DNA of 55,629 bases, taken from positions 1 to 55,629 of IMG/VR virus record IMGVR_UViG_3300049479_000313; one strand, written 5' to 3'. The stretch is from a virus. Its lineage: Duplodnaviria > Caudoviricetes. The position numbers and the translations under genes are program-made. The notes under the pieces were generated by a model. That model worked only from the letters and a program-made list of their open reading frames with translations, was not told the origin of the DNA and did not search any database. Positions 1-55,629 of this stretch are shown here, piece by piece; the stretch's first letter is position 1; each line of letters opens with the position of its first letter.

Positions 1-400
1 GCCCCCAGTGCAGTGAGTCGGCCCCCAGTTAGCGGCACGCGCCCCACCCCGGGCCACGGCACCTAACGCAAGGCCAGCACCGCGACCCACTTGGCAGCAG
101 GCCCCTACAACCGCAGCCCAACGCCCCAAACGTTACCGGAGGGTAACGGCGCCGAGTGAGCGGCGCGGCGGGTTGAGTAAGGGCCCAAGGCTGGCACCGG
201 CCAAGCGGGATGTGGGATACAGGTTCCGAGTAGCGTGGGGCATAAGGCCGACCCCTAGGAACCCCCGACCAACGTACGTTAGGCGACACGCCGACCCGTA
301 GGCCACGGGGCGGGTGTCGAAACGCTAACGGACCCCGGCTCGCCGACAGACGGCCAAAGTGCACGACACTACGGTGACACGAGACGGGAAATGCAGAGGC

Positions 401-430
401 CGAGCGACGCCTAACGTTAGGCGTCGCTCG
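401..430. repeat. Perfect 30-bp palindrome CGAGCGACGCCTAAC|GTTAGGCGTCGCTCG
   Basis: Read directly; the left 15 nt are the exact reverse complement of the right 15 nt; lies upstream of the first early gene. Confidence 0.97.
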
Positions 431-470
431 TAATGCGCAAGCCCGGTGCCAAGCCCGGGCTCACTCATTC

Positions 471-901
471 ACGACGGAGACACCCCCATGACGAAGCTCA
501 CGAAGGGCACCGAGGTCTACTACTTTGTAGACTGGGACGAGAAAGGCACCTGCGCCGTTCGGCGCTGTGTGGTCGGCTCCTGGGGCAAGGAGCAGGGCTT
601 CCTCTACGAGGCCCGCCCCGACGGTCAGCCCTTGCGGCATCGCATCTATACGCAGCGGGAAAGCATGACCCGGCGCATTCTGCCGGTGGCGGATGTGCCC
701 GACGTCAACGCGACCGCCCTCCGCTTCGGTGCGGAGTTCCGGGCGCACTGGCAGGCCCACTGCGAACTGCGCATCCAGCAATGGGGCGCCACCGACGCAG
801 GCTTCCGGCAAGTCATGCTGGACAACATCGCGGCACTCCACGAGCCCCGGGTCCTGTTCCCGTGGGAACGCTGAAACCCCCAACGACGGAGACACCCCAT
901 G
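471..901 (+). promoter_or_regulatory. Repeated translation-initiation/leader element ACGACGGAGACACCCC(C)ATG before the first two early genes
   Basis: Copies at 471-490 and 883-901, each containing GGAG and ending in the start ATG. Confidence 0.75.
488..874 (+). CDS. Early hypothetical protein
   Basis: ATG at 488 after GGAG; in frame with the 446..874 ORF; codon usage fits the genome. Confidence 0.75.
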   Translation: MTKLTKGTEVYYFVDWDEKGTCAVRRCVVGSWGKEQGFLYEARPDGQPLRHRIYTQRESMTRRILPVADVPDVNATALRFGAEFRAHWQAHCELRIQQWGATDAGFRQVMLDNIAALHEPRVLFPWER

Positions 902-1192
902 AAACCGAATCGCCTCGACCAGATGAGCTGGGCCACCGACGACATCCACGGAGACGAACCATCAGGTGCCCTTCAGGCAATCGACAAGTTCTTCGGGAAG
1001 CGCGTCCTGTCGTGGACCGACGCCGAAGTCTCGGGCGACCCCGTCCGCTACCGCGTCTTCCAGGAGGACATCGAGTCTCGCCAGCTCAAGATCTTCGACA
1101 GCGGCCCCCGAGGCTCTGTCGTCTTTGTGACGAGTAGCTACGCCTTGCTGCGCGACCGCAGCAGCAACTACACCATGCTCTTCAAGAAATGA
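899..1192 (+). CDS. Early hypothetical protein
   Basis: Same leader/RBS as the previous gene; ATGA overlap with the next gene. Confidence 0.7.
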   Translation: MKPNRLDQMSWATDDIHGDEPSGALQAIDKFFGKRVLSWTDAEVSGDPVRYRVFQEDIESRQLKIFDSGPRGSVVFVTSSYALLRDRSSNYTMLFKK

Positions 1193-1380
1193 CCAACTCC
1201 ATCCATGACGACCGCATCGCCGCCTTTGTGCGGGGCGATGTGATGACGTTCTACGCCGTAGTGGGCCACGAGTACGTGGAGAACGACGATCTCCAGGAGC
1301 TCCGGGCCCGCTTGCGCGCCGAGTACACCAGCCCCACCACTCTCTCTTCCATGCTCGGAGGTCTGACGCTCCATGCCTAA
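1189..1380 (+). CDS. Early hypothetical protein
   Basis: Translational coupling (ATGA) with the upstream gene. Confidence 0.55.
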   Translation: MTNSIHDDRIAAFVRGDVMTFYAVVGHEYVENDDLQELRARLRAEYTSPTTLSSMLGGLTLHA

Positions 1381-1825
1381 CATGATCGGCGGATACTTGG
1401 CCCCTTCGGGGCGAGACTGCGACTGCGGCGCAGGCACAGTGCTTCGCGTCTTGCGCACCGCCCGGGTGCGCTTGCCCCGGGCCGAGGCCCGCACCCGGGG
1501 CTACTATACGGACCACGAAGGGCACGACACGTTGGTGCCCTGCCTCGCGCTCCTGCCCCACGGCCGATTCCTGGCCGGGTACACGATGGGCGAGGGCATG
1601 ATCACCAACTTCGAAGAAGAGATCTACACAGACGAGCGTGAAGCGTGGCTGGCCGCGCATCAGATGGCGTCCCAGCATGCCGAGACCGAGCGGGAGCTCG
1701 CGGACGTGCTCAACGACGACGAGATCTGCGACGTGTTAGGCTATCCGCCCGGCACCCCGCTGACCCCGGACGACCGGCTCGCATTCGACCTGCTTGAGCA
1801 ACGTGCGCTGGGAGGTGGGGTATGA
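1373..1825 (+). CDS. Early hypothetical protein
   Basis: Tiled operon with overlapping starts and stops. Confidence 0.65.
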   Translation: MPNMIGGYLAPSGRDCDCGAGTVLRVLRTARVRLPRAEARTRGYYTDHEGHDTLVPCLALLPHGRFLAGYTMGEGMITNFEEEIYTDEREAWLAAHQMASQHAETERELADVLNDDEICDVLGYPPGTPLTPDDRLAFDLLEQRALGGGV

Positions 1826-2124
1826 CCCGCAACGAATCTCGCGTCCGGGCCTTCGCCAATCAGCACGGCCACACGATCGACACCTCAAGCGGCGAAGTGC
1901 TCATCATGGCGCCGCCGGGCCAGTGCTACCCATGGGACTGCCACGAGCGGGTGTTCAGCCCGTTTGACGACGAGACGATGGCCGACCTGTGGCGCAGCGC
2001 CGCCGAGGCCGTGCTGTCCGGCGCGCTGGACCCCAAGCCCTGCACCGCCGACACCTGCCCGGGCTGGGAAGATGGGAAGTGCCAGTGGTGGGACGACACC
2101 CCAACGACGACTACGGAGAACTAA
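1822..2124 (+). CDS. Early hypothetical Cys/Trp-rich protein
   Basis: GGAGG RBS, ATGA overlap. Confidence 0.7.
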   Translation: MTRNESRVRAFANQHGHTIDTSSGEVLIMAPPGQCYPWDCHERVFSPFDDETMADLWRSAAEAVLSGALDPKPCTADTCPGWEDGKCQWWDDTPTTTTEN

Positions 2125-2128
2125 CGTT

Positions 2129-2383
2129 ATGAAGAAGACCCTGCAGGGCCCCGGCATCCGCATCGAGCTGGACACCGACGAGGTCATCCCCGACGACCCG
2201 GGCGCCGGAACCCCGGCGATGGTGTACGTGACGGGCCCCGTCGCCGGTCAGGCGACCTACTGGTGCGCGCTGGACACGGGCGAGATCGACACCGGGCGCC
2301 ACGGCTACCGGGACCTCACCCCGGCGCAAAGCGCATGGCTGGAGCGGCAGCTGGACGCCGTGAACGATTTCCTTGGTGGCTAG
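2129..2383 (+). CDS. Early hypothetical protein (MKKTLQGPG...)
   Basis: ATG at 2129 after GGAG; in frame with the 1964..2383 ORF. Confidence 0.7.
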   Translation: MKKTLQGPGIRIELDTDEVIPDDPGAGTPAMVYVTGPVAGQATYWCALDTGEIDTGRHGYRDLTPAQSAWLERQLDAVNDFLGG

Positions 2384-2406
2384 CCGCCACGCCACGGATT
2401 TATTGA

Positions 2407-2462
2407 GGGCCCGGTAAGGGTAGGGGCTACCTTATCGGGCCCGGACGCCCCTGCGGGGCGTT
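2407..2462 (+). terminator. Two tandem intergenic hairpins (terminator/attenuator candidate)
   Basis: Imperfect stem GGGCCCGGTAAGGGTAG...CTACCTTATCGGGCCC, then ACGCCCC-TGC-GGGGCGT; no strong U-tract. Confidence 0.45.
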
Positions 2463-2514
2463 CAGGAGTTTACTGAGCCCCCACTCAAATACACCCTCAC
2501 GGAGGAATGACCCC

Positions 2515-3180
2515 ATGCGTCGCAAGCCCACAGCTCCCAAGAAGAACGATCTCGTCATTGTCACGGAAGGACGCCACATCGGCCGGGAAGGTCACGTCCG
2601 GACGCAGAAGCTCGTCCCCACGGACAAGCCCGACATCAAGCAGGTGGTGCTGGTCCTCTGGTGCGAACCCACGCTGATCACGGTGCCACGCTCGCACGCC
2701 GCCCGCATCGAGGATCTTCCGATCGCCACGCTGGACCGCCTCCGGGCGGAGCGCGCAGCGGTCCTGGCCAAGGAGGCCGATGAGCTCGCCAACGCGGAAG
2801 CAGCCCGCAAGGCTCGCCTCCGTGCCGAGTATGTGGCGCGTCGTGTCGCCACCAGCGGGGGTTACACGACGCGCTGCCAGACCGATCGCGAGGCCGAGAC
2901 GGGCTACTTCCGGCAGATCTACGACCCGTTCAGCACGGGTCCAGAGCTTCGCGAGCGCATCCGCGTCACGGCACGGTGTGAGTCGTGGTCGGGGATGCCG
3001 GAAGTGACCGTCAACTGGAGCGCGCTTGGCAGCGCGTCGCCGGACGAAGCGCTGGCCTTCGCCCTTGCCCTGAAGCAGGCGGCCGAGCACGCGCTGGACG
3101 CCCGGGCGTCGCTGGAGATCGAGCACGCGCTGGACGCCGACATCGAGACGGCATTTCGAGGGACGCTCGATGGCCACTAA
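2515..3180 (+). CDS. Hypothetical protein with an N-terminal KOW-like motif and a coiled coil
   Basis: KKNDLVIVTEGRHIGREGHV resembles the KOW pattern; GGAGG RBS. Confidence 0.65.
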   Translation: MRRKPTAPKKNDLVIVTEGRHIGREGHVRTQKLVPTDKPDIKQVVLVLWCEPTLITVPRSHAARIEDLPIATLDRLRAERAAVLAKEADELANAEAARKARLRAEYVARRVATSGGYTTRCQTDREAETGYFRQIYDPFSTGPELRERIRVTARCESWSGMPEVTVNWSALGSASPDEALAFALALKQAAEHALDARASLEIEHALDADIETAFRGTLDGH

Positions 3181-3367
3181 GCTGCTGAAGCCGGTCGTGC
3201 GTGAGGAGCCCCGCAACGGCTACATCGTCATCCTGGCCCCGGAAGGCCTGTACCTGCGCGAGAAGGGCCGTCGCACGATGTACGGCCCACTCGCCTATGC
3301 CCGCCTGTACCTGCAGGCGGTGCGCGCCGAGATCGACCTGAAGAAGCAACGGAGGAACTCCCGATGA
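3170..3367 (+). CDS. Small basic hypothetical protein
   Basis: Overlaps both flanking genes. Confidence 0.6.
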   Translation: MATKLLKPVVREEPRNGYIVILAPEGLYLREKGRRTMYGPLAYARLYLQAVRAEIDLKKQRRNSR

Positions 3368-4848
3368 CAACCCACTTCATCCCCAGTGCCCAGCAGCAGG
3401 CGCTCTTCGACTGGATCACGCACGGCACGGGCAACGCCCGGGTGGACGCCCGGGCGGGCACCGGCAAGACCACCACGCTGGTGCAGGCCGCGCACCTCAT
3501 GGGCGGCACGGTGGCGTTTGTGGCCTTCAACAAGGCTATCGCCGACGAGATCCGCACACGGGTCGCCGGTCGGGCCAAGGTCGACGCGGCCACGTTTCAC
3601 GCGTTAGGCTATCGCGCATGGCGCAAGATGGCCCCGGGCGCCGTAGTGGACGGCAACAAGATGCCCGATCTAGCCGCCGGGCTGGGGTACGACCCCATCA
3701 CGGCCCAGTTCACGTTGAAGCTGGTGTCCTTTGCCAAGCAACACGCCATCGGCTTCCTGTGCCCGCTGGAGGACCGGAGCGCATGGTACCGGCTGGTGCA
3801 GCATCATGATCTGGAAGACCTCCTGCCGGAGCATCAGCAGTACGATGTAGACGAGCTGGTCACGAAGGCCATCAACCTGTTGCGCCTGAGCGTCGCTACC
3901 GACCAGACGCGCATCGACTTCGACGACCAGCTGTATGCCCCGCTCATCCACAATGCCCGCATGTGGCAGTACGATTGGGTCTTGATCGACGAGGCCCAGG
4001 ACACCAACCCGGCGCGGCGCGCACTGGCCAAGAAGATCCTCCGCCCGGGTGGGCGCTTGGTGGCTGTGGGCGACCCGTATCAGGGCATCTACGGGTTCAC
4101 CGGCGCGGACAGCGACGCGCTGGAGCTGATCGAGCGGCAGTTCAACACTCAGCGTTTCCCGCTGACGCGCACATATCGGTGCGCCAAGGCGGTGGTCCGA
4201 CTGGCGCAGACATGGGTGCCGGACTTTGAGCCGGGCCCCGACAACCCGGAGGGTACGGTGGACGAGTTGCCGTACGAGAAGCTCATTCCCGCGTTAGGTG
4301 CGCAGGACGCGGTGCTGTGCCGCACGATGAAGCCCTTGGTGGCGCTGGCCTATCAGGCTATTCGCGCCGGGGTGGGGTGCTACGTGGAGGGGCGGGACAT
4401 CGGGCGAGGGCTGAAGGCGCTGGTCGGCAAGTGGAAGGTGCGCACGGTGCCTGCGCTGGAGAAGCGGCTGGTGGCCTACCTCGAGCGGGAAACGGCGCGC
4501 TTCATGGCCAAGGGCGAGGAGCTCAAGGCCGCTGCCTTGGCGGACAAGGTGGAGACCCTGCTGGTCGTCATGGAGGGGCGGGCCACGGTGAACGAGGTGC
4601 TCACGGCACTGGACCAGTTGTTCGCCGACACGACCGGGCCGCAGCATCGTCCGGTGCTGTGCACCATCCACCGCAGCAAGGGCCGTGAGTGGGGTCGCGT
4701 ATGGTGGCTGGGCAAGGAGCAACTCCAGCCCAGCAAGTACGCACGGCAGGAATGGCAACTGACGCAGGAGCAGAACCTGATGTACGTGGCGGCCACTCGG
4801 GCCAAGACCACGCTGACCCTTGTCCCTCTTCCGGTGAAGACCTCATGA
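3364..4848 (+). CDS. UvrD/Rep-like superfamily 1 helicase
   Basis: ARAGTGKT Walker A, IDEAQD Walker B, VGDPYQGIYGF, TYRC, TIHRSKGRE, YVAATRA. Confidence 0.95.
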   Translation: MTTHFIPSAQQQALFDWITHGTGNARVDARAGTGKTTTLVQAAHLMGGTVAFVAFNKAIADEIRTRVAGRAKVDAATFHALGYRAWRKMAPGAVVDGNKMPDLAAGLGYDPITAQFTLKLVSFAKQHAIGFLCPLEDRSAWYRLVQHHDLEDLLPEHQQYDVDELVTKAINLLRLSVATDQTRIDFDDQLYAPLIHNARMWQYDWVLIDEAQDTNPARRALAKKILRPGGRLVAVGDPYQGIYGFTGADSDALELIERQFNTQRFPLTRTYRCAKAVVRLAQTWVPDFEPGPDNPEGTVDELPYEKLIPALGAQDAVLCRTMKPLVALAYQAIRAGVGCYVEGRDIGRGLKALVGKWKVRTVPALEKRLVAYLERETARFMAKGEELKAAALADKVETLLVVMEGRATVNEVLTALDQLFADTTGPQHRPVLCTIHRSKGREWGRVWWLGKEQLQPSKYARQEWQLTQEQNLMYVAATRAKTTLTLVPLPVKTS

Positions 4849-5024
4849 CTCGTTACTTGCTCATCGCGTTAGGTGCGGCGCTCCTCGCCGCCCTCATGCA
4901 TCTGGCGTTGTGGGTGGTGGAGTGGTGTCAGTGGCGTTGGCGGGCCCGGCAAGTGCAGCGCGACGTGCTGGAAGCCATGGAGCGGGCCATGCGCACCGAG
5001 GAGACGTTCCGTGGCCCCCAATAA
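4845..5024 (+). CDS. Small membrane protein
   Basis: ATG at 4845 overlapping the helicase stop; hydrophobic N-terminal helix. Confidence 0.55.
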   Translation: MTRYLLIALGAALLAALMHLALWVVEWCQWRWRARQVQRDVLEAMERAMRTEETFRGPQ

Positions 5025-5120
5025 ACGCGCCCGGGCGTACATACGCGCGCCGAAGATCGGGATCGTCGTCCGCGTGGGAGCTTCGCCCGCGTGGGGAGGG
5101 CGCCCGCGCCGCGCGTTTAT
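5021..5120. repeat. Inverted-repeat element, copy 1 (partner at about 22012-22095); has its own 10-bp terminal inverted repeats ATAAACGCGC/GCGCGTTTAT
   Basis: 5081-5098 is the exact reverse complement of 22017-22034; 5021-5056 is a near reverse complement of 22058-22095. Confidence 0.9.
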
Positions 5121-5123
5121 ATC

Positions 5124-5339
5124 ATGACCGACGCCGATCGGGCCCTGATTGTGGGACGCTTCGCGCTGGCTGGGTACGATGTGCGCGTGGCCAAGGACGG
5201 GGCCATTGTGGTCTATGCCCCGCGTCAGAAATTGCCGGCGATCCGCCGGGCCCTTTATCCGGAGGGCCGGGGCGCGCATATTACCCGCCCGGCCCGTGGC
5301 TGGTTTGTGGTGCATGTACCCGAGACGCTCACACGATGA
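5124..5339 (+). CDS. Hypothetical protein
   Basis: ATG directly after the repeat element; ATGA coupling to the next gene. Confidence 0.55.
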   Translation: MTDADRALIVGRFALAGYDVRVAKDGAIVVYAPRQKLPAIRRALYPEGRGAHITRPARGWFVVHVPETLTR

Positions 5340-5728
5340 CTCCTCCGCGCGTATTCCTGATTTCCGAGCCCAGTGTCAAGAAGGCCAAGGCGGCTGGCGG
5401 TAGTTTGCCCAACATCACGCCGCTCTACGAGCATGGGGCCATTGTGATGCTGCTCAGCAGCGCCGACCCGCGCCCCATCAGCAACCCCACCCTCGCCCTT
5501 CAGCTGATTGAGGACCGGCTGGAGGCGTTCAACCCGGACCATGACTTCTTGGCGTGGGCCGGAGGCGACACCATTGCGGCCATGCTGGCCGGAGTGGCGC
5601 TGGAGCGTCGCGGCATTGACGCCGTGACATGGCTCCGGTACGATCGTGGCATTGCCCCGGACGGCAGCCGCACCGACGAGGGCGCGCGCTACACCCCGCT
5701 CCGGGTCACACTCTACAACGACGACTGA
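5336..5728 (+). CDS. Hypothetical protein (MTPPRVFLISEP...)
   Basis: ATG at 5336 in the 4910..5728 frame; globular-looking sequence. Confidence 0.75.
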   Translation: MTPPRVFLISEPSVKKAKAAGGSLPNITPLYEHGAIVMLLSSADPRPISNPTLALQLIEDRLEAFNPDHDFLAWAGGDTIAAMLAGVALERRGIDAVTWLRYDRGIAPDGSRTDEGARYTPLRVTLYNDD

Positions 5729-5735
5729 GACGACG

Positions 5736-6287
5736 ATGTCCATCACGCGAGAACCGGTCCGCCTTGCGCAACGTGCGCGGGAGCTGCGGGCCCAGATGGA
5801 GGCGCTGGAACTGCAGGCCAAGGCGTTAGGCGAGCAGGCCCGGCAGCTGGAAGAAAGCGAAATCCCCGATGCCATGGACGAAGCGGGCATCACGAGCCTC
5901 ACGTTGGACGATGGCACCGTGCTGTCGGTGAAGCCCGTGGTGGCCGCCAGTATTCCGGCCAAGTACCGGCCCGACGCCTTGCGGTGGCTGACGGACCACG
6001 GCCACGCAGGGCTGATCAAGACCGAGGTGTCCATCACGGTGCCGCGTAAGGATCGTGGGCTCGTGCCCGCGCTGTTGGAGCAGCTGCGCCCGTTAGGCTA
6101 CAGCGTGGAAGCCACGGAGGGCGTCCACGCCCAGACGCTGGCCGCATGGGTGCGGGAGTATCTGGAGCAGGACGCCGAGCGGACGCAGTCGGGCCAGGAA
6201 GCCTTGCCCAACTTGCCCATGGAGTGGCTGGGCGTGTTCATCGGGCGCCGGGCCACGTTCAAGGCCCCCAAGAAGGAGGCCGTATGA
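5736..6287 (+). CDS. Replication-module hypothetical protein
   Basis: Coiled coil followed by IPDAMDEAG...ASIP...WL...VHAQTLAAWVRE, a pattern I associate with genes upstream of SSB in PolA-encoding phages. Confidence 0.75.
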   Translation: MSITREPVRLAQRARELRAQMEALELQAKALGEQARQLEESEIPDAMDEAGITSLTLDDGTVLSVKPVVAASIPAKYRPDALRWLTDHGHAGLIKTEVSITVPRKDRGLVPALLEQLRPLGYSVEATEGVHAQTLAAWVREYLEQDAERTQSGQEALPNLPMEWLGVFIGRRATFKAPKKEAV

Positions 6288-6613
6288 CCGACGCCGTCCC
6301 GGAGGGCATGGAACAGCGGGCGTTGTTCCTCCGCCTGATTAACGAGGCCCTTGGGCCGCATCTCCCAGCGCCCGTGGCCGCGCTGTTGCGCACGGTCCAG
6401 ACGGGTGAGCTGCCGACCGCGCCTCCGGTCCCAGACGTGCCATGGGACTTGGCCACGTGGGCAGCGGAGCTGCCCTGCGAGCAAGCTCATGCACTGACGA
6501 CGGACTTGGGTGCCGTGGGCGACTTGTTTACCAACGTGGCGGGCGTCGTAGGCCTGCTGCACCTTCGCGCGCATCGAGGGATCACCCCGCCGAAGAACGG
6601 CCTCGTGTCCTGA
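6284..6613 (+). CDS. Hypothetical protein
   Basis: AAGGAGG RBS, ATGA overlap. Confidence 0.6.
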   Translation: MTDAVPEGMEQRALFLRLINEALGPHLPAPVAALLRTVQTGELPTAPPVPDVPWDLATWAAELPCEQAHALTTDLGAVGDLFTNVAGVVGLLHLRAHRGITPPKNGLVS

Positions 6614-6685
6614 CGCTTCCGGGGCCCGGGCGCCCCCGGACCAATTCGCGCCCGACATCCCACATTCACAGGAGAGTTACCCCGT

Positions 6686-7507
6686 ATGGCAAAGACCAAC
6701 CTTCCCGCCACGGCAGCGGCGCCGTCCGCTGCCCCGAGTACGGACGTCATGTCCGACGAGGATCGACGCCGTATGCTGGCCGACGCCGCGAGCGACGGCA
6801 TGGCCTTCGAGAAGGAGGATCTTGCGGTCCCGTTCCTGCGCATCGCACAGGACCTGACGCCGCAGACCAAGAAGCACGAGCCCTCGTACATCGCCGGGTT
6901 GGAACCGGGCGATCTGTACCACACCGTGACCGGCGAGATGTGGAAGAACCCGGTGGGCGCTGTGGTGGTGCCGGTGGCGTTCACGCGCAGCTTCACCGAG
7001 TGGTGGCCCCGGAACAGCAAGCAGGGCAAGGGCTTCGTCAAGGACTGGGGCGTGGACGGCAGCGAGCTGGAGCGCTGCACCCGGGACGACAAGAACCGCG
7101 ACATCACCGAGCGCGGCACCCAGATCACCCGGGCGGCCCTGTACTTCGTGCTCGTGGTCAATCCGGAGACGGGCGAGTACCAGCAGGCAGCGCTGTCGCT
7201 GTCGGGCACGCAGCTCAAGCACGCCAAGAAGTGGAACGCGCTCATCAGTCAGTACAAGATGCGCGGCATTCCGGGGTTCGGGAAGTGCTACCGGCTGACC
7301 ACCGTCATCGAGAGCAACGATCAGGGCAGTTGGTCGGCGCTGCACGTGGAGGCGCACATCAACACGCTGCAGCTGCCGAACGGCGCCGAGATCTACGAGG
7401 CGGCCAAGGCGTACGCGGGCCTTGTGGCAACGGGCGCGGTGCAGGTCAAGCACGAGGACCAGGAGCCCACCGGAGCCGAGGGCGATGGAGCCAAAGTCCC
7501 CTTCTGA
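6686..7507 (+). CDS. Putative single-stranded DNA-binding protein
   Basis: Acidic flexible C-terminal tail ending in VPF; position in the replication module; AGGAG RBS. Confidence 0.65.
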   Translation: MAKTNLPATAAAPSAAPSTDVMSDEDRRRMLADAASDGMAFEKEDLAVPFLRIAQDLTPQTKKHEPSYIAGLEPGDLYHTVTGEMWKNPVGAVVVPVAFTRSFTEWWPRNSKQGKGFVKDWGVDGSELERCTRDDKNRDITERGTQITRAALYFVLVVNPETGEYQQAALSLSGTQLKHAKKWNALISQYKMRGIPGFGKCYRLTTVIESNDQGSWSALHVEAHINTLQLPNGAEIYEAAKAYAGLVATGAVQVKHEDQEPTGAEGDGAKVPF

Positions 7508-7706
7508 GTTCGCCGCTGCGCGGGCGGAACTGCAGACGTGGGTGAAGACGCATGTGGTGGCTGACCAGCACGCAGAGGTCAGCCGCCTCATCGCGGCCTA
7601 CGTGGCCGCAGCGGTGCGACGGAAGGTGCAGGAACTGGCCGTGATTCGGTCCGTCGCCGAGCTCCAGCAACGGGTAAAGGACATTCTCTCTCGCACACGA
7701 CGATGA
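7485..7706 (+). CDS. Small helical hypothetical protein
   Basis: Fills the gap and couples to the next gene. Confidence 0.45.
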   Translation: MEPKSPSEFAAARAELQTWVKTHVVADQHAEVSRLIAAYVAAAVRRKVQELAVIRSVAELQQRVKDILSRTRR

Positions 7707-8884
7707 CCACGACGACGCAGGACCCGACGACGACGGTGCGCCTGACCCGCGCGCAGGAGCAAGCTGTGCAAGCCGTGCAGGCGTGGCGCCACCGGGCCGA
7801 TGACCCCTTGTTCTGGATGACGGGGTACGCGGGCACGGGCAAGAGCACGGTAGCCCGCTACGCGGCGGAAGGCGGCATCGTGGCCTTCCTCGCGCCGACG
7901 GGCAAGGCCGCCGCCGTGCTCCGGCGCAAGGGGGCCGACGGGGCCAGCACCATTCATCGGGTGCTGTACACCCCAAAGCAGCGCAGCAGCACCGCGTTGC
8001 AGCAGCTGACCAACATGCTCCAGCGTGCGGCGGGCCCCCTGGAACGGGCGGAGATCCAACGCAAGCTGGCCGACGAGATGGAGCGGCTGAAGCAGCCGCA
8101 CTGGGAGTATAACGAAGCCACATGGCTGCGCAGCGCGGACCTCGTGGTGGTGGACGAGGCCAGCATGGTCAGCGAGAAGGTGCTGCTCGATCTGCTGCGC
8201 ACTGTGCCCAAGGTGCTGTGCCTCGGAGACCCGGCGCAGTTGCCGCCCGTCATGGCGAAGTCGCCCTTGCTGGACCGGCGCCCGGACTTCCACTTGGAAG
8301 AGATCCACCGCCACTCGCTGGACAGCGCCGTCTTGCGCGCCGCCACCTATGTGCGACAGCATGGGCGCCTGCCGGGGCGCAGCGACGGGGACGACTATCG
8401 GGAAGTCCCGTTAGGCGAGGCCAACTGGGACGTGTTCCGCACGCCGGATCAGGTGCTGGTGTCGACGAACGAGGCCCGGCGCAACGTCAACACCCGGTTC
8501 CGAGCCCGGCTGGGCCTGACCGAGACCCTGTGCCCGGGCGATCGTATTGTGGTGCTCCGCAACAGCTACAACGAAGGACTCTACAACGGCACCACGGCGC
8601 GCGTGGTGGCTTGCACGGAGGACAGCATGTTCCCGAACACGTACTACACGGACGTGCTGTCGGACGAGGGCCCGGCCGAGAACATCAGTCTCCAGCTGCA
8701 AGAGGATCCTGCGAAGATGCACCGCGAGTCCGTGCCCGCCACCTATGGCTACGCGCTGACGGTGCACAAGGCACAGGGCAGTGAGTGGGATCATGTGCTG
8801 GTGTGGGTGCAGGGCAAGGTGAGCCCCGCGTGGCTGTACACGGCCCTTACCCGGGCGTCACAGCGGCTCACGATCGTCCGATGA
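7703..8884 (+). CDS. RecD/Dda-like superfamily 1B helicase
   Basis: GYAGTGKS, APTGKAA, VVDEASM, GDPAQLPPV, YALTVHKAQGSEW, YTALTRA. Confidence 0.95.
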   Translation: MTTTTQDPTTTVRLTRAQEQAVQAVQAWRHRADDPLFWMTGYAGTGKSTVARYAAEGGIVAFLAPTGKAAAVLRRKGADGASTIHRVLYTPKQRSSTALQQLTNMLQRAAGPLERAEIQRKLADEMERLKQPHWEYNEATWLRSADLVVVDEASMVSEKVLLDLLRTVPKVLCLGDPAQLPPVMAKSPLLDRRPDFHLEEIHRHSLDSAVLRAATYVRQHGRLPGRSDGDDYREVPLGEANWDVFRTPDQVLVSTNEARRNVNTRFRARLGLTETLCPGDRIVVLRNSYNEGLYNGTTARVVACTEDSMFPNTYYTDVLSDEGPAENISLQLQEDPAKMHRESVPATYGYALTVHKAQGSEWDHVLVWVQGKVSPAWLYTALTRASQRLTIVR

Positions 8885-10371
8885 AGGACGTGCGCGTGCT
8901 GTTTGGCCCGCCCGGCACGGGGAAGACCACGGCCCTGCTGGACATGGTGGACACGTTCTTGGACGAGGGCGGCGACCCGGGGCGCCTTGTGTTCAGCAGC
9001 TACACGCGGCAAGCCGCGCGGGAGGCCCGGGAGCGCGCGGCCGATCGCTTTGGGCTGGAGGACGAGGCCCTCCCCTACTTCCGCACGCTGCACGCGCTGG
9101 CCTTCCGCTTGTTGGGGCTGCGCCGCAGTGATGTGCTGAGTGACGACGATTACAAGGACGTGGCCAACAGCTTGGGTCTTGGCCTGAGCGGCCAGTGGGC
9201 CCGGGGTGCGGGCCATCCGGGCCAACAACGGGGCGACGAGTGCGCGGCCATCTATGCGTGGCACCGGGCCCGGGGCGGGACGTTGGCGGATGCGTGGCGG
9301 GCGGTCGGGACGGGCAACGTGCATCTCACGCAAGTCCAGACCTTCGTGGACGCGTTAGGCGAAGTCAAGCGCGCCCGGCACCGGCTGGACTTCGCCGACA
9401 TGTTGGACGAGTGCCATGTGGCTCCGCCCGTGGATCTGGTGATCTTGGACGAGGCGCAAGACCTGAGCGACGCGCAATGGCAGTTCGCCGTGCGCTTGGC
9501 CCGGAACGCCACGCGCGTGGTGGTCGCCGGGGACGACGATCAGGCCATCTACGACTTTGCCGGGGCGCATAGTGCCCGGTTCCGGGGTGTCGAGGGGCAG
9601 CGTCAGGTGCTGACCCAGTCGCACCGGCTGGCCGCGCCCATCCACCGTGTGGCCGAAGCCGTGGCCACACAGATCAAGTCCCGCGTGGCCAAGGCGTACC
9701 ATCCCGCCGCGCACGAGGGGCGGGTGCACACCGTGCCTACGCTGGACCACGTCACGTTAGGCGACGGCACGGTGCTACTGCTGGCTCGGCACAATCACCA
9801 GCTGCGGGAGCTGGTGTCCGTGGCTCGGGCCCAAGGCGTTGTCTACCACCATCAGGGGCGCTGGTCTACCGACACGGCGGCGGTGCGCGCGGCTGTGGCG
9901 TACGAGCGTCTGCGCCGGGGCGAGGGCGTGGCCCCGGACGTGGCTGACGCCGTGCGCTTGCTGGTGCCGGGGGCGGAATGGCAGGTGGTGCCGGGCACCA
10001 ATGCCCCGGTGCGCTGGCACGCCATCCGGTGGCCCTTTGAGGGGCGTCCCGAGTGGTACACGGCGCTGGTGCGCCTGGATGGCGATGACGTGGCCTATGT
10101 CCGGGCTCTCCGGCGTAAGGGAGAATCACTCCGAGGCCCCGGACGCGTGCGCATCAGCACCATTCACGGCGCCAAGGGCGGACAGGCCGATCATGTAGTG
10201 CTCTTGACGGATGTGAGTGCCCGCACCTACAATGGTGCCTGGATGGCGGGCGACGCGGAGGCCCGCGTGTGGTATGTGGGCGCGACGCGGGCCGCTCGCA
10301 CGTTGACGTTAGTTCGTTCACGCGGTCCCCGGGTCTGGCCCGGGTGGCCCGCGTTAGGCGTAGGCATCTAA
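8881..10371 (+). CDS. UvrD/Rep-like superfamily 1 helicase (second copy)
   Basis: GPPGTGKT, ILDEAQD, AGDDDQAIY, STIHGAKGG, YVGATRA; ATG at 8881. Confidence 0.93.
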   Translation: MKDVRVLFGPPGTGKTTALLDMVDTFLDEGGDPGRLVFSSYTRQAAREARERAADRFGLEDEALPYFRTLHALAFRLLGLRRSDVLSDDDYKDVANSLGLGLSGQWARGAGHPGQQRGDECAAIYAWHRARGGTLADAWRAVGTGNVHLTQVQTFVDALGEVKRARHRLDFADMLDECHVAPPVDLVILDEAQDLSDAQWQFAVRLARNATRVVVAGDDDQAIYDFAGAHSARFRGVEGQRQVLTQSHRLAAPIHRVAEAVATQIKSRVAKAYHPAAHEGRVHTVPTLDHVTLGDGTVLLLARHNHQLRELVSVARAQGVVYHHQGRWSTDTAAVRAAVAYERLRRGEGVAPDVADAVRLLVPGAEWQVVPGTNAPVRWHAIRWPFEGRPEWYTALVRLDGDDVAYVRALRRKGESLRGPGRVRISTIHGAKGGQADHVVLLTDVSARTYNGAWMAGDAEARVWYVGATRAARTLTLVRSRGPRVWPGWPALGVGI

Positions 10372-10381
10372 CCCCAAGGAG

Positions 10382-11170
10382 GTGATCTTGTATGAGATAG
10401 TCGCCGATGGTATCCCGCTGCCCGGGCGCTGGCCGTTGGCCGTGGCGGCGGCTCGGGCCCGGGCCTTGATCCGCCGGAATCGGGCCCGGAAGGCAGCGGT
10501 CTGGCCGGTGCACCGGCAATTTCTTCGTCCCACGAAAGTGTTCTTTCACTCTCTTCATCTACTCATGACGACCCTCACGAAGCCCTCGCACGCGGTGATC
10601 ACGTATGTGAACGCAGATCACCCCACGGATGTCCAGCTGCACCGCACCCCGTACGACCCGCCGGAAGGCCGGGTGGTGTGGCTCATCACCATGCCGGATG
10701 ACCTGATGCGCATGCCGATGACCGTTCTCCTGGCCGCGTACAACCGTGCCACGGGCAAGGCCATCAAGTCATTCAACACCCGCGCCAAGGGCGCAGTCCA
10801 GACGTACGCCGCGCTGCGCGGCTGGCTGGACCTCGATCTTCCTGATGTTCCCGCAGTTCCTTCTTCCCCCGAACCGACTGAGACTTCTCCCATGAAGACC
10901 AAGACCACCAAGACCAAGCGCGCCACGACCTCCAAGAAGAACACCGCCTCGGGGCGCCCCGGGCGCCGGTCCAAGTTCACCCCGGAGAGCACCATCACGC
11001 TCGTCGCCAAGGAGAATCCGAAGCGCCCGGGCAGCGCTGCGCACACGCGCTTTGCGTTCTACCGCACGGGGCAGACCGTGCAGCAGTTCCTCGACAAGGG
11101 CGGCTGGCTGGCGGACATCCGCTGGGACGAGAAGATGGGCTTCATCCGCGTGAGCGGCGCCAAGAAGTAG
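10382..11170 (+). CDS. Putative DNA-binding protein with a Lys/Thr-rich linker and a small C-terminal domain (start uncertain: 10382, 10388, 10565 or 10892)
   Basis: KTKTTKTKRATTSKK basic tract followed by the ENPKRPGSAAHTRF...DIRWD domain. Confidence 0.65.
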   Translation: MILYEIVADGIPLPGRWPLAVAAARARALIRRNRARKAAVWPVHRQFLRPTKVFFHSLHLLMTTLTKPSHAVITYVNADHPTDVQLHRTPYDPPEGRVVWLITMPDDLMRMPMTVLLAAYNRATGKAIKSFNTRAKGAVQTYAALRGWLDLDLPDVPAVPSSPEPTETSPMKTKTTKTKRATTSKKNTASGRPGRRSKFTPESTITLVAKENPKRPGSAAHTRFAFYRTGQTVQQFLDKGGWLADIRWDEKMGFIRVSGAKK

Positions 11171-11172
11171 AC

Positions 11173-12012
11173 ATGCGCATCTTCATTCCGACCGCAGGAC
11201 GGGTGGGGCGCCAGCGTACGTGGCGGGCGCTCCCTCCGGCCTGGAGAGAGAAGACGGTCGTCGTCTGCCCGGCGCGAGAGCTCCCACAGCTCGCGCATTG
11301 GGACCGCGTCCCGGAGTCCGCGCTGTTGGCACAGCCGGAGGACGTGCGGACCATCTCGCACAAACGCCAGTGGATGCTGGAGCATGCCGCCGCGCTCGGG
11401 GAGGAGTCGTTCCTGATGATGGACGACGACCTGGAGTTCCATGCCCGGGAACATCCGCACCAGCCGGAGGCCTCTAGCCTCCGACGAGGCTTCGCCACGG
11501 AGGCCCGGATCGATCGGGCGCTCCGCTGGCTGGAGCATCTGCTCGATCACGAGCAGCGCGTGATTCACGGCGGATTGGGCAGTCGACAGGGCAACAACAC
11601 CAAGCAGGCGGTAGAAGTGGTGACGCGGGCGATGCATGCGTTCGCGCTGCGGCCCCGGGGCGCACTGGCCGCCGGGGTGGACTTCCGGGCGGTGTCGTGC
11701 CGCGAGGACTTCCACGACACCCTGACCTTGCTCCGCGCCGGGGCGCCGAACGTGGTGCTGCACGACGTGGTGGCTGACCCGGGGCCCTTCGGGGCGGAGG
11801 GCGGGTGCTCGGACGAACGGACCATGCAATCCTCGAACGAGGCTGCGGAGCAGCTGGCCGTGCTCTGGCCGGGGTTGGTCCGGGTGGTGGAGAAGGCGTA
11901 CTCGTCGTCCATCCCTCGGAAAGAGGTCGTGGTGCAGTGGCGCCGGGCGTACGCCGGAGGGGACGCTCCGGATGCGAGTGAGTTGTTCTTCTCGTACCGG
12001 AGCTTCCCATGA
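11173..12012 (+). CDS. GT-A fold glycosyltransferase (TET/JBP-associated, GREB1-like DNA base glycosyltransferase type)
   Basis: IFIPTAGR N-terminal strand, KRQWMLE, MMDDD DxD motif, EDF, GGCS; context next to base-modification enzymes. Confidence 0.8.
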   Translation: MRIFIPTAGRVGRQRTWRALPPAWREKTVVVCPARELPQLAHWDRVPESALLAQPEDVRTISHKRQWMLEHAAALGEESFLMMDDDLEFHAREHPHQPEASSLRRGFATEARIDRALRWLEHLLDHEQRVIHGGLGSRQGNNTKQAVEVVTRAMHAFALRPRGALAAGVDFRAVSCREDFHDTLTLLRAGAPNVVLHDVVADPGPFGAEGGCSDERTMQSSNEAAEQLAVLWPGLVRVVEKAYSSSIPRKEVVVQWRRAYAGGDAPDASELFFSYRSFP

Positions 12013-12833
12013 TCATCCCGGGGCGGAGCGGGGCGCTCTTCGAGGTGGAGAATGGCATGCTGTGGAAGCGCATGGGGGGCGCGCGTGGGTCGGCGCGCTT
12101 GGCAGTACAGTGCGCCCGGCAGCAGGCGGCTCTCTCGTCTCACGTGCTCCCTCCCGGGATGGCGGTCACCCCTGTGACCGCCATCCAGGACGAGCGTCCA
12201 CACGTGTTCTCGTTTCAGATGCCCTTCTATCGGGAGCACCTCCATGCGACCCAGTTCGTGCAGTACGCGGGCGCGGAACAGCTGCAGGAGGCGTCTCGCC
12301 TGTTGTTGCGGCTGATGTCCGGGAATCTTCGTGCAGCGCCGTTAGGCGTGTTGTCCCCGGGGTGGAGCCGTTCCCTTGTGGAACAGCTGCAGGATCGTCC
12401 GTCCATCCCCGGGGTGGCACGCTTCACGCTGTGGGCCCGCGAGCATGACGTGTGGGGTGCGCTCATCCCGTCCGGCCCCGCCTATCACGGGGACCTCACG
12501 TGGGGCAATGTGCTGTGGTCGCTGGATCCGGGAGCCACGCCGCATCAACTGATCGACTACACGGATGCCCCATGGGAGACGCCCCTGATCGATGCGGCCA
12601 AGCTGTTGATGGACTGCGCGCTCCGCTGGACGTTCCGCCTGCAGGGGGAGGTCCCTTCCCCCACGACGGAAGTCCTGTGCGACCAGCTACACGAGCAACT
12701 GCTGGCCCAGTTGTCCCCGGATGAACGGCGCGTGGCCCGGGTGCTCCAGTACCACTACACACTTCGTCTGTTCCCGTACAACCCCACCCACGAAGACTTT
12801 CTCTCACACGAGATTCTCCGACTCTTCCCATGA
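12009..12833 (+). CDS. APH/choline-kinase-like small-molecule kinase
   Basis: Brenner motif YHGDLTWGN and metal-binding LID, followed by DAAKL. Confidence 0.8.
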   Translation: MIIPGRSGALFEVENGMLWKRMGGARGSARLAVQCARQQAALSSHVLPPGMAVTPVTAIQDERPHVFSFQMPFYREHLHATQFVQYAGAEQLQEASRLLLRLMSGNLRAAPLGVLSPGWSRSLVEQLQDRPSIPGVARFTLWAREHDVWGALIPSGPAYHGDLTWGNVLWSLDPGATPHQLIDYTDAPWETPLIDAAKLLMDCALRWTFRLQGEVPSPTTEVLCDQLHEQLLAQLSPDERRVARVLQYHYTLRLFPYNPTHEDFLSHEILRLFP

Positions 12834-13894
12834 CGACACTCCTCATGCCCCTGCTGGGGCGCAGCACCCGGTTCCCCGACCTTCCGCCCAAGTGGACGCT
12901 CACGCACCCGGCCTCGAATCGCTCCCCGTTGCATGGCATGCCCATGTTCCGCGTGGCTTTGGAGCATTTGCCGGCGCAGGTCACCCATGTGGTGCTCGGG
13001 GTGCCAAACGACCGCAGCGGGTGGGTCGAGGACGTGCTGCAAAAGTTCCCGTTGCCGGGCAACGTGTCCTATGTGGTGGACGCGGCGATCGGCGCCACGC
13101 GGGATCAAGTGGACACGCTCACCCGCATGCTCACGTTCCACGAGCTAGCGCACGAGCCCATCCTGTGCCGGGACGGCGACAGCCAATTCGCCATGCCCGA
13201 GTATCCGGCGAGCCCGGGATGCTCGATCGCGGTCGCGGATGCGGCCCGGTACCCAACCGTGGCTCTCGCCAACAAGTGCTTCGTGCTCCCGGGCCCAGTG
13301 CCCGGGGTTGCCGGGGGATTGGTAGAGAAGCGCGTGGTGAGCCCCCTCTTCGGGGTGGGAGCCTACGGCTTCTCCTCTGGAGAAGAGTTCCTCGCGTCGG
13401 CGGCGATGCTGCGTCGCTCGACCGAGGAGGACTTGTACGTCTCGCACCTGCTCCGGTTGTTGATGGGCACGGGCCTCCCGGTACGGTATCATCTGGTCCA
13501 GAAGTACGAGGATTATGGCACCCTGACGGAGTGGCGTGCGTGCTACGCGGCGCATGGCACCCTGTTCTGCGACATTGACGGTGTCCTGCTCTCCTACACC
13601 GGAGCGGCCACCCGGGCGTCGGCCACCCCGCTCGCTCGCAATATCAGCGCGCTGCAGGGGCTCCCCAAGGGCTGGATGATCGTACTGACTACGGCCCGGG
13701 CGGAGTCCGAGCGCGCGGAGCTCCTGGCCCAGATCGCACGTCACCGCATCCCGTTCGACATGTTGCTCATGGGACTGCCGCGCGGACCGCGCGTCGTGGT
13801 GAACGACTCGGCGGCCAGCAACGCCGGACAGACCGCCCGGGCGCTGACCCTTCCTCGGGATAGCGACACCTTGCCGGAGTTGCTCGATGTCTAG
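12830..13894 (+). CDS. Sugar-phosphate nucleotidyltransferase fused to a C-terminal HAD phosphatase
   Basis: N-terminal MPLLGRSTRF..PKW loop, DGD, VEK, DYGT; C-terminal FCDIDGVL (DxD), TTAR, VVND HAD motifs. Confidence 0.85.
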   Translation: MTTLLMPLLGRSTRFPDLPPKWTLTHPASNRSPLHGMPMFRVALEHLPAQVTHVVLGVPNDRSGWVEDVLQKFPLPGNVSYVVDAAIGATRDQVDTLTRMLTFHELAHEPILCRDGDSQFAMPEYPASPGCSIAVADAARYPTVALANKCFVLPGPVPGVAGGLVEKRVVSPLFGVGAYGFSSGEEFLASAAMLRRSTEEDLYVSHLLRLLMGTGLPVRYHLVQKYEDYGTLTEWRACYAAHGTLFCDIDGVLLSYTGAATRASATPLARNISALQGLPKGWMIVLTTARAESERAELLAQIARHRIPFDMLLMGLPRGPRVVVNDSAASNAGQTARALTLPRDSDTLPELLDV

Positions 13895-14729
13895 GCTTCG
13901 CGAGTTCGGGGCGTACATCTCGGAGCGATACGCCATCCACCAGCGCCGCTTGAAGGGGGAGCCGCCACCCTGGACCGAGGATCCGATCCTCCGTGACTGG
14001 AAATTCACCAATGTCAAGCGTGAATGGGACCGCACGACGCGGGCTCTGCGCGCCTGGACTATCCCGCACGCGCGCCATCGTCTCTTGGGACTGAACATGG
14101 CGTTGGCTCGATTCACGGGGCGCCCGGAGACGTGGTACACGGTGGGATATCAGCGGTCATGGCGCCCGGACGTCGTGGCCCGGCGCCTTGCACAACGTGC
14201 CGAGGCCGGACACAAGGTCTTTACCGGAGCGTACCTCATCTCCAACTGGGGGCGTCCGGGCAGCAAGGTCGACGTCGTCGTCCATGGCATCTTGACCCCG
14301 CTGTACGACAGCGGGCTGTTGTTGCCCGCGCGCCTGCGCCGGTTCCGGTATCTCGAGGACCTGCACCAGGAGCTCGTCCGCTTGCCCGGATTTGGGCACT
14401 TCATGGCGCAGGAGATTGAGCAAGACCTTGTGCACACGCCCGGCCTCCCACTGTGGCGCGATGCCGACTCGTTCGCGGTCGCGGGCCCCGGCGCGATGCG
14501 CGGGATCATGCGCGTGCTCGAGCAGCCGCTTCGGGGCCAATTCACCCAGGAGGATGCGCGGCGCTACATGCAGGAGTGGCGCATGACCCTGATCCCGCAT
14601 CTGCCTGAGGGGTTACTGCTGAGCGCACATGATGTGGAGTTCAACCTGTGTGAGTTCGACAAGTACGAGCGCGTGCGCACGGGGCAGGGTACCCCGCGTG
14701 CGCGCTTTACCCCAACGGAGGATGTATGA
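13887..14729 (+). CDS. 5-hydroxymethyluracil DNA kinase-like protein (aGPT-Pplase1 / HMUDK helical family)
   Basis: ERYAIHQRR..GEPPPWTEDPIL..KFTNVKREWDR, GPGAMRGI, EFNLCEFDKY signature segments. Confidence 0.85.
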   Translation: MSRLREFGAYISERYAIHQRRLKGEPPPWTEDPILRDWKFTNVKREWDRTTRALRAWTIPHARHRLLGLNMALARFTGRPETWYTVGYQRSWRPDVVARRLAQRAEAGHKVFTGAYLISNWGRPGSKVDVVVHGILTPLYDSGLLLPARLRRFRYLEDLHQELVRLPGFGHFMAQEIEQDLVHTPGLPLWRDADSFAVAGPGAMRGIMRVLEQPLRGQFTQEDARRYMQEWRMTLIPHLPEGLLLSAHDVEFNLCEFDKYERVRTGQGTPRARFTPTEDV

Positions 14730-14959
14730 AGTCATGCCTTGGCTGCCGGTTCGCGGATTGGCAGCGCACGCGCACCGGGAGGCTCCATCCGTCCGGCGAT
14801 GGACAGTGCACGTTCGTGGTCAAGGTGCCCGCGCTGCCGCTCTCCATGCGCTGGGGCGGCTCCTGGGGCCGAAATGACCTCGATGCAACGGGCGGCGCGA
14901 TCAGCCGTAAGCACTCGTTTCAGTCCCATTGTCCCTGCTACCAACCCACTCTCTCATGA
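14726..14959 (+). CDS. Small Cys-rich protein (CxxC...C...C)
   Basis: GGAGG RBS; ATGA coupling on both sides. Confidence 0.55.
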   Translation: MKSCLGCRFADWQRTRTGRLHPSGDGQCTFVVKVPALPLSMRWGGSWGRNDLDATGGAISRKHSFQSHCPCYQPTLS

Positions 14960-15999
14960 CCCACACTCTCAGCATCACCAACGTCAACCACGCCTATGTG
15001 GCCGGAGTCAACTTGATCCGCGACATTGGCGTGGCCGTCGCCACCCGCAATGGCCCCGCGTTCCGCGCCCCGGGCACGGTGGTCACCACGTTTCACCATC
15101 CCATGGAGCGCGTGCTGTTCGACTCGACGCGCGATGCCAACCCGTTCTTCCATCTGTTCGAGTCGCTCTGGATCCTGGCCGGGCGCGAGGACGTGCGTCC
15201 GCTCGCCTTCTTCAACAAGCGCATGGCCAACTACAGCGACGATGGCGAACGTTTCCACGGAGCCTACGGCTGGCGCTTGCGCTACGGCTTTGGCGTCGAT
15301 CAGATCGACCGAGCCATCACCATGCTCCGGCGCAACCCGCTGGACCGGCGCGTGGTGCTGTCGATTTGGCACCCGGCGCTGGACCTCGGCACGGACAGCG
15401 CGGACATTCCGTGCAACGACATGCTGAAGCTGTCGTCCGACGGCGCCCAGCTGGACCTCGTGGTGTTCAACCGCAGTAACGACATCCTCTGGGGCGCGTA
15501 CGGCGCCAACGCCGTGCAGTTCGCCTTCCTGCTGGAGTACCTCGCCGCCGGGGCCGGGCTGCGGCCCGGGCGCTTGGTGCAGGTCAGCACGGACTGGCAT
15601 TGGTACGGCAGCGACCGCCCGGCGCCGCTGGTCTACACGCCGACGATGTATGACCAGCGCCCGAACGGCGCGTGGCGCCCGTTGCTCGCCGCCGAGGAAA
15701 CGTTGGATCAACTCGACGATGATCTCGAGCTCTTGTTCGACTGCATGGAAGCCGTGGCCACGCGGAAAGCGCCAGAGTGCCTGTCGCCGAGCTTTTACAC
15801 GGCGTGGATGGCTACGGTGGCGTGGCCCATGTTCACGGCATGGCTGCACTACAAGAGCCACTGGCTGGACGGCGAACCCAAGACGCCGAACTTGCCGTTC
15901 GCCATGCGCACCTCGTACAACATCGCGGCCCCGGATTGGTCCGTTGCCGCCCTGAATTGGCTGGAGCGCCGTTACCTCAAGACCCTCACCCACCCATGA
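14956..15999 (+). CDS. Thymidylate synthase-family enzyme, probable dUMP hydroxymethylase
   Basis: DANPFFHLFESLWILAG, catalytic IPCN, RSND, and Asn in GANAVQF (dUMP-type specificity); adjacent to the hmU-DNA kinase-like gene. Confidence 0.88.
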   Translation: MTHTLSITNVNHAYVAGVNLIRDIGVAVATRNGPAFRAPGTVVTTFHHPMERVLFDSTRDANPFFHLFESLWILAGREDVRPLAFFNKRMANYSDDGERFHGAYGWRLRYGFGVDQIDRAITMLRRNPLDRRVVLSIWHPALDLGTDSADIPCNDMLKLSSDGAQLDLVVFNRSNDILWGAYGANAVQFAFLLEYLAAGAGLRPGRLVQVSTDWHWYGSDRPAPLVYTPTMYDQRPNGAWRPLLAAEETLDQLDDDLELLFDCMEAVATRKAPECLSPSFYTAWMATVAWPMFTAWLHYKSHWLDGEPKTPNLPFAMRTSYNIAAPDWSVAALNWLERRYLKTLTHP

Positions 16000-16901
16000 C
16001 CTTCCTCACTCGCTATCTCCAACTCCGCCGGAGCGGCGCCGTGCGTCGCTGGCACACCGTGCCCCACGCTCCGCGCCAGACCGTGGCTGAGCACAGCTTC
16101 CACACCGCCCTGCTGGCGGTGGCTCTCTGGGGCGAGGACACCAGCAGTAAGCTGCTGCGCTGGTGCCTGACCCACGACTTGGCCGAGGGCCTTGTGGCGG
16201 ATGTGCCCGCGCCCGCCCGGTGGGCCGACCCCGCGTTAGGCGCGGCGGTGCGTCGCATGGAACAGGTGGTCGAAGCCCATCTGGACCTGACCCGGTACAT
16301 GGACCTCGACCCGGAGGACACGGCCCGGGCCAAGCTGCTGGACGCGCTGGAAGTGCTGTTCTTCGCGGCGGAGCAGGTGCGCGCGGGGGCCCGCACGGAG
16401 TTCGCCCCCATCATGGTCGCGGTGTGGGAGCGCATGAACTCGGGCATGTGGGCCCTGCCCGAGCTGATCGGCATGGAGGTCGTGCGCGAACTGGACGACT
16501 TCGTCCGGGCCACGCGCTTCCCCGCATGGCGGTGCGAACGCTGCGGCGAGTTTGCCCATGTGACCGAGCAGGCGGAGGGCCTCCGCTGGTGCCTGAGCTG
16601 CCAAGGCCATGACATCGGCACCATCATGGCCACGCGCGTGGCCCGGGAGGCGCGCATCGGCAATGATGACCCGCACGACGCGTTCGTGGCCACTCGGGCG
16701 TTGCCGTACAATCCGACTGACCGCGTCCGTGTCCGCGTCAGTGCCGTGGGAGCGTTCACCGCGTCCAACGGCATGCTGATCCGGCCCGGAACGGAAGGCC
16801 TGCGCCTTGACTACATCGCCGCTCCCGTGGGCCAGTGCTACGTGAAGCTCATGAACGAGGAGACGATTGTGACCCCGACCCTCTATTGGAAGGAGATCTA
16901 G
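15996..16901 (+). CDS. HD-domain (YfbR-like) nucleotidase with a C-terminal Zn-ribbon extension
   Basis: RRWH...VAEHSF...THDLAE...D motifs; CERC...CLSC downstream. Confidence 0.8.
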   Translation: MTFLTRYLQLRRSGAVRRWHTVPHAPRQTVAEHSFHTALLAVALWGEDTSSKLLRWCLTHDLAEGLVADVPAPARWADPALGAAVRRMEQVVEAHLDLTRYMDLDPEDTARAKLLDALEVLFFAAEQVRAGARTEFAPIMVAVWERMNSGMWALPELIGMEVVRELDDFVRATRFPAWRCERCGEFAHVTEQAEGLRWCLSCQGHDIGTIMATRVAREARIGNDDPHDAFVATRALPYNPTDRVRVRVSAVGAFTASNGMLIRPGTEGLRLDYIAAPVGQCYVKLMNEETIVTPTLYWKEI

Positions 16902-16905
16902 TCAC

Positions 16906-18777
16906 ATGGCCGGGCGCAAACGCGGACGGCAGGATAACAGCCTGCTCCAGGGGGACTTGTTCGACTCCCCCATGAACAACTCCACGGGCTGGGCCCCGCC
17001 CATGGAGTTTCCCCGCCTGCATGGCATGATCAGCCTCGACCTCGAGACCCGGGACGATGGGCTACGCACCGCGTTAGGCCCGGGGTGGCCCGTGGGCAAT
17101 GGACATCCCACCGGGGTGGCCGTGGCCACGGCCGATGCCGCGTGGTACTTCCCCACGCGGCATGCGCCGGGCGGCAACGTGGACGAGCGCGCGGTGTGGC
17201 GTTGGCTGCGCGACCAGCTCGGCCACGTGGATAGCGTGGTCATGCAGAATGCCACGTACGATCTGGGCTGGCTGCGCACGGTGGATGTAGCGGTGCCGTG
17301 CCCCATCCACGACACGAAGGCGATGGCGGCCCTCCTGGACGAGAACCGCAACAGCTATTCGCTGGAAGCCCTCGGCAAGGACTACCTCGGACAGGAGAAG
17401 CGCGTCGACCTGCTCGACACGTACGCCAAGCGCTGGGGCATGACCGGCAAGCCGGGGGAGAACATCTGGCGCATGCCGCCGTTCATCGTGGGCCCGTACG
17501 CGGAGATGGATGCCCGGCTCACGTTCGACTTGGCCCAGAGCTTCTTGCCCCGGCTCGCTGCCGAGGACCTCCTGGACGTGTACCAGCTGGAAATGGACTT
17601 GGTGCCCGTGCTGCTGGCCATGCGCGCCCGGGGCATGCGGGTGGACGTGCCTCGGGCCGAGCAATTGCGCGAACAGCTGCTCTCCGAGGAAGCCGACCTG
17701 CGTGATAGCATTAAGCAGCTGAGCGGCGAGTCGGTGGATCCGTGGGACGTGGAGAGCGTGGCCCGGGCGCTCAAGGCCCGGGGCATTGTGCCCGGGCGCA
17801 CGGAGGCGGGCGCCGTCAGCATCACGAAGGAGTTCCTCGCCGCCCACGCGGACGAGCGCGTGGCCCACGACGTGCTCCAGCTGCGCCGCGTGAATAAGCT
17901 GCGCAGTGGGTTCGTGGAGGGCGCGTTCCTGGCCCATGTGCAGAACGGGCGCATGTACCCGGAATTCCATCCCCTGCGCAGCGACGACGGGGGCGCCGTC
18001 ACCGGGCGCTTCAGCAGTAGCAACCCCAACGCCCAGCAGTTCCCCGCCCGGCGCGAGGAGGACGCGCGCCTGATCCGGGGGCTGATCCTGCCGGAGGACG
18101 GCTGTCAGTGGTTTGCCGCCGACTACAACCAGCAGGAGCCGCGCATGCTGGTGCACTTTGCCAGCCTCATGCAGCTGCGCCGCGCCGGAGAAGCGGCTGA
18201 GGCGTACCGGCGCGACCCGCGCACGGACTTCCATCAGTTCGTGGCCGATCTCACGGGGCTGCCGCGCAAGATCGCGAAGAACATTAATCTGGGCAAGTTC
18301 TACGGCATGGGCGGCGGCAAGTACGCGCGCAGTGTGGGCCTGCCCGTGGTGCGGGTCGACGGGCGAGAGTACGCGGGCCCGGAGGCGCAGGCGCAGCTGG
18401 ATCAGTACGATGCGCACTTGCCCTTCGTGTCGGCCTTCTACCAGCGGGCGCAAGGCGTGGCCCGGGAACGTGGCTGGGTGCGGACCATCGTGGGTCGACG
18501 GCGCCGCTTCCAGCCCGTGCACGAGCGCGGGGCCAGCCCGCACAAGGCGCTGAACGCCGTGATCCAGGGCAGCAGCGCCGACCAGAACAAGCGGGCGATG
18601 GTGGCGCTGCATCGGTCCGGGGTCGCGTTAGGCGCCGTGGTGCACGACGAGATCGACGGCAGCGCCCCGCCCGAGGACGCGGCCCTGATTACGGAGTGCA
18701 TGCAGGACTGTCTCCGGCTGGAGGTGCCCAGCGTGGTGGACTTGGCATGGGGCCCCACGTGGGGCGAGGCCGCATGA
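16906..18777 (+). CDS. Family A DNA polymerase with 3'-5' exonuclease
   Basis: Exonuclease DLET, NATYD, YAEMDA; TGRFSSSNPN, motif A DYNQQEPR, motif B KNINLGKFYG, motif C VHDE. Confidence 0.97.
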   Translation: MAGRKRGRQDNSLLQGDLFDSPMNNSTGWAPPMEFPRLHGMISLDLETRDDGLRTALGPGWPVGNGHPTGVAVATADAAWYFPTRHAPGGNVDERAVWRWLRDQLGHVDSVVMQNATYDLGWLRTVDVAVPCPIHDTKAMAALLDENRNSYSLEALGKDYLGQEKRVDLLDTYAKRWGMTGKPGENIWRMPPFIVGPYAEMDARLTFDLAQSFLPRLAAEDLLDVYQLEMDLVPVLLAMRARGMRVDVPRAEQLREQLLSEEADLRDSIKQLSGESVDPWDVESVARALKARGIVPGRTEAGAVSITKEFLAAHADERVAHDVLQLRRVNKLRSGFVEGAFLAHVQNGRMYPEFHPLRSDDGGAVTGRFSSSNPNAQQFPARREEDARLIRGLILPEDGCQWFAADYNQQEPRMLVHFASLMQLRRAGEAAEAYRRDPRTDFHQFVADLTGLPRKIAKNINLGKFYGMGGGKYARSVGLPVVRVDGREYAGPEAQAQLDQYDAHLPFVSAFYQRAQGVARERGWVRTIVGRRRRFQPVHERGASPHKALNAVIQGSSADQNKRAMVALHRSGVALGAVVHDEIDGSAPPEDAALITECMQDCLRLEVPSVVDLAWGPTWGEAA

Positions 18778-19013
18778 ATACCTACGTGCTGTTGCGAGAG
18801 ACGCGTCGGAAGGGTGACCTGATCCACGTGCACCGGACCGGGTGTGGGTGTCGCTTCCGGCGCGGCGGCATCTGGTGCTTCATCCAGGCGTCCGGCCTCA
18901 CCCTGCTGCAAACATCCTCGGCGTACACCCGCCGGGTGCAAGACTATCTACCGCATTTCGTGCGCACCCATCCGTGCGCATTTGACCCTCCTTCTTCGGA
19001 GACTTCTCCATGA
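18774..19013 (+). CDS. Hypothetical protein
   Basis: ATGA coupling on both sides. Confidence 0.5.
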   Translation: MNTYVLLRETRRKGDLIHVHRTGCGCRFRRGGIWCFIQASGLTLLQTSSAYTRRVQDYLPHFVRTHPCAFDPPSSETSP

Positions 19014-19261
19014 CTCGACGACTCCTGTTCCTGAGCATGCTCCTCGCCAGTTGTTCTGACTCCACGGATCCTTCGCCTGCCCCGGCGCGCACGGTGGAAA
19101 GTGCCACGCGGGCCCTGGACGAGGCGCTCATCGCCCTGAACTGGGCCCAGTATGACTTGTTCGCTGTGGGCGGACGCGACATCGTGGTCAGCGTGCAGGT
19201 GGACAGCGCCATTGCGCCCCACTACTTCCGCGTACCCCGGCGCCCGGCGGTGCGCCCATGA
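19010..19261 (+). CDS. Putative lipoprotein
   Basis: MTRRLLFLSMLLAS-C lipobox-like signal. Confidence 0.6.
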   Translation: MTRRLLFLSMLLASCSDSTDPSPAPARTVESATRALDEALIALNWAQYDLFAVGGRDIVVSVQVDSAIAPHYFRVPRRPAVRP

Positions 19262-19536
19262 CGACCCGCCCTGAGCTGAAGACCATTGAGCGGCTGCGCT
19301 TGGCCGCATGGTGGACCGTGCGCTGGGCCCAGAACGCGGCCCTGCGCAACGATCTCCACGCGTTTCAGGCCCAGTGTACAGCCATCGCCGTGGTGGCCGA
19401 GCCGACGGTGCTGCGGGAGCAGGTGGTGCGGCTGGGCGAGCAGTTGCAGGCGCTGGCCCTGCGCGTAGAGGATGAGCGACATCGGAACGCCATGCTGTTC
19501 GTGGCCTCGGAGGCGGAGTCCTATGCTGCCGGTTGA
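19258..19536 (+). CDS. Hypothetical protein
   Basis: Coupled ORF. Confidence 0.5.
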   Translation: MTTRPELKTIERLRLAAWWTVRWAQNAALRNDLHAFQAQCTAIAVVAEPTVLREQVVRLGEQLQALALRVEDERHRNAMLFVASEAESYAAG

Positions 19537-21070
19537 AGACCGCTTCCAGCACTTGTTCCGGGGCTATGGGCTGGCCTATGGGCGCTTCAACGCGGCCCCG
19601 CCGAGCGCGGGCGGCGCCAAGGTCAAGGGCCGGGCCGAAACGGTGCGGGCCCCGTTAGGCCCGGCGCAGTACGCGGCGCATCTCAGTGGGGCGGCGGGGC
19701 TGGGGGTGATCATGCTGGACGAGCGCGATCAGTGCGCCTTTGTGGCCATTGATTACGATCATCGCACCGTGGACCACGCCGTGCTGGCTCGGCAACTGGC
19801 GGAGTTGCCCGTGGTGGTGTGCCGCAGCAAGTCGGGCGGCGCGCACCTCTACGTGTTCTTCGCGGCCCCGGCCGACGCAGCGATTGCGTTGCTGTGGCTG
19901 GAGGAACTGCGCGCGTGGCTGGGGTTGCCGAGTGGGACGGAACTGTTCCCCAAGCAGACGCAGCGCGCCGATGCCAACGACATTGGCAGCTGGATTAATC
20001 TGCCCTACATGGGCGGCGACGCCAGCACCCGCTACGCCGTGCACCCGGAGGAGGGGGCGCTGAGTCTGGCGGCCTTCCTCGACTACGCCGAGAGCATGCG
20101 CGTGGCCGATCAGTCCGCACTGCCTACCTTGCCGCAGCGCGGCACCCTGTTCGCCGATGGGCCGCCCTGCCTGCAGGCGTACGAGGCCCAAGGCGGCTTC
20201 CCCGAGGGCATGCGCAACGAGGGCATGAAGGCCGTGGCCACCTATGCCAAGCGCCGCTATGGGGCCCAGTGGGAGGAGGAGCTGGTGCGGGCCAACCCCG
20301 TGATGGGGAACCTGCCCTTGGCCGAGATCAGCCACTTGGCCAAGTCCTACGGCCGGAAGGACTACACCTACGCCTGCGGCAAGGCGCCGCTCGTCACGCA
20401 CTGTGCGCGCAAGGTGTGCGTGCGACGCAAGTTTGGGGTGCGTGGCAGCGGCAGCGGCGAGGAAGAGGCCGAGCTCATGGCCGAGCTGGATGGGCTGGTG
20501 TGTGTGCAGAGCGAGCCCGACGCCTCGGGCTTGGTCGATGCGGAGAGTACCATGTGGTACCTGAACGTCAACGGGCACCGGGTGCGCCTCTCCACGGAGG
20601 AGCTCCAGAACCCGGCGGCCTTCAATCGGGCGTGCTTGGCGCAGATCCGGTTGCAGCCCTTAGCGTTAGGCGCCAAGGCATGGCGCACCAAGGTCAACGA
20701 GCTCGCGAGTGCGGCCGAGGTGCAGACCATTCCCTATGCGGCCACGCCCGACGGCATCACGTGGGCGCATGTGGGCGAGTACTTGGCCAACAGCGCCACG
20801 TGCACCGAGAAGCGACAGGTGCTCATGGGCGGCGTGTACGTGGAGCAGGGCGAGGCGCACTTTGTGCTGCATCGCCTGATGGAGTTCCTGCATGCGCGGC
20901 GCGTGCCCTTCGGGCGCGCGGAGCGCTTGCGCATCATCCTGCTGCGGCATGGGGCGCGCTTGTACCACGAGCCCCTGAACGGCGCCGCCGCCGTGCCCCT
21001 TTGGGCCGTGCCCCATGTGCCCGGGGCTCCGGCCGACGCGCCCGCTGCGGCGGTGGGTGTGGCGTTCTAA
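19523..21070 (+). CDS. Archaeo-eukaryotic primase (AEP) family primase/primpol
   Basis: AIDYD (DxD), RSKSGGAHLY, INLPY; PPCL..GMRN C-terminal segment and a Cys cluster; GGAGG RBS. Confidence 0.85.
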   Translation: MLPVEDRFQHLFRGYGLAYGRFNAAPPSAGGAKVKGRAETVRAPLGPAQYAAHLSGAAGLGVIMLDERDQCAFVAIDYDHRTVDHAVLARQLAELPVVVCRSKSGGAHLYVFFAAPADAAIALLWLEELRAWLGLPSGTELFPKQTQRADANDIGSWINLPYMGGDASTRYAVHPEEGALSLAAFLDYAESMRVADQSALPTLPQRGTLFADGPPCLQAYEAQGGFPEGMRNEGMKAVATYAKRRYGAQWEEELVRANPVMGNLPLAEISHLAKSYGRKDYTYACGKAPLVTHCARKVCVRRKFGVRGSGSGEEEAELMAELDGLVCVQSEPDASGLVDAESTMWYLNVNGHRVRLSTEELQNPAAFNRACLAQIRLQPLALGAKAWRTKVNELASAAEVQTIPYAATPDGITWAHVGEYLANSATCTEKRQVLMGGVYVEQGEAHFVLHRLMEFLHARRVPFGRAERLRIILLRHGARLYHEPLNGAAAVPLWAVPHVPGAPADAPAAAVGVAF

Positions 21071-21087
21071 CCTTCATGGAGAAAACA

Positions 21088-21333
21088 ATGACGAAGACCC
21101 TCGAAGAATTGGCCCAGTGGGCGGAGCAGTACGCCGGGGACCCCGACGCGCTGCGCTCGGCGGCCTATTACGGCAGCGCGGAAGAGCATCTGACGGCCAT
21201 TGCGGTTGTCCTGCGACGACAGCACACGCTCGTCCTCCGGGCGCGTGCGGTCGTCGGGCACCTGACGAGGCTCCGCGCCGCCGCCGATATTGTGGACACC
21301 CTTGCTGAGGAGACGGCCCATGACGTCCATTGA
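21088..21333 (+). CDS. Hypothetical protein
   Basis: GGAG RBS before the ATG. Confidence 0.55.
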   Translation: MTKTLEELAQWAEQYAGDPDALRSAAYYGSAEEHLTAIAVVLRRQHTLVLRARAVVGHLTRLRAAADIVDTLAEETAHDVH

Positions 21334-21535
21334 CCCTCGCCCCTTGTCCTTGTCCGTGCATCGCGTGCCGGGCGGCGAGTGGGTGCGCGTGCCGGGCGAA
21401 GTGCACACGGTCACGGTGCTCAATCCGCGCACGGTGGGCGCCCTGCGCATGGCCAAGGCGTTAGGCGCCCGGCTGGTGGTCGAGTACGACGACCACCTCA
21501 CGCTGCGCATCTACGTGGAACAGGAGGTACGATGA
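21320..21535 (+). CDS. Hypothetical protein
   Basis: GAGGAG RBS. Confidence 0.55.
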   Translation: MTSIDPRPLSLSVHRVPGGEWVRVPGEVHTVTVLNPRTVGALRMAKALGARLVVEYDDHLTLRIYVEQEVR

Positions 21536-21738
21536 TCCCCAACGTGCTGGTCTACCTTGGCGGCGTGCTGGTGTTCGCCGCCGGGGCCCGCCTGCTCACG
21601 GCGCACTACGGCGGGCCGCTGGGCTTCACCGACCGGGTCCTCATCGCCGTGGCGGCGGTCATGTGGCCGTTCAGCTTGCCGTTCTTGATCGTGCTGGGGC
21701 TGGCCTACGTCGCCACGGGACGATTCTTTGATGGCTAG
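21532..21738 (+). CDS. Small two-TM membrane protein
   Basis: AGGAGG RBS; two hydrophobic helices. Confidence 0.65.
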   Translation: MIPNVLVYLGGVLVFAAGARLLTAHYGGPLGFTDRVLIAVAAVMWPFSLPFLIVLGLAYVATGRFFDG

Positions 21739-21807
21739 CCGGTCCGCAGCGGAGTTATCGTGGGCCCGGTCAGGGGCCGGGCCCACCCCCATTTTACGGA
21801 GCCGCAA

Positions 21808-21969
21808 ATGGACTTTCGTGAGGTTGAACGGCTGGACTGGTCGGCGCGGCAACTCGCCCGGGCGTTTGATGAACTGGCCGTGGCCCTGGAGCAGTCGCTG
21901 CGCTCCCTTTCCCGGTTCGCGGTCGCGGCTGTCGTCCGCTCCCGCTCCCGATCGCGGAGGAAGTGGTGA
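21808..21969 (+). CDS. Small basic hypothetical protein
   Basis: GGAG RBS; RSRSRSRRK tail. Confidence 0.4.
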   Translation: MDFREVERLDWSARQLARAFDELAVALEQSLRSLSRFAVAAVVRSRSRSRRKW

Positions 21970-21982
21970 TGCGCAAACTCCT

Positions 21983-22095
21983 CGCGCGCGTACGCGCGTA
22001 TATGCGCGCGCGCGCACTCCCCACGCGGGCGAAGGATTTCGGAAGAACATCTCCGCGTCTTCGACGCGCGTACGTACGCCCGAGCGCGCGTTTAT
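21983..22095. repeat. Alternating purine/pyrimidine (CG/TA) tract plus inverted-repeat element, copy 2; candidate origin or regulatory site
   Basis: CGCGCGCGTACGCGCGTATATGCGCGCGCGCGCA; inverted homology to 5021-5103; intergenic, downstream of the primase. Confidence 0.8.
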
Positions 22096-22557
22096 ATGGG
22101 TGAAGATCGCTTCTGGGCCCGGCTGCGCACCCACCTGCCCGGGCACGTGGTGGCCCAACGTCTGACCGACCGGCTGGCGCTGGCGGTGCCCGACGTGGTG
22201 TGGACGTGGGACGGGGTCACCGGCTTCACCGAGCTCAAAGTCACAGCGCCGCTGGCCCGCAGCCCCGAGTTCCGCATTGACTGGCGCCCGGGGCAACCCG
22301 CGTGGCTGTGGCGCTGGGCCCATGCCGGGGCCCGGGCGGTGGCCACGGTCCACGTGGAGGGCGTGGGCCTCTACACGCTGGATCCGGCGTCGTGGGGGCT
22401 GGAGTGGGTGGAGCTCGTGCAGCAGCGGCTCCCGTTCACGAGTCCGTTGCTCACCCATCACTGGCCCGTGCCGGGGCGCGTGTGGCCGGGCGCCGGGCTC
22501 ACGCCGTGGCTGCGACGCGCCTGGACTAGCCTAACGCCTGCGTCGCCACTAGGTTAG
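22096..22557 (+). CDS. PD-(D/E)xK nuclease (Holliday junction resolvase / VRR-NUC-like)
   Basis: E near the N-terminus, VPDVV, FTELK, Q..W. Confidence 0.7.
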   Translation: MGEDRFWARLRTHLPGHVVAQRLTDRLALAVPDVVWTWDGVTGFTELKVTAPLARSPEFRIDWRPGQPAWLWRWAHAGARAVATVHVEGVGLYTLDPASWGLEWVELVQQRLPFTSPLLTHHWPVPGRVWPGAGLTPWLRRAWTSLTPASPLG

Positions 22558-22562
22558 CGGCC

Positions 22563-23096
22563 ATGTCCGACCTCACTGACGATCGCGTGCTCGATCCCGA
22601 CCCGCCGTCCACGCGGGACGCGCCGCCGATGGCGGACGACACACCGCGCACCATGCCGGGCGTGTTCGAAGGCGAGTGGCGCACGCTGCCTAACGGGAGC
22701 CGCTGGACCGATGCCAACGGCAACTCGTGGCGTCGAGCCAAGAACGGACGCCTGAAGATTGGCGGCAGTCATCCGGGCGTCACCGGCCCCAAGCCGCAGG
22801 CGCTGCGGATGAAGGCCCGGGCCGACTTGAACGAGATCCTGGCGCTGGCGAAGAAGATCGCCAAGAACCCGAAGTCCAAGGCCCGCGACGTGCTGAAGGC
22901 GATTGAGGTGCTACACAAGGTGGGCGGCATGCAGAGCGTGGCCCTGTTGAACGCCGATGGTGACAACGCCACGTTGGCCCCGGTGCAGGTGGTGGAGAAC
23001 GTCATTCCCATTCCGGCCAGTCAGGCCGAGGCCCGGGCGGCGGAGGAGCGCGAGTTGCCCGCCTTGGAGTTTGAATCGGACGATGACGGCCAGTGA
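22563..23096 (+). CDS. Putative terminase small subunit
   Basis: Directly upstream of and overlapping TerL; NGRLKIGG..PG motif, basic helices, acidic tail. Confidence 0.6.
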   Translation: MSDLTDDRVLDPDPPSTRDAPPMADDTPRTMPGVFEGEWRTLPNGSRWTDANGNSWRRAKNGRLKIGGSHPGVTGPKPQALRMKARADLNEILALAKKIAKNPKSKARDVLKAIEVLHKVGGMQSVALLNADGDNATLAPVQVVENVIPIPASQAEARAAEERELPALEFESDDDGQ

Positions 23097-24346
23097 CCGT
23101 TGTCACGCTGAGTCCATGGCAGACGCGCGTCTACCGGGATCCGGCGCGCTTCAAGGTCATCATTGCGGGACGGCAAAGCGGCAAGTCGCACGAAGTGCGC
23201 ACGGAGATGATTACGGCAGCCCTCGCTCGGCCTCGGCAGCTGGTGGAGTACTTCGCGCCGACACGCGACATGGCCCAGGACCTGATGTGGGATCCGCTCA
23301 AGCAGACCTTGAGCGAGGGCTACATTCTCAAGATCAACGAGTCCCGGCTCCAGATCACCACGCGCAACAACAGCATCCTCCGGCTCCGGAGCGCCGACGT
23401 GCCCGACCGGGCCAAGGGCGTGGGCCGACACTTGGTGGTGCTGGACGAGTTCGTGCAGATGGAGAAGGACATCTGGTACGAGGCCATTCGGCCGTCCCTG
23501 TCGGCCACGGGCGGGCGGGCCATCTTCACCAGCACGCCCAAGGGCTACAACTGGGGCTACGACCTGTGGCTCCGGGCCTTGAACCCGGACTATCCGCAGT
23601 GGAGCGCCCACACGGTCACGTCGCTGGACGCGGGCCTCATCAGCGCCGACGACATCGCCGAGGCCCGGGCGACGCTGGACCCGCGCACGTTTCGGCAAGA
23701 GTACGAGGCCAGCTTCGAGACGCTGTCGGGGCGCGTGTACGATCGCTACAGCCGGGCACCGTATCCCGAGGGCAACTTGGATGCGAGCGTGTGCGATGAT
23801 CCGGACTTGCCCTTGCTGGTCGGCATGGACTTCAACGTGCATCCCATGAGCGCCACGTTAGGCGTCATGCGGGCCGACGAGTACCATGTGTTCCAGGCCC
23901 TGGAGCTCCCCACCAGCAACACGGAGGAGATGGCGCAGTATCTGCGGCAGTATGCCGGGGACCGGCGCGTGGTCCACGTGTGCCCGGACCCCAGCGGGCG
24001 CAGTCGGCGCACCAGTGCCCAGCGCGACACGACGGACTTCACGATCCTGGAGTCGTTCGGCCACTTTGTGGATGCGCCGTTCAAGGCCCCACTGGTGGGC
24101 GACCGGGTCAACAACACCCAGTCCAATCTGGGCAGCACGGACGGGCGTCGCCGCGTGCGCATTCATCCCACGGGCGGCGCCCTGCTGGGCCGGGCGCTGG
24201 ATGGTCTGACGTACAAGGAAGGCACCAACGTCGTGAACAAGGACAGCGGTCTGGATCACTTGCCGGATGCGCTGGGGTACGTGCTGTGGCAGGAGTTCAA
24301 CCTCCTCACGCGATCCTGGACCGTGAAATCCTACCGGAGTTCGTGA
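23093..24346 (+). CDS. terL: Terminase large subunit
   Basis: AGRQSGKS Walker A, VLDEF Walker B, STPKG, RQEYEASF, GMDFN and DHLPDALGY nuclease motifs. Confidence 0.96.
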   Translation: MTVVTLSPWQTRVYRDPARFKVIIAGRQSGKSHEVRTEMITAALARPRQLVEYFAPTRDMAQDLMWDPLKQTLSEGYILKINESRLQITTRNNSILRLRSADVPDRAKGVGRHLVVLDEFVQMEKDIWYEAIRPSLSATGGRAIFTSTPKGYNWGYDLWLRALNPDYPQWSAHTVTSLDAGLISADDIAEARATLDPRTFRQEYEASFETLSGRVYDRYSRAPYPEGNLDASVCDDPDLPLLVGMDFNVHPMSATLGVMRADEYHVFQALELPTSNTEEMAQYLRQYAGDRRVVHVCPDPSGRSRRTSAQRDTTDFTILESFGHFVDAPFKAPLVGDRVNNTQSNLGSTDGRRRVRIHPTGGALLGRALDGLTYKEGTNVVNKDSGLDHLPDALGYVLWQEFNLLTRSWTVKSYRSS

Positions 24347-24350
24347 CCCT

Positions 24351-24731
24351 ATGACCACTCATCTGTGCCCGCGCCGCGCGGAACTCCCGCCCAACTCGCC
24401 GCTCCCCGACGGGGAGGATACGTGGATCGACGGACGCACCTGCTCTTTCTGCGGATCCATTTCCGGCGACGCTTTCATGTTGCTCGTGCGGAAGGGCGCC
24501 GTCATTGACCCGACGGACAAGTCGTACAAAGCGTACATCCAGGATCGAGGAACTGACCCGGAGGAGGGACCGAGACCCGTCGAGACTGGATTCTCGAAGT
24601 TCTACTTCCAGCACCTGAGCGAGGAGCAACAGCGCGCGTTCGTTGGCCTGTGCAACGCGGGCACGGTGCGGCTCGGCTGGCCCGGGCGCTTCTACGTGTG
24701 GCCCTTCTTCATGACCGTGGTGCCCCGATGA
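24351..24731 (+). CDS. Hypothetical protein (CSFCGS) between terminase and portal
   Basis: Coupled to the portal; codon usage slightly different. Confidence 0.65.
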   Translation: MTTHLCPRRAELPPNSPLPDGEDTWIDGRTCSFCGSISGDAFMLLVRKGAVIDPTDKSYKAYIQDRGTDPEEGPRPVETGFSKFYFQHLSEEQQRAFVGLCNAGTVRLGWPGRFYVWPFFMTVVPR

Positions 24732-26218
24732 CTACCCCGCAACTGGCGAACGACTCGCCCGACTACAAGCATCCGCAGTACGCGGTCATGCGGGCCCTGT
24801 GGCAGGTGTGTCGTGACTTCGTGGCGGGCACGGCCACCGTGCGCGCCAAGCGCGAGACCTACCTGCCTCGGCACGAGGCCGAGGAGCCGGCCGATTACGA
24901 CCTCCGGCTGAAGTACGCGGTGGTCTACAATGCGTTTGCCCGGGCGCTGGACGCATTGACCGGCCTCGCCTTCCAGAACAACCCCGAGCTGGGCGCCGAT
25001 GTCGGCCCGCAGACCCGGGCGGACTGGGAGAACATCGACCTCAAGGGCACGCATGGCGACGTGTTTGCCCGGCGCCTGTTGCTGGAGGGCTTGATCACGG
25101 GCTATGTGGGGCTCCTGACCGACATGCCGCCCGCGCGCCCGAACCTCACCTTGGCGCAGGAGCGCGCGCTCGGCGTGCGCCCCTATTGGGTGATGTACAC
25201 GGCCGAACAGATCGTCAACTGGCGCGTGGGGCCGATGGACGATGGCCAGTTGGGCCTGACCTTGCTCGTGCTGGATGAGCCGGTCGTGGTGCCCGACGGG
25301 GCCTTCGGCCAGAAGACCATTCCCCAGTTCCGCGTCTTCCGCAAGGATGCCCCCGGGGCCCCGGTGCTGTGGCAGGTGTGGCGTCAGGAAGCGGGCAAGG
25401 CGTACACGATCTTCGAGGAGGGAGTGCTCACCAATCCGCGCATCCCCTTCGGCGTGGGCAAGTTCGGGCCCACCACGAACGGCGCATGGCTGGACACGCG
25501 TCCGCCGCTGTACGACTTGGCCGAGCTGAACATCTCGCACTATCGGTTGCTCACCGATCGGCGGCACATCATGCACTTGGCGTGCGTGCCTATTCTGGCG
25601 GAGATCGGAAGCACGCCCCCGAAGCCGGGCCAACAGCAGCGGGTCATCGGCCCGGGCGCCTTGGTACAGATCCCTAACCCGGACGGCGACCTGAAGTATG
25701 TGGAGCCTGCGGGCACGGGTCTTGCCCCCACGCGCGAGGAACTGCAGGACACGGAGCGGCGCATGGCGCAGACGTCACTGGCCTTCCTCGCCAGCGAGAC
25801 GCGCGCCGCCGAGACCGCCGAGGGCAAGCGCATTGACAGCGCCGCACAGAACGCCACCCTCAGCTCCACGATCCGGGCACTGGAGGATTTGCTGGAAGAG
25901 GCGTTAGGTCATCACGCGTACTACCGGAACGAGACGCCCGGCAGTGTGACGCTGAACCGGCAGTTCGAGGAGCTGGAGCTCACGCCGCAGATGATCAAGG
26001 TGCTGAGCGACATGGTGGCCGTGAACCAGCTGGACTTGGACACGTTCTGGGAGCTGCTGAAGCAGGGGCGCATCCTGCCCGAAGGGTTCAAGGCCGACGT
26101 GGTCAAGGCCCGGCTCCTGGACGGGGGCGCGCTCACCGTGCCGTCCGAGAAGGAGCTGGACGAAAAGCTCCCGAAGGACGACGAAACTCCTCCGGAGGAG
26201 GAGGAGGAAACGGCATGA
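24728..26218 (+). CDS. Portal protein (DUF4055/SPP1-like)
   Basis: Position and size; YLPR..E..Y..RL, PPLYDLAELNISHY, ETAE motifs. Confidence 0.9.
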   Translation: MTTPQLANDSPDYKHPQYAVMRALWQVCRDFVAGTATVRAKRETYLPRHEAEEPADYDLRLKYAVVYNAFARALDALTGLAFQNNPELGADVGPQTRADWENIDLKGTHGDVFARRLLLEGLITGYVGLLTDMPPARPNLTLAQERALGVRPYWVMYTAEQIVNWRVGPMDDGQLGLTLLVLDEPVVVPDGAFGQKTIPQFRVFRKDAPGAPVLWQVWRQEAGKAYTIFEEGVLTNPRIPFGVGKFGPTTNGAWLDTRPPLYDLAELNISHYRLLTDRRHIMHLACVPILAEIGSTPPKPGQQQRVIGPGALVQIPNPDGDLKYVEPAGTGLAPTREELQDTERRMAQTSLAFLASETRAAETAEGKRIDSAAQNATLSSTIRALEDLLEEALGHHAYYRNETPGSVTLNRQFEELELTPQMIKVLSDMVAVNQLDLDTFWELLKQGRILPEGFKADVVKARLLDGGALTVPSEKELDEKLPKDDETPPEEEEETA

Positions 26219-26493
26219 GCGACGGTCCGTGGACGCGCGTGTATCTGGAAGACGGGTCGCACATTGATGCGGACCCGGATGCGTTTCATGAGGTGCATCG
26301 CGCCTTGGCCGAGAACGCTCATGTACTGCAGGTGTACGGCGTGAGCGGCGAGGAGCGGTTGATCCCGGTGCGACGCATTGTGGATGCCGTGCGGTGGACC
26401 CCCGCGCAGATGGACGCCGTCGCTGCGCGTGAGCGCGTGGTGAACGGCACATGGCGCCGGGAACGTAAGGAGTGGGAGGATGAGGATTGCTGA
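26215..26493 (+). CDS. Hypothetical protein
   Basis: GAGGAGG RBS, coupled. Confidence 0.6.
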   Translation: MSDGPWTRVYLEDGSHIDADPDAFHEVHRALAENAHVLQVYGVSGEERLIPVRRIVDAVRWTPAQMDAVAARERVVNGTWRRERKEWEDEDC

Positions 26494-28196
26494 CCATCGG
26501 CGAGGAACTGCAACGGCGCGCGGCGGTTGACGCAGCGGGCCGCAGCATGGGCCTCGCCGCCGGGCGCACGTTACGCACCGCGTTCAAGCGCGTGGCGGGG
26601 GAACTCCAGCGCGAATCCCTGAGTCTGTCGCGGCGCGCCGAGCTCACGGCCTTCTTGGCCCGCAGCAGTGCCACGTTAGGCGCGGCGTACCAGAAGGTCG
26701 CGGCCGAGCAGGTGCAGTGGGCCCGCACCGTGGCCAAGGGCATGGGCGAGCACACGTCGGCCGCCATGGAGCGCCTGTTGGGGCAGCAGGGCCGCGTGCT
26801 GCTGACGGCCGAGCGCGTGGACGCCATTGTGGCCTTGCCCATCATGGATCTGCCGTTAGGCGACTGGTGGCGTCGCGAGGCCACGCAACTCAGCGAGCGT
26901 GTGCGCACGGCCCTGCAGCAGGGCCTTCTCCAGGGCCTGTCCATGCGGGACATCGCCCGGAGCTTGAGCGGCGTTGACCCCCGGGACCGCAGCGCCTATC
27001 GCGCGGCCTTGGCCCGGGCCATGACCGTGGCCCGCACCACGGCCAGCGCCGTGGCCACCCACACGGACAAGGCCATCTTCGCCGCGTTAGGCCCGGGCAT
27101 CACGGACCGCTATGTGTACCGGGCCACGCTGGATGGGCGGACCTCGACCATCTGCCGGGGCGCCGATGGTCGGGTGTTCCGTTACGGGGAAGCCGGGGCG
27201 CTGGAGCCACCGCTGCATCCCAACTGCCGCAGCACCATCATCCCGCTGATCAACCCGCAGGGGCGCACCGATGACCAGAAGCGGCGCTTGCGGGAGTTCT
27301 ACGGCACGGACGGGCGCCTGCCGCCCACGCGCACGCCGAAGATGTACGACGACTGGCTGAAGAAGCAGCCGCGCCGCGTGCAGGAGGAGATCCTGGGCAC
27401 GGAGCTGGCCACGCGCTTCCGCGCCGGGGACGTGGCGTTGCTGGAGGCGCTGGGGCAGAGCCGTTTGGCGTTCAGCACGGAAAAGCAAATGCTTAGCACG
27501 GTGCTCGCTAACGCCAGAGAGATCTCCGCCCCGGTTGTCCCGCAACCTGCCGCCCGGGGGCGCCCTTCAGGTGTCCTTTCCAAGGCGCAAGACATCTTTT
27601 CTCACTGGGCCGTTTCCCCTGAAATTCAGAGGGAGGCCCGGGAAGTCCTGTCCGCGATAGATACGGTGCACTACGTTCCTGACCGGAAGATCCGTCTTGG
27701 GTTCTCCCACCTCCCTCCGAGTTCTCGCGGAGTGCTCGGCTTGGTGAGCCGTTCGGGCCTGCAGTTGAAGACGGGACTGGGGCCGAGGAAAGTCGGGAGC
27801 ACTGTGTCCCACGAGTATGGTCATGTTGTGGACTGGATGCTTGCTCCTCCTGGAACGGCCAAAAGCACCGGGAAATTCGCGAGCGGATCTTGGAGAACGA
27901 CCGCAGGCGCGGCATCCGAGCATTGGAAGGACTTCTGGTCCGTGGTCAAGAACTCGCCCGAATACCGGGGTTGGCAAGATTCCCGGGCGACCGCTCGTGG
28001 GAGTACGAGGGACCTCTACGATTACGCTCTGGAGGACGAGGAGGTATTCGCTCGTGGGTATGCCCAATGGATCGGACGTCGGGTGAACAGGCCAGGACTC
28101 TACGCCGGGTCGGCCTTCCAGTGGAGCGAAGCCTCGTTTCCAGATCTCTCGAAAGCGTACGATAGACTCTTCCAAGCGTTAGGACTCTTGAAATGA
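26487..28196 (+). CDS. MuF/SPP1 gp7-like head morphogenesis protein with a C-terminal HExxH metallopeptidase-like extension
   Basis: ATLDGRTSTICR..DG, PPLHPNCRS; C-terminal HEYGH and EEVFARGYAQW. Confidence 0.9.
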   Translation: MLTIGEELQRRAAVDAAGRSMGLAAGRTLRTAFKRVAGELQRESLSLSRRAELTAFLARSSATLGAAYQKVAAEQVQWARTVAKGMGEHTSAAMERLLGQQGRVLLTAERVDAIVALPIMDLPLGDWWRREATQLSERVRTALQQGLLQGLSMRDIARSLSGVDPRDRSAYRAALARAMTVARTTASAVATHTDKAIFAALGPGITDRYVYRATLDGRTSTICRGADGRVFRYGEAGALEPPLHPNCRSTIIPLINPQGRTDDQKRRLREFYGTDGRLPPTRTPKMYDDWLKKQPRRVQEEILGTELATRFRAGDVALLEALGQSRLAFSTEKQMLSTVLANAREISAPVVPQPAARGRPSGVLSKAQDIFSHWAVSPEIQREAREVLSAIDTVHYVPDRKIRLGFSHLPPSSRGVLGLVSRSGLQLKTGLGPRKVGSTVSHEYGHVVDWMLAPPGTAKSTGKFASGSWRTTAGAASEHWKDFWSVVKNSPEYRGWQDSRATARGSTRDLYDYALEDEEVFARGYAQWIGRRVNRPGLYAGSAFQWSEASFPDLSKAYDRLFQALGLLK

Positions 28197-28381
28197 AGAA
28201 TTTCCTTTCTCCTGCGGAGCTCGACCGAATCAAGCGGTTGATGGAGTTAGGGCGTTCAACCGAACAAATTCTGGAAGAGTTCCCTCTCGAAAAGCGTGAT
28301 TTGGCAGCGGAAGGGCTAACCGCCTTTTCTGGAGGAGATGTCGATCGTGAAAGTTTCTTGAGTGCCCAGACCGGGCACTGA
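28193..28381 (+). CDS. Small acidic protein coupled to the MuF C-terminal domain
   Basis: ATGA overlap; same lower-GC composition as the MuF extension. Confidence 0.55.
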   Translation: MKNFLSPAELDRIKRLMELGRSTEQILEEFPLEKRDLAAEGLTAFSGGDVDRESFLSAQTGH

Positions 28382-28435
28382 CCCCAGAGGCGCGGGGCGT
28401 AGCACAGCGCCGGACCTTTACCCGTTAGGTGACCT

Positions 28436-29281
28436 ATGGCAGGGAAGATGAAGGCAGTACTCACGGCAGCGGAGCACGCGGCACTGGTCTCCGACGACCA
28501 GAAGGGGCTGTACGAGGAGGGCGAGGACGGCAAGTTCTTCCTCTCGGTGGACGGCATTGACGACCACGCCAGCGTCAAGGGCATGAAGAGCGCGCTGCAG
28601 CGCCTCAAGCAGGAGGAGGCCCGCCTGAAGAAGCAGCTGGGCACCCTGCCGGAGGGCGTCACGCCGGAGGAGATCGCGCAGATGGTGGCGGAGCGTGCCG
28701 AGGCCGAGGAGGCCAAGAAGAAGGCCGCCGGGGCGTGGGAAGACCTCAAGAAACAGCTCAACGAGCAGCACGCCAAGGCCCTCCAGAAGGAGCAGGCGCG
28801 CGTAGCCGCCCGGGAGGCCTTCATCCGGAAACTCGTCGTCGAGAACAACGCCGTGGCCGCCCTGACCGAGGCCGGGGCCTCGAAACACGGGGTGCGCTTA
28901 CTTCTTCCGCACGTGATGAGTAGTTTGGAGGCGGTAGCGCAGGAGGACGGCGACGCCTTCTCCATGCAAGTGACCGTCATGGGCCCGGACCGGAAGCCCC
29001 GGCTCAGCCCTGCCGGGAACGGAGCCCCGATGGGGCTCGCCGAGTTCGTGAAGGAGATGCGCCAGAGCGAGGACTTCGCGATGGCCTTCGAGGGGACGAA
29101 GTCCGGCGGTAGCGGAGCGCCCCAGAGCACGGCACCGGGAGCCGGTGGAGTGCGGAACTTGGCAGACTTGAAGTCGCCGGGCGACAAGGCGAAGTTCATC
29201 GCCGAGCGCGGTCTGGACGCCTTCAACCAGCTTCTCGCGGCCGACGCCCCCGCTCATCCGTTCGGGGCGCCCAAGCCCTAA
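28436..29281 (+). CDS. Capsid scaffolding protein
   Basis: Charged coiled coil with an SGGSGA linker, immediately before the capsid gene. Confidence 0.8.
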   Translation: MAGKMKAVLTAAEHAALVSDDQKGLYEEGEDGKFFLSVDGIDDHASVKGMKSALQRLKQEEARLKKQLGTLPEGVTPEEIAQMVAERAEAEEAKKKAAGAWEDLKKQLNEQHAKALQKEQARVAAREAFIRKLVVENNAVAALTEAGASKHGVRLLLPHVMSSLEAVAQEDGDAFSMQVTVMGPDRKPRLSPAGNGAPMGLAEFVKEMRQSEDFAMAFEGTKSGGSGAPQSTAPGAGGVRNLADLKSPGDKAKFIAERGLDAFNQLLAADAPAHPFGAPKP

Positions 29282-29313
29282 CCCGCATTACCACACCCTG
29301 AGAGGACCCTGCA

Positions 29314-30285
29314 ATGGCAACGGGCAAATACAGCGACGTCAAGATCTACGAGGCGGAGTTCTACGGCGGCATGAACGAGTCAGTCGCCCAGAACGTCAAC
29401 GTCTTCAACGCAGCCAGCAATGGCGCCATCCGACTGATCAGCATCCCCCAGAAGGGGCACTACGAGAAGACGTCCTTCTGGAAGGACATCTCGGGTCTCG
29501 TCAGCCGCCGAGACATCACCAGCGTGGCGGGAGTGACCGATCTCGCGATGGCGCAGGACGAGACGGTGGCCGTCAAGCTGAACCGGAAGATCGGTCCGGT
29601 GGGCCAGACGCTCGACACGTGGCGCAAGCTGGGGCTGAACTCCAGCGAGATGTCCTTCCAGTTCGGCAAGCTGGTCGGCGACCGCGTCACCAAGGAGTGG
29701 GTCAACCTCGCCTTGTCCGCTGCCAGTGCGGCCATCGGCGCGGTCGGCGCGCTGGTGCACACCATCAGCGCCAACGGCACCATCACCCACGGGGAGATGG
29801 TCAAGGGCAGCGCCAAGATGGGCGACGCCGCCGGGCGCGTGCGCGCGTACGTCATGCACAGCAAGCCGTTCTTCGACTTGCTGGGTCAGTCGCTGACGGA
29901 CAAGATCGTCAACGTGGCCGACATGGTCATCTTCCAGGGCAACGTCGCCACGTTCGGGCGCCCGGTCATCGTCACCGATGCGCCGGGCCTGCTGGTCACG
30001 GGCACGCCGGACCTCTACCACACGCTCGCCCTGACGGAGGACGCCATCGTCGTCAACGAGAGCGAGCAGCGGGAGATCCTCAGCGACATCGCGCTGGGCA
30101 CCGAGAACATCATCATGCGGGCACAGGGCGAGTACGCCTACAGCATCAAGATCAAGGGCACCAAGTGGGACATCGCCAACGGCGGGCTCAACCCGCTGGA
30201 CGCGGCGATCGCCACGGGCAGCAACTGGGACAAGGTCGTGACCGACAACAAGGACATGGCCGGGTTCAAGATCGTCTCTGGCTAA
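29314..30285 (+). CDS. Major capsid protein
   Basis: Follows the scaffold; 323 aa; FNAASNGAI, KMGDA, VMHSK, GRPVIVTD; strongly biased codon usage; GAGG RBS. Confidence 0.9.
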   Translation: MATGKYSDVKIYEAEFYGGMNESVAQNVNVFNAASNGAIRLISIPQKGHYEKTSFWKDISGLVSRRDITSVAGVTDLAMAQDETVAVKLNRKIGPVGQTLDTWRKLGLNSSEMSFQFGKLVGDRVTKEWVNLALSAASAAIGAVGALVHTISANGTITHGEMVKGSAKMGDAAGRVRAYVMHSKPFFDLLGQSLTDKIVNVADMVIFQGNVATFGRPVIVTDAPGLLVTGTPDLYHTLALTEDAIVVNESEQREILSDIALGTENIIMRAQGEYAYSIKIKGTKWDIANGGLNPLDAAIATGSNWDKVVTDNKDMAGFKIVSG

Positions 30286-30292
30286 CCCCCGG

Positions 30293-30326
30293 CCCGTAGG
30301 GAGAGGATCGCTCCTCTCCCTACGGG
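30293..30326 (+). terminator. Perfect 15-bp hairpin after the capsid gene
   Basis: CCCGTAGGGAGAGGA-TCGC-TCCTCTCCCTACGGG, followed by a pyrimidine-rich tract without a clean U-run. Confidence 0.65.
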
Positions 30327-30359
30327 GCGCTCCGTCATCTTCCACTTCTCACTTCTTCC

Positions 30360-30629
30360 ATGCGCGTTCTCATCTACGCCGATACCAAGTCCTCGCGCAA
30401 GCTGCGAGACAAGCTCCGCGCCGAGCGGCACTCGGCCATCCTGTGCAACCCTGAGTTCTACGCCCCGGCGGATCTTCGGGAAGCCGAGGTCGTCTACTTC
30501 CCGGAAGGCCACCGACTCGCTGAGCAGGTGGCGGCGGACGCGGCCGACAAGGTCCAGTTGGAATGGATCAAGGCCCCCAGCAAGAAGGACGCGGCGCCCG
30601 AGGGCGGCGACACGACCCCGGTGGCCTGA
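30360..30629 (+). CDS. Hypothetical head-associated protein
   Basis: Position and codon usage. Confidence 0.65.
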   Translation: MRVLIYADTKSSRKLRDKLRAERHSAILCNPEFYAPADLREAEVVYFPEGHRLAEQVAADAADKVQLEWIKAPSKKDAAPEGGDTTPVA

Positions 30630-30655
30630 CCTTTCCCTTTCGGAGCTGACGCCTC

Positions 30656-31177
30656 ATGGCTCTTGACGCGACTGTGGGTGGTGCCCAAGCGAACAGCTAC
30701 GCCACTCGCGCGGAAGCGACAGCGTACTTCACCGACCGCCACGGCGCGTCCGAGTGGGGCGCCAGCTCCGACGACACCCTCAAGGACCAATGCCTGATGA
30801 GCGCTACGTGGCGCCTCGACCAGGAAGTGGCCCGGGGGCAGAAGAGCACCACAGCGCAGCGCTTGGCATGGCCGCGTTCGTATGTGGAGGATCCGGACGT
30901 GCCCGTCGGCGGGACGTCCGTGTACTTGGATGGGGCCACGTTGCCGCGCCGCTTGAAGGAGGCGACGTACGAATTGGCCTTGGTCCTGTTCCGCACCAGT
31001 GGCGATTACTTCAAGTCCAAGCCGCTGGCCGACTTTTCCCAGCTGTCCGTGGCGGGCGTGTTCCTGCAGCCGTCGCCTAACGCCACGCCCAGCGGGGCCT
31101 TGCCGGACACGGTGGCACGCTTGCTCGACGGGCTCGTGCGCTGGTCGTCAGGCTCGGTGCGCTTGGTGCGCGGATGA
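30656..31177 (+). CDS. Head-tail adaptor (DnaT-like family)
   Basis: ANSYAT..EA..YF, Q.LAWPR, P..LKEATYELAL. Confidence 0.8.
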   Translation: MALDATVGGAQANSYATRAEATAYFTDRHGASEWGASSDDTLKDQCLMSATWRLDQEVARGQKSTTAQRLAWPRSYVEDPDVPVGGTSVYLDGATLPRRLKEATYELALVLFRTSGDYFKSKPLADFSQLSVAGVFLQPSPNATPSGALPDTVARLLDGLVRWSSGSVRLVRG

Positions 31178-31569
31178 GCCTGCAAGACGACCTCCGCAGC
31201 GCACTGACTCCGGTGCTCCGCGACTTGATCGCGGAGTTTCCCACGGTCATGCACATCACGCGCCGGGTCGAGACGTTAGGCGCCGGCAATCGGCCGGTGT
31301 CGGACGACGCGTTCATCTTGAACGGCGAAGGGGTCACCGGGCTGATGCAACCGCCGACGACCCGGCATGTGCGCCAAGTGTTCGGGCGCGAGGTCACGGG
31401 CGACGCCGTGCTGACGTTGCCGGATGACGTGCCGCTCCTGCCCATGGACAAGGTCGAGGTCGTGGAAGGTCCGTACGCGGGGCGGACCTTCTGGGTCACG
31501 CAGACCACGCCCGGCTACATGGCCGGGGTGGTCACGGCGTTGCTCGTGCTGAAGAGGCCCACGCCATGA
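31174..31569 (+). CDS. Head closure protein (putative)
   Basis: Synteny; beta-rich, 131 aa. Confidence 0.6.
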   Translation: MSLQDDLRSALTPVLRDLIAEFPTVMHITRRVETLGAGNRPVSDDAFILNGEGVTGLMQPPTTRHVRQVFGREVTGDAVLTLPDDVPLLPMDKVEVVEGPYAGRTFWVTQTTPGYMAGVVTALLVLKRPTP

Positions 31570-32057
31570 TCCCTTCCTTCAACTTGGGCGGGCCGTTCTC
31601 CGGCATCGCGGGCCAGTTGAGCCGCATTACGGAGACGGTGACCGGCGCGCACACGGCCGAAGTGCAGGAGGCGGCGGTGCTGCTGCTGGCGGCCATTCGG
31701 GAGGAGCTCAGCAAGCCGGGCAGCGGGCGCGTGTACCGGATCCCCGTGGTCAAGCGCGACGGCACGTTGCGCAAGACCAAGAAGGGGGCCACCTCGTACC
31801 GCACGCATCGGGCCAGTGCCCCGGGCGAGCCGCCCGCCGTCGACACGGGGGAACTCCGCCGGGGCAGCACGATGGGCATCGTGGGCGGGAAGATGCGCGT
31901 GGGCGTGACGGCCAAGTATGGGCCGTATCTGGACCGGGGCACCCCGCGCGTTAAGCCACGGCCCTTCATGGCGCCCGCGCTGGCTCGTGCGACCCCGGCC
32001 ATGAGCGATGTCATTGTAGATGCTCTTCGCGAGGAGGCCACACATGGCTTCTTCTGA
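31566..32057 (+). CDS. HK97 gp10-like tail completion protein
   Basis: HRASAPGEPPAVDTGELR, YLDRGT..VKPRPFMAPA. Confidence 0.85.
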   Translation: MIPSFNLGGPFSGIAGQLSRITETVTGAHTAEVQEAAVLLLAAIREELSKPGSGRVYRIPVVKRDGTLRKTKKGATSYRTHRASAPGEPPAVDTGELRRGSTMGIVGGKMRVGVTAKYGPYLDRGTPRVKPRPFMAPALARATPAMSDVIVDALREEATHGFF

Positions 32058-32448
32058 TCCGCTCGCGCAGTTGCAGGACGGACTCGTGGCCACGGTGGAT
32101 GCTGCGGCTGCCGTGATCGCCGTGACGGTCCGGGACCGTGCCAATCTCATCCCGTGGGCGGGCGACTTTCCGACCCAGTTGCCGGTGGCCACGTATGTGG
32201 TCTCCGTGCTGGAGGAGCGCGTGGGCGGCTACACGGCCTCCGTGCAATTGGCCGCATGGGCCGACGATGCGCTGACAGCGCAGGCGTTGCTCCACGCGGT
32301 GTGCGTGTCGCTGAACCAGCCCGCGTTGCAAGCGGCTGGATGTGACGCGGTGGTGCTGCAAGAGATCCGACGCGAGATTCCGTCGGAGGAACGTACCGAT
32401 CCCGCTCGTGCCGATGCGGACCTGATCATCTTCTTCACGCCAGTCTAA
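32044..32448 (+). CDS. Tail terminator (putative)
   Basis: Synteny; GAGGAGG RBS. Confidence 0.6.
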   Translation: MASSDPLAQLQDGLVATVDAAAAVIAVTVRDRANLIPWAGDFPTQLPVATYVVSVLEERVGGYTASVQLAAWADDALTAQALLHAVCVSLNQPALQAAGCDAVVLQEIRREIPSEERTDPARADADLIIFFTPV

Positions 32449-32462
32449 CCCCAGGAAACGCC

Positions 32463-33917
32463 ATGCCCGCCAAATCAAAGATTCTCAATCGGGTGGCTGC
32501 CGCGTACGTGGTGCGGGACAGCACCGGAACGTTCGGCAGCACCACCGTCAGCCCGGCGGCCCTCGCCAAGGGGGCCACGTCCATCAACATTGCCAGCGGC
32601 ACCAACTTCGCCAACGGCGATGTCATCCGCATCGGCTCCGGAGATGAGATGGAGCTCTGCCGCGTCACGGCGGGCGGCGGCACCACCACGCTGACGGTAG
32701 CCAACCCGCTCGCCTTCGCCCACGCGATCGGCGAGGCCGTTGTCGAGCAGACGGTCTACGACCTCGGCGACACGGACGAGGGTGGCGTCACGCTGGAGGC
32801 CACGGGCGAAGTGATCGACCTCACGGCGGCCACCAAGCGTCTCGTCTTCCAGTCGCTCACCGGCTACGTCAGCCTCAGCGGCATGGTGCAGCTGCACGGC
32901 CTGAGCATGCACAACCTCGCCGTAGCGCTGGGCATCCCGTTTGCCAGCGTGACCGGCGCGGGCACGGCGGCCGATTACTACCAGCTGGTCACCGACGGCA
33001 ACGACTTCCTCTCCGAGCAGAACATGTCGTTCATCGTCGTCGGCACCACCATGGACGGCAGCGTCGTGCGCTGCGAACTGTGGGGCTGCGACATGGACTA
33101 CAGCTCCATCAGCTTCACGCTGGGCCGAGGCAAGGCCACGCCCGTGCCGCTCAAGTTCGTGGCCTCAGCGGGTGGCGTGCTGGATGCCAACGCCAACCCG
33201 TACACGCCGTCCTCGACGTTCAAGGCGGGCAAGGGCAAGGTCTTCGACGCGCTGAGCGAGTTCGGCATCTTCGTCGACACGGGCACCACCAACACGGTGG
33301 CCAGCGGTGGCGCGGCGGGGAACAACAGCGTCACGTTGACCAACGCGGCGGGCTTCACTGCCGGGCTCTGGGTGAAGTTCGGCTCGGGCGAAACGGTGGA
33401 GTACCACCAGATCCACAGCGTGGCCACCAACACCCTGACCATGAAGTCCCGGTTCCTCCGGGCGCAGGCAGCGGCCACCGTGGCCACGGTCACCACGCCT
33501 ACGGCGGTGGCCGGGGTGTCGCCGGACGGCGGCACCGTCAACATCAACGGGTCGGTGGAACCGTTGCGCATTGCCACCAAGCGCATCCAGGTCGGACTGC
33601 GCCCGGGCCCGGCCACGCTGGGCATTCAGGTGCCCATCACGGACCTGTCGCTGGCGAACTGGGCCTACGCGCTGGGCATCCCGCAGGCGGATATCGCGTC
33701 GGCCCGGGTGGCACTCACCAACTTGGGCACGGCCACGGACATCGTGGGCCTGTACCTCAAGGGTACCATGAAGGACGGCACCACCCTGTGGATGAACGGC
33801 TGGGGTTGTACGCAGGTCGTGGAGCAGTTCAGCGCTGCGCTGGCCGCGTCGGGCCAGCCGTCGTTGCTGTTCAACGTGCGGCCCTCGTCCGCGCTGCAGT
33901 GCCTGAACCACGCCTAA
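32463..33917 (+). CDS. Major tail tube protein made of two tandem homologous halves
   Basis: Position before chaperone and tape measure; motifs GSG.E, ATKR, ALGIP, GT..DG and WGC occur in both halves. Confidence 0.8.
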   Translation: MPAKSKILNRVAAAYVVRDSTGTFGSTTVSPAALAKGATSINIASGTNFANGDVIRIGSGDEMELCRVTAGGGTTTLTVANPLAFAHAIGEAVVEQTVYDLGDTDEGGVTLEATGEVIDLTAATKRLVFQSLTGYVSLSGMVQLHGLSMHNLAVALGIPFASVTGAGTAADYYQLVTDGNDFLSEQNMSFIVVGTTMDGSVVRCELWGCDMDYSSISFTLGRGKATPVPLKFVASAGGVLDANANPYTPSSTFKAGKGKVFDALSEFGIFVDTGTTNTVASGGAAGNNSVTLTNAAGFTAGLWVKFGSGETVEYHQIHSVATNTLTMKSRFLRAQAAATVATVTTPTAVAGVSPDGGTVNINGSVEPLRIATKRIQVGLRPGPATLGIQVPITDLSLANWAYALGIPQADIASARVALTNLGTATDIVGLYLKGTMKDGTTLWMNGWGCTQVVEQFSAALAASGQPSLLFNVRPSSALQCLNHA

Positions 33918-33918
33918 C

Positions 33919-34788
33919 GTGGGCGTGGCCCGAAGCATCCCGCTGCGGGACCTGAAGGCCGAGTGCTCCATCATGGAGCGCTCGGTCCTGCAGGGCAACG
34001 CGGCTGCGAAGGACGAGCTTGTCGCGCATCGGCCGGGAGGGGCAGCCAATGGGGACCGGACGGTGCGCGGCTGGCTGCGGTATTTTGCCGTGCTCCATCG
34101 GCGGCACGCCATGCTCATGGAGCAGCCGCTGGCTGCCGATGCGGATCAGCTCCTGTTATCCGCGCTGCGTAGCGAGCCCCAGCGCGTGCTCCTCGTCACA
34201 CAGGCCCCGGACGACAGCGGCGCCCCGGCGACGCTGGCCGTGTACCCCAAATCGTTCGAAGCGTTAGTCGAGATCCAGAAGCACGATGCCCTGCTGGAGT
34301 GGGTGTCGTTGCGCTACATGTACCTGCACGAGCATCAGCGCGCACACACGGACGCTGACTACTTGGCGTTCAGCCAGCGCGCGCTGGATGAGATGACGTA
34401 TCAGTACCAGTTACTGGCGTGGATCGTGACCACGCCCGGGCCCGGGCTTCCGTTCGACCCGCTGGGCGGGGAGATCCCTGAGATCCCGGCGCATATCCGG
34501 CGGCTGGACGTGTTGGATCTCTTGGCCTTGCTGCGCGCCCACGCCACGGTCAACGCGGTGCGCTTGCGCGTGCTGCGCAGCTTGATGGCGGCCGATACGC
34601 CCGGCACCACGGAACGGCAGCGGCCGACGTGGGCCATGTTCTTCGCCAATGCAGCCGTGGACCTGAAGACGAGCACCCGGGCCCTCATGCGGGATCACTC
34701 GCTGGCGGAGGTGCTGGCCATGCTGCAACTGCATCATGTGTCGTCGCGCGACGCCATTGAGGACGCCAAGCGGGAGACCAAGCCATGA
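33919..34788 (+). CDS. Tail assembly chaperone (putative; start may be 33973)
   Basis: Lies between tail tube and tape measure; helical. Confidence 0.6.
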   Translation: MGVARSIPLRDLKAECSIMERSVLQGNAAAKDELVAHRPGGAANGDRTVRGWLRYFAVLHRRHAMLMEQPLAADADQLLLSALRSEPQRVLLVTQAPDDSGAPATLAVYPKSFEALVEIQKHDALLEWVSLRYMYLHEHQRAHTDADYLAFSQRALDEMTYQYQLLAWIVTTPGPGLPFDPLGGEIPEIPAHIRRLDVLDLLALLRAHATVNAVRLRVLRSLMAADTPGTTERQRPTWAMFFANAAVDLKTSTRALMRDHSLAEVLAMLQLHHVSSRDAIEDAKRETKP

Positions 34789-37700
34789 TCGGCGGCGGCG
34801 CTCCGAACATCAAGCTGGCCACGCTGTTCTACGAGATCGAGACACGCACCAAGGGCGTGGACAAAGATCTCAAGGACACGGAGCGTTCGCTCGGAAGCCT
34901 GTCCAAGTTCATTGAGGATCATCCCAAGGCGGCCCTCGCGGGCCTTGGCGTGGCCGCGCTGGCCGCCGGGGCGATGGTGGTGGCGGGTGCGGTGAAGATG
35001 GCCGCGCAGTTCGAGAGCGAGATGGCCAAGGTCAACACCGTGGCGCAGGTGAGCAAGGAGGAGCTGGCCGCGTTAGGCGACGAAGTGCAGGCCACCTTCC
35101 GGGAGCTGCCGGTAGAGAACACCAAGCAGCTGACCGATGCCCTGTATCAGGTGGTATCGTCGGGCATCTCGGTGGGCAAGGCCATGGACGTGGTGAAGGT
35201 GGCCACCAAGACGGCGGTGGGCGGCTTCACTGATGCCGAAACGGCGGTGGACGCCATCACGAGCGTGATGAACGCCTACAAGGACGAGAATCTGTCGGCC
35301 GCCCGAGCGGCTGATGTGCTGGCCAAGACGGTGGAAGTGGGCAAGGTGGAGATGAACGAGATTGCCGGCTCCATCGGCAATGTGGTCGGCGTGGCCAGCG
35401 TCATGGGCGTGTCCATCGAGGAATTGGGCGCGGTGACGGCGGCCATGTCGCTGAACGGCGTGGCGGCCAGCGAAGGCATCACGTCCATTCGGGCGGCCAT
35501 CAACGACATCATCCGCCCCACGGAACTCTTCAAGAAGGAGTTCCCCGAGCTGGCCGCCAACTTCAACGAGACCCGGTTGCGCGGCGACGGGCTGGTGAAG
35601 TTCATGCAGGACTTCATCAAGGAGAGCGACGGCAGTAGCGAGGCCATGAAGCGGGCCTTCAACTCGGTGGAGGGCTACAAGCTGGCCGTCATGGCGGCCA
35701 AGGATGGCGGCCAAGGCTTTGCGGACATGCTGGTCAAGATGAAGGATGCCACCGGGGCCGTGGACAAGCAGTTCGAAGAGGTCAACAAGACGGCAGCAGC
35801 GCAGTACCAGATCATCAAGAATAACCTGTCCAGCGCGTTCACCGAGCTGGGCACCGCGATTCTTCCGGTGGTGAACACGGTCCTTAGTGGGCTGGTGTCC
35901 CTCCTGAACCAGTTCAACGGAGCGGCGGCCAAGGCCCGGGCCCAAGGCGACGCCAAGAAGCTGGCGGAGGAAGCCGCGTCCAGCTTCGACGGCACGAGCC
36001 GGGCGTTCCTGCGGTCGAGCAAGGCCATGCGGGAATTCATCGACAAGGTCGATGACGGAAAGGTGGCGCTCAAGGATCTGGACACGGAGACCTTGGCCGG
36101 GCTGCAGACGCGACTGCTCAAGATGCGGGACAGTGGCCAGCTGGCCGGGAAGGCCATCGGGCAGGTCGGCGAGTTTCTGAACAAGGTGGTCAAGGAACAG
36201 TCCGATCGCGTGGTGCAGGCGCAGCTGGAGGAGAGCCGGGCGCGCGAGGCCGGGCGCGTCAAGGCCGAGCAGATCGAGAAGCAGAAGGCCGAGGCCGCGA
36301 AGAAGCGCCTTGGCGAAGTGGCCGAGGCCAACAAGGAACAGGCCAAGGAAGAGGAGAAGCTGGCCAAGGCCACCATGGACGCGGCCGAGAAGACCTTCAG
36401 GGAAGTCAGCGATAAGCTGGAAGCCCTGAAGAAGAAGCGCCTGTCCTTGATGCAGCAGCTGGAAGACGCCACGGTGGCCAGCACGCGCTCCACTGTGGAC
36501 GACATGCAGCTGCAGCTGAACCGGGCCATCGAGAAGCTCGTGGAGCTGGGCGCCACGGTCGATCAGGTCGGCCAGTTCCGGGCCTTGAAGGAAGGGGCGA
36601 TCCGGGCCCAGCAGAACATCGAGCTCGTGGCCGAGGCCATGAAGGACCTCGGCACCACGTCCAAGGACATCAAGCAGCTGGAGGAGGCCCTGCTGCGCGT
36701 GAACTACCAAATCACGCAGCAGATTGCCATCCGCAACCGTCCCGGCATCAGCGACGCGGAGCGTGTGGCGGCAGAAAAGAACATCGAGACCCTGACCACG
36801 GCGCGCACCGGGCTGGAGACGCGGATCGCGAACGCCCGCAAGGATGGGGCGGTCTCGGCCAAGGCGACGGAGGACTCGGAGGAGAAGGCCGCCAGCGCCG
36901 GGGAACGCGCGCTGAAGTCCGCCGTGGCCAAGGCCAACGCCATTCAGGTGGCCGCGCAAGGGGCCATCAAGCTGGCTGCCGGGTTCGGGCTCGTGTCCGA
37001 GAGCACGGGCAAGATGCTCAGCGACATCATCACGATCGCCGCGCAGGTGCCCGTGATTGTAGACGCAGCGGTGGGCATCGCGGAGTCTATCGGCTCTGGC
37101 GCGGCCACGGGCGGCGCGTGGGGTGCGCTGGCCAATGGACTGTTGGCCGTGGGCGGGGTCATCGCTGATGGCATCGCCGGAGATAAGGCCGCGCGTAAGG
37201 AACGCGCCAAGGTGATGGGGGATAACACGCGCGCCATTCAGATGCTGACCAAGGTGCAGGGCGACTTGCTCCGGGTGCAGGTGAGCGGGCGCGACTACAG
37301 CACGGCCAGCGCCGGGCTGAAGCAGTTCCTGGACAAGTACCGGAATCGGGGAGACTTCCGAGAGTTCGGCAAGAAGGGCTTGGAGGGTGTCGACCCGTCG
37401 CGCGAGTTGGAGGCGCTCGGCATCAACTTCGAGGACATCAAGGAGATCGCCAAGGCGTTAGGCATCACGCTCGATGGCCAGATTGGCAGCTATCGCAAGC
37501 TCCTGCAGGCCATGCAGGAAGCGGACCTCAGCGGCTTTGTCAGCGGCTTCGCGGGCGCGCTGGAAGAGCTTGATGCCCAGTTCGAGATCAACGCGGAGAA
37601 GTTCCCCACGGCCACGGCCCGGCTCGAAGCATTGTTCGACCTGCTGGCCGATCCCATCGACGGATCTCGGCTCTTTGACTCGCTCAAGGACCTGGACCTG

Positions 37701-38408
37701 ACTGACGCGGACAATGTGTCCTCTGCGTTGGAACAAGTGCAGGCGCTGTTCGAGCGCATGCGCAAGGGGGAGCTGTCGCCCGAGGACCTCGGTGGCCTGA
37801 ACCTTAGCGATCTGAAGGGCATTATCGCCCGGCTGAACAGTGAGTTGCGCGCGCTGCAGGAAGAAGCTGCGTCTCCGGACGCAGAGCCGAAGCCCACGGA
37901 CAAACCCAAGCCGAAGGACAAGGACTCGGACAAGGACTCGGACAAGGACCCGGATGTCACTCCGCAGCAGGTGACTGTCACTGAGTCCATGGCCACGCAG
38001 ATCGAGCGCTTGGTAAAGGCGACCAATGCAGACAGCATCGCCGCCCTGACCAAGTATGTGGCGGGAATCCTATCGTTGAACACCGCTCTGGAAGAAGGGC
38101 TCGGGGCGCTGACCGCCGGGCGCGCCAGCATCGATGCCCCGAGTGCCACCCTGCGCACGCTGACGTCCCAGCTGCTGGTGGAGCCGCCGCCGAGCTTCGT
38201 TGGCAACAAGCCGATCAACATCGACGGGGCTCCGCGATCGTGGGAGATTCATGTTCACCTGCACACGCAGGGCGTGGTGGTCGGCGACATGGAAACACTG
38301 GCCAAGCAGGTCGCCCGGATGGCCACCAGCGAGATCGACAGTAATTTGGGGCGCTTGTACGAATACGAAATCATCAACAGCGGCAATCGCCGCGTGACGG
38401 TGGAGTAG
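34785..38408 (+). CDS. Tail tape measure protein (TP901-type core)
   Basis: 1207 aa, Ala-rich and helical; FESEMAKVNTV, ALYQVVSSG, ADVLAKTV. Confidence 0.93.
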   Translation: MIGGGAPNIKLATLFYEIETRTKGVDKDLKDTERSLGSLSKFIEDHPKAALAGLGVAALAAGAMVVAGAVKMAAQFESEMAKVNTVAQVSKEELAALGDEVQATFRELPVENTKQLTDALYQVVSSGISVGKAMDVVKVATKTAVGGFTDAETAVDAITSVMNAYKDENLSAARAADVLAKTVEVGKVEMNEIAGSIGNVVGVASVMGVSIEELGAVTAAMSLNGVAASEGITSIRAAINDIIRPTELFKKEFPELAANFNETRLRGDGLVKFMQDFIKESDGSSEAMKRAFNSVEGYKLAVMAAKDGGQGFADMLVKMKDATGAVDKQFEEVNKTAAAQYQIIKNNLSSAFTELGTAILPVVNTVLSGLVSLLNQFNGAAAKARAQGDAKKLAEEAASSFDGTSRAFLRSSKAMREFIDKVDDGKVALKDLDTETLAGLQTRLLKMRDSGQLAGKAIGQVGEFLNKVVKEQSDRVVQAQLEESRAREAGRVKAEQIEKQKAEAAKKRLGEVAEANKEQAKEEEKLAKATMDAAEKTFREVSDKLEALKKKRLSLMQQLEDATVASTRSTVDDMQLQLNRAIEKLVELGATVDQVGQFRALKEGAIRAQQNIELVAEAMKDLGTTSKDIKQLEEALLRVNYQITQQIAIRNRPGISDAERVAAEKNIETLTTARTGLETRIANARKDGAVSAKATEDSEEKAASAGERALKSAVAKANAIQVAAQGAIKLAAGFGLVSESTGKMLSDIITIAAQVPVIVDAAVGIAESIGSGAATGGAWGALANGLLAVGGVIADGIAGDKAARKERAKVMGDNTRAIQMLTKVQGDLLRVQVSGRDYSTASAGLKQFLDKYRNRGDFREFGKKGLEGVDPSRELEALGINFEDIKEIAKALGITLDGQIGSYRKLLQAMQEADLSGFVSGFAGALEELDAQFEINAEKFPTATARLEALFDLLADPIDGSRLFDSLKDLDLTDADNVSSALEQVQALFERMRKGELSPEDLGGLNLSDLKGIIARLNSELRALQEEAASPDAEPKPTDKPKPKDKDSDKDSDKDPDVTPQQVTVTESMATQIERLVKATNADSIAALTKYVAGILSLNTALEEGLGALTAGRASIDAPSATLRTLTSQLLVEPPPSFVGNKPINIDGAPRSWEIHVHLHTQGVVVGDMETLAKQVARMATSEIDSNLGRLYEYEIINSGNRRVTVE
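37916..37950 (+). repeat. 12-bp tandem repeat GGACAAGGACTC (DKDS)n in the tape measure linker
   Basis: Read directly, about 3 units. Confidence 0.7.
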
Positions 38409-38411
38409 CCT

Positions 38412-39227
38412 ATGGCTCGCAACGCGCTGTGGATCAACGGGCGAGACGTGGGCCGGGATTTCGGCTTTGTCCCGGAGCGGTTCTCCACGTTGGGGGCGTC
38501 GTTCAACACCGCGCTCGGTAGTACTGCCCTGCTCGGCCGCGCCGGGGTGCTGCGCACGTTAGGCACCGTGACCCCACAGGCGGGGACCTTCGTGGCGGAC
38601 GGGGCATTCCTGGGCACGAGCGCGGCGGCGCTCAAGACAAACATCTCGGGGTTCTTCCGCTGGGTCCGCGCCGGGGAGCTGTGCGAGATTCGCACTGCGC
38701 TTGACCCGGATCGGGTGTTCTACGGGGTCCTGCAGTCGTCGAGCTTTACGATCGGTTCGCCGCAGGCGCTGTCTCGCAGCACGGAGAAGGGCACGCTGAC
38801 GTTCCAGCTGTTCTCTCCGCTGCGGTACGACCGGACGTTCCGCATGTACGCGGGGATCACCAGTCAGAGGGTCATGCCGCTGCTGGGCAATTTCCCCAGC
38901 GCCCCGGAGCTGCTGCTGTGGCACCCTTCGGGAGTGACCAACGCCAGCGTGTCGTTGTACCGGGCCAATGGCTCATTGATCAAGACCGTGGTCTTCACGC
39001 TAACGATGGCCAACGACGACCACATCCGGGTCCTGTGCGACGACATGCAGATCTTCACGAGCCTGAACGGGGTAGTCACCGAAGACGCCACTATCGCGCC
39101 CTATGGCGACCCGTTCTTTATCCTGGATCCGGCCGATGGCGACCCAGTCAACGACCTCTTCCCGTACTTCATCGGGAATAACTGCCATGTGCAGGCGAAT
39201 GTGCGTCGCCTGTGGACCACGGAGTAA
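38412..39227 (+). CDS. Distal tail protein (Dit-like)
   Basis: Immediately after the tape measure; beta-rich; LTFQLFSP.RY. Confidence 0.7.
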   Translation: MARNALWINGRDVGRDFGFVPERFSTLGASFNTALGSTALLGRAGVLRTLGTVTPQAGTFVADGAFLGTSAAALKTNISGFFRWVRAGELCEIRTALDPDRVFYGVLQSSSFTIGSPQALSRSTEKGTLTFQLFSPLRYDRTFRMYAGITSQRVMPLLGNFPSAPELLLWHPSGVTNASVSLYRANGSLIKTVVFTLTMANDDHIRVLCDDMQIFTSLNGVVTEDATIAPYGDPFFILDPADGDPVNDLFPYFIGNNCHVQANVRRLWTTE

Positions 39228-39233
39228 CCTCTC

Positions 39234-40613
39234 GTGAGCCAGCTTCCCGTCTACTTCGGCCCGCGCAAAGCGACCATCAAGAGTCGCACGGCACACGCCT
39301 TGGCGCTGTGGCGCTCCCGGGACGGGATCTTGTCTCCGGCCACAGAGAACACCCCCATCGCCATCAACACCTTCACAGGTAACACGGCCCGCCTGATGAA
39401 GGACTCGCTCGGGCGCTTGGTGCCGGTGGCCGAGTACATGATGGCCCCGGGCATGTGGGACTTGGACGGAGACGGAGTGCTAGAGACCCCGGTGCTCATC
39501 ACCGGCGACGGGGACAGCAATCGGGTGCCCTACTCGCAAGACTTCACCAACTGGACCGCGACCAATGCCCCGTCCATCCTCTCGTCCACGCTGACGTTAG
39601 GTGAGTTGGTGTTGTCCCTGCTGGAAGACAACAGCGGTTCGTTGCAAGAGTACTACCAGAGCCAAGCTATTTCGGCCACCGGGCTGAACGCGCGCACCGT
39701 GTTCTCGTTCTTCATCGCCAAGGGTACTTCCAGCGCAGCAGCGGGTTCGGGGGTCCAGGTGTGGGATAACACGGCCTCCGCACTGCGCTCCGAAGTTACG
39801 TGGACATGGGCGCAGACGTCCAAGGGCATTTGGAAGCCCACCATCGCGGTGGGCACGGGTCTTAATTTGGCGCTGGAATACTTCGGTCGTCACGCATATG
39901 CCCAGCCCACCACCAATCTGCTCGGTCTGGCCGACGTGTGGCGCGTGTACGTGCGCAGCACCACGGCATTTGCCCCCGGCAACGTCAATTATTTCCGGGT
40001 CTACCCGGCGTTCACGGCGGCACAGCAGGGCAATGAGTTCTTCGGCGGGTTCATGGCGTCGTCCCGGTCGTCACCGTACATCAAGACGACGACAACGGGG
40101 GACCGCTCCAACGGAGCGAACACCTGGATCATGACGTTCAGTGGGGCGCCGCAGGCGCTCACACTGGCGGTGCGCTTCATCTACACGGGCAGTGCCGTGT
40201 GCCATGTGTCTGGGCAGCAAGGCATGGTCGCGGGGATCGGTCCCGTAGGAGGGGGCAATCCTCAGATGTCGATCCTCGCGTCGGACGCCTCGGCGGCGAA
40301 TTTCTATTACGCCTTCATGAACAACGGATCCAACAGCATCACGGTTCTGCACAACACGACCCCTTCGGCCGGAGATCTGGTGCTGCTGCGGCTGGCCGTC
40401 CGGGCGGACGGATCCATTGTGTTGGGCCAGTCGCTCAACGGCGGGGCTGAAGTGGCCGTGACGAGTGGCAATCCCTTCGGGTTGCCCGCGAACTGGGGCG
40501 CGAATACGGCGTTGCGCTTGGTGGAGGGCGCCTTCGGAAAGGAGCAGTACCTTGGCGTGGGAGTTTTCGCTGGGGAGCCCACCGCGCAATACCTGCTGGA
40601 GACGATGGAATGA
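39234..40613 (+). CDS. Tail/virion protein with lectin-like beta-sandwich domains
   Basis: Synteny; N.VPYSQDFTNW segment; S/T/G/N-rich. Confidence 0.6.
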   Translation: MSQLPVYFGPRKATIKSRTAHALALWRSRDGILSPATENTPIAINTFTGNTARLMKDSLGRLVPVAEYMMAPGMWDLDGDGVLETPVLITGDGDSNRVPYSQDFTNWTATNAPSILSSTLTLGELVLSLLEDNSGSLQEYYQSQAISATGLNARTVFSFFIAKGTSSAAAGSGVQVWDNTASALRSEVTWTWAQTSKGIWKPTIAVGTGLNLALEYFGRHAYAQPTTNLLGLADVWRVYVRSTTAFAPGNVNYFRVYPAFTAAQQGNEFFGGFMASSRSSPYIKTTTTGDRSNGANTWIMTFSGAPQALTLAVRFIYTGSAVCHVSGQQGMVAGIGPVGGGNPQMSILASDASAANFYYAFMNNGSNSITVLHNTTPSAGDLVLLRLAVRADGSIVLGQSLNGGAEVAVTSGNPFGLPANWGANTALRLVEGAFGKEQYLGVGVFAGEPTAQYLLETME

Positions 40614-43219
40614 CGGCGGTTCAGCAAGAAGTCCTCGTCGAAGTACTCGATCGCCCGCAGGGCAGCACCACTGCGCCCAAGCGGCTGGGGTATGTGCGCG
40701 CGGTCACGGAGCTCCGGTACCGGCGCGCGCTGGACAACAATGAATGGGCCCGATTCCGCACGCTCGCTGCCAACTTCCCGTCCTGGCTGAGGCCGACGCA
40801 TGTGCTGCGCGCCGTGGTGAACGGCACCGTAACCGTCAGTGGAGCGTTCGAGGAGTTCCGCATTGATCGGGTCATTCGGCATGGCCAGGAGGTCACGGTC
40901 GAGTGCCGCCCCCTGTTCGACGACTTCACCACGTGCGGGCTGCTGACGCTGGACGCTGACGGGGAGCAACGCACTGAGTTCACGCTGACCAAGACCGTCA
41001 GTGAGTGGCTTACCTTCATCCGCGATTTCCATCGCGCCCGGGGCTTTACCTACTGGGACCTTGGCACCGTGACTCCGGCCAATTCGGTCACGGTCGCGGT
41101 GAACCGCTGGACTCCGCAGCAACTGATCCAGTACCTGACCACTTCGGCCGACATCGGCTTGTGGGAAGACCGGATGGAGTACGACACGGCTGCCGGGGTG
41201 TACAAGCTGCACATCGTGCAACAGTACAACAGCGCGGCACCCACGCTGCGCGTGATCGGGGGCCAGAACATCCTGTCCATCGAAGATGAGCATCGGCTTC
41301 AGGACTTCATCGCCGGGGTACAACCTTCGGGCGAGCAAGGAACCACGGCCATCGGCCGCAGCCTGACGCAGGTGCTCTGGAAAGTGAGCTCCGTATCCAC
41401 GGGCAAGTTTGTCGTAGCCGACCCAAACGGGGACAGCACCGTCAAGTGCATCGGCTTCGACGACCAGTTCAACGCCGTGGGGCACACGGTGGTGGCCCAA
41501 TGCGTGCGCACGGGGCTGCGGTACACGATCACCGACAGCGTCGAGGCGACGCAGGAGTTGTACACGTCGGATACGACGCACCTGATCGCGAACGATTACG
41601 TCGAGCTGTTCTATGTGCCTGCGGGCACGACGCTGACGAAAATGTGGTGGCGCCCGAACGCCATCACCAACGTCTCCGGTCGCCACTGGCCGGTCATCAA
41701 GGTCGGCACGGTGACCGGCGCCTCGCTGCGCTTCGCGGCGCTGGACCCGAGCAGTGGCGCAGTAAGCACGCTGATCCACGGGCGCAACTGCGGCCTGACG
41801 GGCATGAAGCTGCTCCGCAGCACCACGCAGGGCACGCAGGCGTGCACGAATTACAACACGACCACGAAGCGACTCACGGTCACGAGCACAGCGGGCTATC
41901 AGGCGGGGGATTGGATCGTCATTCGGAACACAGCGGCGAGCAACTTCTGGCTGTATCGCCCGAAGAACGTGAAGTCGGTGGTCGACGGTACGACGTTGGA
42001 GCTGGAGGAGCGTGTGTGGACCGCGATTCCGCTCTCGGATGACATCCCTAACGGCGCCCTGGCCAGCCGCGACATCATCGCATTCCGTCCGCAGGCGGAC
42101 GTGTACATCGTGACGAAGTGCACGGGCTATCAGAACTTCGGCACTGACCCGCAGCAAAACGTGTGGGTGGACACGGTCACAAACCTCACGGCGGGCGATC
42201 ATGTAGAGCCGTACTTTGAGGTAGGAGGCCTCAGCATCAGCGAACTGTTCTCTCCTACGGCGCTGGCGCAGTATCCACAGGTGTCCACTGCCCCGGAGCG
42301 ACGGGCTCGTGATGTGGTGTTCTCCCGACTCGGCGGCGAGCCGAACCTGCTCGCGATGACCGAGACGCATTTCGACGACAACGTGGACGATTTCACAGGC
42401 AACGTGCTACTGTCCGGTTCTCCCACGGCGACGGCATTTGGCGCTCCCCAGAACGGGGCCAACATGTTCCAAGGGACCATCTTTTCGTACACGCATGGCC
42501 TGAGCGACACGACCGACAACAACAAGTTTGGGCGGTTCATTCGCTTGCTGCGAAATCCGTTCACGTCGACTGGCGGGGCAGCTACGGGCCGATTCGTTAT
42601 CGCCCTTCGCATCTGGCTCTACAGCGTGACTCCTCCGTGGACCCTGACCGTTTCGCTGTTGGATTCTACTAGCAATTTGGTCACACTGGCCACGTACACG
42701 GACAGCAGCCCCCCGCCCGGAGGCCTCGGAGACCACGTGATGGCGCTTGCTCTGGACCCGACGGCCGCTTCCGGCGCAGCCTGGGGGCGTCAGGGGATGG
42801 CGCTGAGCCAAGGAGTGATCCCCTATGTCACGATGTCTGGGGGTTCGTTCCGGGTCGATGCGGTGACGTGCTATTGGGCCCCGGACCCGACCGACCTCAA
42901 GGCGGACAAGGTGTTCTTGGAGCGGGGGCAGAACGCCCTGTGGTCAAAGGCGAATGCCTATCTCGCGCTGTACCATGTACCGCCCCGGAGCCTTCGGTGT
43001 GAGATTACGGATCTCTGGCGGATGGATCAGGTCAAGTATGCTGGACGGCGGACCTTACTGGGGTCCCCGGTGTCGGTCTACAATGAGGAGACGTCGACCG
43101 ACCTGCTGGCCCGGGTGACCGCGATTGAGACGCTGTTCGCGCCTAACGCTTCCGTCCAATTGAACGTAGATTTCAACACTCAGCAGGAGGCGCTGTCCCG
43201 GCGCCTTGTGGAGGGATAA
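40610..43219 (+). CDS. Tail tip/hub protein (Tal-like) with insertions
   Basis: Synteny and size; FRIDRV and G.NILSIE hub-like motifs; C-terminal RVTAIE. Confidence 0.7.
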   Translation: MTAVQQEVLVEVLDRPQGSTTAPKRLGYVRAVTELRYRRALDNNEWARFRTLAANFPSWLRPTHVLRAVVNGTVTVSGAFEEFRIDRVIRHGQEVTVECRPLFDDFTTCGLLTLDADGEQRTEFTLTKTVSEWLTFIRDFHRARGFTYWDLGTVTPANSVTVAVNRWTPQQLIQYLTTSADIGLWEDRMEYDTAAGVYKLHIVQQYNSAAPTLRVIGGQNILSIEDEHRLQDFIAGVQPSGEQGTTAIGRSLTQVLWKVSSVSTGKFVVADPNGDSTVKCIGFDDQFNAVGHTVVAQCVRTGLRYTITDSVEATQELYTSDTTHLIANDYVELFYVPAGTTLTKMWWRPNAITNVSGRHWPVIKVGTVTGASLRFAALDPSSGAVSTLIHGRNCGLTGMKLLRSTTQGTQACTNYNTTTKRLTVTSTAGYQAGDWIVIRNTAASNFWLYRPKNVKSVVDGTTLELEERVWTAIPLSDDIPNGALASRDIIAFRPQADVYIVTKCTGYQNFGTDPQQNVWVDTVTNLTAGDHVEPYFEVGGLSISELFSPTALAQYPQVSTAPERRARDVVFSRLGGEPNLLAMTETHFDDNVDDFTGNVLLSGSPTATAFGAPQNGANMFQGTIFSYTHGLSDTTDNNKFGRFIRLLRNPFTSTGGAATGRFVIALRIWLYSVTPPWTLTVSLLDSTSNLVTLATYTDSSPPPGGLGDHVMALALDPTAASGAAWGRQGMALSQGVIPYVTMSGGSFRVDAVTCYWAPDPTDLKADKVFLERGQNALWSKANAYLALYHVPPRSLRCEITDLWRMDQVKYAGRRTLLGSPVSVYNEETSTDLLARVTAIETLFAPNASVQLNVDFNTQQEALSRRLVEG

Positions 43220-43591
43220 ATGGCCAAGCTCGTCACGGAGACATTTCAAGTCTGTCTGGGCACGGGGGTCAACGACCCTTCGCCCACGATCTTTGCCCGG
43301 GGCCTGATGGTGGCCGAGGATGCCTTGGCGCTCCGCGACCGGCTGCTCCAGATGGCGCAGATGGGGCAGCTGGACCCTGCCCTGACCGTGGGGAATACGT
43401 TCTTCGTACGGACCACCCCGGGGGCGCAGACTCGTCCCGTGGCGGATCAGACCTTGGCAGCGGTGCGCGCGGCATTGGCCGCCGAGCGATTCAGCTTTCC
43501 GCTGTATGTGAAGACCACGGACGACGCCGATAGCAACGCCGTCTTCGTGCGCGTTGGCACCCTGCCCTCCACCGCAACCTTTTCCGCGTGA
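43220..43591 (+). CDS. Hypothetical protein
   Basis: GGAGG RBS; abuts the tail tip gene. Confidence 0.6.
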   Translation: MAKLVTETFQVCLGTGVNDPSPTIFARGLMVAEDALALRDRLLQMAQMGQLDPALTVGNTFFVRTTPGAQTRPVADQTLAAVRAALAAERFSFPLYVKTTDDADSNAVFVRVGTLPSTATFSA

Positions 43592-43908
43592 TGCTTGACC
43601 TCAAGATTAGCGCAGTCGTCGCGATCGGCACTTCAGCAACAGCGGCCCTTGTGCAGACAGCCCAAGGCCATTCGACGCCATCTAGCATCTTCGCCGCCAT
43701 CGGCTTTGGGGGGATCGCTGGGTTCGCGACGACGTTCATGGTCATCGGGTCCTACAAGGCCCGCGTCGATCGGCATGAGAAGCTGCTAGAGCAGAAGCTC
43801 AGTAAGCAGGACCTCGAACCGCTGGCCACGCGGATCGACGACATGCATAAAACGCTCGACACAATCGTCAAGCCGATCCTCGAACGCCATTTCCGGGGGC
43901 CCTCATGA
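43588..43908 (+). CDS. Membrane protein, holin candidate
   Basis: One or two hydrophobic helices then a charged coiled coil; upstream of peptidoglycan hydrolase genes. Confidence 0.55.
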   Translation: MMLDLKISAVVAIGTSATAALVQTAQGHSTPSSIFAAIGFGGIAGFATTFMVIGSYKARVDRHEKLLEQKLSKQDLEPLATRIDDMHKTLDTIVKPILERHFRGPS

Positions 43909-44411
43909 GCCGGGTTCACTTTCTGGCGCATCACGGGTCTTCGCTCGTGAGCAAGCTGATCCGATGGCAGACGCGCAGTGAATGGAACCACATCAGTGTT
44001 CAGATCGACGATCTGGTCTACGAGGCGATGGAGGGCGCCGGGGTGCGGGTGCGCGGGTTGCAGCAAATCGCGCACGACGTCATCGGCAAGCGTGAGCGCG
44101 TGTTGGCGCTTCGGCCTACCCTCGATCTGACCGACGCCCAGCGCGAAGAGATGCAGAGCTTTCTGCACAGCCAGATCGGTAAGCCGTACGATTACACGAT
44201 GGTCGCGCGGTTCGTATCGCGGGTCAATCGCGAATCCAACGATTCACAAGCGAAGTGGTTCTGTTCGGAGCTGGCGTACGCCTCCGCCCGCCGCGTAGGT
44301 CTCCGTCTGTTCCGTGACACCGCCGCGTGGGAAGTACCCCCGGGACTATTCGTGCGGTCGCCGTTTCTCGAGGAAGAATCCAACGATTGGTGGGAGGCCG
44401 TTGTCTCATGA
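43905..44411 (+). CDS. Permuted papain-like (YiiX/YaeF, permuted NlpC/P60) amidase
   Basis: WNHISV, GKPYD, WFCSEL (His before Cys). Confidence 0.88.
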   Translation: MSRVHFLAHHGSSLVSKLIRWQTRSEWNHISVQIDDLVYEAMEGAGVRVRGLQQIAHDVIGKRERVLALRPTLDLTDAQREEMQSFLHSQIGKPYDYTMVARFVSRVNRESNDSQAKWFCSELAYASARRVGLRLFRDTAAWEVPPGLFVRSPFLEEESNDWWEAVVS

Positions 44412-44689
44412 ACGCCGCCGTAGAGATGGCCCGATTGGCTGGGGCGGACGAGTCCAACCCGGACAATGCCCTGACGTGGCAGCAGCGGATGGAGATCACG
44501 CGCAAGACGCTGGAGCAGGTCATCATCCCGTACCTGCAGGGGCAGACGATGTTCGTGGTCCGGGTGCCCGGGCTGCCCTTCATCAAGCGCCGGGTGACGT
44601 GGGGCTGGCTGCGGAAGCCGATTCAGATGTTGTTCGAAAAGGCCATCAAGGACATGACGCCCGTGGAGGTAGCGACTGATGCTCCCTAA
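44408..44689 (+). CDS. Hypothetical protein in the lysis cassette
   Basis: GGGAGG RBS, ATGA coupling. Confidence 0.6.
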   Translation: MNAAVEMARLAGADESNPDNALTWQQRMEITRKTLEQVIIPYLQGQTMFVVRVPGLPFIKRRVTWGWLRKPIQMLFEKAIKDMTPVEVATDAP

Positions 44690-45275
44690 GTTTTCGCAGC
44701 TCGACGCCGGAGTGGCCATCCTGCGTGAGGCACAGCGGTTCCTGGATATGTACGAGATCGCGCCCAATGCGCAATGGAGCCGCCCGGTGGACAGCGAGGC
44801 CCTTGTGGCCTTGATGCGGGCCACGGGGTGGAAGCCCGGCTGGCCCTACTGTGCAGCCTTTGTGGAGGCCTGTTACGGCGCCGCAGCGGGCAAGCTCGCC
44901 GGGCCTGAGGTCGAGGCCTTGGTGCGGGCCAAGTTCGCCATCCACGTACTGACGACCTACCGCAACGTTCAGGCGCGCACCCATCAGGGGCGCCCCGTGC
45001 CGGGGAGCGTGTTCTTCATGCGCAAGGGCCAGACCTCCGAGGGGCATACGGGCCTCGTGCTCATGGCCGGGGAGCGGACAATGGTCACCATCGAAGGCAA
45101 CACCTCCCCCGGGGCCCGCACGGCGGCCTCGGACCGGGAGGGCGACGGTATCTACTTCCGCATTCGGCCCCTGACCGTGGCCCCCAGCCCCGGGTTACAT
45201 TTGATCGGGTTCCTGGACCCGTTGGACCACGAGCAGGTGCAGATCCTTCTCTCCTCTCCCCCGCTGAAGCCATGA
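44679..45275 (+). CDS. CHAP-domain endolysin
   Basis: WPYCAAFV, GHTGLV, TIEGNT. Confidence 0.85.
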   Translation: MLPKFSQLDAGVAILREAQRFLDMYEIAPNAQWSRPVDSEALVALMRATGWKPGWPYCAAFVEACYGAAAGKLAGPEVEALVRAKFAIHVLTTYRNVQARTHQGRPVPGSVFFMRKGQTSEGHTGLVLMAGERTMVTIEGNTSPGARTAASDREGDGIYFRIRPLTVAPSPGLHLIGFLDPLDHEQVQILLSSPPLKP

Positions 45276-45694
45276 ACCGCGACCAACTTCGCTCTATCCC
45301 CAACACCATTGGCCGACAGGACGTCATCACGGGCAATGGGGATTCCAACGGCAGCTCGTTCGACGCCCCGGGCCCCGCGACGGCGCTGGCCGCGCAAAGC
45401 GCCAGCACCACGCGCCGGTTCCGCATCCGCGTGGCAGGCAGCCGCAAGGTGACGGTCACGGTCAAGCCCACGGTGACCGGCACGGGCCAAACGGCGCGCA
45501 TCTACAGCACACTGGCCGACGGCATCACGGAAAACACGGCCAAGGCTGCCACCAGTTTGACCCTGACGAACAACACCATCACCGAAGCCAGTCGTACGCT
45601 GGACGGTGAGTCCTTTGTCGTGCTGGAAGTGGTCACGGTTGCCACCAACACCGTGGCGTTCCAGAACGCGGAGTACCGCTGTGAACCCGCCTAA
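45272..45694 (+). CDS. Hypothetical beta-rich virion protein
   Basis: Thr-rich, coupled. Confidence 0.6.
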   Translation: MNRDQLRSIPNTIGRQDVITGNGDSNGSSFDAPGPATALAAQSASTTRRFRIRVAGSRKVTVTVKPTVTGTGQTARIYSTLADGITENTAKAATSLTLTNNTITEASRTLDGESFVVLEVVTVATNTVAFQNAEYRCEPA

Positions 45695-45709
45695 CCCCGA
45701 GGAGAACTC

Positions 45710-46186
45710 ATGACCACACGAACCGCGCAGGTGGGTGACCTGCTCCTGATGGATGGGCGCATGCGGCGCATCATCCGCCTGAACGAAGCCACGGGTGTCG
45801 TGGACTTCGATCACCCGATTCCTGAAGACGACGCCCTGCGAGAGAAGACCATGACGCTGTGGAAGGCACGGCGTGACGCGTGGTGCGCCAAGGTAGGCAC
45901 GGTCATCCGATCGGGTGAGCTGAAGGTCGAGGGGCTGGATCCCGCGACGCTGACGTATGACATGCTGGACGCCGCGTACCGCATGCACGAGCCGCCCCCG
46001 GAGATGTCGCGCGCCGGGTCGATCGGTACGCAGTGGTTGGACTGGCTCGACGGGGCGAACTTCTGGGCGGTGCGGAATCGCATTGACGGCAAGAAGTTCA
46101 CGGCGGGCAACATCATCCTGCAATCTGCGGCCTCGCTCGCTGCCGGGGTGGCAGCGCCCGCGATCGCCGCCACCGTGGAGGGCTAA
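45710..46186 (+). CDS. Hypothetical protein
   Basis: GAGGAG RBS. Confidence 0.6.
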   Translation: MTTRTAQVGDLLLMDGRMRRIIRLNEATGVVDFDHPIPEDDALREKTMTLWKARRDAWCAKVGTVIRSGELKVEGLDPATLTYDMLDAAYRMHEPPPEMSRAGSIGTQWLDWLDGANFWAVRNRIDGKKFTAGNIILQSAASLAAGVAAPAIAATVEG

Positions 46187-46189
46187 GTC

Positions 46190-46642
46190 ATGGCGTCCAA
46201 CTTCATGCAGGGGGGCATCGCCCACTACCTCGGCAGCGGCAACTTCAACAGCGACACGTTGAAGATGATGCTGCTGAAGAACACCTACACGCCGAACAAG
46301 GACCACGACGCGGTCAGCGATATCAACGCGCACGAGTGCGACGCCACCGGGTACACCGGCGGCTTCAACGGCGCTGGGCGCAAGACGCTGTCGTCTCCGG
46401 CGGTGACGCTCGACGACACGAACGATCGTGCCGTGCTTGGCTCGGCCGATCCGGGGACGTGGACGTCTATCGGGGGTGCGACGAACAACACGCTCCGCTA
46501 CGGCGCGCCGATCAAGGAGATCACGAGCGACGCACTGTCGATCGTGCTCGCCGTGCTCGACATGGGCAGCGACAAGACCACGAACGGAGGCGACCTCACG
46601 GTGCAGATCGCAGCCGCTGGGATCGGGTACATCTCATGCTGA
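46190..46642 (+). CDS. Virion structural / tail-fibre-associated protein
   Basis: DTLKMMLL..YTP..DHD.VSD...E..GYTGG..L pattern typical of small phage structural proteins. Confidence 0.7.
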   Translation: MASNFMQGGIAHYLGSGNFNSDTLKMMLLKNTYTPNKDHDAVSDINAHECDATGYTGGFNGAGRKTLSSPAVTLDDTNDRAVLGSADPGTWTSIGGATNNTLRYGAPIKEITSDALSIVLAVLDMGSDKTTNGGDLTVQIAAAGIGYISC

Positions 46643-48732
46643 ACCTGAAGACACTGCGGTACTTGCTGGCGCTCGTGTTCGCCGCGCTGTGCGCGCTGGC
46701 CTTCGGCGCGGCGTTCCGGCTGGTGTCGGCGCAACAGTCTCCGTGCTACCTGCCGCAGCACTGGCAGGTAGACAGCCTGATCGCGGAGAGCCAGCGACGA
46801 TCACCAACCACGGGCGCGGTGCTGGCGCCCCGTGGGACGGTCGTTCGCCGATTGGCGACGCGCATCGATTCTATCGGGCTGTCGTGTGTGACGCCTCCGC
46901 CCGCGACAGGACCCAAGCCTACGTTGTCGCTGTCGTTGTCTGACACGGTACTGCGGAGTCGTCCGACGACTCCGTACATCGTGTTCGTCACGCCGAGCAC
47001 GGATTCAGCAGGCGTGAAGGGCGACGTCGCCACGTTCAGCGTGTCCGACACGACCGTGGCTTCGTTCTATTGGCTTGGACAGCAGAAGAAGCTGCAGGTG
47101 TCGAATGCGACCAAGGCAGGGGTGGTGACCATCACCGGGCGCTGGGGTTCTGCGACGGCGTCCGTGGCACTGCGCATCTCGCCCGGCTCGGCACCCACGA
47201 CACCGCCCATCGATACCACGACACCGCCCGGAACTCCGCCACCGACCGGCATCAAGCCGCCGGAGCTGCCAAGGGCGGTGGCGTCGTATCCTCTCGCTCT
47301 GCACGCCCTGCCCTGCACGGACCGGCCCACCACGACGGCCTCGCTGCAGGCCGTCCTGAACGCGGGTGGGTCTCGTGTCATCTGCCTCGGCATGGGGCTG
47401 CAGCTCGACGGCAACTGGCACGTCCCTGCACGGGCGGCGACCGACACCGGCTGGACGGTGCTCCGGGCCGACTCGCTGTTCACGCGCGGGCGCCCGGTGC
47501 TCGGCACGGAGCGGCTGCCTCGGCTGCGGCTCCTCGCCCGCAACCAGCCGGTGCTGCATTTCCGCTCGCGGTCGGCGCGGTGGCTGGTGCAGGGAGTGGA
47601 GATCACGACCGACTCGTCTGTAGCGACGACCTCGACCAATGCGATCGGGTACTTGGTGTTCGTGGGCGAGTACATCGCGGAGCGCACCCTCGCGGACTTG
47701 CCGCGCGACATCCACTTCTCGCACATCAACACCCACGGCTGGCCGCTACAGGACGTGAACCGCGCGCTCGCGCTCAACGGCGCCGGGCACGCGGTGCTCG
47801 ACTCGCGTTGCACGGAGATCCACCAGCGCAACTCTGACAGCCAGTGCGTCGTGAGCTGGAATGGTCCCGGCCCGTTCACGGTCCGCCAGAACGTGCTCGA
47901 AGCGTCCGCCGAAAACATCATGTTCGGGGGCGGCGATCCCGGCATCCCGGGGTTAGTCCCGTGTGACATCACGGTCGAGCACAACGTGCTCCGCAAGCCG
48001 ATCGCGTGGAAGTCGGTGGGCACGCCCACGCAGTCCGGGAGCTACAACATCAAGCTGCTGTACGAATCGAAGAACGCCTGTCGCTCGCTGGTGCAGTACA
48101 ACCGCATGGACGGTAGCTGGCAGGACGGACAGACCGGCTACGCCATCGGCCTCAAGTCGGTGAACCAGAACGGCGGGTGCCGCTGGTGCCGGGTCACGGA
48201 CCAAACGATCCAGTACAACACGATCGTCAACGTCGGCGCTGGGTTCGGCTTCGCCGGACGCCCGGAGCACTACCGGGTGAACCCGCCCGGCTTCCCGGTG
48301 GACACGGCGCTGTCGCGGGTGCTCGTGCAACACAACTGGATCGACTCGCTCAACGTGGCACCGTACAACGGCGACCAGCGGGGTATCCTGCTCGGCTGGG
48401 AGGCGCATGACATCCAGTTCGTCCGCAACACATGGGCGGGCGGGAACTACGGCCGCGAGTTCCTCATCTTCAACTTGCCACCGGGTCCAGCCGTTACGGG
48501 CTTCCGGTTCGATGACAATGTGATGCCGGTCGGCGTCTACGGCGTCGGCGCGTCCGGGGTTGGCGAGGGAAGTCGCGCGCTCGCGGGCGCCGTGGCGGGC
48601 ACCATGAGCTTCCAGCGAAACGCCTTCATCGGGAACCCCCGCGCCAACTACCCGGCCACGACCACGTGGCACGCCTCCCTCGCCGCCGCGCTTGCGAGCG
48701 GCGCAGGCACCCCCAGCCGACCTGTCCCATGA
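46636..48732 (+). CDS. Signal-peptide-bearing protein with an Ig-like domain, Pro/Thr linker and right-handed beta-helix (pectin-lyase-like) domain
   Basis: Hydrophobic N-terminus ending VSA-QQ; SDTTVAS Ig-like segment; PPIDTTTPPGTPPP linker; Asn-ladder repeats (WNGPGPF, ENIMFGG, YNTIVN). Confidence 0.75.
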   Translation: MLNLKTLRYLLALVFAALCALAFGAAFRLVSAQQSPCYLPQHWQVDSLIAESQRRSPTTGAVLAPRGTVVRRLATRIDSIGLSCVTPPPATGPKPTLSLSLSDTVLRSRPTTPYIVFVTPSTDSAGVKGDVATFSVSDTTVASFYWLGQQKKLQVSNATKAGVVTITGRWGSATASVALRISPGSAPTTPPIDTTTPPGTPPPTGIKPPELPRAVASYPLALHALPCTDRPTTTASLQAVLNAGGSRVICLGMGLQLDGNWHVPARAATDTGWTVLRADSLFTRGRPVLGTERLPRLRLLARNQPVLHFRSRSARWLVQGVEITTDSSVATTSTNAIGYLVFVGEYIAERTLADLPRDIHFSHINTHGWPLQDVNRALALNGAGHAVLDSRCTEIHQRNSDSQCVVSWNGPGPFTVRQNVLEASAENIMFGGGDPGIPGLVPCDITVEHNVLRKPIAWKSVGTPTQSGSYNIKLLYESKNACRSLVQYNRMDGSWQDGQTGYAIGLKSVNQNGGCRWCRVTDQTIQYNTIVNVGAGFGFAGRPEHYRVNPPGFPVDTALSRVLVQHNWIDSLNVAPYNGDQRGILLGWEAHDIQFVRNTWAGGNYGREFLIFNLPPGPAVTGFRFDDNVMPVGVYGVGASGVGEGSRALAGAVAGTMSFQRNAFIGNPRANYPATTTWHASLAAALASGAGTPSRPVP

Positions 48733-48920
48733 TGAACCTGTCTACTGCCACGCCGGAGCAGCTGCGCGACCGCAACAACGAGTTGGGGCAGGCGCAGCTC
48801 GACTTGCGCGCGAAGTTCGACGCCGAGCGCGAGGCCTTGGAGGAGGCGTTTCTCGCGGCGCGCACGGTGATCCGTGCCGAGCGCGAGGCCATTGCCAACG
48901 AACTCCACGCGCGAGGATAA
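48729..48920 (+). CDS. Small coiled-coil protein
   Basis: ATGA coupling. Confidence 0.55.
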   Translation: MMNLSTATPEQLRDRNNELGQAQLDLRAKFDAEREALEEAFLAARTVIRAEREAIANELHARG

Positions 48921-48925
48921 CGCCC

Positions 48926-49426
48926 ATGTCTTCACTTTCTATTGGCCACGCCTCCAGCGGTGCGACGGGGCCGGTCGCACTGGCGCCGAGCGCCAATCCG
49001 TATTACCCGCTGGGGTGGTCGGCGCCGAGTGATCGCCCGTTGCAACTCGGTCGCGCTGCGCTCTGTCTGATGGGCAACAACGCGAACGACACGGCGCTGA
49101 TCGTGCGACTGGTGCAGGCCGACACGCAGGGCACGAGCGGGTCGGATCTGGATCCGGCGTACGATGACCAGCGCGTGACGGCGACCGCCCCCGATGGCCA
49201 GACGAACATGTCCGGCACCTCGACCAGCGTGCCAAACGGCAACGTGCGGCGCCTGTTCGGGCCGATCTCGCTGCATCCGAGCGACAAGTGGTTCGGGGAG
49301 ATCGTAGACGCCGAGGGCAACCCGATCGTGGTCCCAGCGGGCAAGGTCGCCGCGTGGGAAGTGCTCAACCCGGCGACCAATGCCGGGACGCCGAGCATCA
49401 CCATCGAGCAGAACATGAAGGACTGA
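48926..49426 (+). CDS. Hypothetical virion protein
   Basis: GAGG RBS; beta-rich. Confidence 0.6.
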   Translation: MSSLSIGHASSGATGPVALAPSANPYYPLGWSAPSDRPLQLGRAALCLMGNNANDTALIVRLVQADTQGTSGSDLDPAYDDQRVTATAPDGQTNMSGTSTSVPNGNVRRLFGPISLHPSDKWFGEIVDAEGNPIVVPAGKVAAWEVLNPATNAGTPSITIEQNMKD

Positions 49427-49431
49427 CCCCT

Positions 49432-50364
49432 GTGACGATCATCGTTCGGCCCAGCGGGCACCGGCACCGGGGGCGCTTCTACGACAACGTTCCCTATGTC
49501 GTCGGTGGCACGGCGGAGCAAGTGCTCGACCTGTACCTGCCGACCAGCCGGTTCGGCGGGGGTGCGTTGTTTGCGCCCCCATACCCGCTGGTGATGTTCT
49601 TTCACGGTGGCGGCTGGCAAACGGGAAATAACAACATCGGCCCAACCCATGTCGTGCGCGCGATGACCGCGCAGGGCTGCGCCGTGGCGTCGATCAACTA
49701 CACGCACTCGGGGACGACGGGCTGCTGGCCACAGTACATCTACGACCTCAAGGCGGGCATCCGATTCCTGCGGGCCAACGCGGGGAAGTTCCTGCTGGAC
49801 GCCAAGCGCTTCATGACGTGGGGCTACTCGTCCGGGGCGCATGGGTCGATGATGTGCGCGCTGACGGCGAACGGCTCGCCGCGCGACGGTGCGATGGGCA
49901 ATGGCTCTGTCAGCGAGAGTTTGCTGGGGGCGATCATGTGGGCAGCGCCGGTCAACTTCATCGAGCGTGACGCCGACTATGTGACTCTGAACGCGCCTCC
50001 TTACTCGCTGGGGCTCACGCCTGCGCATACGACCTGCGCGACCGACAGCCCGGAGGCGAAGCTGTTCTGGGGGTCGAGCAACACGACCCTTACGCCCTGC
50101 TCGGGCGCGGGCCTCACGCTGTCGGCGGAAGCCAACGGTGAACTGCTGCTGGCCTATGGGGCGCCCTCGCTCTACTGGGGGCATGGCGAACTCGACGCCA
50201 CGATTCCGTTCCTGCAATCGGAGCGGGCGCACGCGGCGGCGGTGAGCCTCGGGATTGATTCGACCTACACGAAGTACACGGGCCTGACGCATGGCTCGAT
50301 CACGAGCGACGCAACCTCTGTTGCCGACGCGCAAGCGTGGGCACGCACCCTTCTCGCCGCCTAA
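49432..50364 (+). CDS. Alpha/beta-hydrolase carboxylesterase (HSL/BD-FAE-like)
   Basis: LDLYLP, FFHGGGW oxyanion motif, GYSSG nucleophile elbow, HGELD..IP, THG; GTG start. Confidence 0.88.
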   Translation: MTIIVRPSGHRHRGRFYDNVPYVVGGTAEQVLDLYLPTSRFGGGALFAPPYPLVMFFHGGGWQTGNNNIGPTHVVRAMTAQGCAVASINYTHSGTTGCWPQYIYDLKAGIRFLRANAGKFLLDAKRFMTWGYSSGAHGSMMCALTANGSPRDGAMGNGSVSESLLGAIMWAAPVNFIERDADYVTLNAPPYSLGLTPAHTTCATDSPEAKLFWGSSNTTLTPCSGAGLTLSAEANGELLLAYGAPSLYWGHGELDATIPFLQSERAHAAAVSLGIDSTYTKYTGLTHGSITSDATSVADAQAWARTLLAA

Positions 50365-50379
50365 CGCGGAGACTCGGCA

Positions 50380-51207
50380 ATGGCTGACAATTTCCCCCTG
50401 ACACCCGGCACGGGCCGCAAGGCCGCGACGGATGACGTGACCTACTCGGGCGAAGCCGCCGACGTGCAGCTCGTGCGACTGGTCGGGGTCACGGGCGCGG
50501 AGGGCAGCAAGACGGTCGTCGAGCCTCCCGCCGTCGATGAGACGTATGGGTTCCCGATAGACGTGAAGCGCACGCCCGCGACCTTCGCAGAGGACGCGGC
50601 GCATGCATCAGGTGACCTCGGCGTGCAGGTACTGTCGGTGCGACGCGACACGCCAGCCGGATCAGCGGGCACGGCGGGCGATTATCAGCCCCCGACGACC
50701 GACGACCTCGGGCGCACATGGGTGCGCTCGGAGTTGAAGAAGGTGGTCGCCGTCACGCCGACCGTTTCGACGACGGCGTACACGGCGGGCGATCAAGTCG
50801 GTGGCGTCATGCCGTTCGCAGGGATGGCGCACCAGAACGGTGGGCCGGGGCGCATCGTCGGCGCGTCGCTTGTGTCGGCAGATACCGAGTTTCCCCCAAT
50901 TGAGCTGTGGCTCTTTCGCAACTCGCCCACGATGGTCGGTTCCGACAATGCGGCGTTCGATATCACGGATGCGAACATGCTGACCGCCGATTTCATCGGG
51001 ATCATCGACCTGTCGGCGTGGCGGGCCCTGACCTCCGGTGGTGTGGCGTATGGCATGAACGGCGGGTTTGCGTTAGGTGGGGCGCCGATGCATTACCTGT
51101 GCGACACGGACGACACGGCCATCTATGGGGTCATGGTCACGCGCGCAGCGCAGACGCTGGCGAGCACGTCGGACTTCAAGGTCACGCTGCTCACGGTGCT
51201 GGAGTAA
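50380..51207 (+). CDS. Hypothetical virion/tail fibre protein
   Basis: AEDAAHASGDLGV..L.VRRD and AYTAGDQVGG segments of the kind seen in phage fibre modules. Confidence 0.6.
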   Translation: MADNFPLTPGTGRKAATDDVTYSGEAADVQLVRLVGVTGAEGSKTVVEPPAVDETYGFPIDVKRTPATFAEDAAHASGDLGVQVLSVRRDTPAGSAGTAGDYQPPTTDDLGRTWVRSELKKVVAVTPTVSTTAYTAGDQVGGVMPFAGMAHQNGGPGRIVGASLVSADTEFPPIELWLFRNSPTMVGSDNAAFDITDANMLTADFIGIIDLSAWRALTSGGVAYGMNGGFALGGAPMHYLCDTDDTAIYGVMVTRAAQTLASTSDFKVTLLTVLE

Positions 51208-51215
51208 GCGCAACG

Positions 51216-51950
51216 ATGCCATCGCGCGACTTCGAGCGTGGGTCATCGCACCGACTCGGCACGGCGAGCACGGTCAACACGGGCGCGAACGCCTTCACGC
51301 TCGCGGCGCTAGTGACCGTCGAGTCATTGCCGGGCGCGGCGGCGTACCACGCGGCTATCGCGCTGAACTCGGCTACTGCGGCGCGCGAGATCGTGCTCGA
51401 CCTTAATGGCGACACTGGGCCGGGGACGCTCGCGCTGAAGGTGGGCGCAACGCGCGTGGTGCCTTCCACGTCGATCATCCCAAGCACGGATGGGCGCTGG
51501 ATGATCCTCGTGGGGAAGAAGGCGTCGGGTACGGTCAACGCCGACTTCATGCTGTACGACTTCACGACGCAGACGTGGACCGAGTTCAGCACGTCGGGCA
51601 CGGTCGCAGACCGCACGGCGGGGGCCACCGACATGAACGTGGGCTCGGATGGCGCGGCGAACTACTGGGATGGGCGCATCGCGCTCGCCATGTACCTGCC
51701 CGAGAATGTGGCGAAGGAACACCTGTACAAACTTGCCATGAGTCGCTCCGAATGGTACGCGCTCTTCGGTGGCGGTGGTCCGGTCACGCGCGCCTATCAC
51801 TCACGGCAGGCCAATCAGGCAGGGTCGTTGTTCGACCTAACGATCCCCCAAGTCAATGGGGGCGACATTGACCTCGGGTCAGTAACCGTCGTCTACACCA
51901 CCGGGACGGCGCCGCCGGTCGATGGCACGCCCCTGCCGCCGGGGTTCTAG
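51216..51950 (+). CDS. LamG/concanavalin A-like domain protein
   Basis: AFTLAALV, DGRW..L, VGSD....WDGRIA. Confidence 0.6.
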   Translation: MPSRDFERGSSHRLGTASTVNTGANAFTLAALVTVESLPGAAAYHAAIALNSATAAREIVLDLNGDTGPGTLALKVGATRVVPSTSIIPSTDGRWMILVGKKASGTVNADFMLYDFTTQTWTEFSTSGTVADRTAGATDMNVGSDGAANYWDGRIALAMYLPENVAKEHLYKLAMSRSEWYALFGGGGPVTRAYHSRQANQAGSLFDLTIPQVNGGDIDLGSVTVVYTTGTAPPVDGTPLPPGF

Positions 51951-51953
51951 GCC

Positions 51954-52976
51954 ATGTCGCTGCTCCTGATCCTGAGCAGCAATAGCGGGGGCAGCCCACC
52001 GGCCGACCCTGTTGTCTCGCGCGTCTATCGCGTGAAGTGGCACCGCCGCGAGCGTGTGCGTCGAGGGGTGCAGCTCATCTCGGCCGGGGAACTGGGACTG
52101 CCTCCCTCCCAGCTCGTCGATCTTCTAGCGGCAACCGCTGCCGCTGCGGCGCAGGATGTCACGGTATCGCAGGGAATTCTCGCCGCACTGGCGGAAGCCG
52201 CCGCCACGGCATCCGCGCAGGATGTCACGGTATCGCAGGCTCTTACCGTCATGCTTGGCAATGCCGCCGCCACGGCGTCGGCCCAGAACGTGTCGGTGTC
52301 GCAGGGGATCCTGGCCACCCTAACTGAGGCGACCGCGACCGCCACGGCGCAGAATGCCACGGCCATTCAGACGCTCGCCCTCATCCTGAGCAACGCCACG
52401 GCCACGGCCACGGCGCAGGACGTTCTCGTGTCCTCGGGCGAGATTGCCCAGCTGGCCGCTGCCGCTGCCGCTGCCACGGCGCAGAATGCGACCGCCGTGC
52501 TGGGCGGCATCCTCGCCACCTTAACTGAAGCCACGGCCACGGCCGTGGCGCAGAATGCGACCGCCGTGCTGGGCGGGCTGACGGCTCTCTTGGCGGCCGC
52601 GGTTGCTGGGGGCTCGGCGCAGCCGGTGAGCGTTTCCACGGGGGTCGTGGTCAGTCTAACTGAAGCCACGGCCACGGCCACGGCCCAGCCGGTGACGGTC
52701 GCTGGGGGCCTCGCGGCTGTGCTTCTTCCGGCCACGGCCACGGCCACGGCCCAGCCGGTGACGGTGATGTTCGGCGGGGTGTCTGTTAACCTGACGGCCG
52801 CTGTGGCCGCTGCCACCGCGCTCGGCGTCGACGTCGTCACCTATGTGGCGGACTTGGCCGTGGTACTCGAGATCGCCCCGTCGCTGCGATTGGTTCTCCT
52901 CTCCGGGGATCGGTACGCCACCACGGCCGAGCTGAGCCCCTCGCTCGACCTCACCCTTCGCTCCACGCCCACATGA
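51954..52976 (+). CDS. Ala/Thr-rich repeat protein (about 22-aa repeats), tail-fibre-like
   Basis: Repeated L.EATATATAQ(N/D/P)VTV..G; DNA repeat GCGCAGGATGTCACGGTATCGCAGG with 66-nt period. Confidence 0.75.
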   Translation: MSLLLILSSNSGGSPPADPVVSRVYRVKWHRRERVRRGVQLISAGELGLPPSQLVDLLAATAAAAAQDVTVSQGILAALAEAAATASAQDVTVSQALTVMLGNAAATASAQNVSVSQGILATLTEATATATAQNATAIQTLALILSNATATATAQDVLVSSGEIAQLAAAAAAATAQNATAVLGGILATLTEATATAVAQNATAVLGGLTALLAAAVAGGSAQPVSVSTGVVVSLTEATATATAQPVTVAGGLAAVLLPATATATAQPVTVMFGGVSVNLTAAVAAATALGVDVVTYVADLAVVLEIAPSLRLVLLSGDRYATTAELSPSLDLTLRSTPT

Positions 52977-53323
52977 GCACCGCCTTCGCCCCTCCGGAGC
53001 TGAGCCCGGGCAATGACTCTGACGTCTACGCCCACTTCACCAAGCGCCACGCCACCACGCCCCGGCTCCGCGTCGGGGCCACGGGCCTCACGGTCAGCGC
53101 GTACCTGTCGCTCACGTTAGGCGGCGCGGCCATCGGAGGCACGACAATCAGCTGCCCAGAGATCGGTACCGACGGCGAGTACCTCGGCGTTCTGACCGGG
53201 TCCCTCTTGACCACGGCGCTCGCCGCGCTGGCGGACGGTGCTTCGATCTACCTCGCCATCCTGGTGGGCACGTCGGTGCATCAATGGCGCGTGTGCGTGG
53301 TGCGCAAGCACCCAACTAGTTAA
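52973..53323 (+). CDS. Hypothetical protein
   Basis: ATGA coupling. Confidence 0.6.
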   Translation: MSTAFAPPELSPGNDSDVYAHFTKRHATTPRLRVGATGLTVSAYLSLTLGGAAIGGTTISCPEIGTDGEYLGVLTGSLLTTALAALADGASIYLAILVGTSVHQWRVCVVRKHPTS

Positions 53324-53345
53324 CGGAGGAAGGCCCGGGTATGTT

Positions 53346-53377
53346 TGTGGCCCCCAGTAGGGGGCCACACGACTTTT
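53346..53377 (+). terminator. Probable rho-independent terminator of the late operon
   Basis: TGTGGCCCCC-AGTA-GGGGGCCACA stem followed by CGACTTTT. Confidence 0.6.
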
Positions 53378-53396
53378 ACCCAACGGAGCACGACGC

Positions 53397-54119
53397 ATGA
53401 AGACGTTACTCGACCTCTCTGAGCGCGACATCACACGCATCAAGGAAGGCGCCCAACACTACGGCCCCAGCTGGAAGCAGCGAGGTGGGGCCGGGGCCTA
53501 CATGGTGGGCATCCGCAAGTGGGACCGCATAGCGCATCGCCTACGGGAAGGCAGCTGGGGCGCGGTGATCGCGGCCGACCGGCGCGCGGAAGGCATCATG
53601 GATGACATCCGCGACCTGCGCTGCTACTTGCTGATGATGCTGGCCGAGCACGCCACCTTCGGGAGCGAGCACTGGCGCACGTCACTGGCCTATGTGGACG
53701 GCGTGCCGGAGGCCATCTCCCGATGTCTGGCCGAACGGATCCCCAGCGAGTTCATCCCGGAACGGGCCATGGCCGAGGTGGAAACCATCGTCGAGATCTT
53801 TGGCTGGGACGTGTTCCGCGCGCTGGAAGTGAACGCCGGGCTCCGCCCCAAGCTGCAGCAGATGGTGGCCTTCCTGTACGAGGTGGATCTGGTCCACGGC
53901 GAGGACGTGCCCGACGTGCTCAAGGGCGACCGCGCGGACCTCGTGACGCTGTACCTGCTCCGCAACGGGGAACGCCTGCTGTTCCCGGGGGAGATTTTCA
54001 ACGCGGGGCTCAACACCGTGCGCAAGGCCCTGACCCTGGAAGGCGACGAGGTCATGCTGGCCACGGATGCCGTCGCGGCGGCGGTGCGACTGCCCCGGAC
54101 GCGGATCATCGCGGAATGA
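53397..54119 (+). CDS. Nucleotide-modification-associated (Nmad1/DUF1599-like) all-alpha protein
   Basis: HYGPSWKQRGGAGAYM..RKWDRI...EGIMDDIRDLRCYL, a signature I associate with hmU-phage modification loci. Confidence 0.65.
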   Translation: MKTLLDLSERDITRIKEGAQHYGPSWKQRGGAGAYMVGIRKWDRIAHRLREGSWGAVIAADRRAEGIMDDIRDLRCYLLMMLAEHATFGSEHWRTSLAYVDGVPEAISRCLAERIPSEFIPERAMAEVETIVEIFGWDVFRALEVNAGLRPKLQQMVAFLYEVDLVHGEDVPDVLKGDRADLVTLYLLRNGERLLFPGEIFNAGLNTVRKALTLEGDEVMLATDAVAAAVRLPRTRIIAE

Positions 54120-55528
54120 GCCCCTTCAAGACGGCGCCGTACGCCCATCAGGCGACGGCGCTGGACCGCATGGCGGACGCCCCGGGCTTCGCCCTGATGA
54201 TGGGCGTGGGCACGGGCAAGAGCTGGTGCGTGCTGAACGATGCGCACCTAAACGGCGTGGACACGCTCGTCATCGTGGCGCCCAGCGGCGTGCACGAAAG
54301 CACATGGGCCCGCGAGGAGATCCCCAAGCACTGGTCCGGGCCCGAGCCCCTCGTGGGGGTGACCCGCTCCGGACGCAAGGACTACGGGCTGCGGGAACTC
54401 CTGCAGACGCCTAACGCCCCGGTGCGCATTGCGTGCGTGCATTACGAGGCCCTGACCAGCGTGTACGGGCTTGACGCCGTGGCCGCGCTGCTGCGTCAGT
54501 CGCGCACCGGGGCGTACATGGTGCTGGACGAGTCGCACAATATCAAGACCCCCACCAGTCGGCGCACCAAGGCCAGTTGGAAGCTGGGCCAGTTGGCGGC
54601 CTACCGGCGCATCCTGAGCGGAACCATGACCACGCGCGGATACGAGGATCTCTACGCGCAGTTCCGCTTCCTGAACCCGGCCATCATCGGGTCGCCGTCG
54701 TTTACGGCGTTCAAGCAGGAGTTCTGCGAACTGGTGACGGGCCACGCCAGTGGCAACTCGCACACGTTCCAGAAGCTGGTGGGCTACAAGAACCTGGATC
54801 GACTGTTCAAGCGCCTCGCGCCCTTCACGTTCCAGGCGCACAAGGACCAGTGTCTGGACCTGCCCGCCCAGACATGGGCCACGCGTCCGGTCGTGCTCAG
54901 CGAGGCGCAACAGCAGCACTACAACGCGCTGCGCTCGCAGAGCATCACGATGGCGGAGAACGGGGCCATCATCTCTGCCGAACAGGCCATCACCCAGCTC
55001 CTGCGCCTGCAGCAAGTGTTGGCCGGGCACCTGCCCACGGGCGCCGGAACGTACGAGCCGCTGCCCTGCCCCCGGGTAGACGCCTGCGTGGATGTGGCCG
55101 CCCAGTGCGACGGCAAGGTGCTGGTGTGGGCCCGGTTCATCCCGGACCGGACGCGCCTGCTAGACGCCTTCCAGAAGGCGCAGATCGGCGCCGTGCTCTA
55201 CACCGGGCAGGACGACGAGCTCCAGCGCTTCCGGCGCGATCCGGGCCTGAAGGCGCTGATCCTCAGCGCGGCGATGGGCGGCGCCGGGCTCACGCTGAAC
55301 GAGGCTCCGAACGCGATCCACTATTCGTTAAGCTTCAAGTGGGTCGATCTGGAGCAGAGCGAAGGGCGCAATCACCGCTCCGGGCAGTTAGTCCCGGTGT
55401 CGTATACCACGCTCGTGGCCCCGGGGTCGGTGGACGAGCATGTGCTGGCCACCCTCCGGGCCAAGCAGGACGTGGCCGACGTGGTGCGCAACGCGGACCA
55501 GTTGGCCCGCTGGGTGCGGCCCACGTAA
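54116..55528 (+). CDS. SNF2-family (superfamily 2) helicase
   Basis: PYAHQ, MGVGTGKS, VLDESH, ILSGT, GAGLTL, QSEGRNHRSGQ. Confidence 0.93.
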   Translation: MSPFKTAPYAHQATALDRMADAPGFALMMGVGTGKSWCVLNDAHLNGVDTLVIVAPSGVHESTWAREEIPKHWSGPEPLVGVTRSGRKDYGLRELLQTPNAPVRIACVHYEALTSVYGLDAVAALLRQSRTGAYMVLDESHNIKTPTSRRTKASWKLGQLAAYRRILSGTMTTRGYEDLYAQFRFLNPAIIGSPSFTAFKQEFCELVTGHASGNSHTFQKLVGYKNLDRLFKRLAPFTFQAHKDQCLDLPAQTWATRPVVLSEAQQQHYNALRSQSITMAENGAIISAEQAITQLLRLQQVLAGHLPTGAGTYEPLPCPRVDACVDVAAQCDGKVLVWARFIPDRTRLLDAFQKAQIGAVLYTGQDDELQRFRRDPGLKALILSAAMGGAGLTLNEAPNAIHYSLSFKWVDLEQSEGRNHRSGQLVPVSYTTLVAPGSVDEHVLATLRAKQDVADVVRNADQLARWVRPT

Positions 55529-55551
55529 GTCATTGGAGGAGATCCACTTAT

Positions 55552-55593
55552 GCCCCCTCACGAAATGGCCCCTAGCGCATTTCGTGAGGGGGC
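55552..55593. repeat. Perfect 16-bp inverted repeat (hairpin) at the right end
   Basis: GCCCCCTCACGAAATG-10 nt-CATTTCGTGAGGGGGC, followed by TATAGT. Confidence 0.85.
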
Positions 55594-55629
55594 TATAGTA
55601 TCCACCCCTACGACGGCACCACCCCACGA

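Follow-up and report, generated by a model that had tools for sequence, protein, structure and literature searches.

The genome of the phage studied here (the window, a stretch of 55,629 nucleotides analysed at its full length) holds the heptamer CGTTAGG/CCTAACG, more exactly CGTTAGGC(G), at near-host density, and this is very probably a genome word of the host lineage which its phages share. Accordingly, CGTTAGGC would be abundant in the phage because some soil Gemmatimonadaceae and Chthoniobacterales hold the same word by the thousands. In all likelihood the host of the phage belongs to such a word-enriched lineage; judged by composition only, Gemmatimonadaceae of the G011 type match the phage best in dialect, GC content and tetranucleotide usage. 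A published description of the word as a genome signature was not found, and the signature is apparently undescribed so far.

Abundance and reading frames of the word in the phage

The preliminary description had estimated about 43 copies, about 32 of them on the coding strand. The exact count is 43 (32 on the plus and 11 on the minus strand) at coinciding coordinates, as compared to 3-4 copies expected from dinucleotide, synonymous-codon and codon-order shuffles, which bears out the proposed over-representation beyond chance. Dinucleotide shuffling (n = 100) yielded a mean of 3.04 copies (sd 1.71, largest 8) and never reached 43; synonymous-codon shuffling (n = 1000) yielded 3.97 forward (maximum 8) and 4.41 reverse copies (maximum 10), and codon-order shuffling 3.52 and 3.55, both of these nulls including the extragenic copies, which are left untouched by shuffling. 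In a de novo k-mer ranking the word came out on top at each length tried (z of 27 for the 7-mer), and the 9-mer CGTTAGGCG occurs 24 times in the window against 0.3 expected. The base following the word is C in 33 and T in 8 of the 43 copies, while T at position -1 is found in a single one. Relative to an order-1 Markov expectation the 8-mer is 30-fold enriched in the window and 49-95-fold in sampled host DNA; one-mismatch versions are not enriched in the phage. The copies are located as follows.

62..68, minus: word copy, non-coding left end
277..283, plus: word copy (CGTTAGGCG), non-coding left end
401..430: perfect 30-bp palindrome (verified), some 58 bp ahead of gene 1, formed by two overlapping inverted word copies (410-416, minus; 415-421, plus)
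3602..3608, plus: ALG in frame (GCG-TTA-GGC), SF1 helicase gene 9
4292..4298, plus: ALG in frame, gene 9
4867..4873, plus: ALG in frame, gene 10
5824..5830, plus: ALG in frame, gene 13
6091..6097, plus: PLG in frame, gene 13
8409..8415, plus: PLG in frame, Dda-like helicase gene 17
9353..9359, plus: ALG in frame, helicase gene 18
9755..9761, plus: TLG in frame, gene 18
10352..10358, plus: ALG in frame, gene 18
12340..12346, plus: PLG in frame, gene 21 (APH-like)
16234..16240, plus: ALG in frame, HD-domain gene 25
17072..17078, plus: ALG in frame, DNA polymerase A
18626..18632, plus: ALG in frame, DNA polymerase A
19653..19659, plus: PLG in frame, primase
20664..20670, plus: ALG in frame, primase
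21459..21465, plus: ALG in frame, gene 32
22530..22536, minus: antisense, AGC-CTA-ACG (S-L-T), gene 34
22689..22695, minus: antisense, CCT-AAC-G (P-N-G), gene 35
23856..23862, plus: TLG in frame, large terminase
25902..25908, plus: ALG in frame, portal
26674..26680, plus: TLG in frame, head morphogenesis gene 40
26854..26860, plus: PLG in frame, gene 40
27085..27091, plus: ALG in frame, gene 40
28177..28183, plus: ALG in frame, gene 40
28423..28429, plus: intergenic, directly upstream of scaffold gene
31076..31082, minus: antisense, P-N-A, gene 44
31274..31280, plus: TLG in frame, gene 45
33913..33919, minus: antisense, TAA stop of gene 48 (CC-TAA-CG)
35071..35077, plus: ALG in frame, tape measure
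37456..37462, plus: ALG in frame, tape measure
38557..38563, plus: TLG in frame, gene 51
39595..39601, plus: TLG in frame, gene 52
42047..42053, minus: antisense, P-N-G, gene 53
43142..43148, minus: antisense, P-N-A, gene 53
50360..50366, minus: antisense, TAA stop of gene 66
51071..51077, plus: ALG in frame, gene 67
51836..51842, minus: antisense, GAC-CTA-ACG (D-L-T), gene 68
53115..53121, plus: TLG in frame, gene 70
54410..54416, minus: antisense, P-N-A, SNF2 helicase gene 72

All 72 predicted genes lie on the plus strand. Genic copies account for 29 of the 32 plus-strand occurrences, and all 29 show the NCG-TTA-GGN phase that had been claimed (xCG-TTA-GGx; 17 ALG, 7 TLG and 5 PLG), the remaining three (277, 415 and 28423) being intergenic. 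These 29 make up the larger part of the 46 TTA codons in the window; TTA is used at 29 of 54 [APTS]LG sites as compared to 17 of 1692 other Leu codons (Fisher p 2e-36), so that outside the CG_GG context it amounts to 1% of Leu codons. The reverse copies had been ascribed to Pro-Asn and TAA stops, which holds for five and two (33913 and 50360) of the 11, respectively; two further copies encode Leu-Thr (CTA-ACG) and two are intergenic (62 and 410). Reverse copies occupy 5 of 16 Pro-Asn-G sites, an enrichment, and the tripeptide ALG is itself about twofold in excess (31 observed vs 16.4 expected, reached by none of 500 shuffles). Since reverse copies are enriched too and ALG itself is over-represented, the word is a double-stranded DNA signal and not a translational one, in line with the earlier notion of a DNA-level signal kept against codon bias.

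The spacing of the word is random. Its largest gap (7.2 kb, 43142 to 50360) is matched by about 10% of uniform random placements and is, taken alone, not significant; in genes 53-72, however, [APT]LG is depleted (3 observed vs 10.2 expected), and genes 1-52 show an excess (46 vs 23.6), so that a sparse 40-51 kb block, as described previously, is weakly supported by tripeptide content and not by the gap. The orientation shifts along the window, from 30 plus and 6 minus copies before 40 kb to 2 plus and 5 minus thereafter (p 0.008, on small numbers). The phage encodes its own replication enzymes and a thymidine-hypermodification gene set (5-hmdU kinase); no tRNA gene is present, and no lysogeny gene, repressor, nickase or methylase was found among the 63 of 72 genes scanned.

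The word in bacterial genomes and in other viruses

Enriched bacterial genomes carry 1,900-9,000 copies each on both strands (0.7-1.6 per kb), those of Gemmatimonadaceae MAGs 3,800-9,000. Set against a control word, the numbers were 9047 vs 1064 in G007, 6708 vs 508 in G009, 3840 vs 486 in G011, 5012 vs 566 in G008 and 4033 vs 751 in G010, and G012-G015 hold 1895-4172 copies. Within a sample of the family Gemmatimonadaceae, 26 of 101 genomes were enriched at least 3-fold, and in one genus all 13 species were (graded 4-18-fold). The core is shared by 4 of 81 genomes of the order Chthoniobacterales (MAGs), which belongs to a second phylum, while none of 80 other genomes from the wider Gemmatimonadota was enriched, all being below the control word. 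Thus, the earlier suggestion that Gemmatimonadota are rich in the motif applies to some Gemmatimonadaceae and fails for the phylum at large, and the idea of a host signature which the phage has in common with genomes of the Gemmatimonadota type is supported.

In the 26 enriched family genomes the strands are balanced (24741 forward vs 24726 reverse), and no replichore polarity was seen over a 1.05-Mb host contig (203 vs 191). The flanks form dialects, with T at -1 in 98% of copies in G008, 80% in G010, 50% in G007 and G009 and 20% in G011, in which one-mismatch variants are enriched (873 observed vs 414 expected). Host copies are embedded by the cheap codon routes of the phage (xCG-TTA-GGx, CCT-AAC-G, C-CTA-ACG and CC-TAA-CG stops), and the frame cost hierarchy is alike in hosts and phage; in the hosts, antisense and sense frames are used to the same extent, and inverted word pairs are not enriched. 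ComEC and DprA were found in all five enriched genomes searched and in 10 and 11 of 14 control genomes, respectively; as both are near-universal, their presence proves little. Among five enriched genomes, which are incomplete MAGs, Vsr was found in three but not in G007 or G009, both of which rank among the three densest; RecC was found in one and AddB (alpha type) in none above the cut-off, these being the only two models tried for such nucleases. None of the sampled hosts shows enrichment of a second word of the phage, GCCCGGGC, and the true host is therefore not among them.

The word is held at comparable density by no fewer than four further viral records of high GC content: G004 (37 vs 6 copies of the reversed control word), G002 (23 vs 3), the provirus G005 (21 vs 3) and G003 (9 vs 2). 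G004 has no protein in common with the window at E<=1e-5, and in G002 orthologues none of 10 window sites is shared, the protein positions being non-conserved. Distant phage relatives lack the word (86 copies in 1.44 Mb, 161 loci), ten of these copies residing in the 2.1 kb of L160 alone. In pooled counts from five phages and three host samples, the frame classes were filled at 70/168 vs 91/224 sites (F1), 15/62 vs 69/122 (R0), 10/390 vs 61/371 (R2) and 0/316 vs 26/360 (F2). F1 is thus the sole class reaching host level in phages, and genic sense and antisense copies stand at 70:25 in the phages vs 117:130 in the hosts, a profile for which background codon use offers no explanation.

Related systems and possible causes

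Of the mechanisms put forward in the preliminary description, a signal of the uptake-like or self kind still fits best. The mechanism may, in our tentative view, most resemble that of DNA uptake sequences, the USS of Pasteurellaceae and the DUS of Neisseriaceae. These, too, are short asymmetric words at about 1 per kb and tens to hundreds of times expectation, equal on both strands and not polarised along replichores, with preferred frames within genes that shape tripeptide content, with dialects that differ between lineages and with an excess of one-mismatch forms. Haemophilus phage HP1, whose host is rich in USS, holds 17 USS cores in 32.4 kb vs 3 of the control, which is a comparable density and a comparable relation of phage to host. 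Proteome and dialect properties of USS and DUS are covered in portions of PMC2817400 and PMC3630211. The taxa concerned here are soil Gemmatimonadaceae and Chthoniobacterales, for which no uptake sequence is known to have been described. Several observations count against the uptake reading: the core is shared across two phyla, inverted pairs, terminator-like in many USS and DUS, are not in surplus in the hosts, the strand and frame profile is specific to phages, and the word stands near host level in a phage with no lysogeny gene among the 63 scanned, whereas a drive by uptake and recombination would be expected to have little effect on virulent phages. Known uptake sequences are, to our knowledge, family-specific, and we know of no competence in Gemmatimonadaceae or Chthoniobacterales.

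A serious rival, to which we give a smaller chance, is that a host nuclease or defence system takes the word as the mark of self DNA and that phages mimic it. As with Chi for RecBCD, hosts would saturate their own genomes and phages, including virulent ones, would be selected to carry the word, perhaps preferentially in one direction with respect to the DNA end attacked, with other, probably horizontally mobile, machinery reading it. This would account for the near-host density in the present phage, whose scanned genes include none for lysogeny, for the word in G004, for the strand and frame bias of all five co-oriented phages, for the orientation switch along the window and for the patchy occurrence across two phyla, a pattern typically shown by mobile defence genes. 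Chi and the polar KOPS/AIMS words are likewise asymmetric 7-8-mers over-represented in the host, and a phage carrying Chi-like words could in principle be protected. Against this reading, no strand skew was seen along 1.05 Mb of host chromosome, so that the polarity of a Chi-like signal, one of the earlier suggestions, is lacking there, RecC and AddB were found in one and none of the five enriched, incomplete genomes, and F2, also a sense-strand class, is empty in phages. The present word is, moreover, far denser, more enriched and made of rare codons, whereas known Chi words consist of common codons with far lower enrichment, and Chi aside we know of no defence system with an abundant 8-bp self word. 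Unlikely, in our estimate, is a conversion drive coupled to repair or methylation, in the style of proposals for HIP1 or of very-short-patch repair, by which a sequence-specific host enzyme would turn near-matches into the word in any replicating DNA, the phage gaining nothing. As it would act inside the cell, it would reach virulent phages and phages without detectable common proteins alike; a non-polar, strand-symmetric host word agrees with it, and the patchy trait could ride on a mobile pair of methylase and repair enzyme. It predicts, however, a depletion of one-mismatch forms where G011 shows enrichment, Vsr was not found in the dense, incomplete MAGs G007 and G009, a methylase is lacking among the phage genes scanned, and changes towards ALG need more than single-base conversion; the enrichment of about 50-100-fold also greatly exceeds the effect of very-short-patch repair on CCWGG in E. 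coli. HIP1 itself (GCGATCGC, cyanobacteria) is similarly a hyper-abundant octamer in coding DNA, lineage-wide at variable density. The HIP1-like signal proposed previously nevertheless differs: excerpts of bioRxiv 10.64898/2026.06.24.733823 describe HIP1 as a methylase-recognised palindrome with quasi-periodic placement, whereas the present word is asymmetric and randomly spaced.

A function encoded by the phage, with the word as the place where a phage protein binds, nicks, primes or modifies the DNA (e.g. a stoperator-type repressor, a nickase or the 5-hmdU kinase), is very improbable, and the findings in host genomes and in an unrelated phage largely refute it. The operator-like palindrome upstream of gene 1 and the thymidine-hypermodification set speak for it, the word offering three T positions over both strands. 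Against it stand enrichment in G004 and in bacterial genomes by the thousands, the lack of the word in distant relatives, and the scan without repressor, nickase or methylase; passages of PMC8989533, a paper on thymidine hypermodification, report no sequence-specific motif. Because a phage without detectable common protein carries the word, a phage-encoded partition or nucleoid site, as considered earlier, is also unlikely. The stoperators of cluster A mycobacteriophages (L5 gp71 sites) similarly comprise tens of asymmetric sites across the genome, mostly in one orientation to transcription. They differ in being 13-14 bp long, mostly intergenic and specific to phage and repressor, whereas the present word is 8-9 bp, mostly genic, and common to host genomes and a phage without detectable common protein, with no repressor found. 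Least probable of all, and refuted as primary cause, is selection for translation, be it bldA-like control by the rare TTA codon or a TTA-GG pause or frameshift site. The single TTA frame of all genic plus copies and the host level of F1 in phages would fit; TTA is nonetheless rare among Leu codons outside CG_GG, the phage has no tRNA gene, antisense, intergenic and stop-codon copies are enriched as well, and in the hosts antisense frames are used no less than sense frames.

If the uptake-like reading is correct, sequence-specific host machinery would read the word as double-stranded DNA, and its preference would lead to accumulation by the route of USS and DUS, biased uptake and recombination building up copies. 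Phage DNA circulating and recombining in the same gene pool would be pulled along, and it might be hypothesized that in this way about half of the cheapest sites in the phage genome were filled and its amino acids shifted towards Ala-Leu-Gly.

The word in the phage genome

The word CGTTAGG/CCTAACG occurs 43 times in the window, 32 times on the plus and 11 times on the minus strand, and it ranks first in a de novo ranking of words at k = 6 to 9. Dinucleotide shuffling yielded 3.0 ± 1.7 copies and reached 43 in none of 100 shuffles, while the means were 3.97 forward and 4.41 reverse copies in 1000 synonymous-codon shuffles and 3.52 forward and 3.55 reverse under codon-order shuffling. The over-representation noted in the preliminary description thus holds against all three nulls, each of which gives about three to four copies. 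The true core is CGTTAGGC(G), the 3' base being C in 33 and T in eight of the 43 copies. All 29 genic plus-strand copies lie in the frame xCG-TTA-GGx and account for 29 of the 46 TTA codons in the window; TTA is used at 29 of 54 [APTS]-Leu-Gly sites, compared to 17 of 1692 Leu codons elsewhere (p 2e-36). Accordingly, the in-frame use of TTA, the rarity of this codon outside the word, and the reading of reverse copies as Pro-Asn or as TAA stops (33913 and 50360), all of which had been put forward from the sequence, were borne out.

To quantify this usage, every peptide site able to carry the word synonymously was counted, in the window as well as in three host contigs, and the classes by which the word is written into codons were compared (see table). 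Further copies reside in non-coding DNA at 62, 277, 410, 415 and 28423. One-mismatch forms are not enriched in the phage window. Ala-Leu-Gly is itself in excess in the window proteins (31 observed, 16.4 expected; reached by 0 of 500 shuffles), and the tripeptides [APT]LG number 46 in genes 1-52, where 23.6 are expected, and three in genes 53-72, where 10.2 are expected. The word is a signal at the level of DNA, and it has altered the protein sequence of the phage. Control through TTA codons of the bldA type fails as an explanation, given the scarcity of TTA outside the context and the enrichment of antisense and non-coding copies as well, and a translational signal as the cause of the word has a next to negligible likelihood.

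Table. Sites carrying the word, as a fraction of the sites able to carry it synonymously. Order of values: window; contig G011:C1; contig G007:C2; contig G008:C4; five motif-rich phages pooled; hosts pooled.
F1, sense xCG-TTA-GGx: 29/54; 50/144; 27/58; 14/22; 70/168; 91/224
R0, antisense CCT-AAC-G (Pro-Asn): 5/16; 34/59; 19/33; 16/30; 15/62; 69/122
R2, antisense C-CTA-ACG (Leu-Thr): 2/118 (2/119 in the count made alongside the host contigs); 45/225; 12/105; 4/41; 10/390; 61/371
F2, sense C-GTT-AGG (Val-Arg): 0/97; 11/217; 9/105; 6/38; 0/316; 26/360
TAA stops inside CC-TAA-CG (not pooled): 2/20; 7/23; 0/6; 5/10

Two inverted copies of the word form a perfect 30-bp palindrome at 401-430, approximately 58 bp 5' of gene 1, whose role might be that of an operator, an origin element or a hairpin. 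Near-copies of the word and an inverted repeat CGTTACC...GGTAACG are also present in the non-coding left end, which measures 487 bp. A scan of IMG/VR with the 16-bp palindromic double site of the window returned a single provirus, G001 (locus L161; 62 kb; 40610-40621), in which the word is not enriched (three copies, three of the control word); the 16-bp site common to both is probably due to chance. The right end of the window (55530-55629), 3' of the last gene, is non-coding and contains a hairpin-like inverted repeat, CACGAAATG...CATTTCGTG; no terminal repeat was seen between the right and left ends.

The window (55,629 bp, 66.3% GC) is a complete or nearly complete IMG/VR virus record, estimated at 93% completeness. 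Our gene calls, which are based on codon statistics and not on a standard gene finder, place all 72 predicted genes on the plus strand. The main features are:

genes 9, 17 and 18, plus strand: three SF1 helicases
11173-16901, plus strand: thymidine-hypermodification set (TAGT/aGPT-type transferase, APH-like and P-loop kinase-like proteins, 5-hmdU DNA kinase, thymidylate-synthase homologue, HD-domain protein)
16906-18777, plus strand: family A DNA polymerase
19523-21070, plus strand: primase
23093-30285, plus strand: large terminase, portal, head morphogenesis, scaffold and major capsid
34785-38408, plus strand: tape measure
44679-45275, plus strand: endolysin
54116-55528, plus strand: SNF2 helicase

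No tRNA genes were found in the window, and among the 63 of 72 genes scanned there was no integrase, repressor, methylase or nuclease, nor were any lysogeny genes seen. The product of gene 69 (51954-52976), which contains imperfect tandem repeats of approximately 66 and 132 bp (families D1 and D2), is a repetitive Ala/Thr-rich protein that may serve as a fibre or for decoration. The cultured relatives are all distant, none exceeding 40% identity: the portal shares about 30% of its residues with its counterparts in Bordetella MW2/CN-type and Pseudomonas YuA-type phages, and an Acidobacteria phage encodes a capsid protein 40% identical to that of the window. A portal protein search of IMG/VR gave no closer relatives, and an alignment search of IMG/VR and JGI metagenomes gave relatives of at most 45% identity only; two portal relatives, P0002 (78%) and P0003 (62%), sit on ENA or Logan contigs. 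The esterase encoded by gene 66 was uninformative as a clue to the host, as its close homologues lie on phage-sized contigs and others are about 30% identical.

The 5-hmdU DNA kinase matches PF18723 (E 7.5e-42), and the thymidylate-synthase homologue is a probable dUMP hydroxymethylase. Thymidines in the virion are probably modified, and the three T positions of the word would therefore differ chemically in the DNA of the phage. The word is absent from the stretch 12347-16233 within the hypermodification block. A second word is over-represented too: the palindrome GCCCGGGC has 33 sites between 453 and 53004 (13.7 ± 2.9 under synonymous shuffles), which occur in all three frames and, with two exceptions, before 36 kb (31/33).

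Bacterial and viral genomes enriched in the word

A scan of a genome collection with a paired 9-mer pattern matched at least 120 loci. Among the 120 matches listed, Gemmatimonadaceae/Gemmatimonadales, Chthoniobacterales, Thermomicrobiales and Pirellulales MAGs recurred, and 19 loci had the word in at least five separate places within 8 kb, the labelled ones being mostly Gemmatimonadaceae (seven) and Chthoniobacterales (three). Repeated 9-mer matches in Thermomicrobiales (loci L302, L312, L313 and L359) and Pirellulales (L289, L300, L348 and L360) comprised only two to three word places per 8-kb locus. The enriched genomes hold 1,895-9,047 copies each, corresponding to 0.7-1.6 per kb (see table), and the 8-mer core exceeds an order-1 Markov expectation 49- to 95-fold in sampled host DNA and 30-fold in the window.

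Table. Copies of the word and of the control word (the word reversed). Bacterial taxa are the labels of the sequence records; the bacterial genomes are MAGs and may be incomplete.
G007, Gemmatimonadaceae, 6.1 Mb: word 9047, control 1064
G009, Gemmatimonadaceae, 4.1 Mb: word 6708, control 508
G011, Gemmatimonadaceae, 3.9 Mb: word 3840, control 486
G008, Chthoniobacterales, 3.2 Mb: word 5012, control 566
G010, Chthoniobacterales, 4.2 Mb: word 4033, control 751
G012-G015, further MAGs, 2.6-4.0 Mb: word 1895-4172, control 207-627
G004, virus (complete), 45.6 kb: word 37, control 6
G002, virus, 41.7 kb: word 23, control 3
G005, provirus, 49.2 kb: word 21, control 3
G003, virus, 13.5 kb: word 9, control 2

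Enrichment is patchy across taxa. All 13 genomes sampled in the genus of G007 are enriched (4- to 18-fold), and four of 81 in the order of G008 reach at least 3-fold. The family of G011 (n=101) includes 10 genomes at 10-fold or more, 16 at 3-10, 14 at 1-3, five at 0.3-1 and 56 below 0.3 (10, 16, 13, 5 and 54, respectively, among the 98 that remain without the unpublished G113, G136 and G137). Across a sample of the phylum Gemmatimonadota, none of 80 other genomes was enriched (none of 79 without the unpublished G072), all being below the control.

In a 142-kb Gemmatimonadaceae contig the word occurs in all stop-free frames and in both orientations relative to genes, and the contigs of G007 and G008 display the same hierarchy, with two cheap classes high and two costly ones low. 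The strands are equal over 26 enriched genomes (24741 and 24726 copies), 20 samples along a 1.05-Mb contig gave 203 and 191 copies and no switch, and no consistent strand skew was seen over that contig or over the 142-kb one. Apparent runs of plus-strand copies among the search matches were an artefact of how matches are listed, the 142-kb contig having 95 plus and 79 minus copies. Even spacing was likewise rejected, as the spacing is random everywhere (CV ~1), and inverted pairs are not enriched in 0.7 Mb of host DNA, where convergent or divergent copies at most 60 bp apart are very rare. While CGTTAGGC is common to all lineages, the preceding base varies in the manner of dialects: T stands at position -1 in 98% of copies in G008, 80% in G010, 50% each in G007 and G009, 20% in G011 and in one of the 43 phage copies. 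Several one-mismatch forms are enriched 3- to 27-fold in G011 (873 observed in total, 414 expected), which argues for a tolerant reader and not for a conversion process.

Among viruses, a paired-word scan of IMG/VR identified high-GC records enriched over their full length. G004 and the window have no protein in common at E<=1e-5, whereas G002 shares replication genes (35-50% identity) and G005 shares tail genes (about 30% identity) with it. None of ten window sites in six orthologous genes recurs at the same aligned position in G002, which has other residues there; the sites thus originate independently, at positions where the protein varies. The word is at background across 161 loci (1.44 Mb; 160 distant portal relatives and the palindrome-derived L161), with 86 copies in total, the exception being L160, a locus of 2.1 kb and 70% GC with ten copies, two of them as TAA stops. 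Six low- or mid-GC viral contigs (L216, L250, L194, L238, L254 and L279) have the word as part of short tandem arrays (period about 12-36 bp); such local repetition is unrelated to the enrichment along whole genomes.

Taken together, the word is very probably a signature of the host lineage that is present in the phage. By composition, the best-fitting host type would be that of G011, which has the same GC as the phage (0.66) and a tetranucleotide correlation of 0.59 with it (0.32-0.46 for the others). G011 tolerates any first base before the core, however, and the phage does not; moreover, GCCCGGGC is not enriched in the sampled hosts (0.0-0.1 per kb versus 0.59 per kb in the window), although G005 has seven copies. 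On this evidence, the actual host is likely to be a relative outside the sample. In addition, the five motif-rich phages carry the word at host level in F1 but depart from the hosts in R0, R2 and F2, with a genic sense-to-antisense ratio of 70:25 compared to 117:130. As the background usage of CTA, CCT and AGG is alike in phages and hosts, codon cost does not explain this profile; since all five phages have co-oriented genes, it amounts to a bias for either one DNA strand or the frame F1. The contrast hints that the word acts differently on phages and on chromosomes.

Possible readers of the word

The closest known kind of sequence is the DNA uptake sequence of Pasteurellaceae and Neisseriaceae (USS and DUS, respectively), whose presence makes competent cells favour a DNA molecule for uptake. 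Resemblances include a density of about one per kb, equal strands, no polarity, preferred coding frames, weakly conserved positions, shaping of the proteome, lineage dialects and enriched near-matches. Inverted USS/DUS pairs acting as terminators are common, if not strictly defining, and such pairs are not frequent in the hosts considered here. Phages may also carry such sequences, as Haemophilus phage HP1 has 17 copies of what we take to be the USS core in 32.4 kb (three of its control word). By this analogy, it might be speculated that an uptake-like recognition drive acts on the word, the likeliest single reading here but one that we hold tentatively and at clearly less than an even chance. 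ComEC and DprA are each present in five of five enriched genomes and, being near-universal in controls (10/14 and 11/14), do not discriminate. An uptake drive pure and simple is difficult to reconcile with a phage in which no lysogeny genes were seen, with one core common to two phyla, and with five phages showing a frame and strand profile absent in hosts. The presence of the word in virulent-type phages, the strand bias and the patchiness would be accounted for if the word were a mark of self, recognised by a nuclease or defence system of the host and mimicked by phages. Chi, a word of this sort, is read by enzymes of the RecBCD or AddAB type; with one model each on incomplete MAGs, RecC (PF04257) was found in one of five enriched genomes and AddB (TIGR02786) above cut-off in none. 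Chi and KOPS words show a strand skew that follows replication, which is not seen for the word in the hosts. The lack of polarity along 1.05 Mb argues against a polar word of the Chi or KOPS type, and we consider a self-marker unlikely, though worth serious attention.

A drive coupled to repair or methylation appears still less probable. Conversion of the Vsr type is disfavoured, as Vsr was detected in three of five genomes, the two that lack it (G007 and G009) being among the three densest of the set, and as near-matches are enriched instead of depleted. The cyanobacterial octamer HIP1 is a methylase target and its own reverse complement, whereas the word is not palindromic, CGTTAGGC differing from GCCTAACG. 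Sequence-specific thymidine hypermodification was rejected as a cause, since no sequence-specific motif is reported in the accessible part of the work on this modification (PMC8989533) and the host data render it unnecessary. A site encoded by the phage itself, such as a stoperator or operator array peculiar to one phage and its repressor, is highly improbable given the enrichment in a phage sharing no detectable protein with the window and in bacterial genomes, and the lack of a repressor among the 63 of 72 genes scanned. What probability remains beyond these and the translational reading falls to other causes.

It might be hypothesized that CGTTAGGC either marks self in a horizontally mobile and as yet undescribed recognition system of soil bacteria, or constitutes a DNA uptake sequence common across phyla, which would be the first beyond Pasteurellaceae and Neisseriaceae; even taken jointly, these two possibilities are rather doubtful. 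In the former case, an undescribed host machinery would recognise the word in DNA, two or more phyla would include genomes that have become saturated with it, each in its own dialect, and phages, including virulent ones, would be selected for strand-polar mimicry.

Implications for soil bacteria and their phages

To our knowledge, short words of such abundance occur in only a handful of bacterial groups. USS and DUS occur in two proteobacterial families and HIP1 in cyanobacteria, and Chi or KOPS are present at much lower density. Searches of a mostly open-access literature brought up primers, unrelated sequences and community surveys, and nothing that describes this word or an uptake sequence for Gemmatimonadaceae or Chthoniobacterales. 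Our data point to another hyper-abundant word, in soil lineages of two phyla that have received little study; it is enriched 50-100 fold, biases both codon choice and the amino-acid sequence, and is mirrored in phages of those lineages. The word is a handle for assigning uncultured phages to hosts from sequence only, and if it indeed serves self-recognition or uptake, it would predict phage-host pairs in soil lineages that are hard to culture. It also makes it a testable question whether Gemmatimonadaceae and Chthoniobacterales are naturally transformable or have a means of recognising self.
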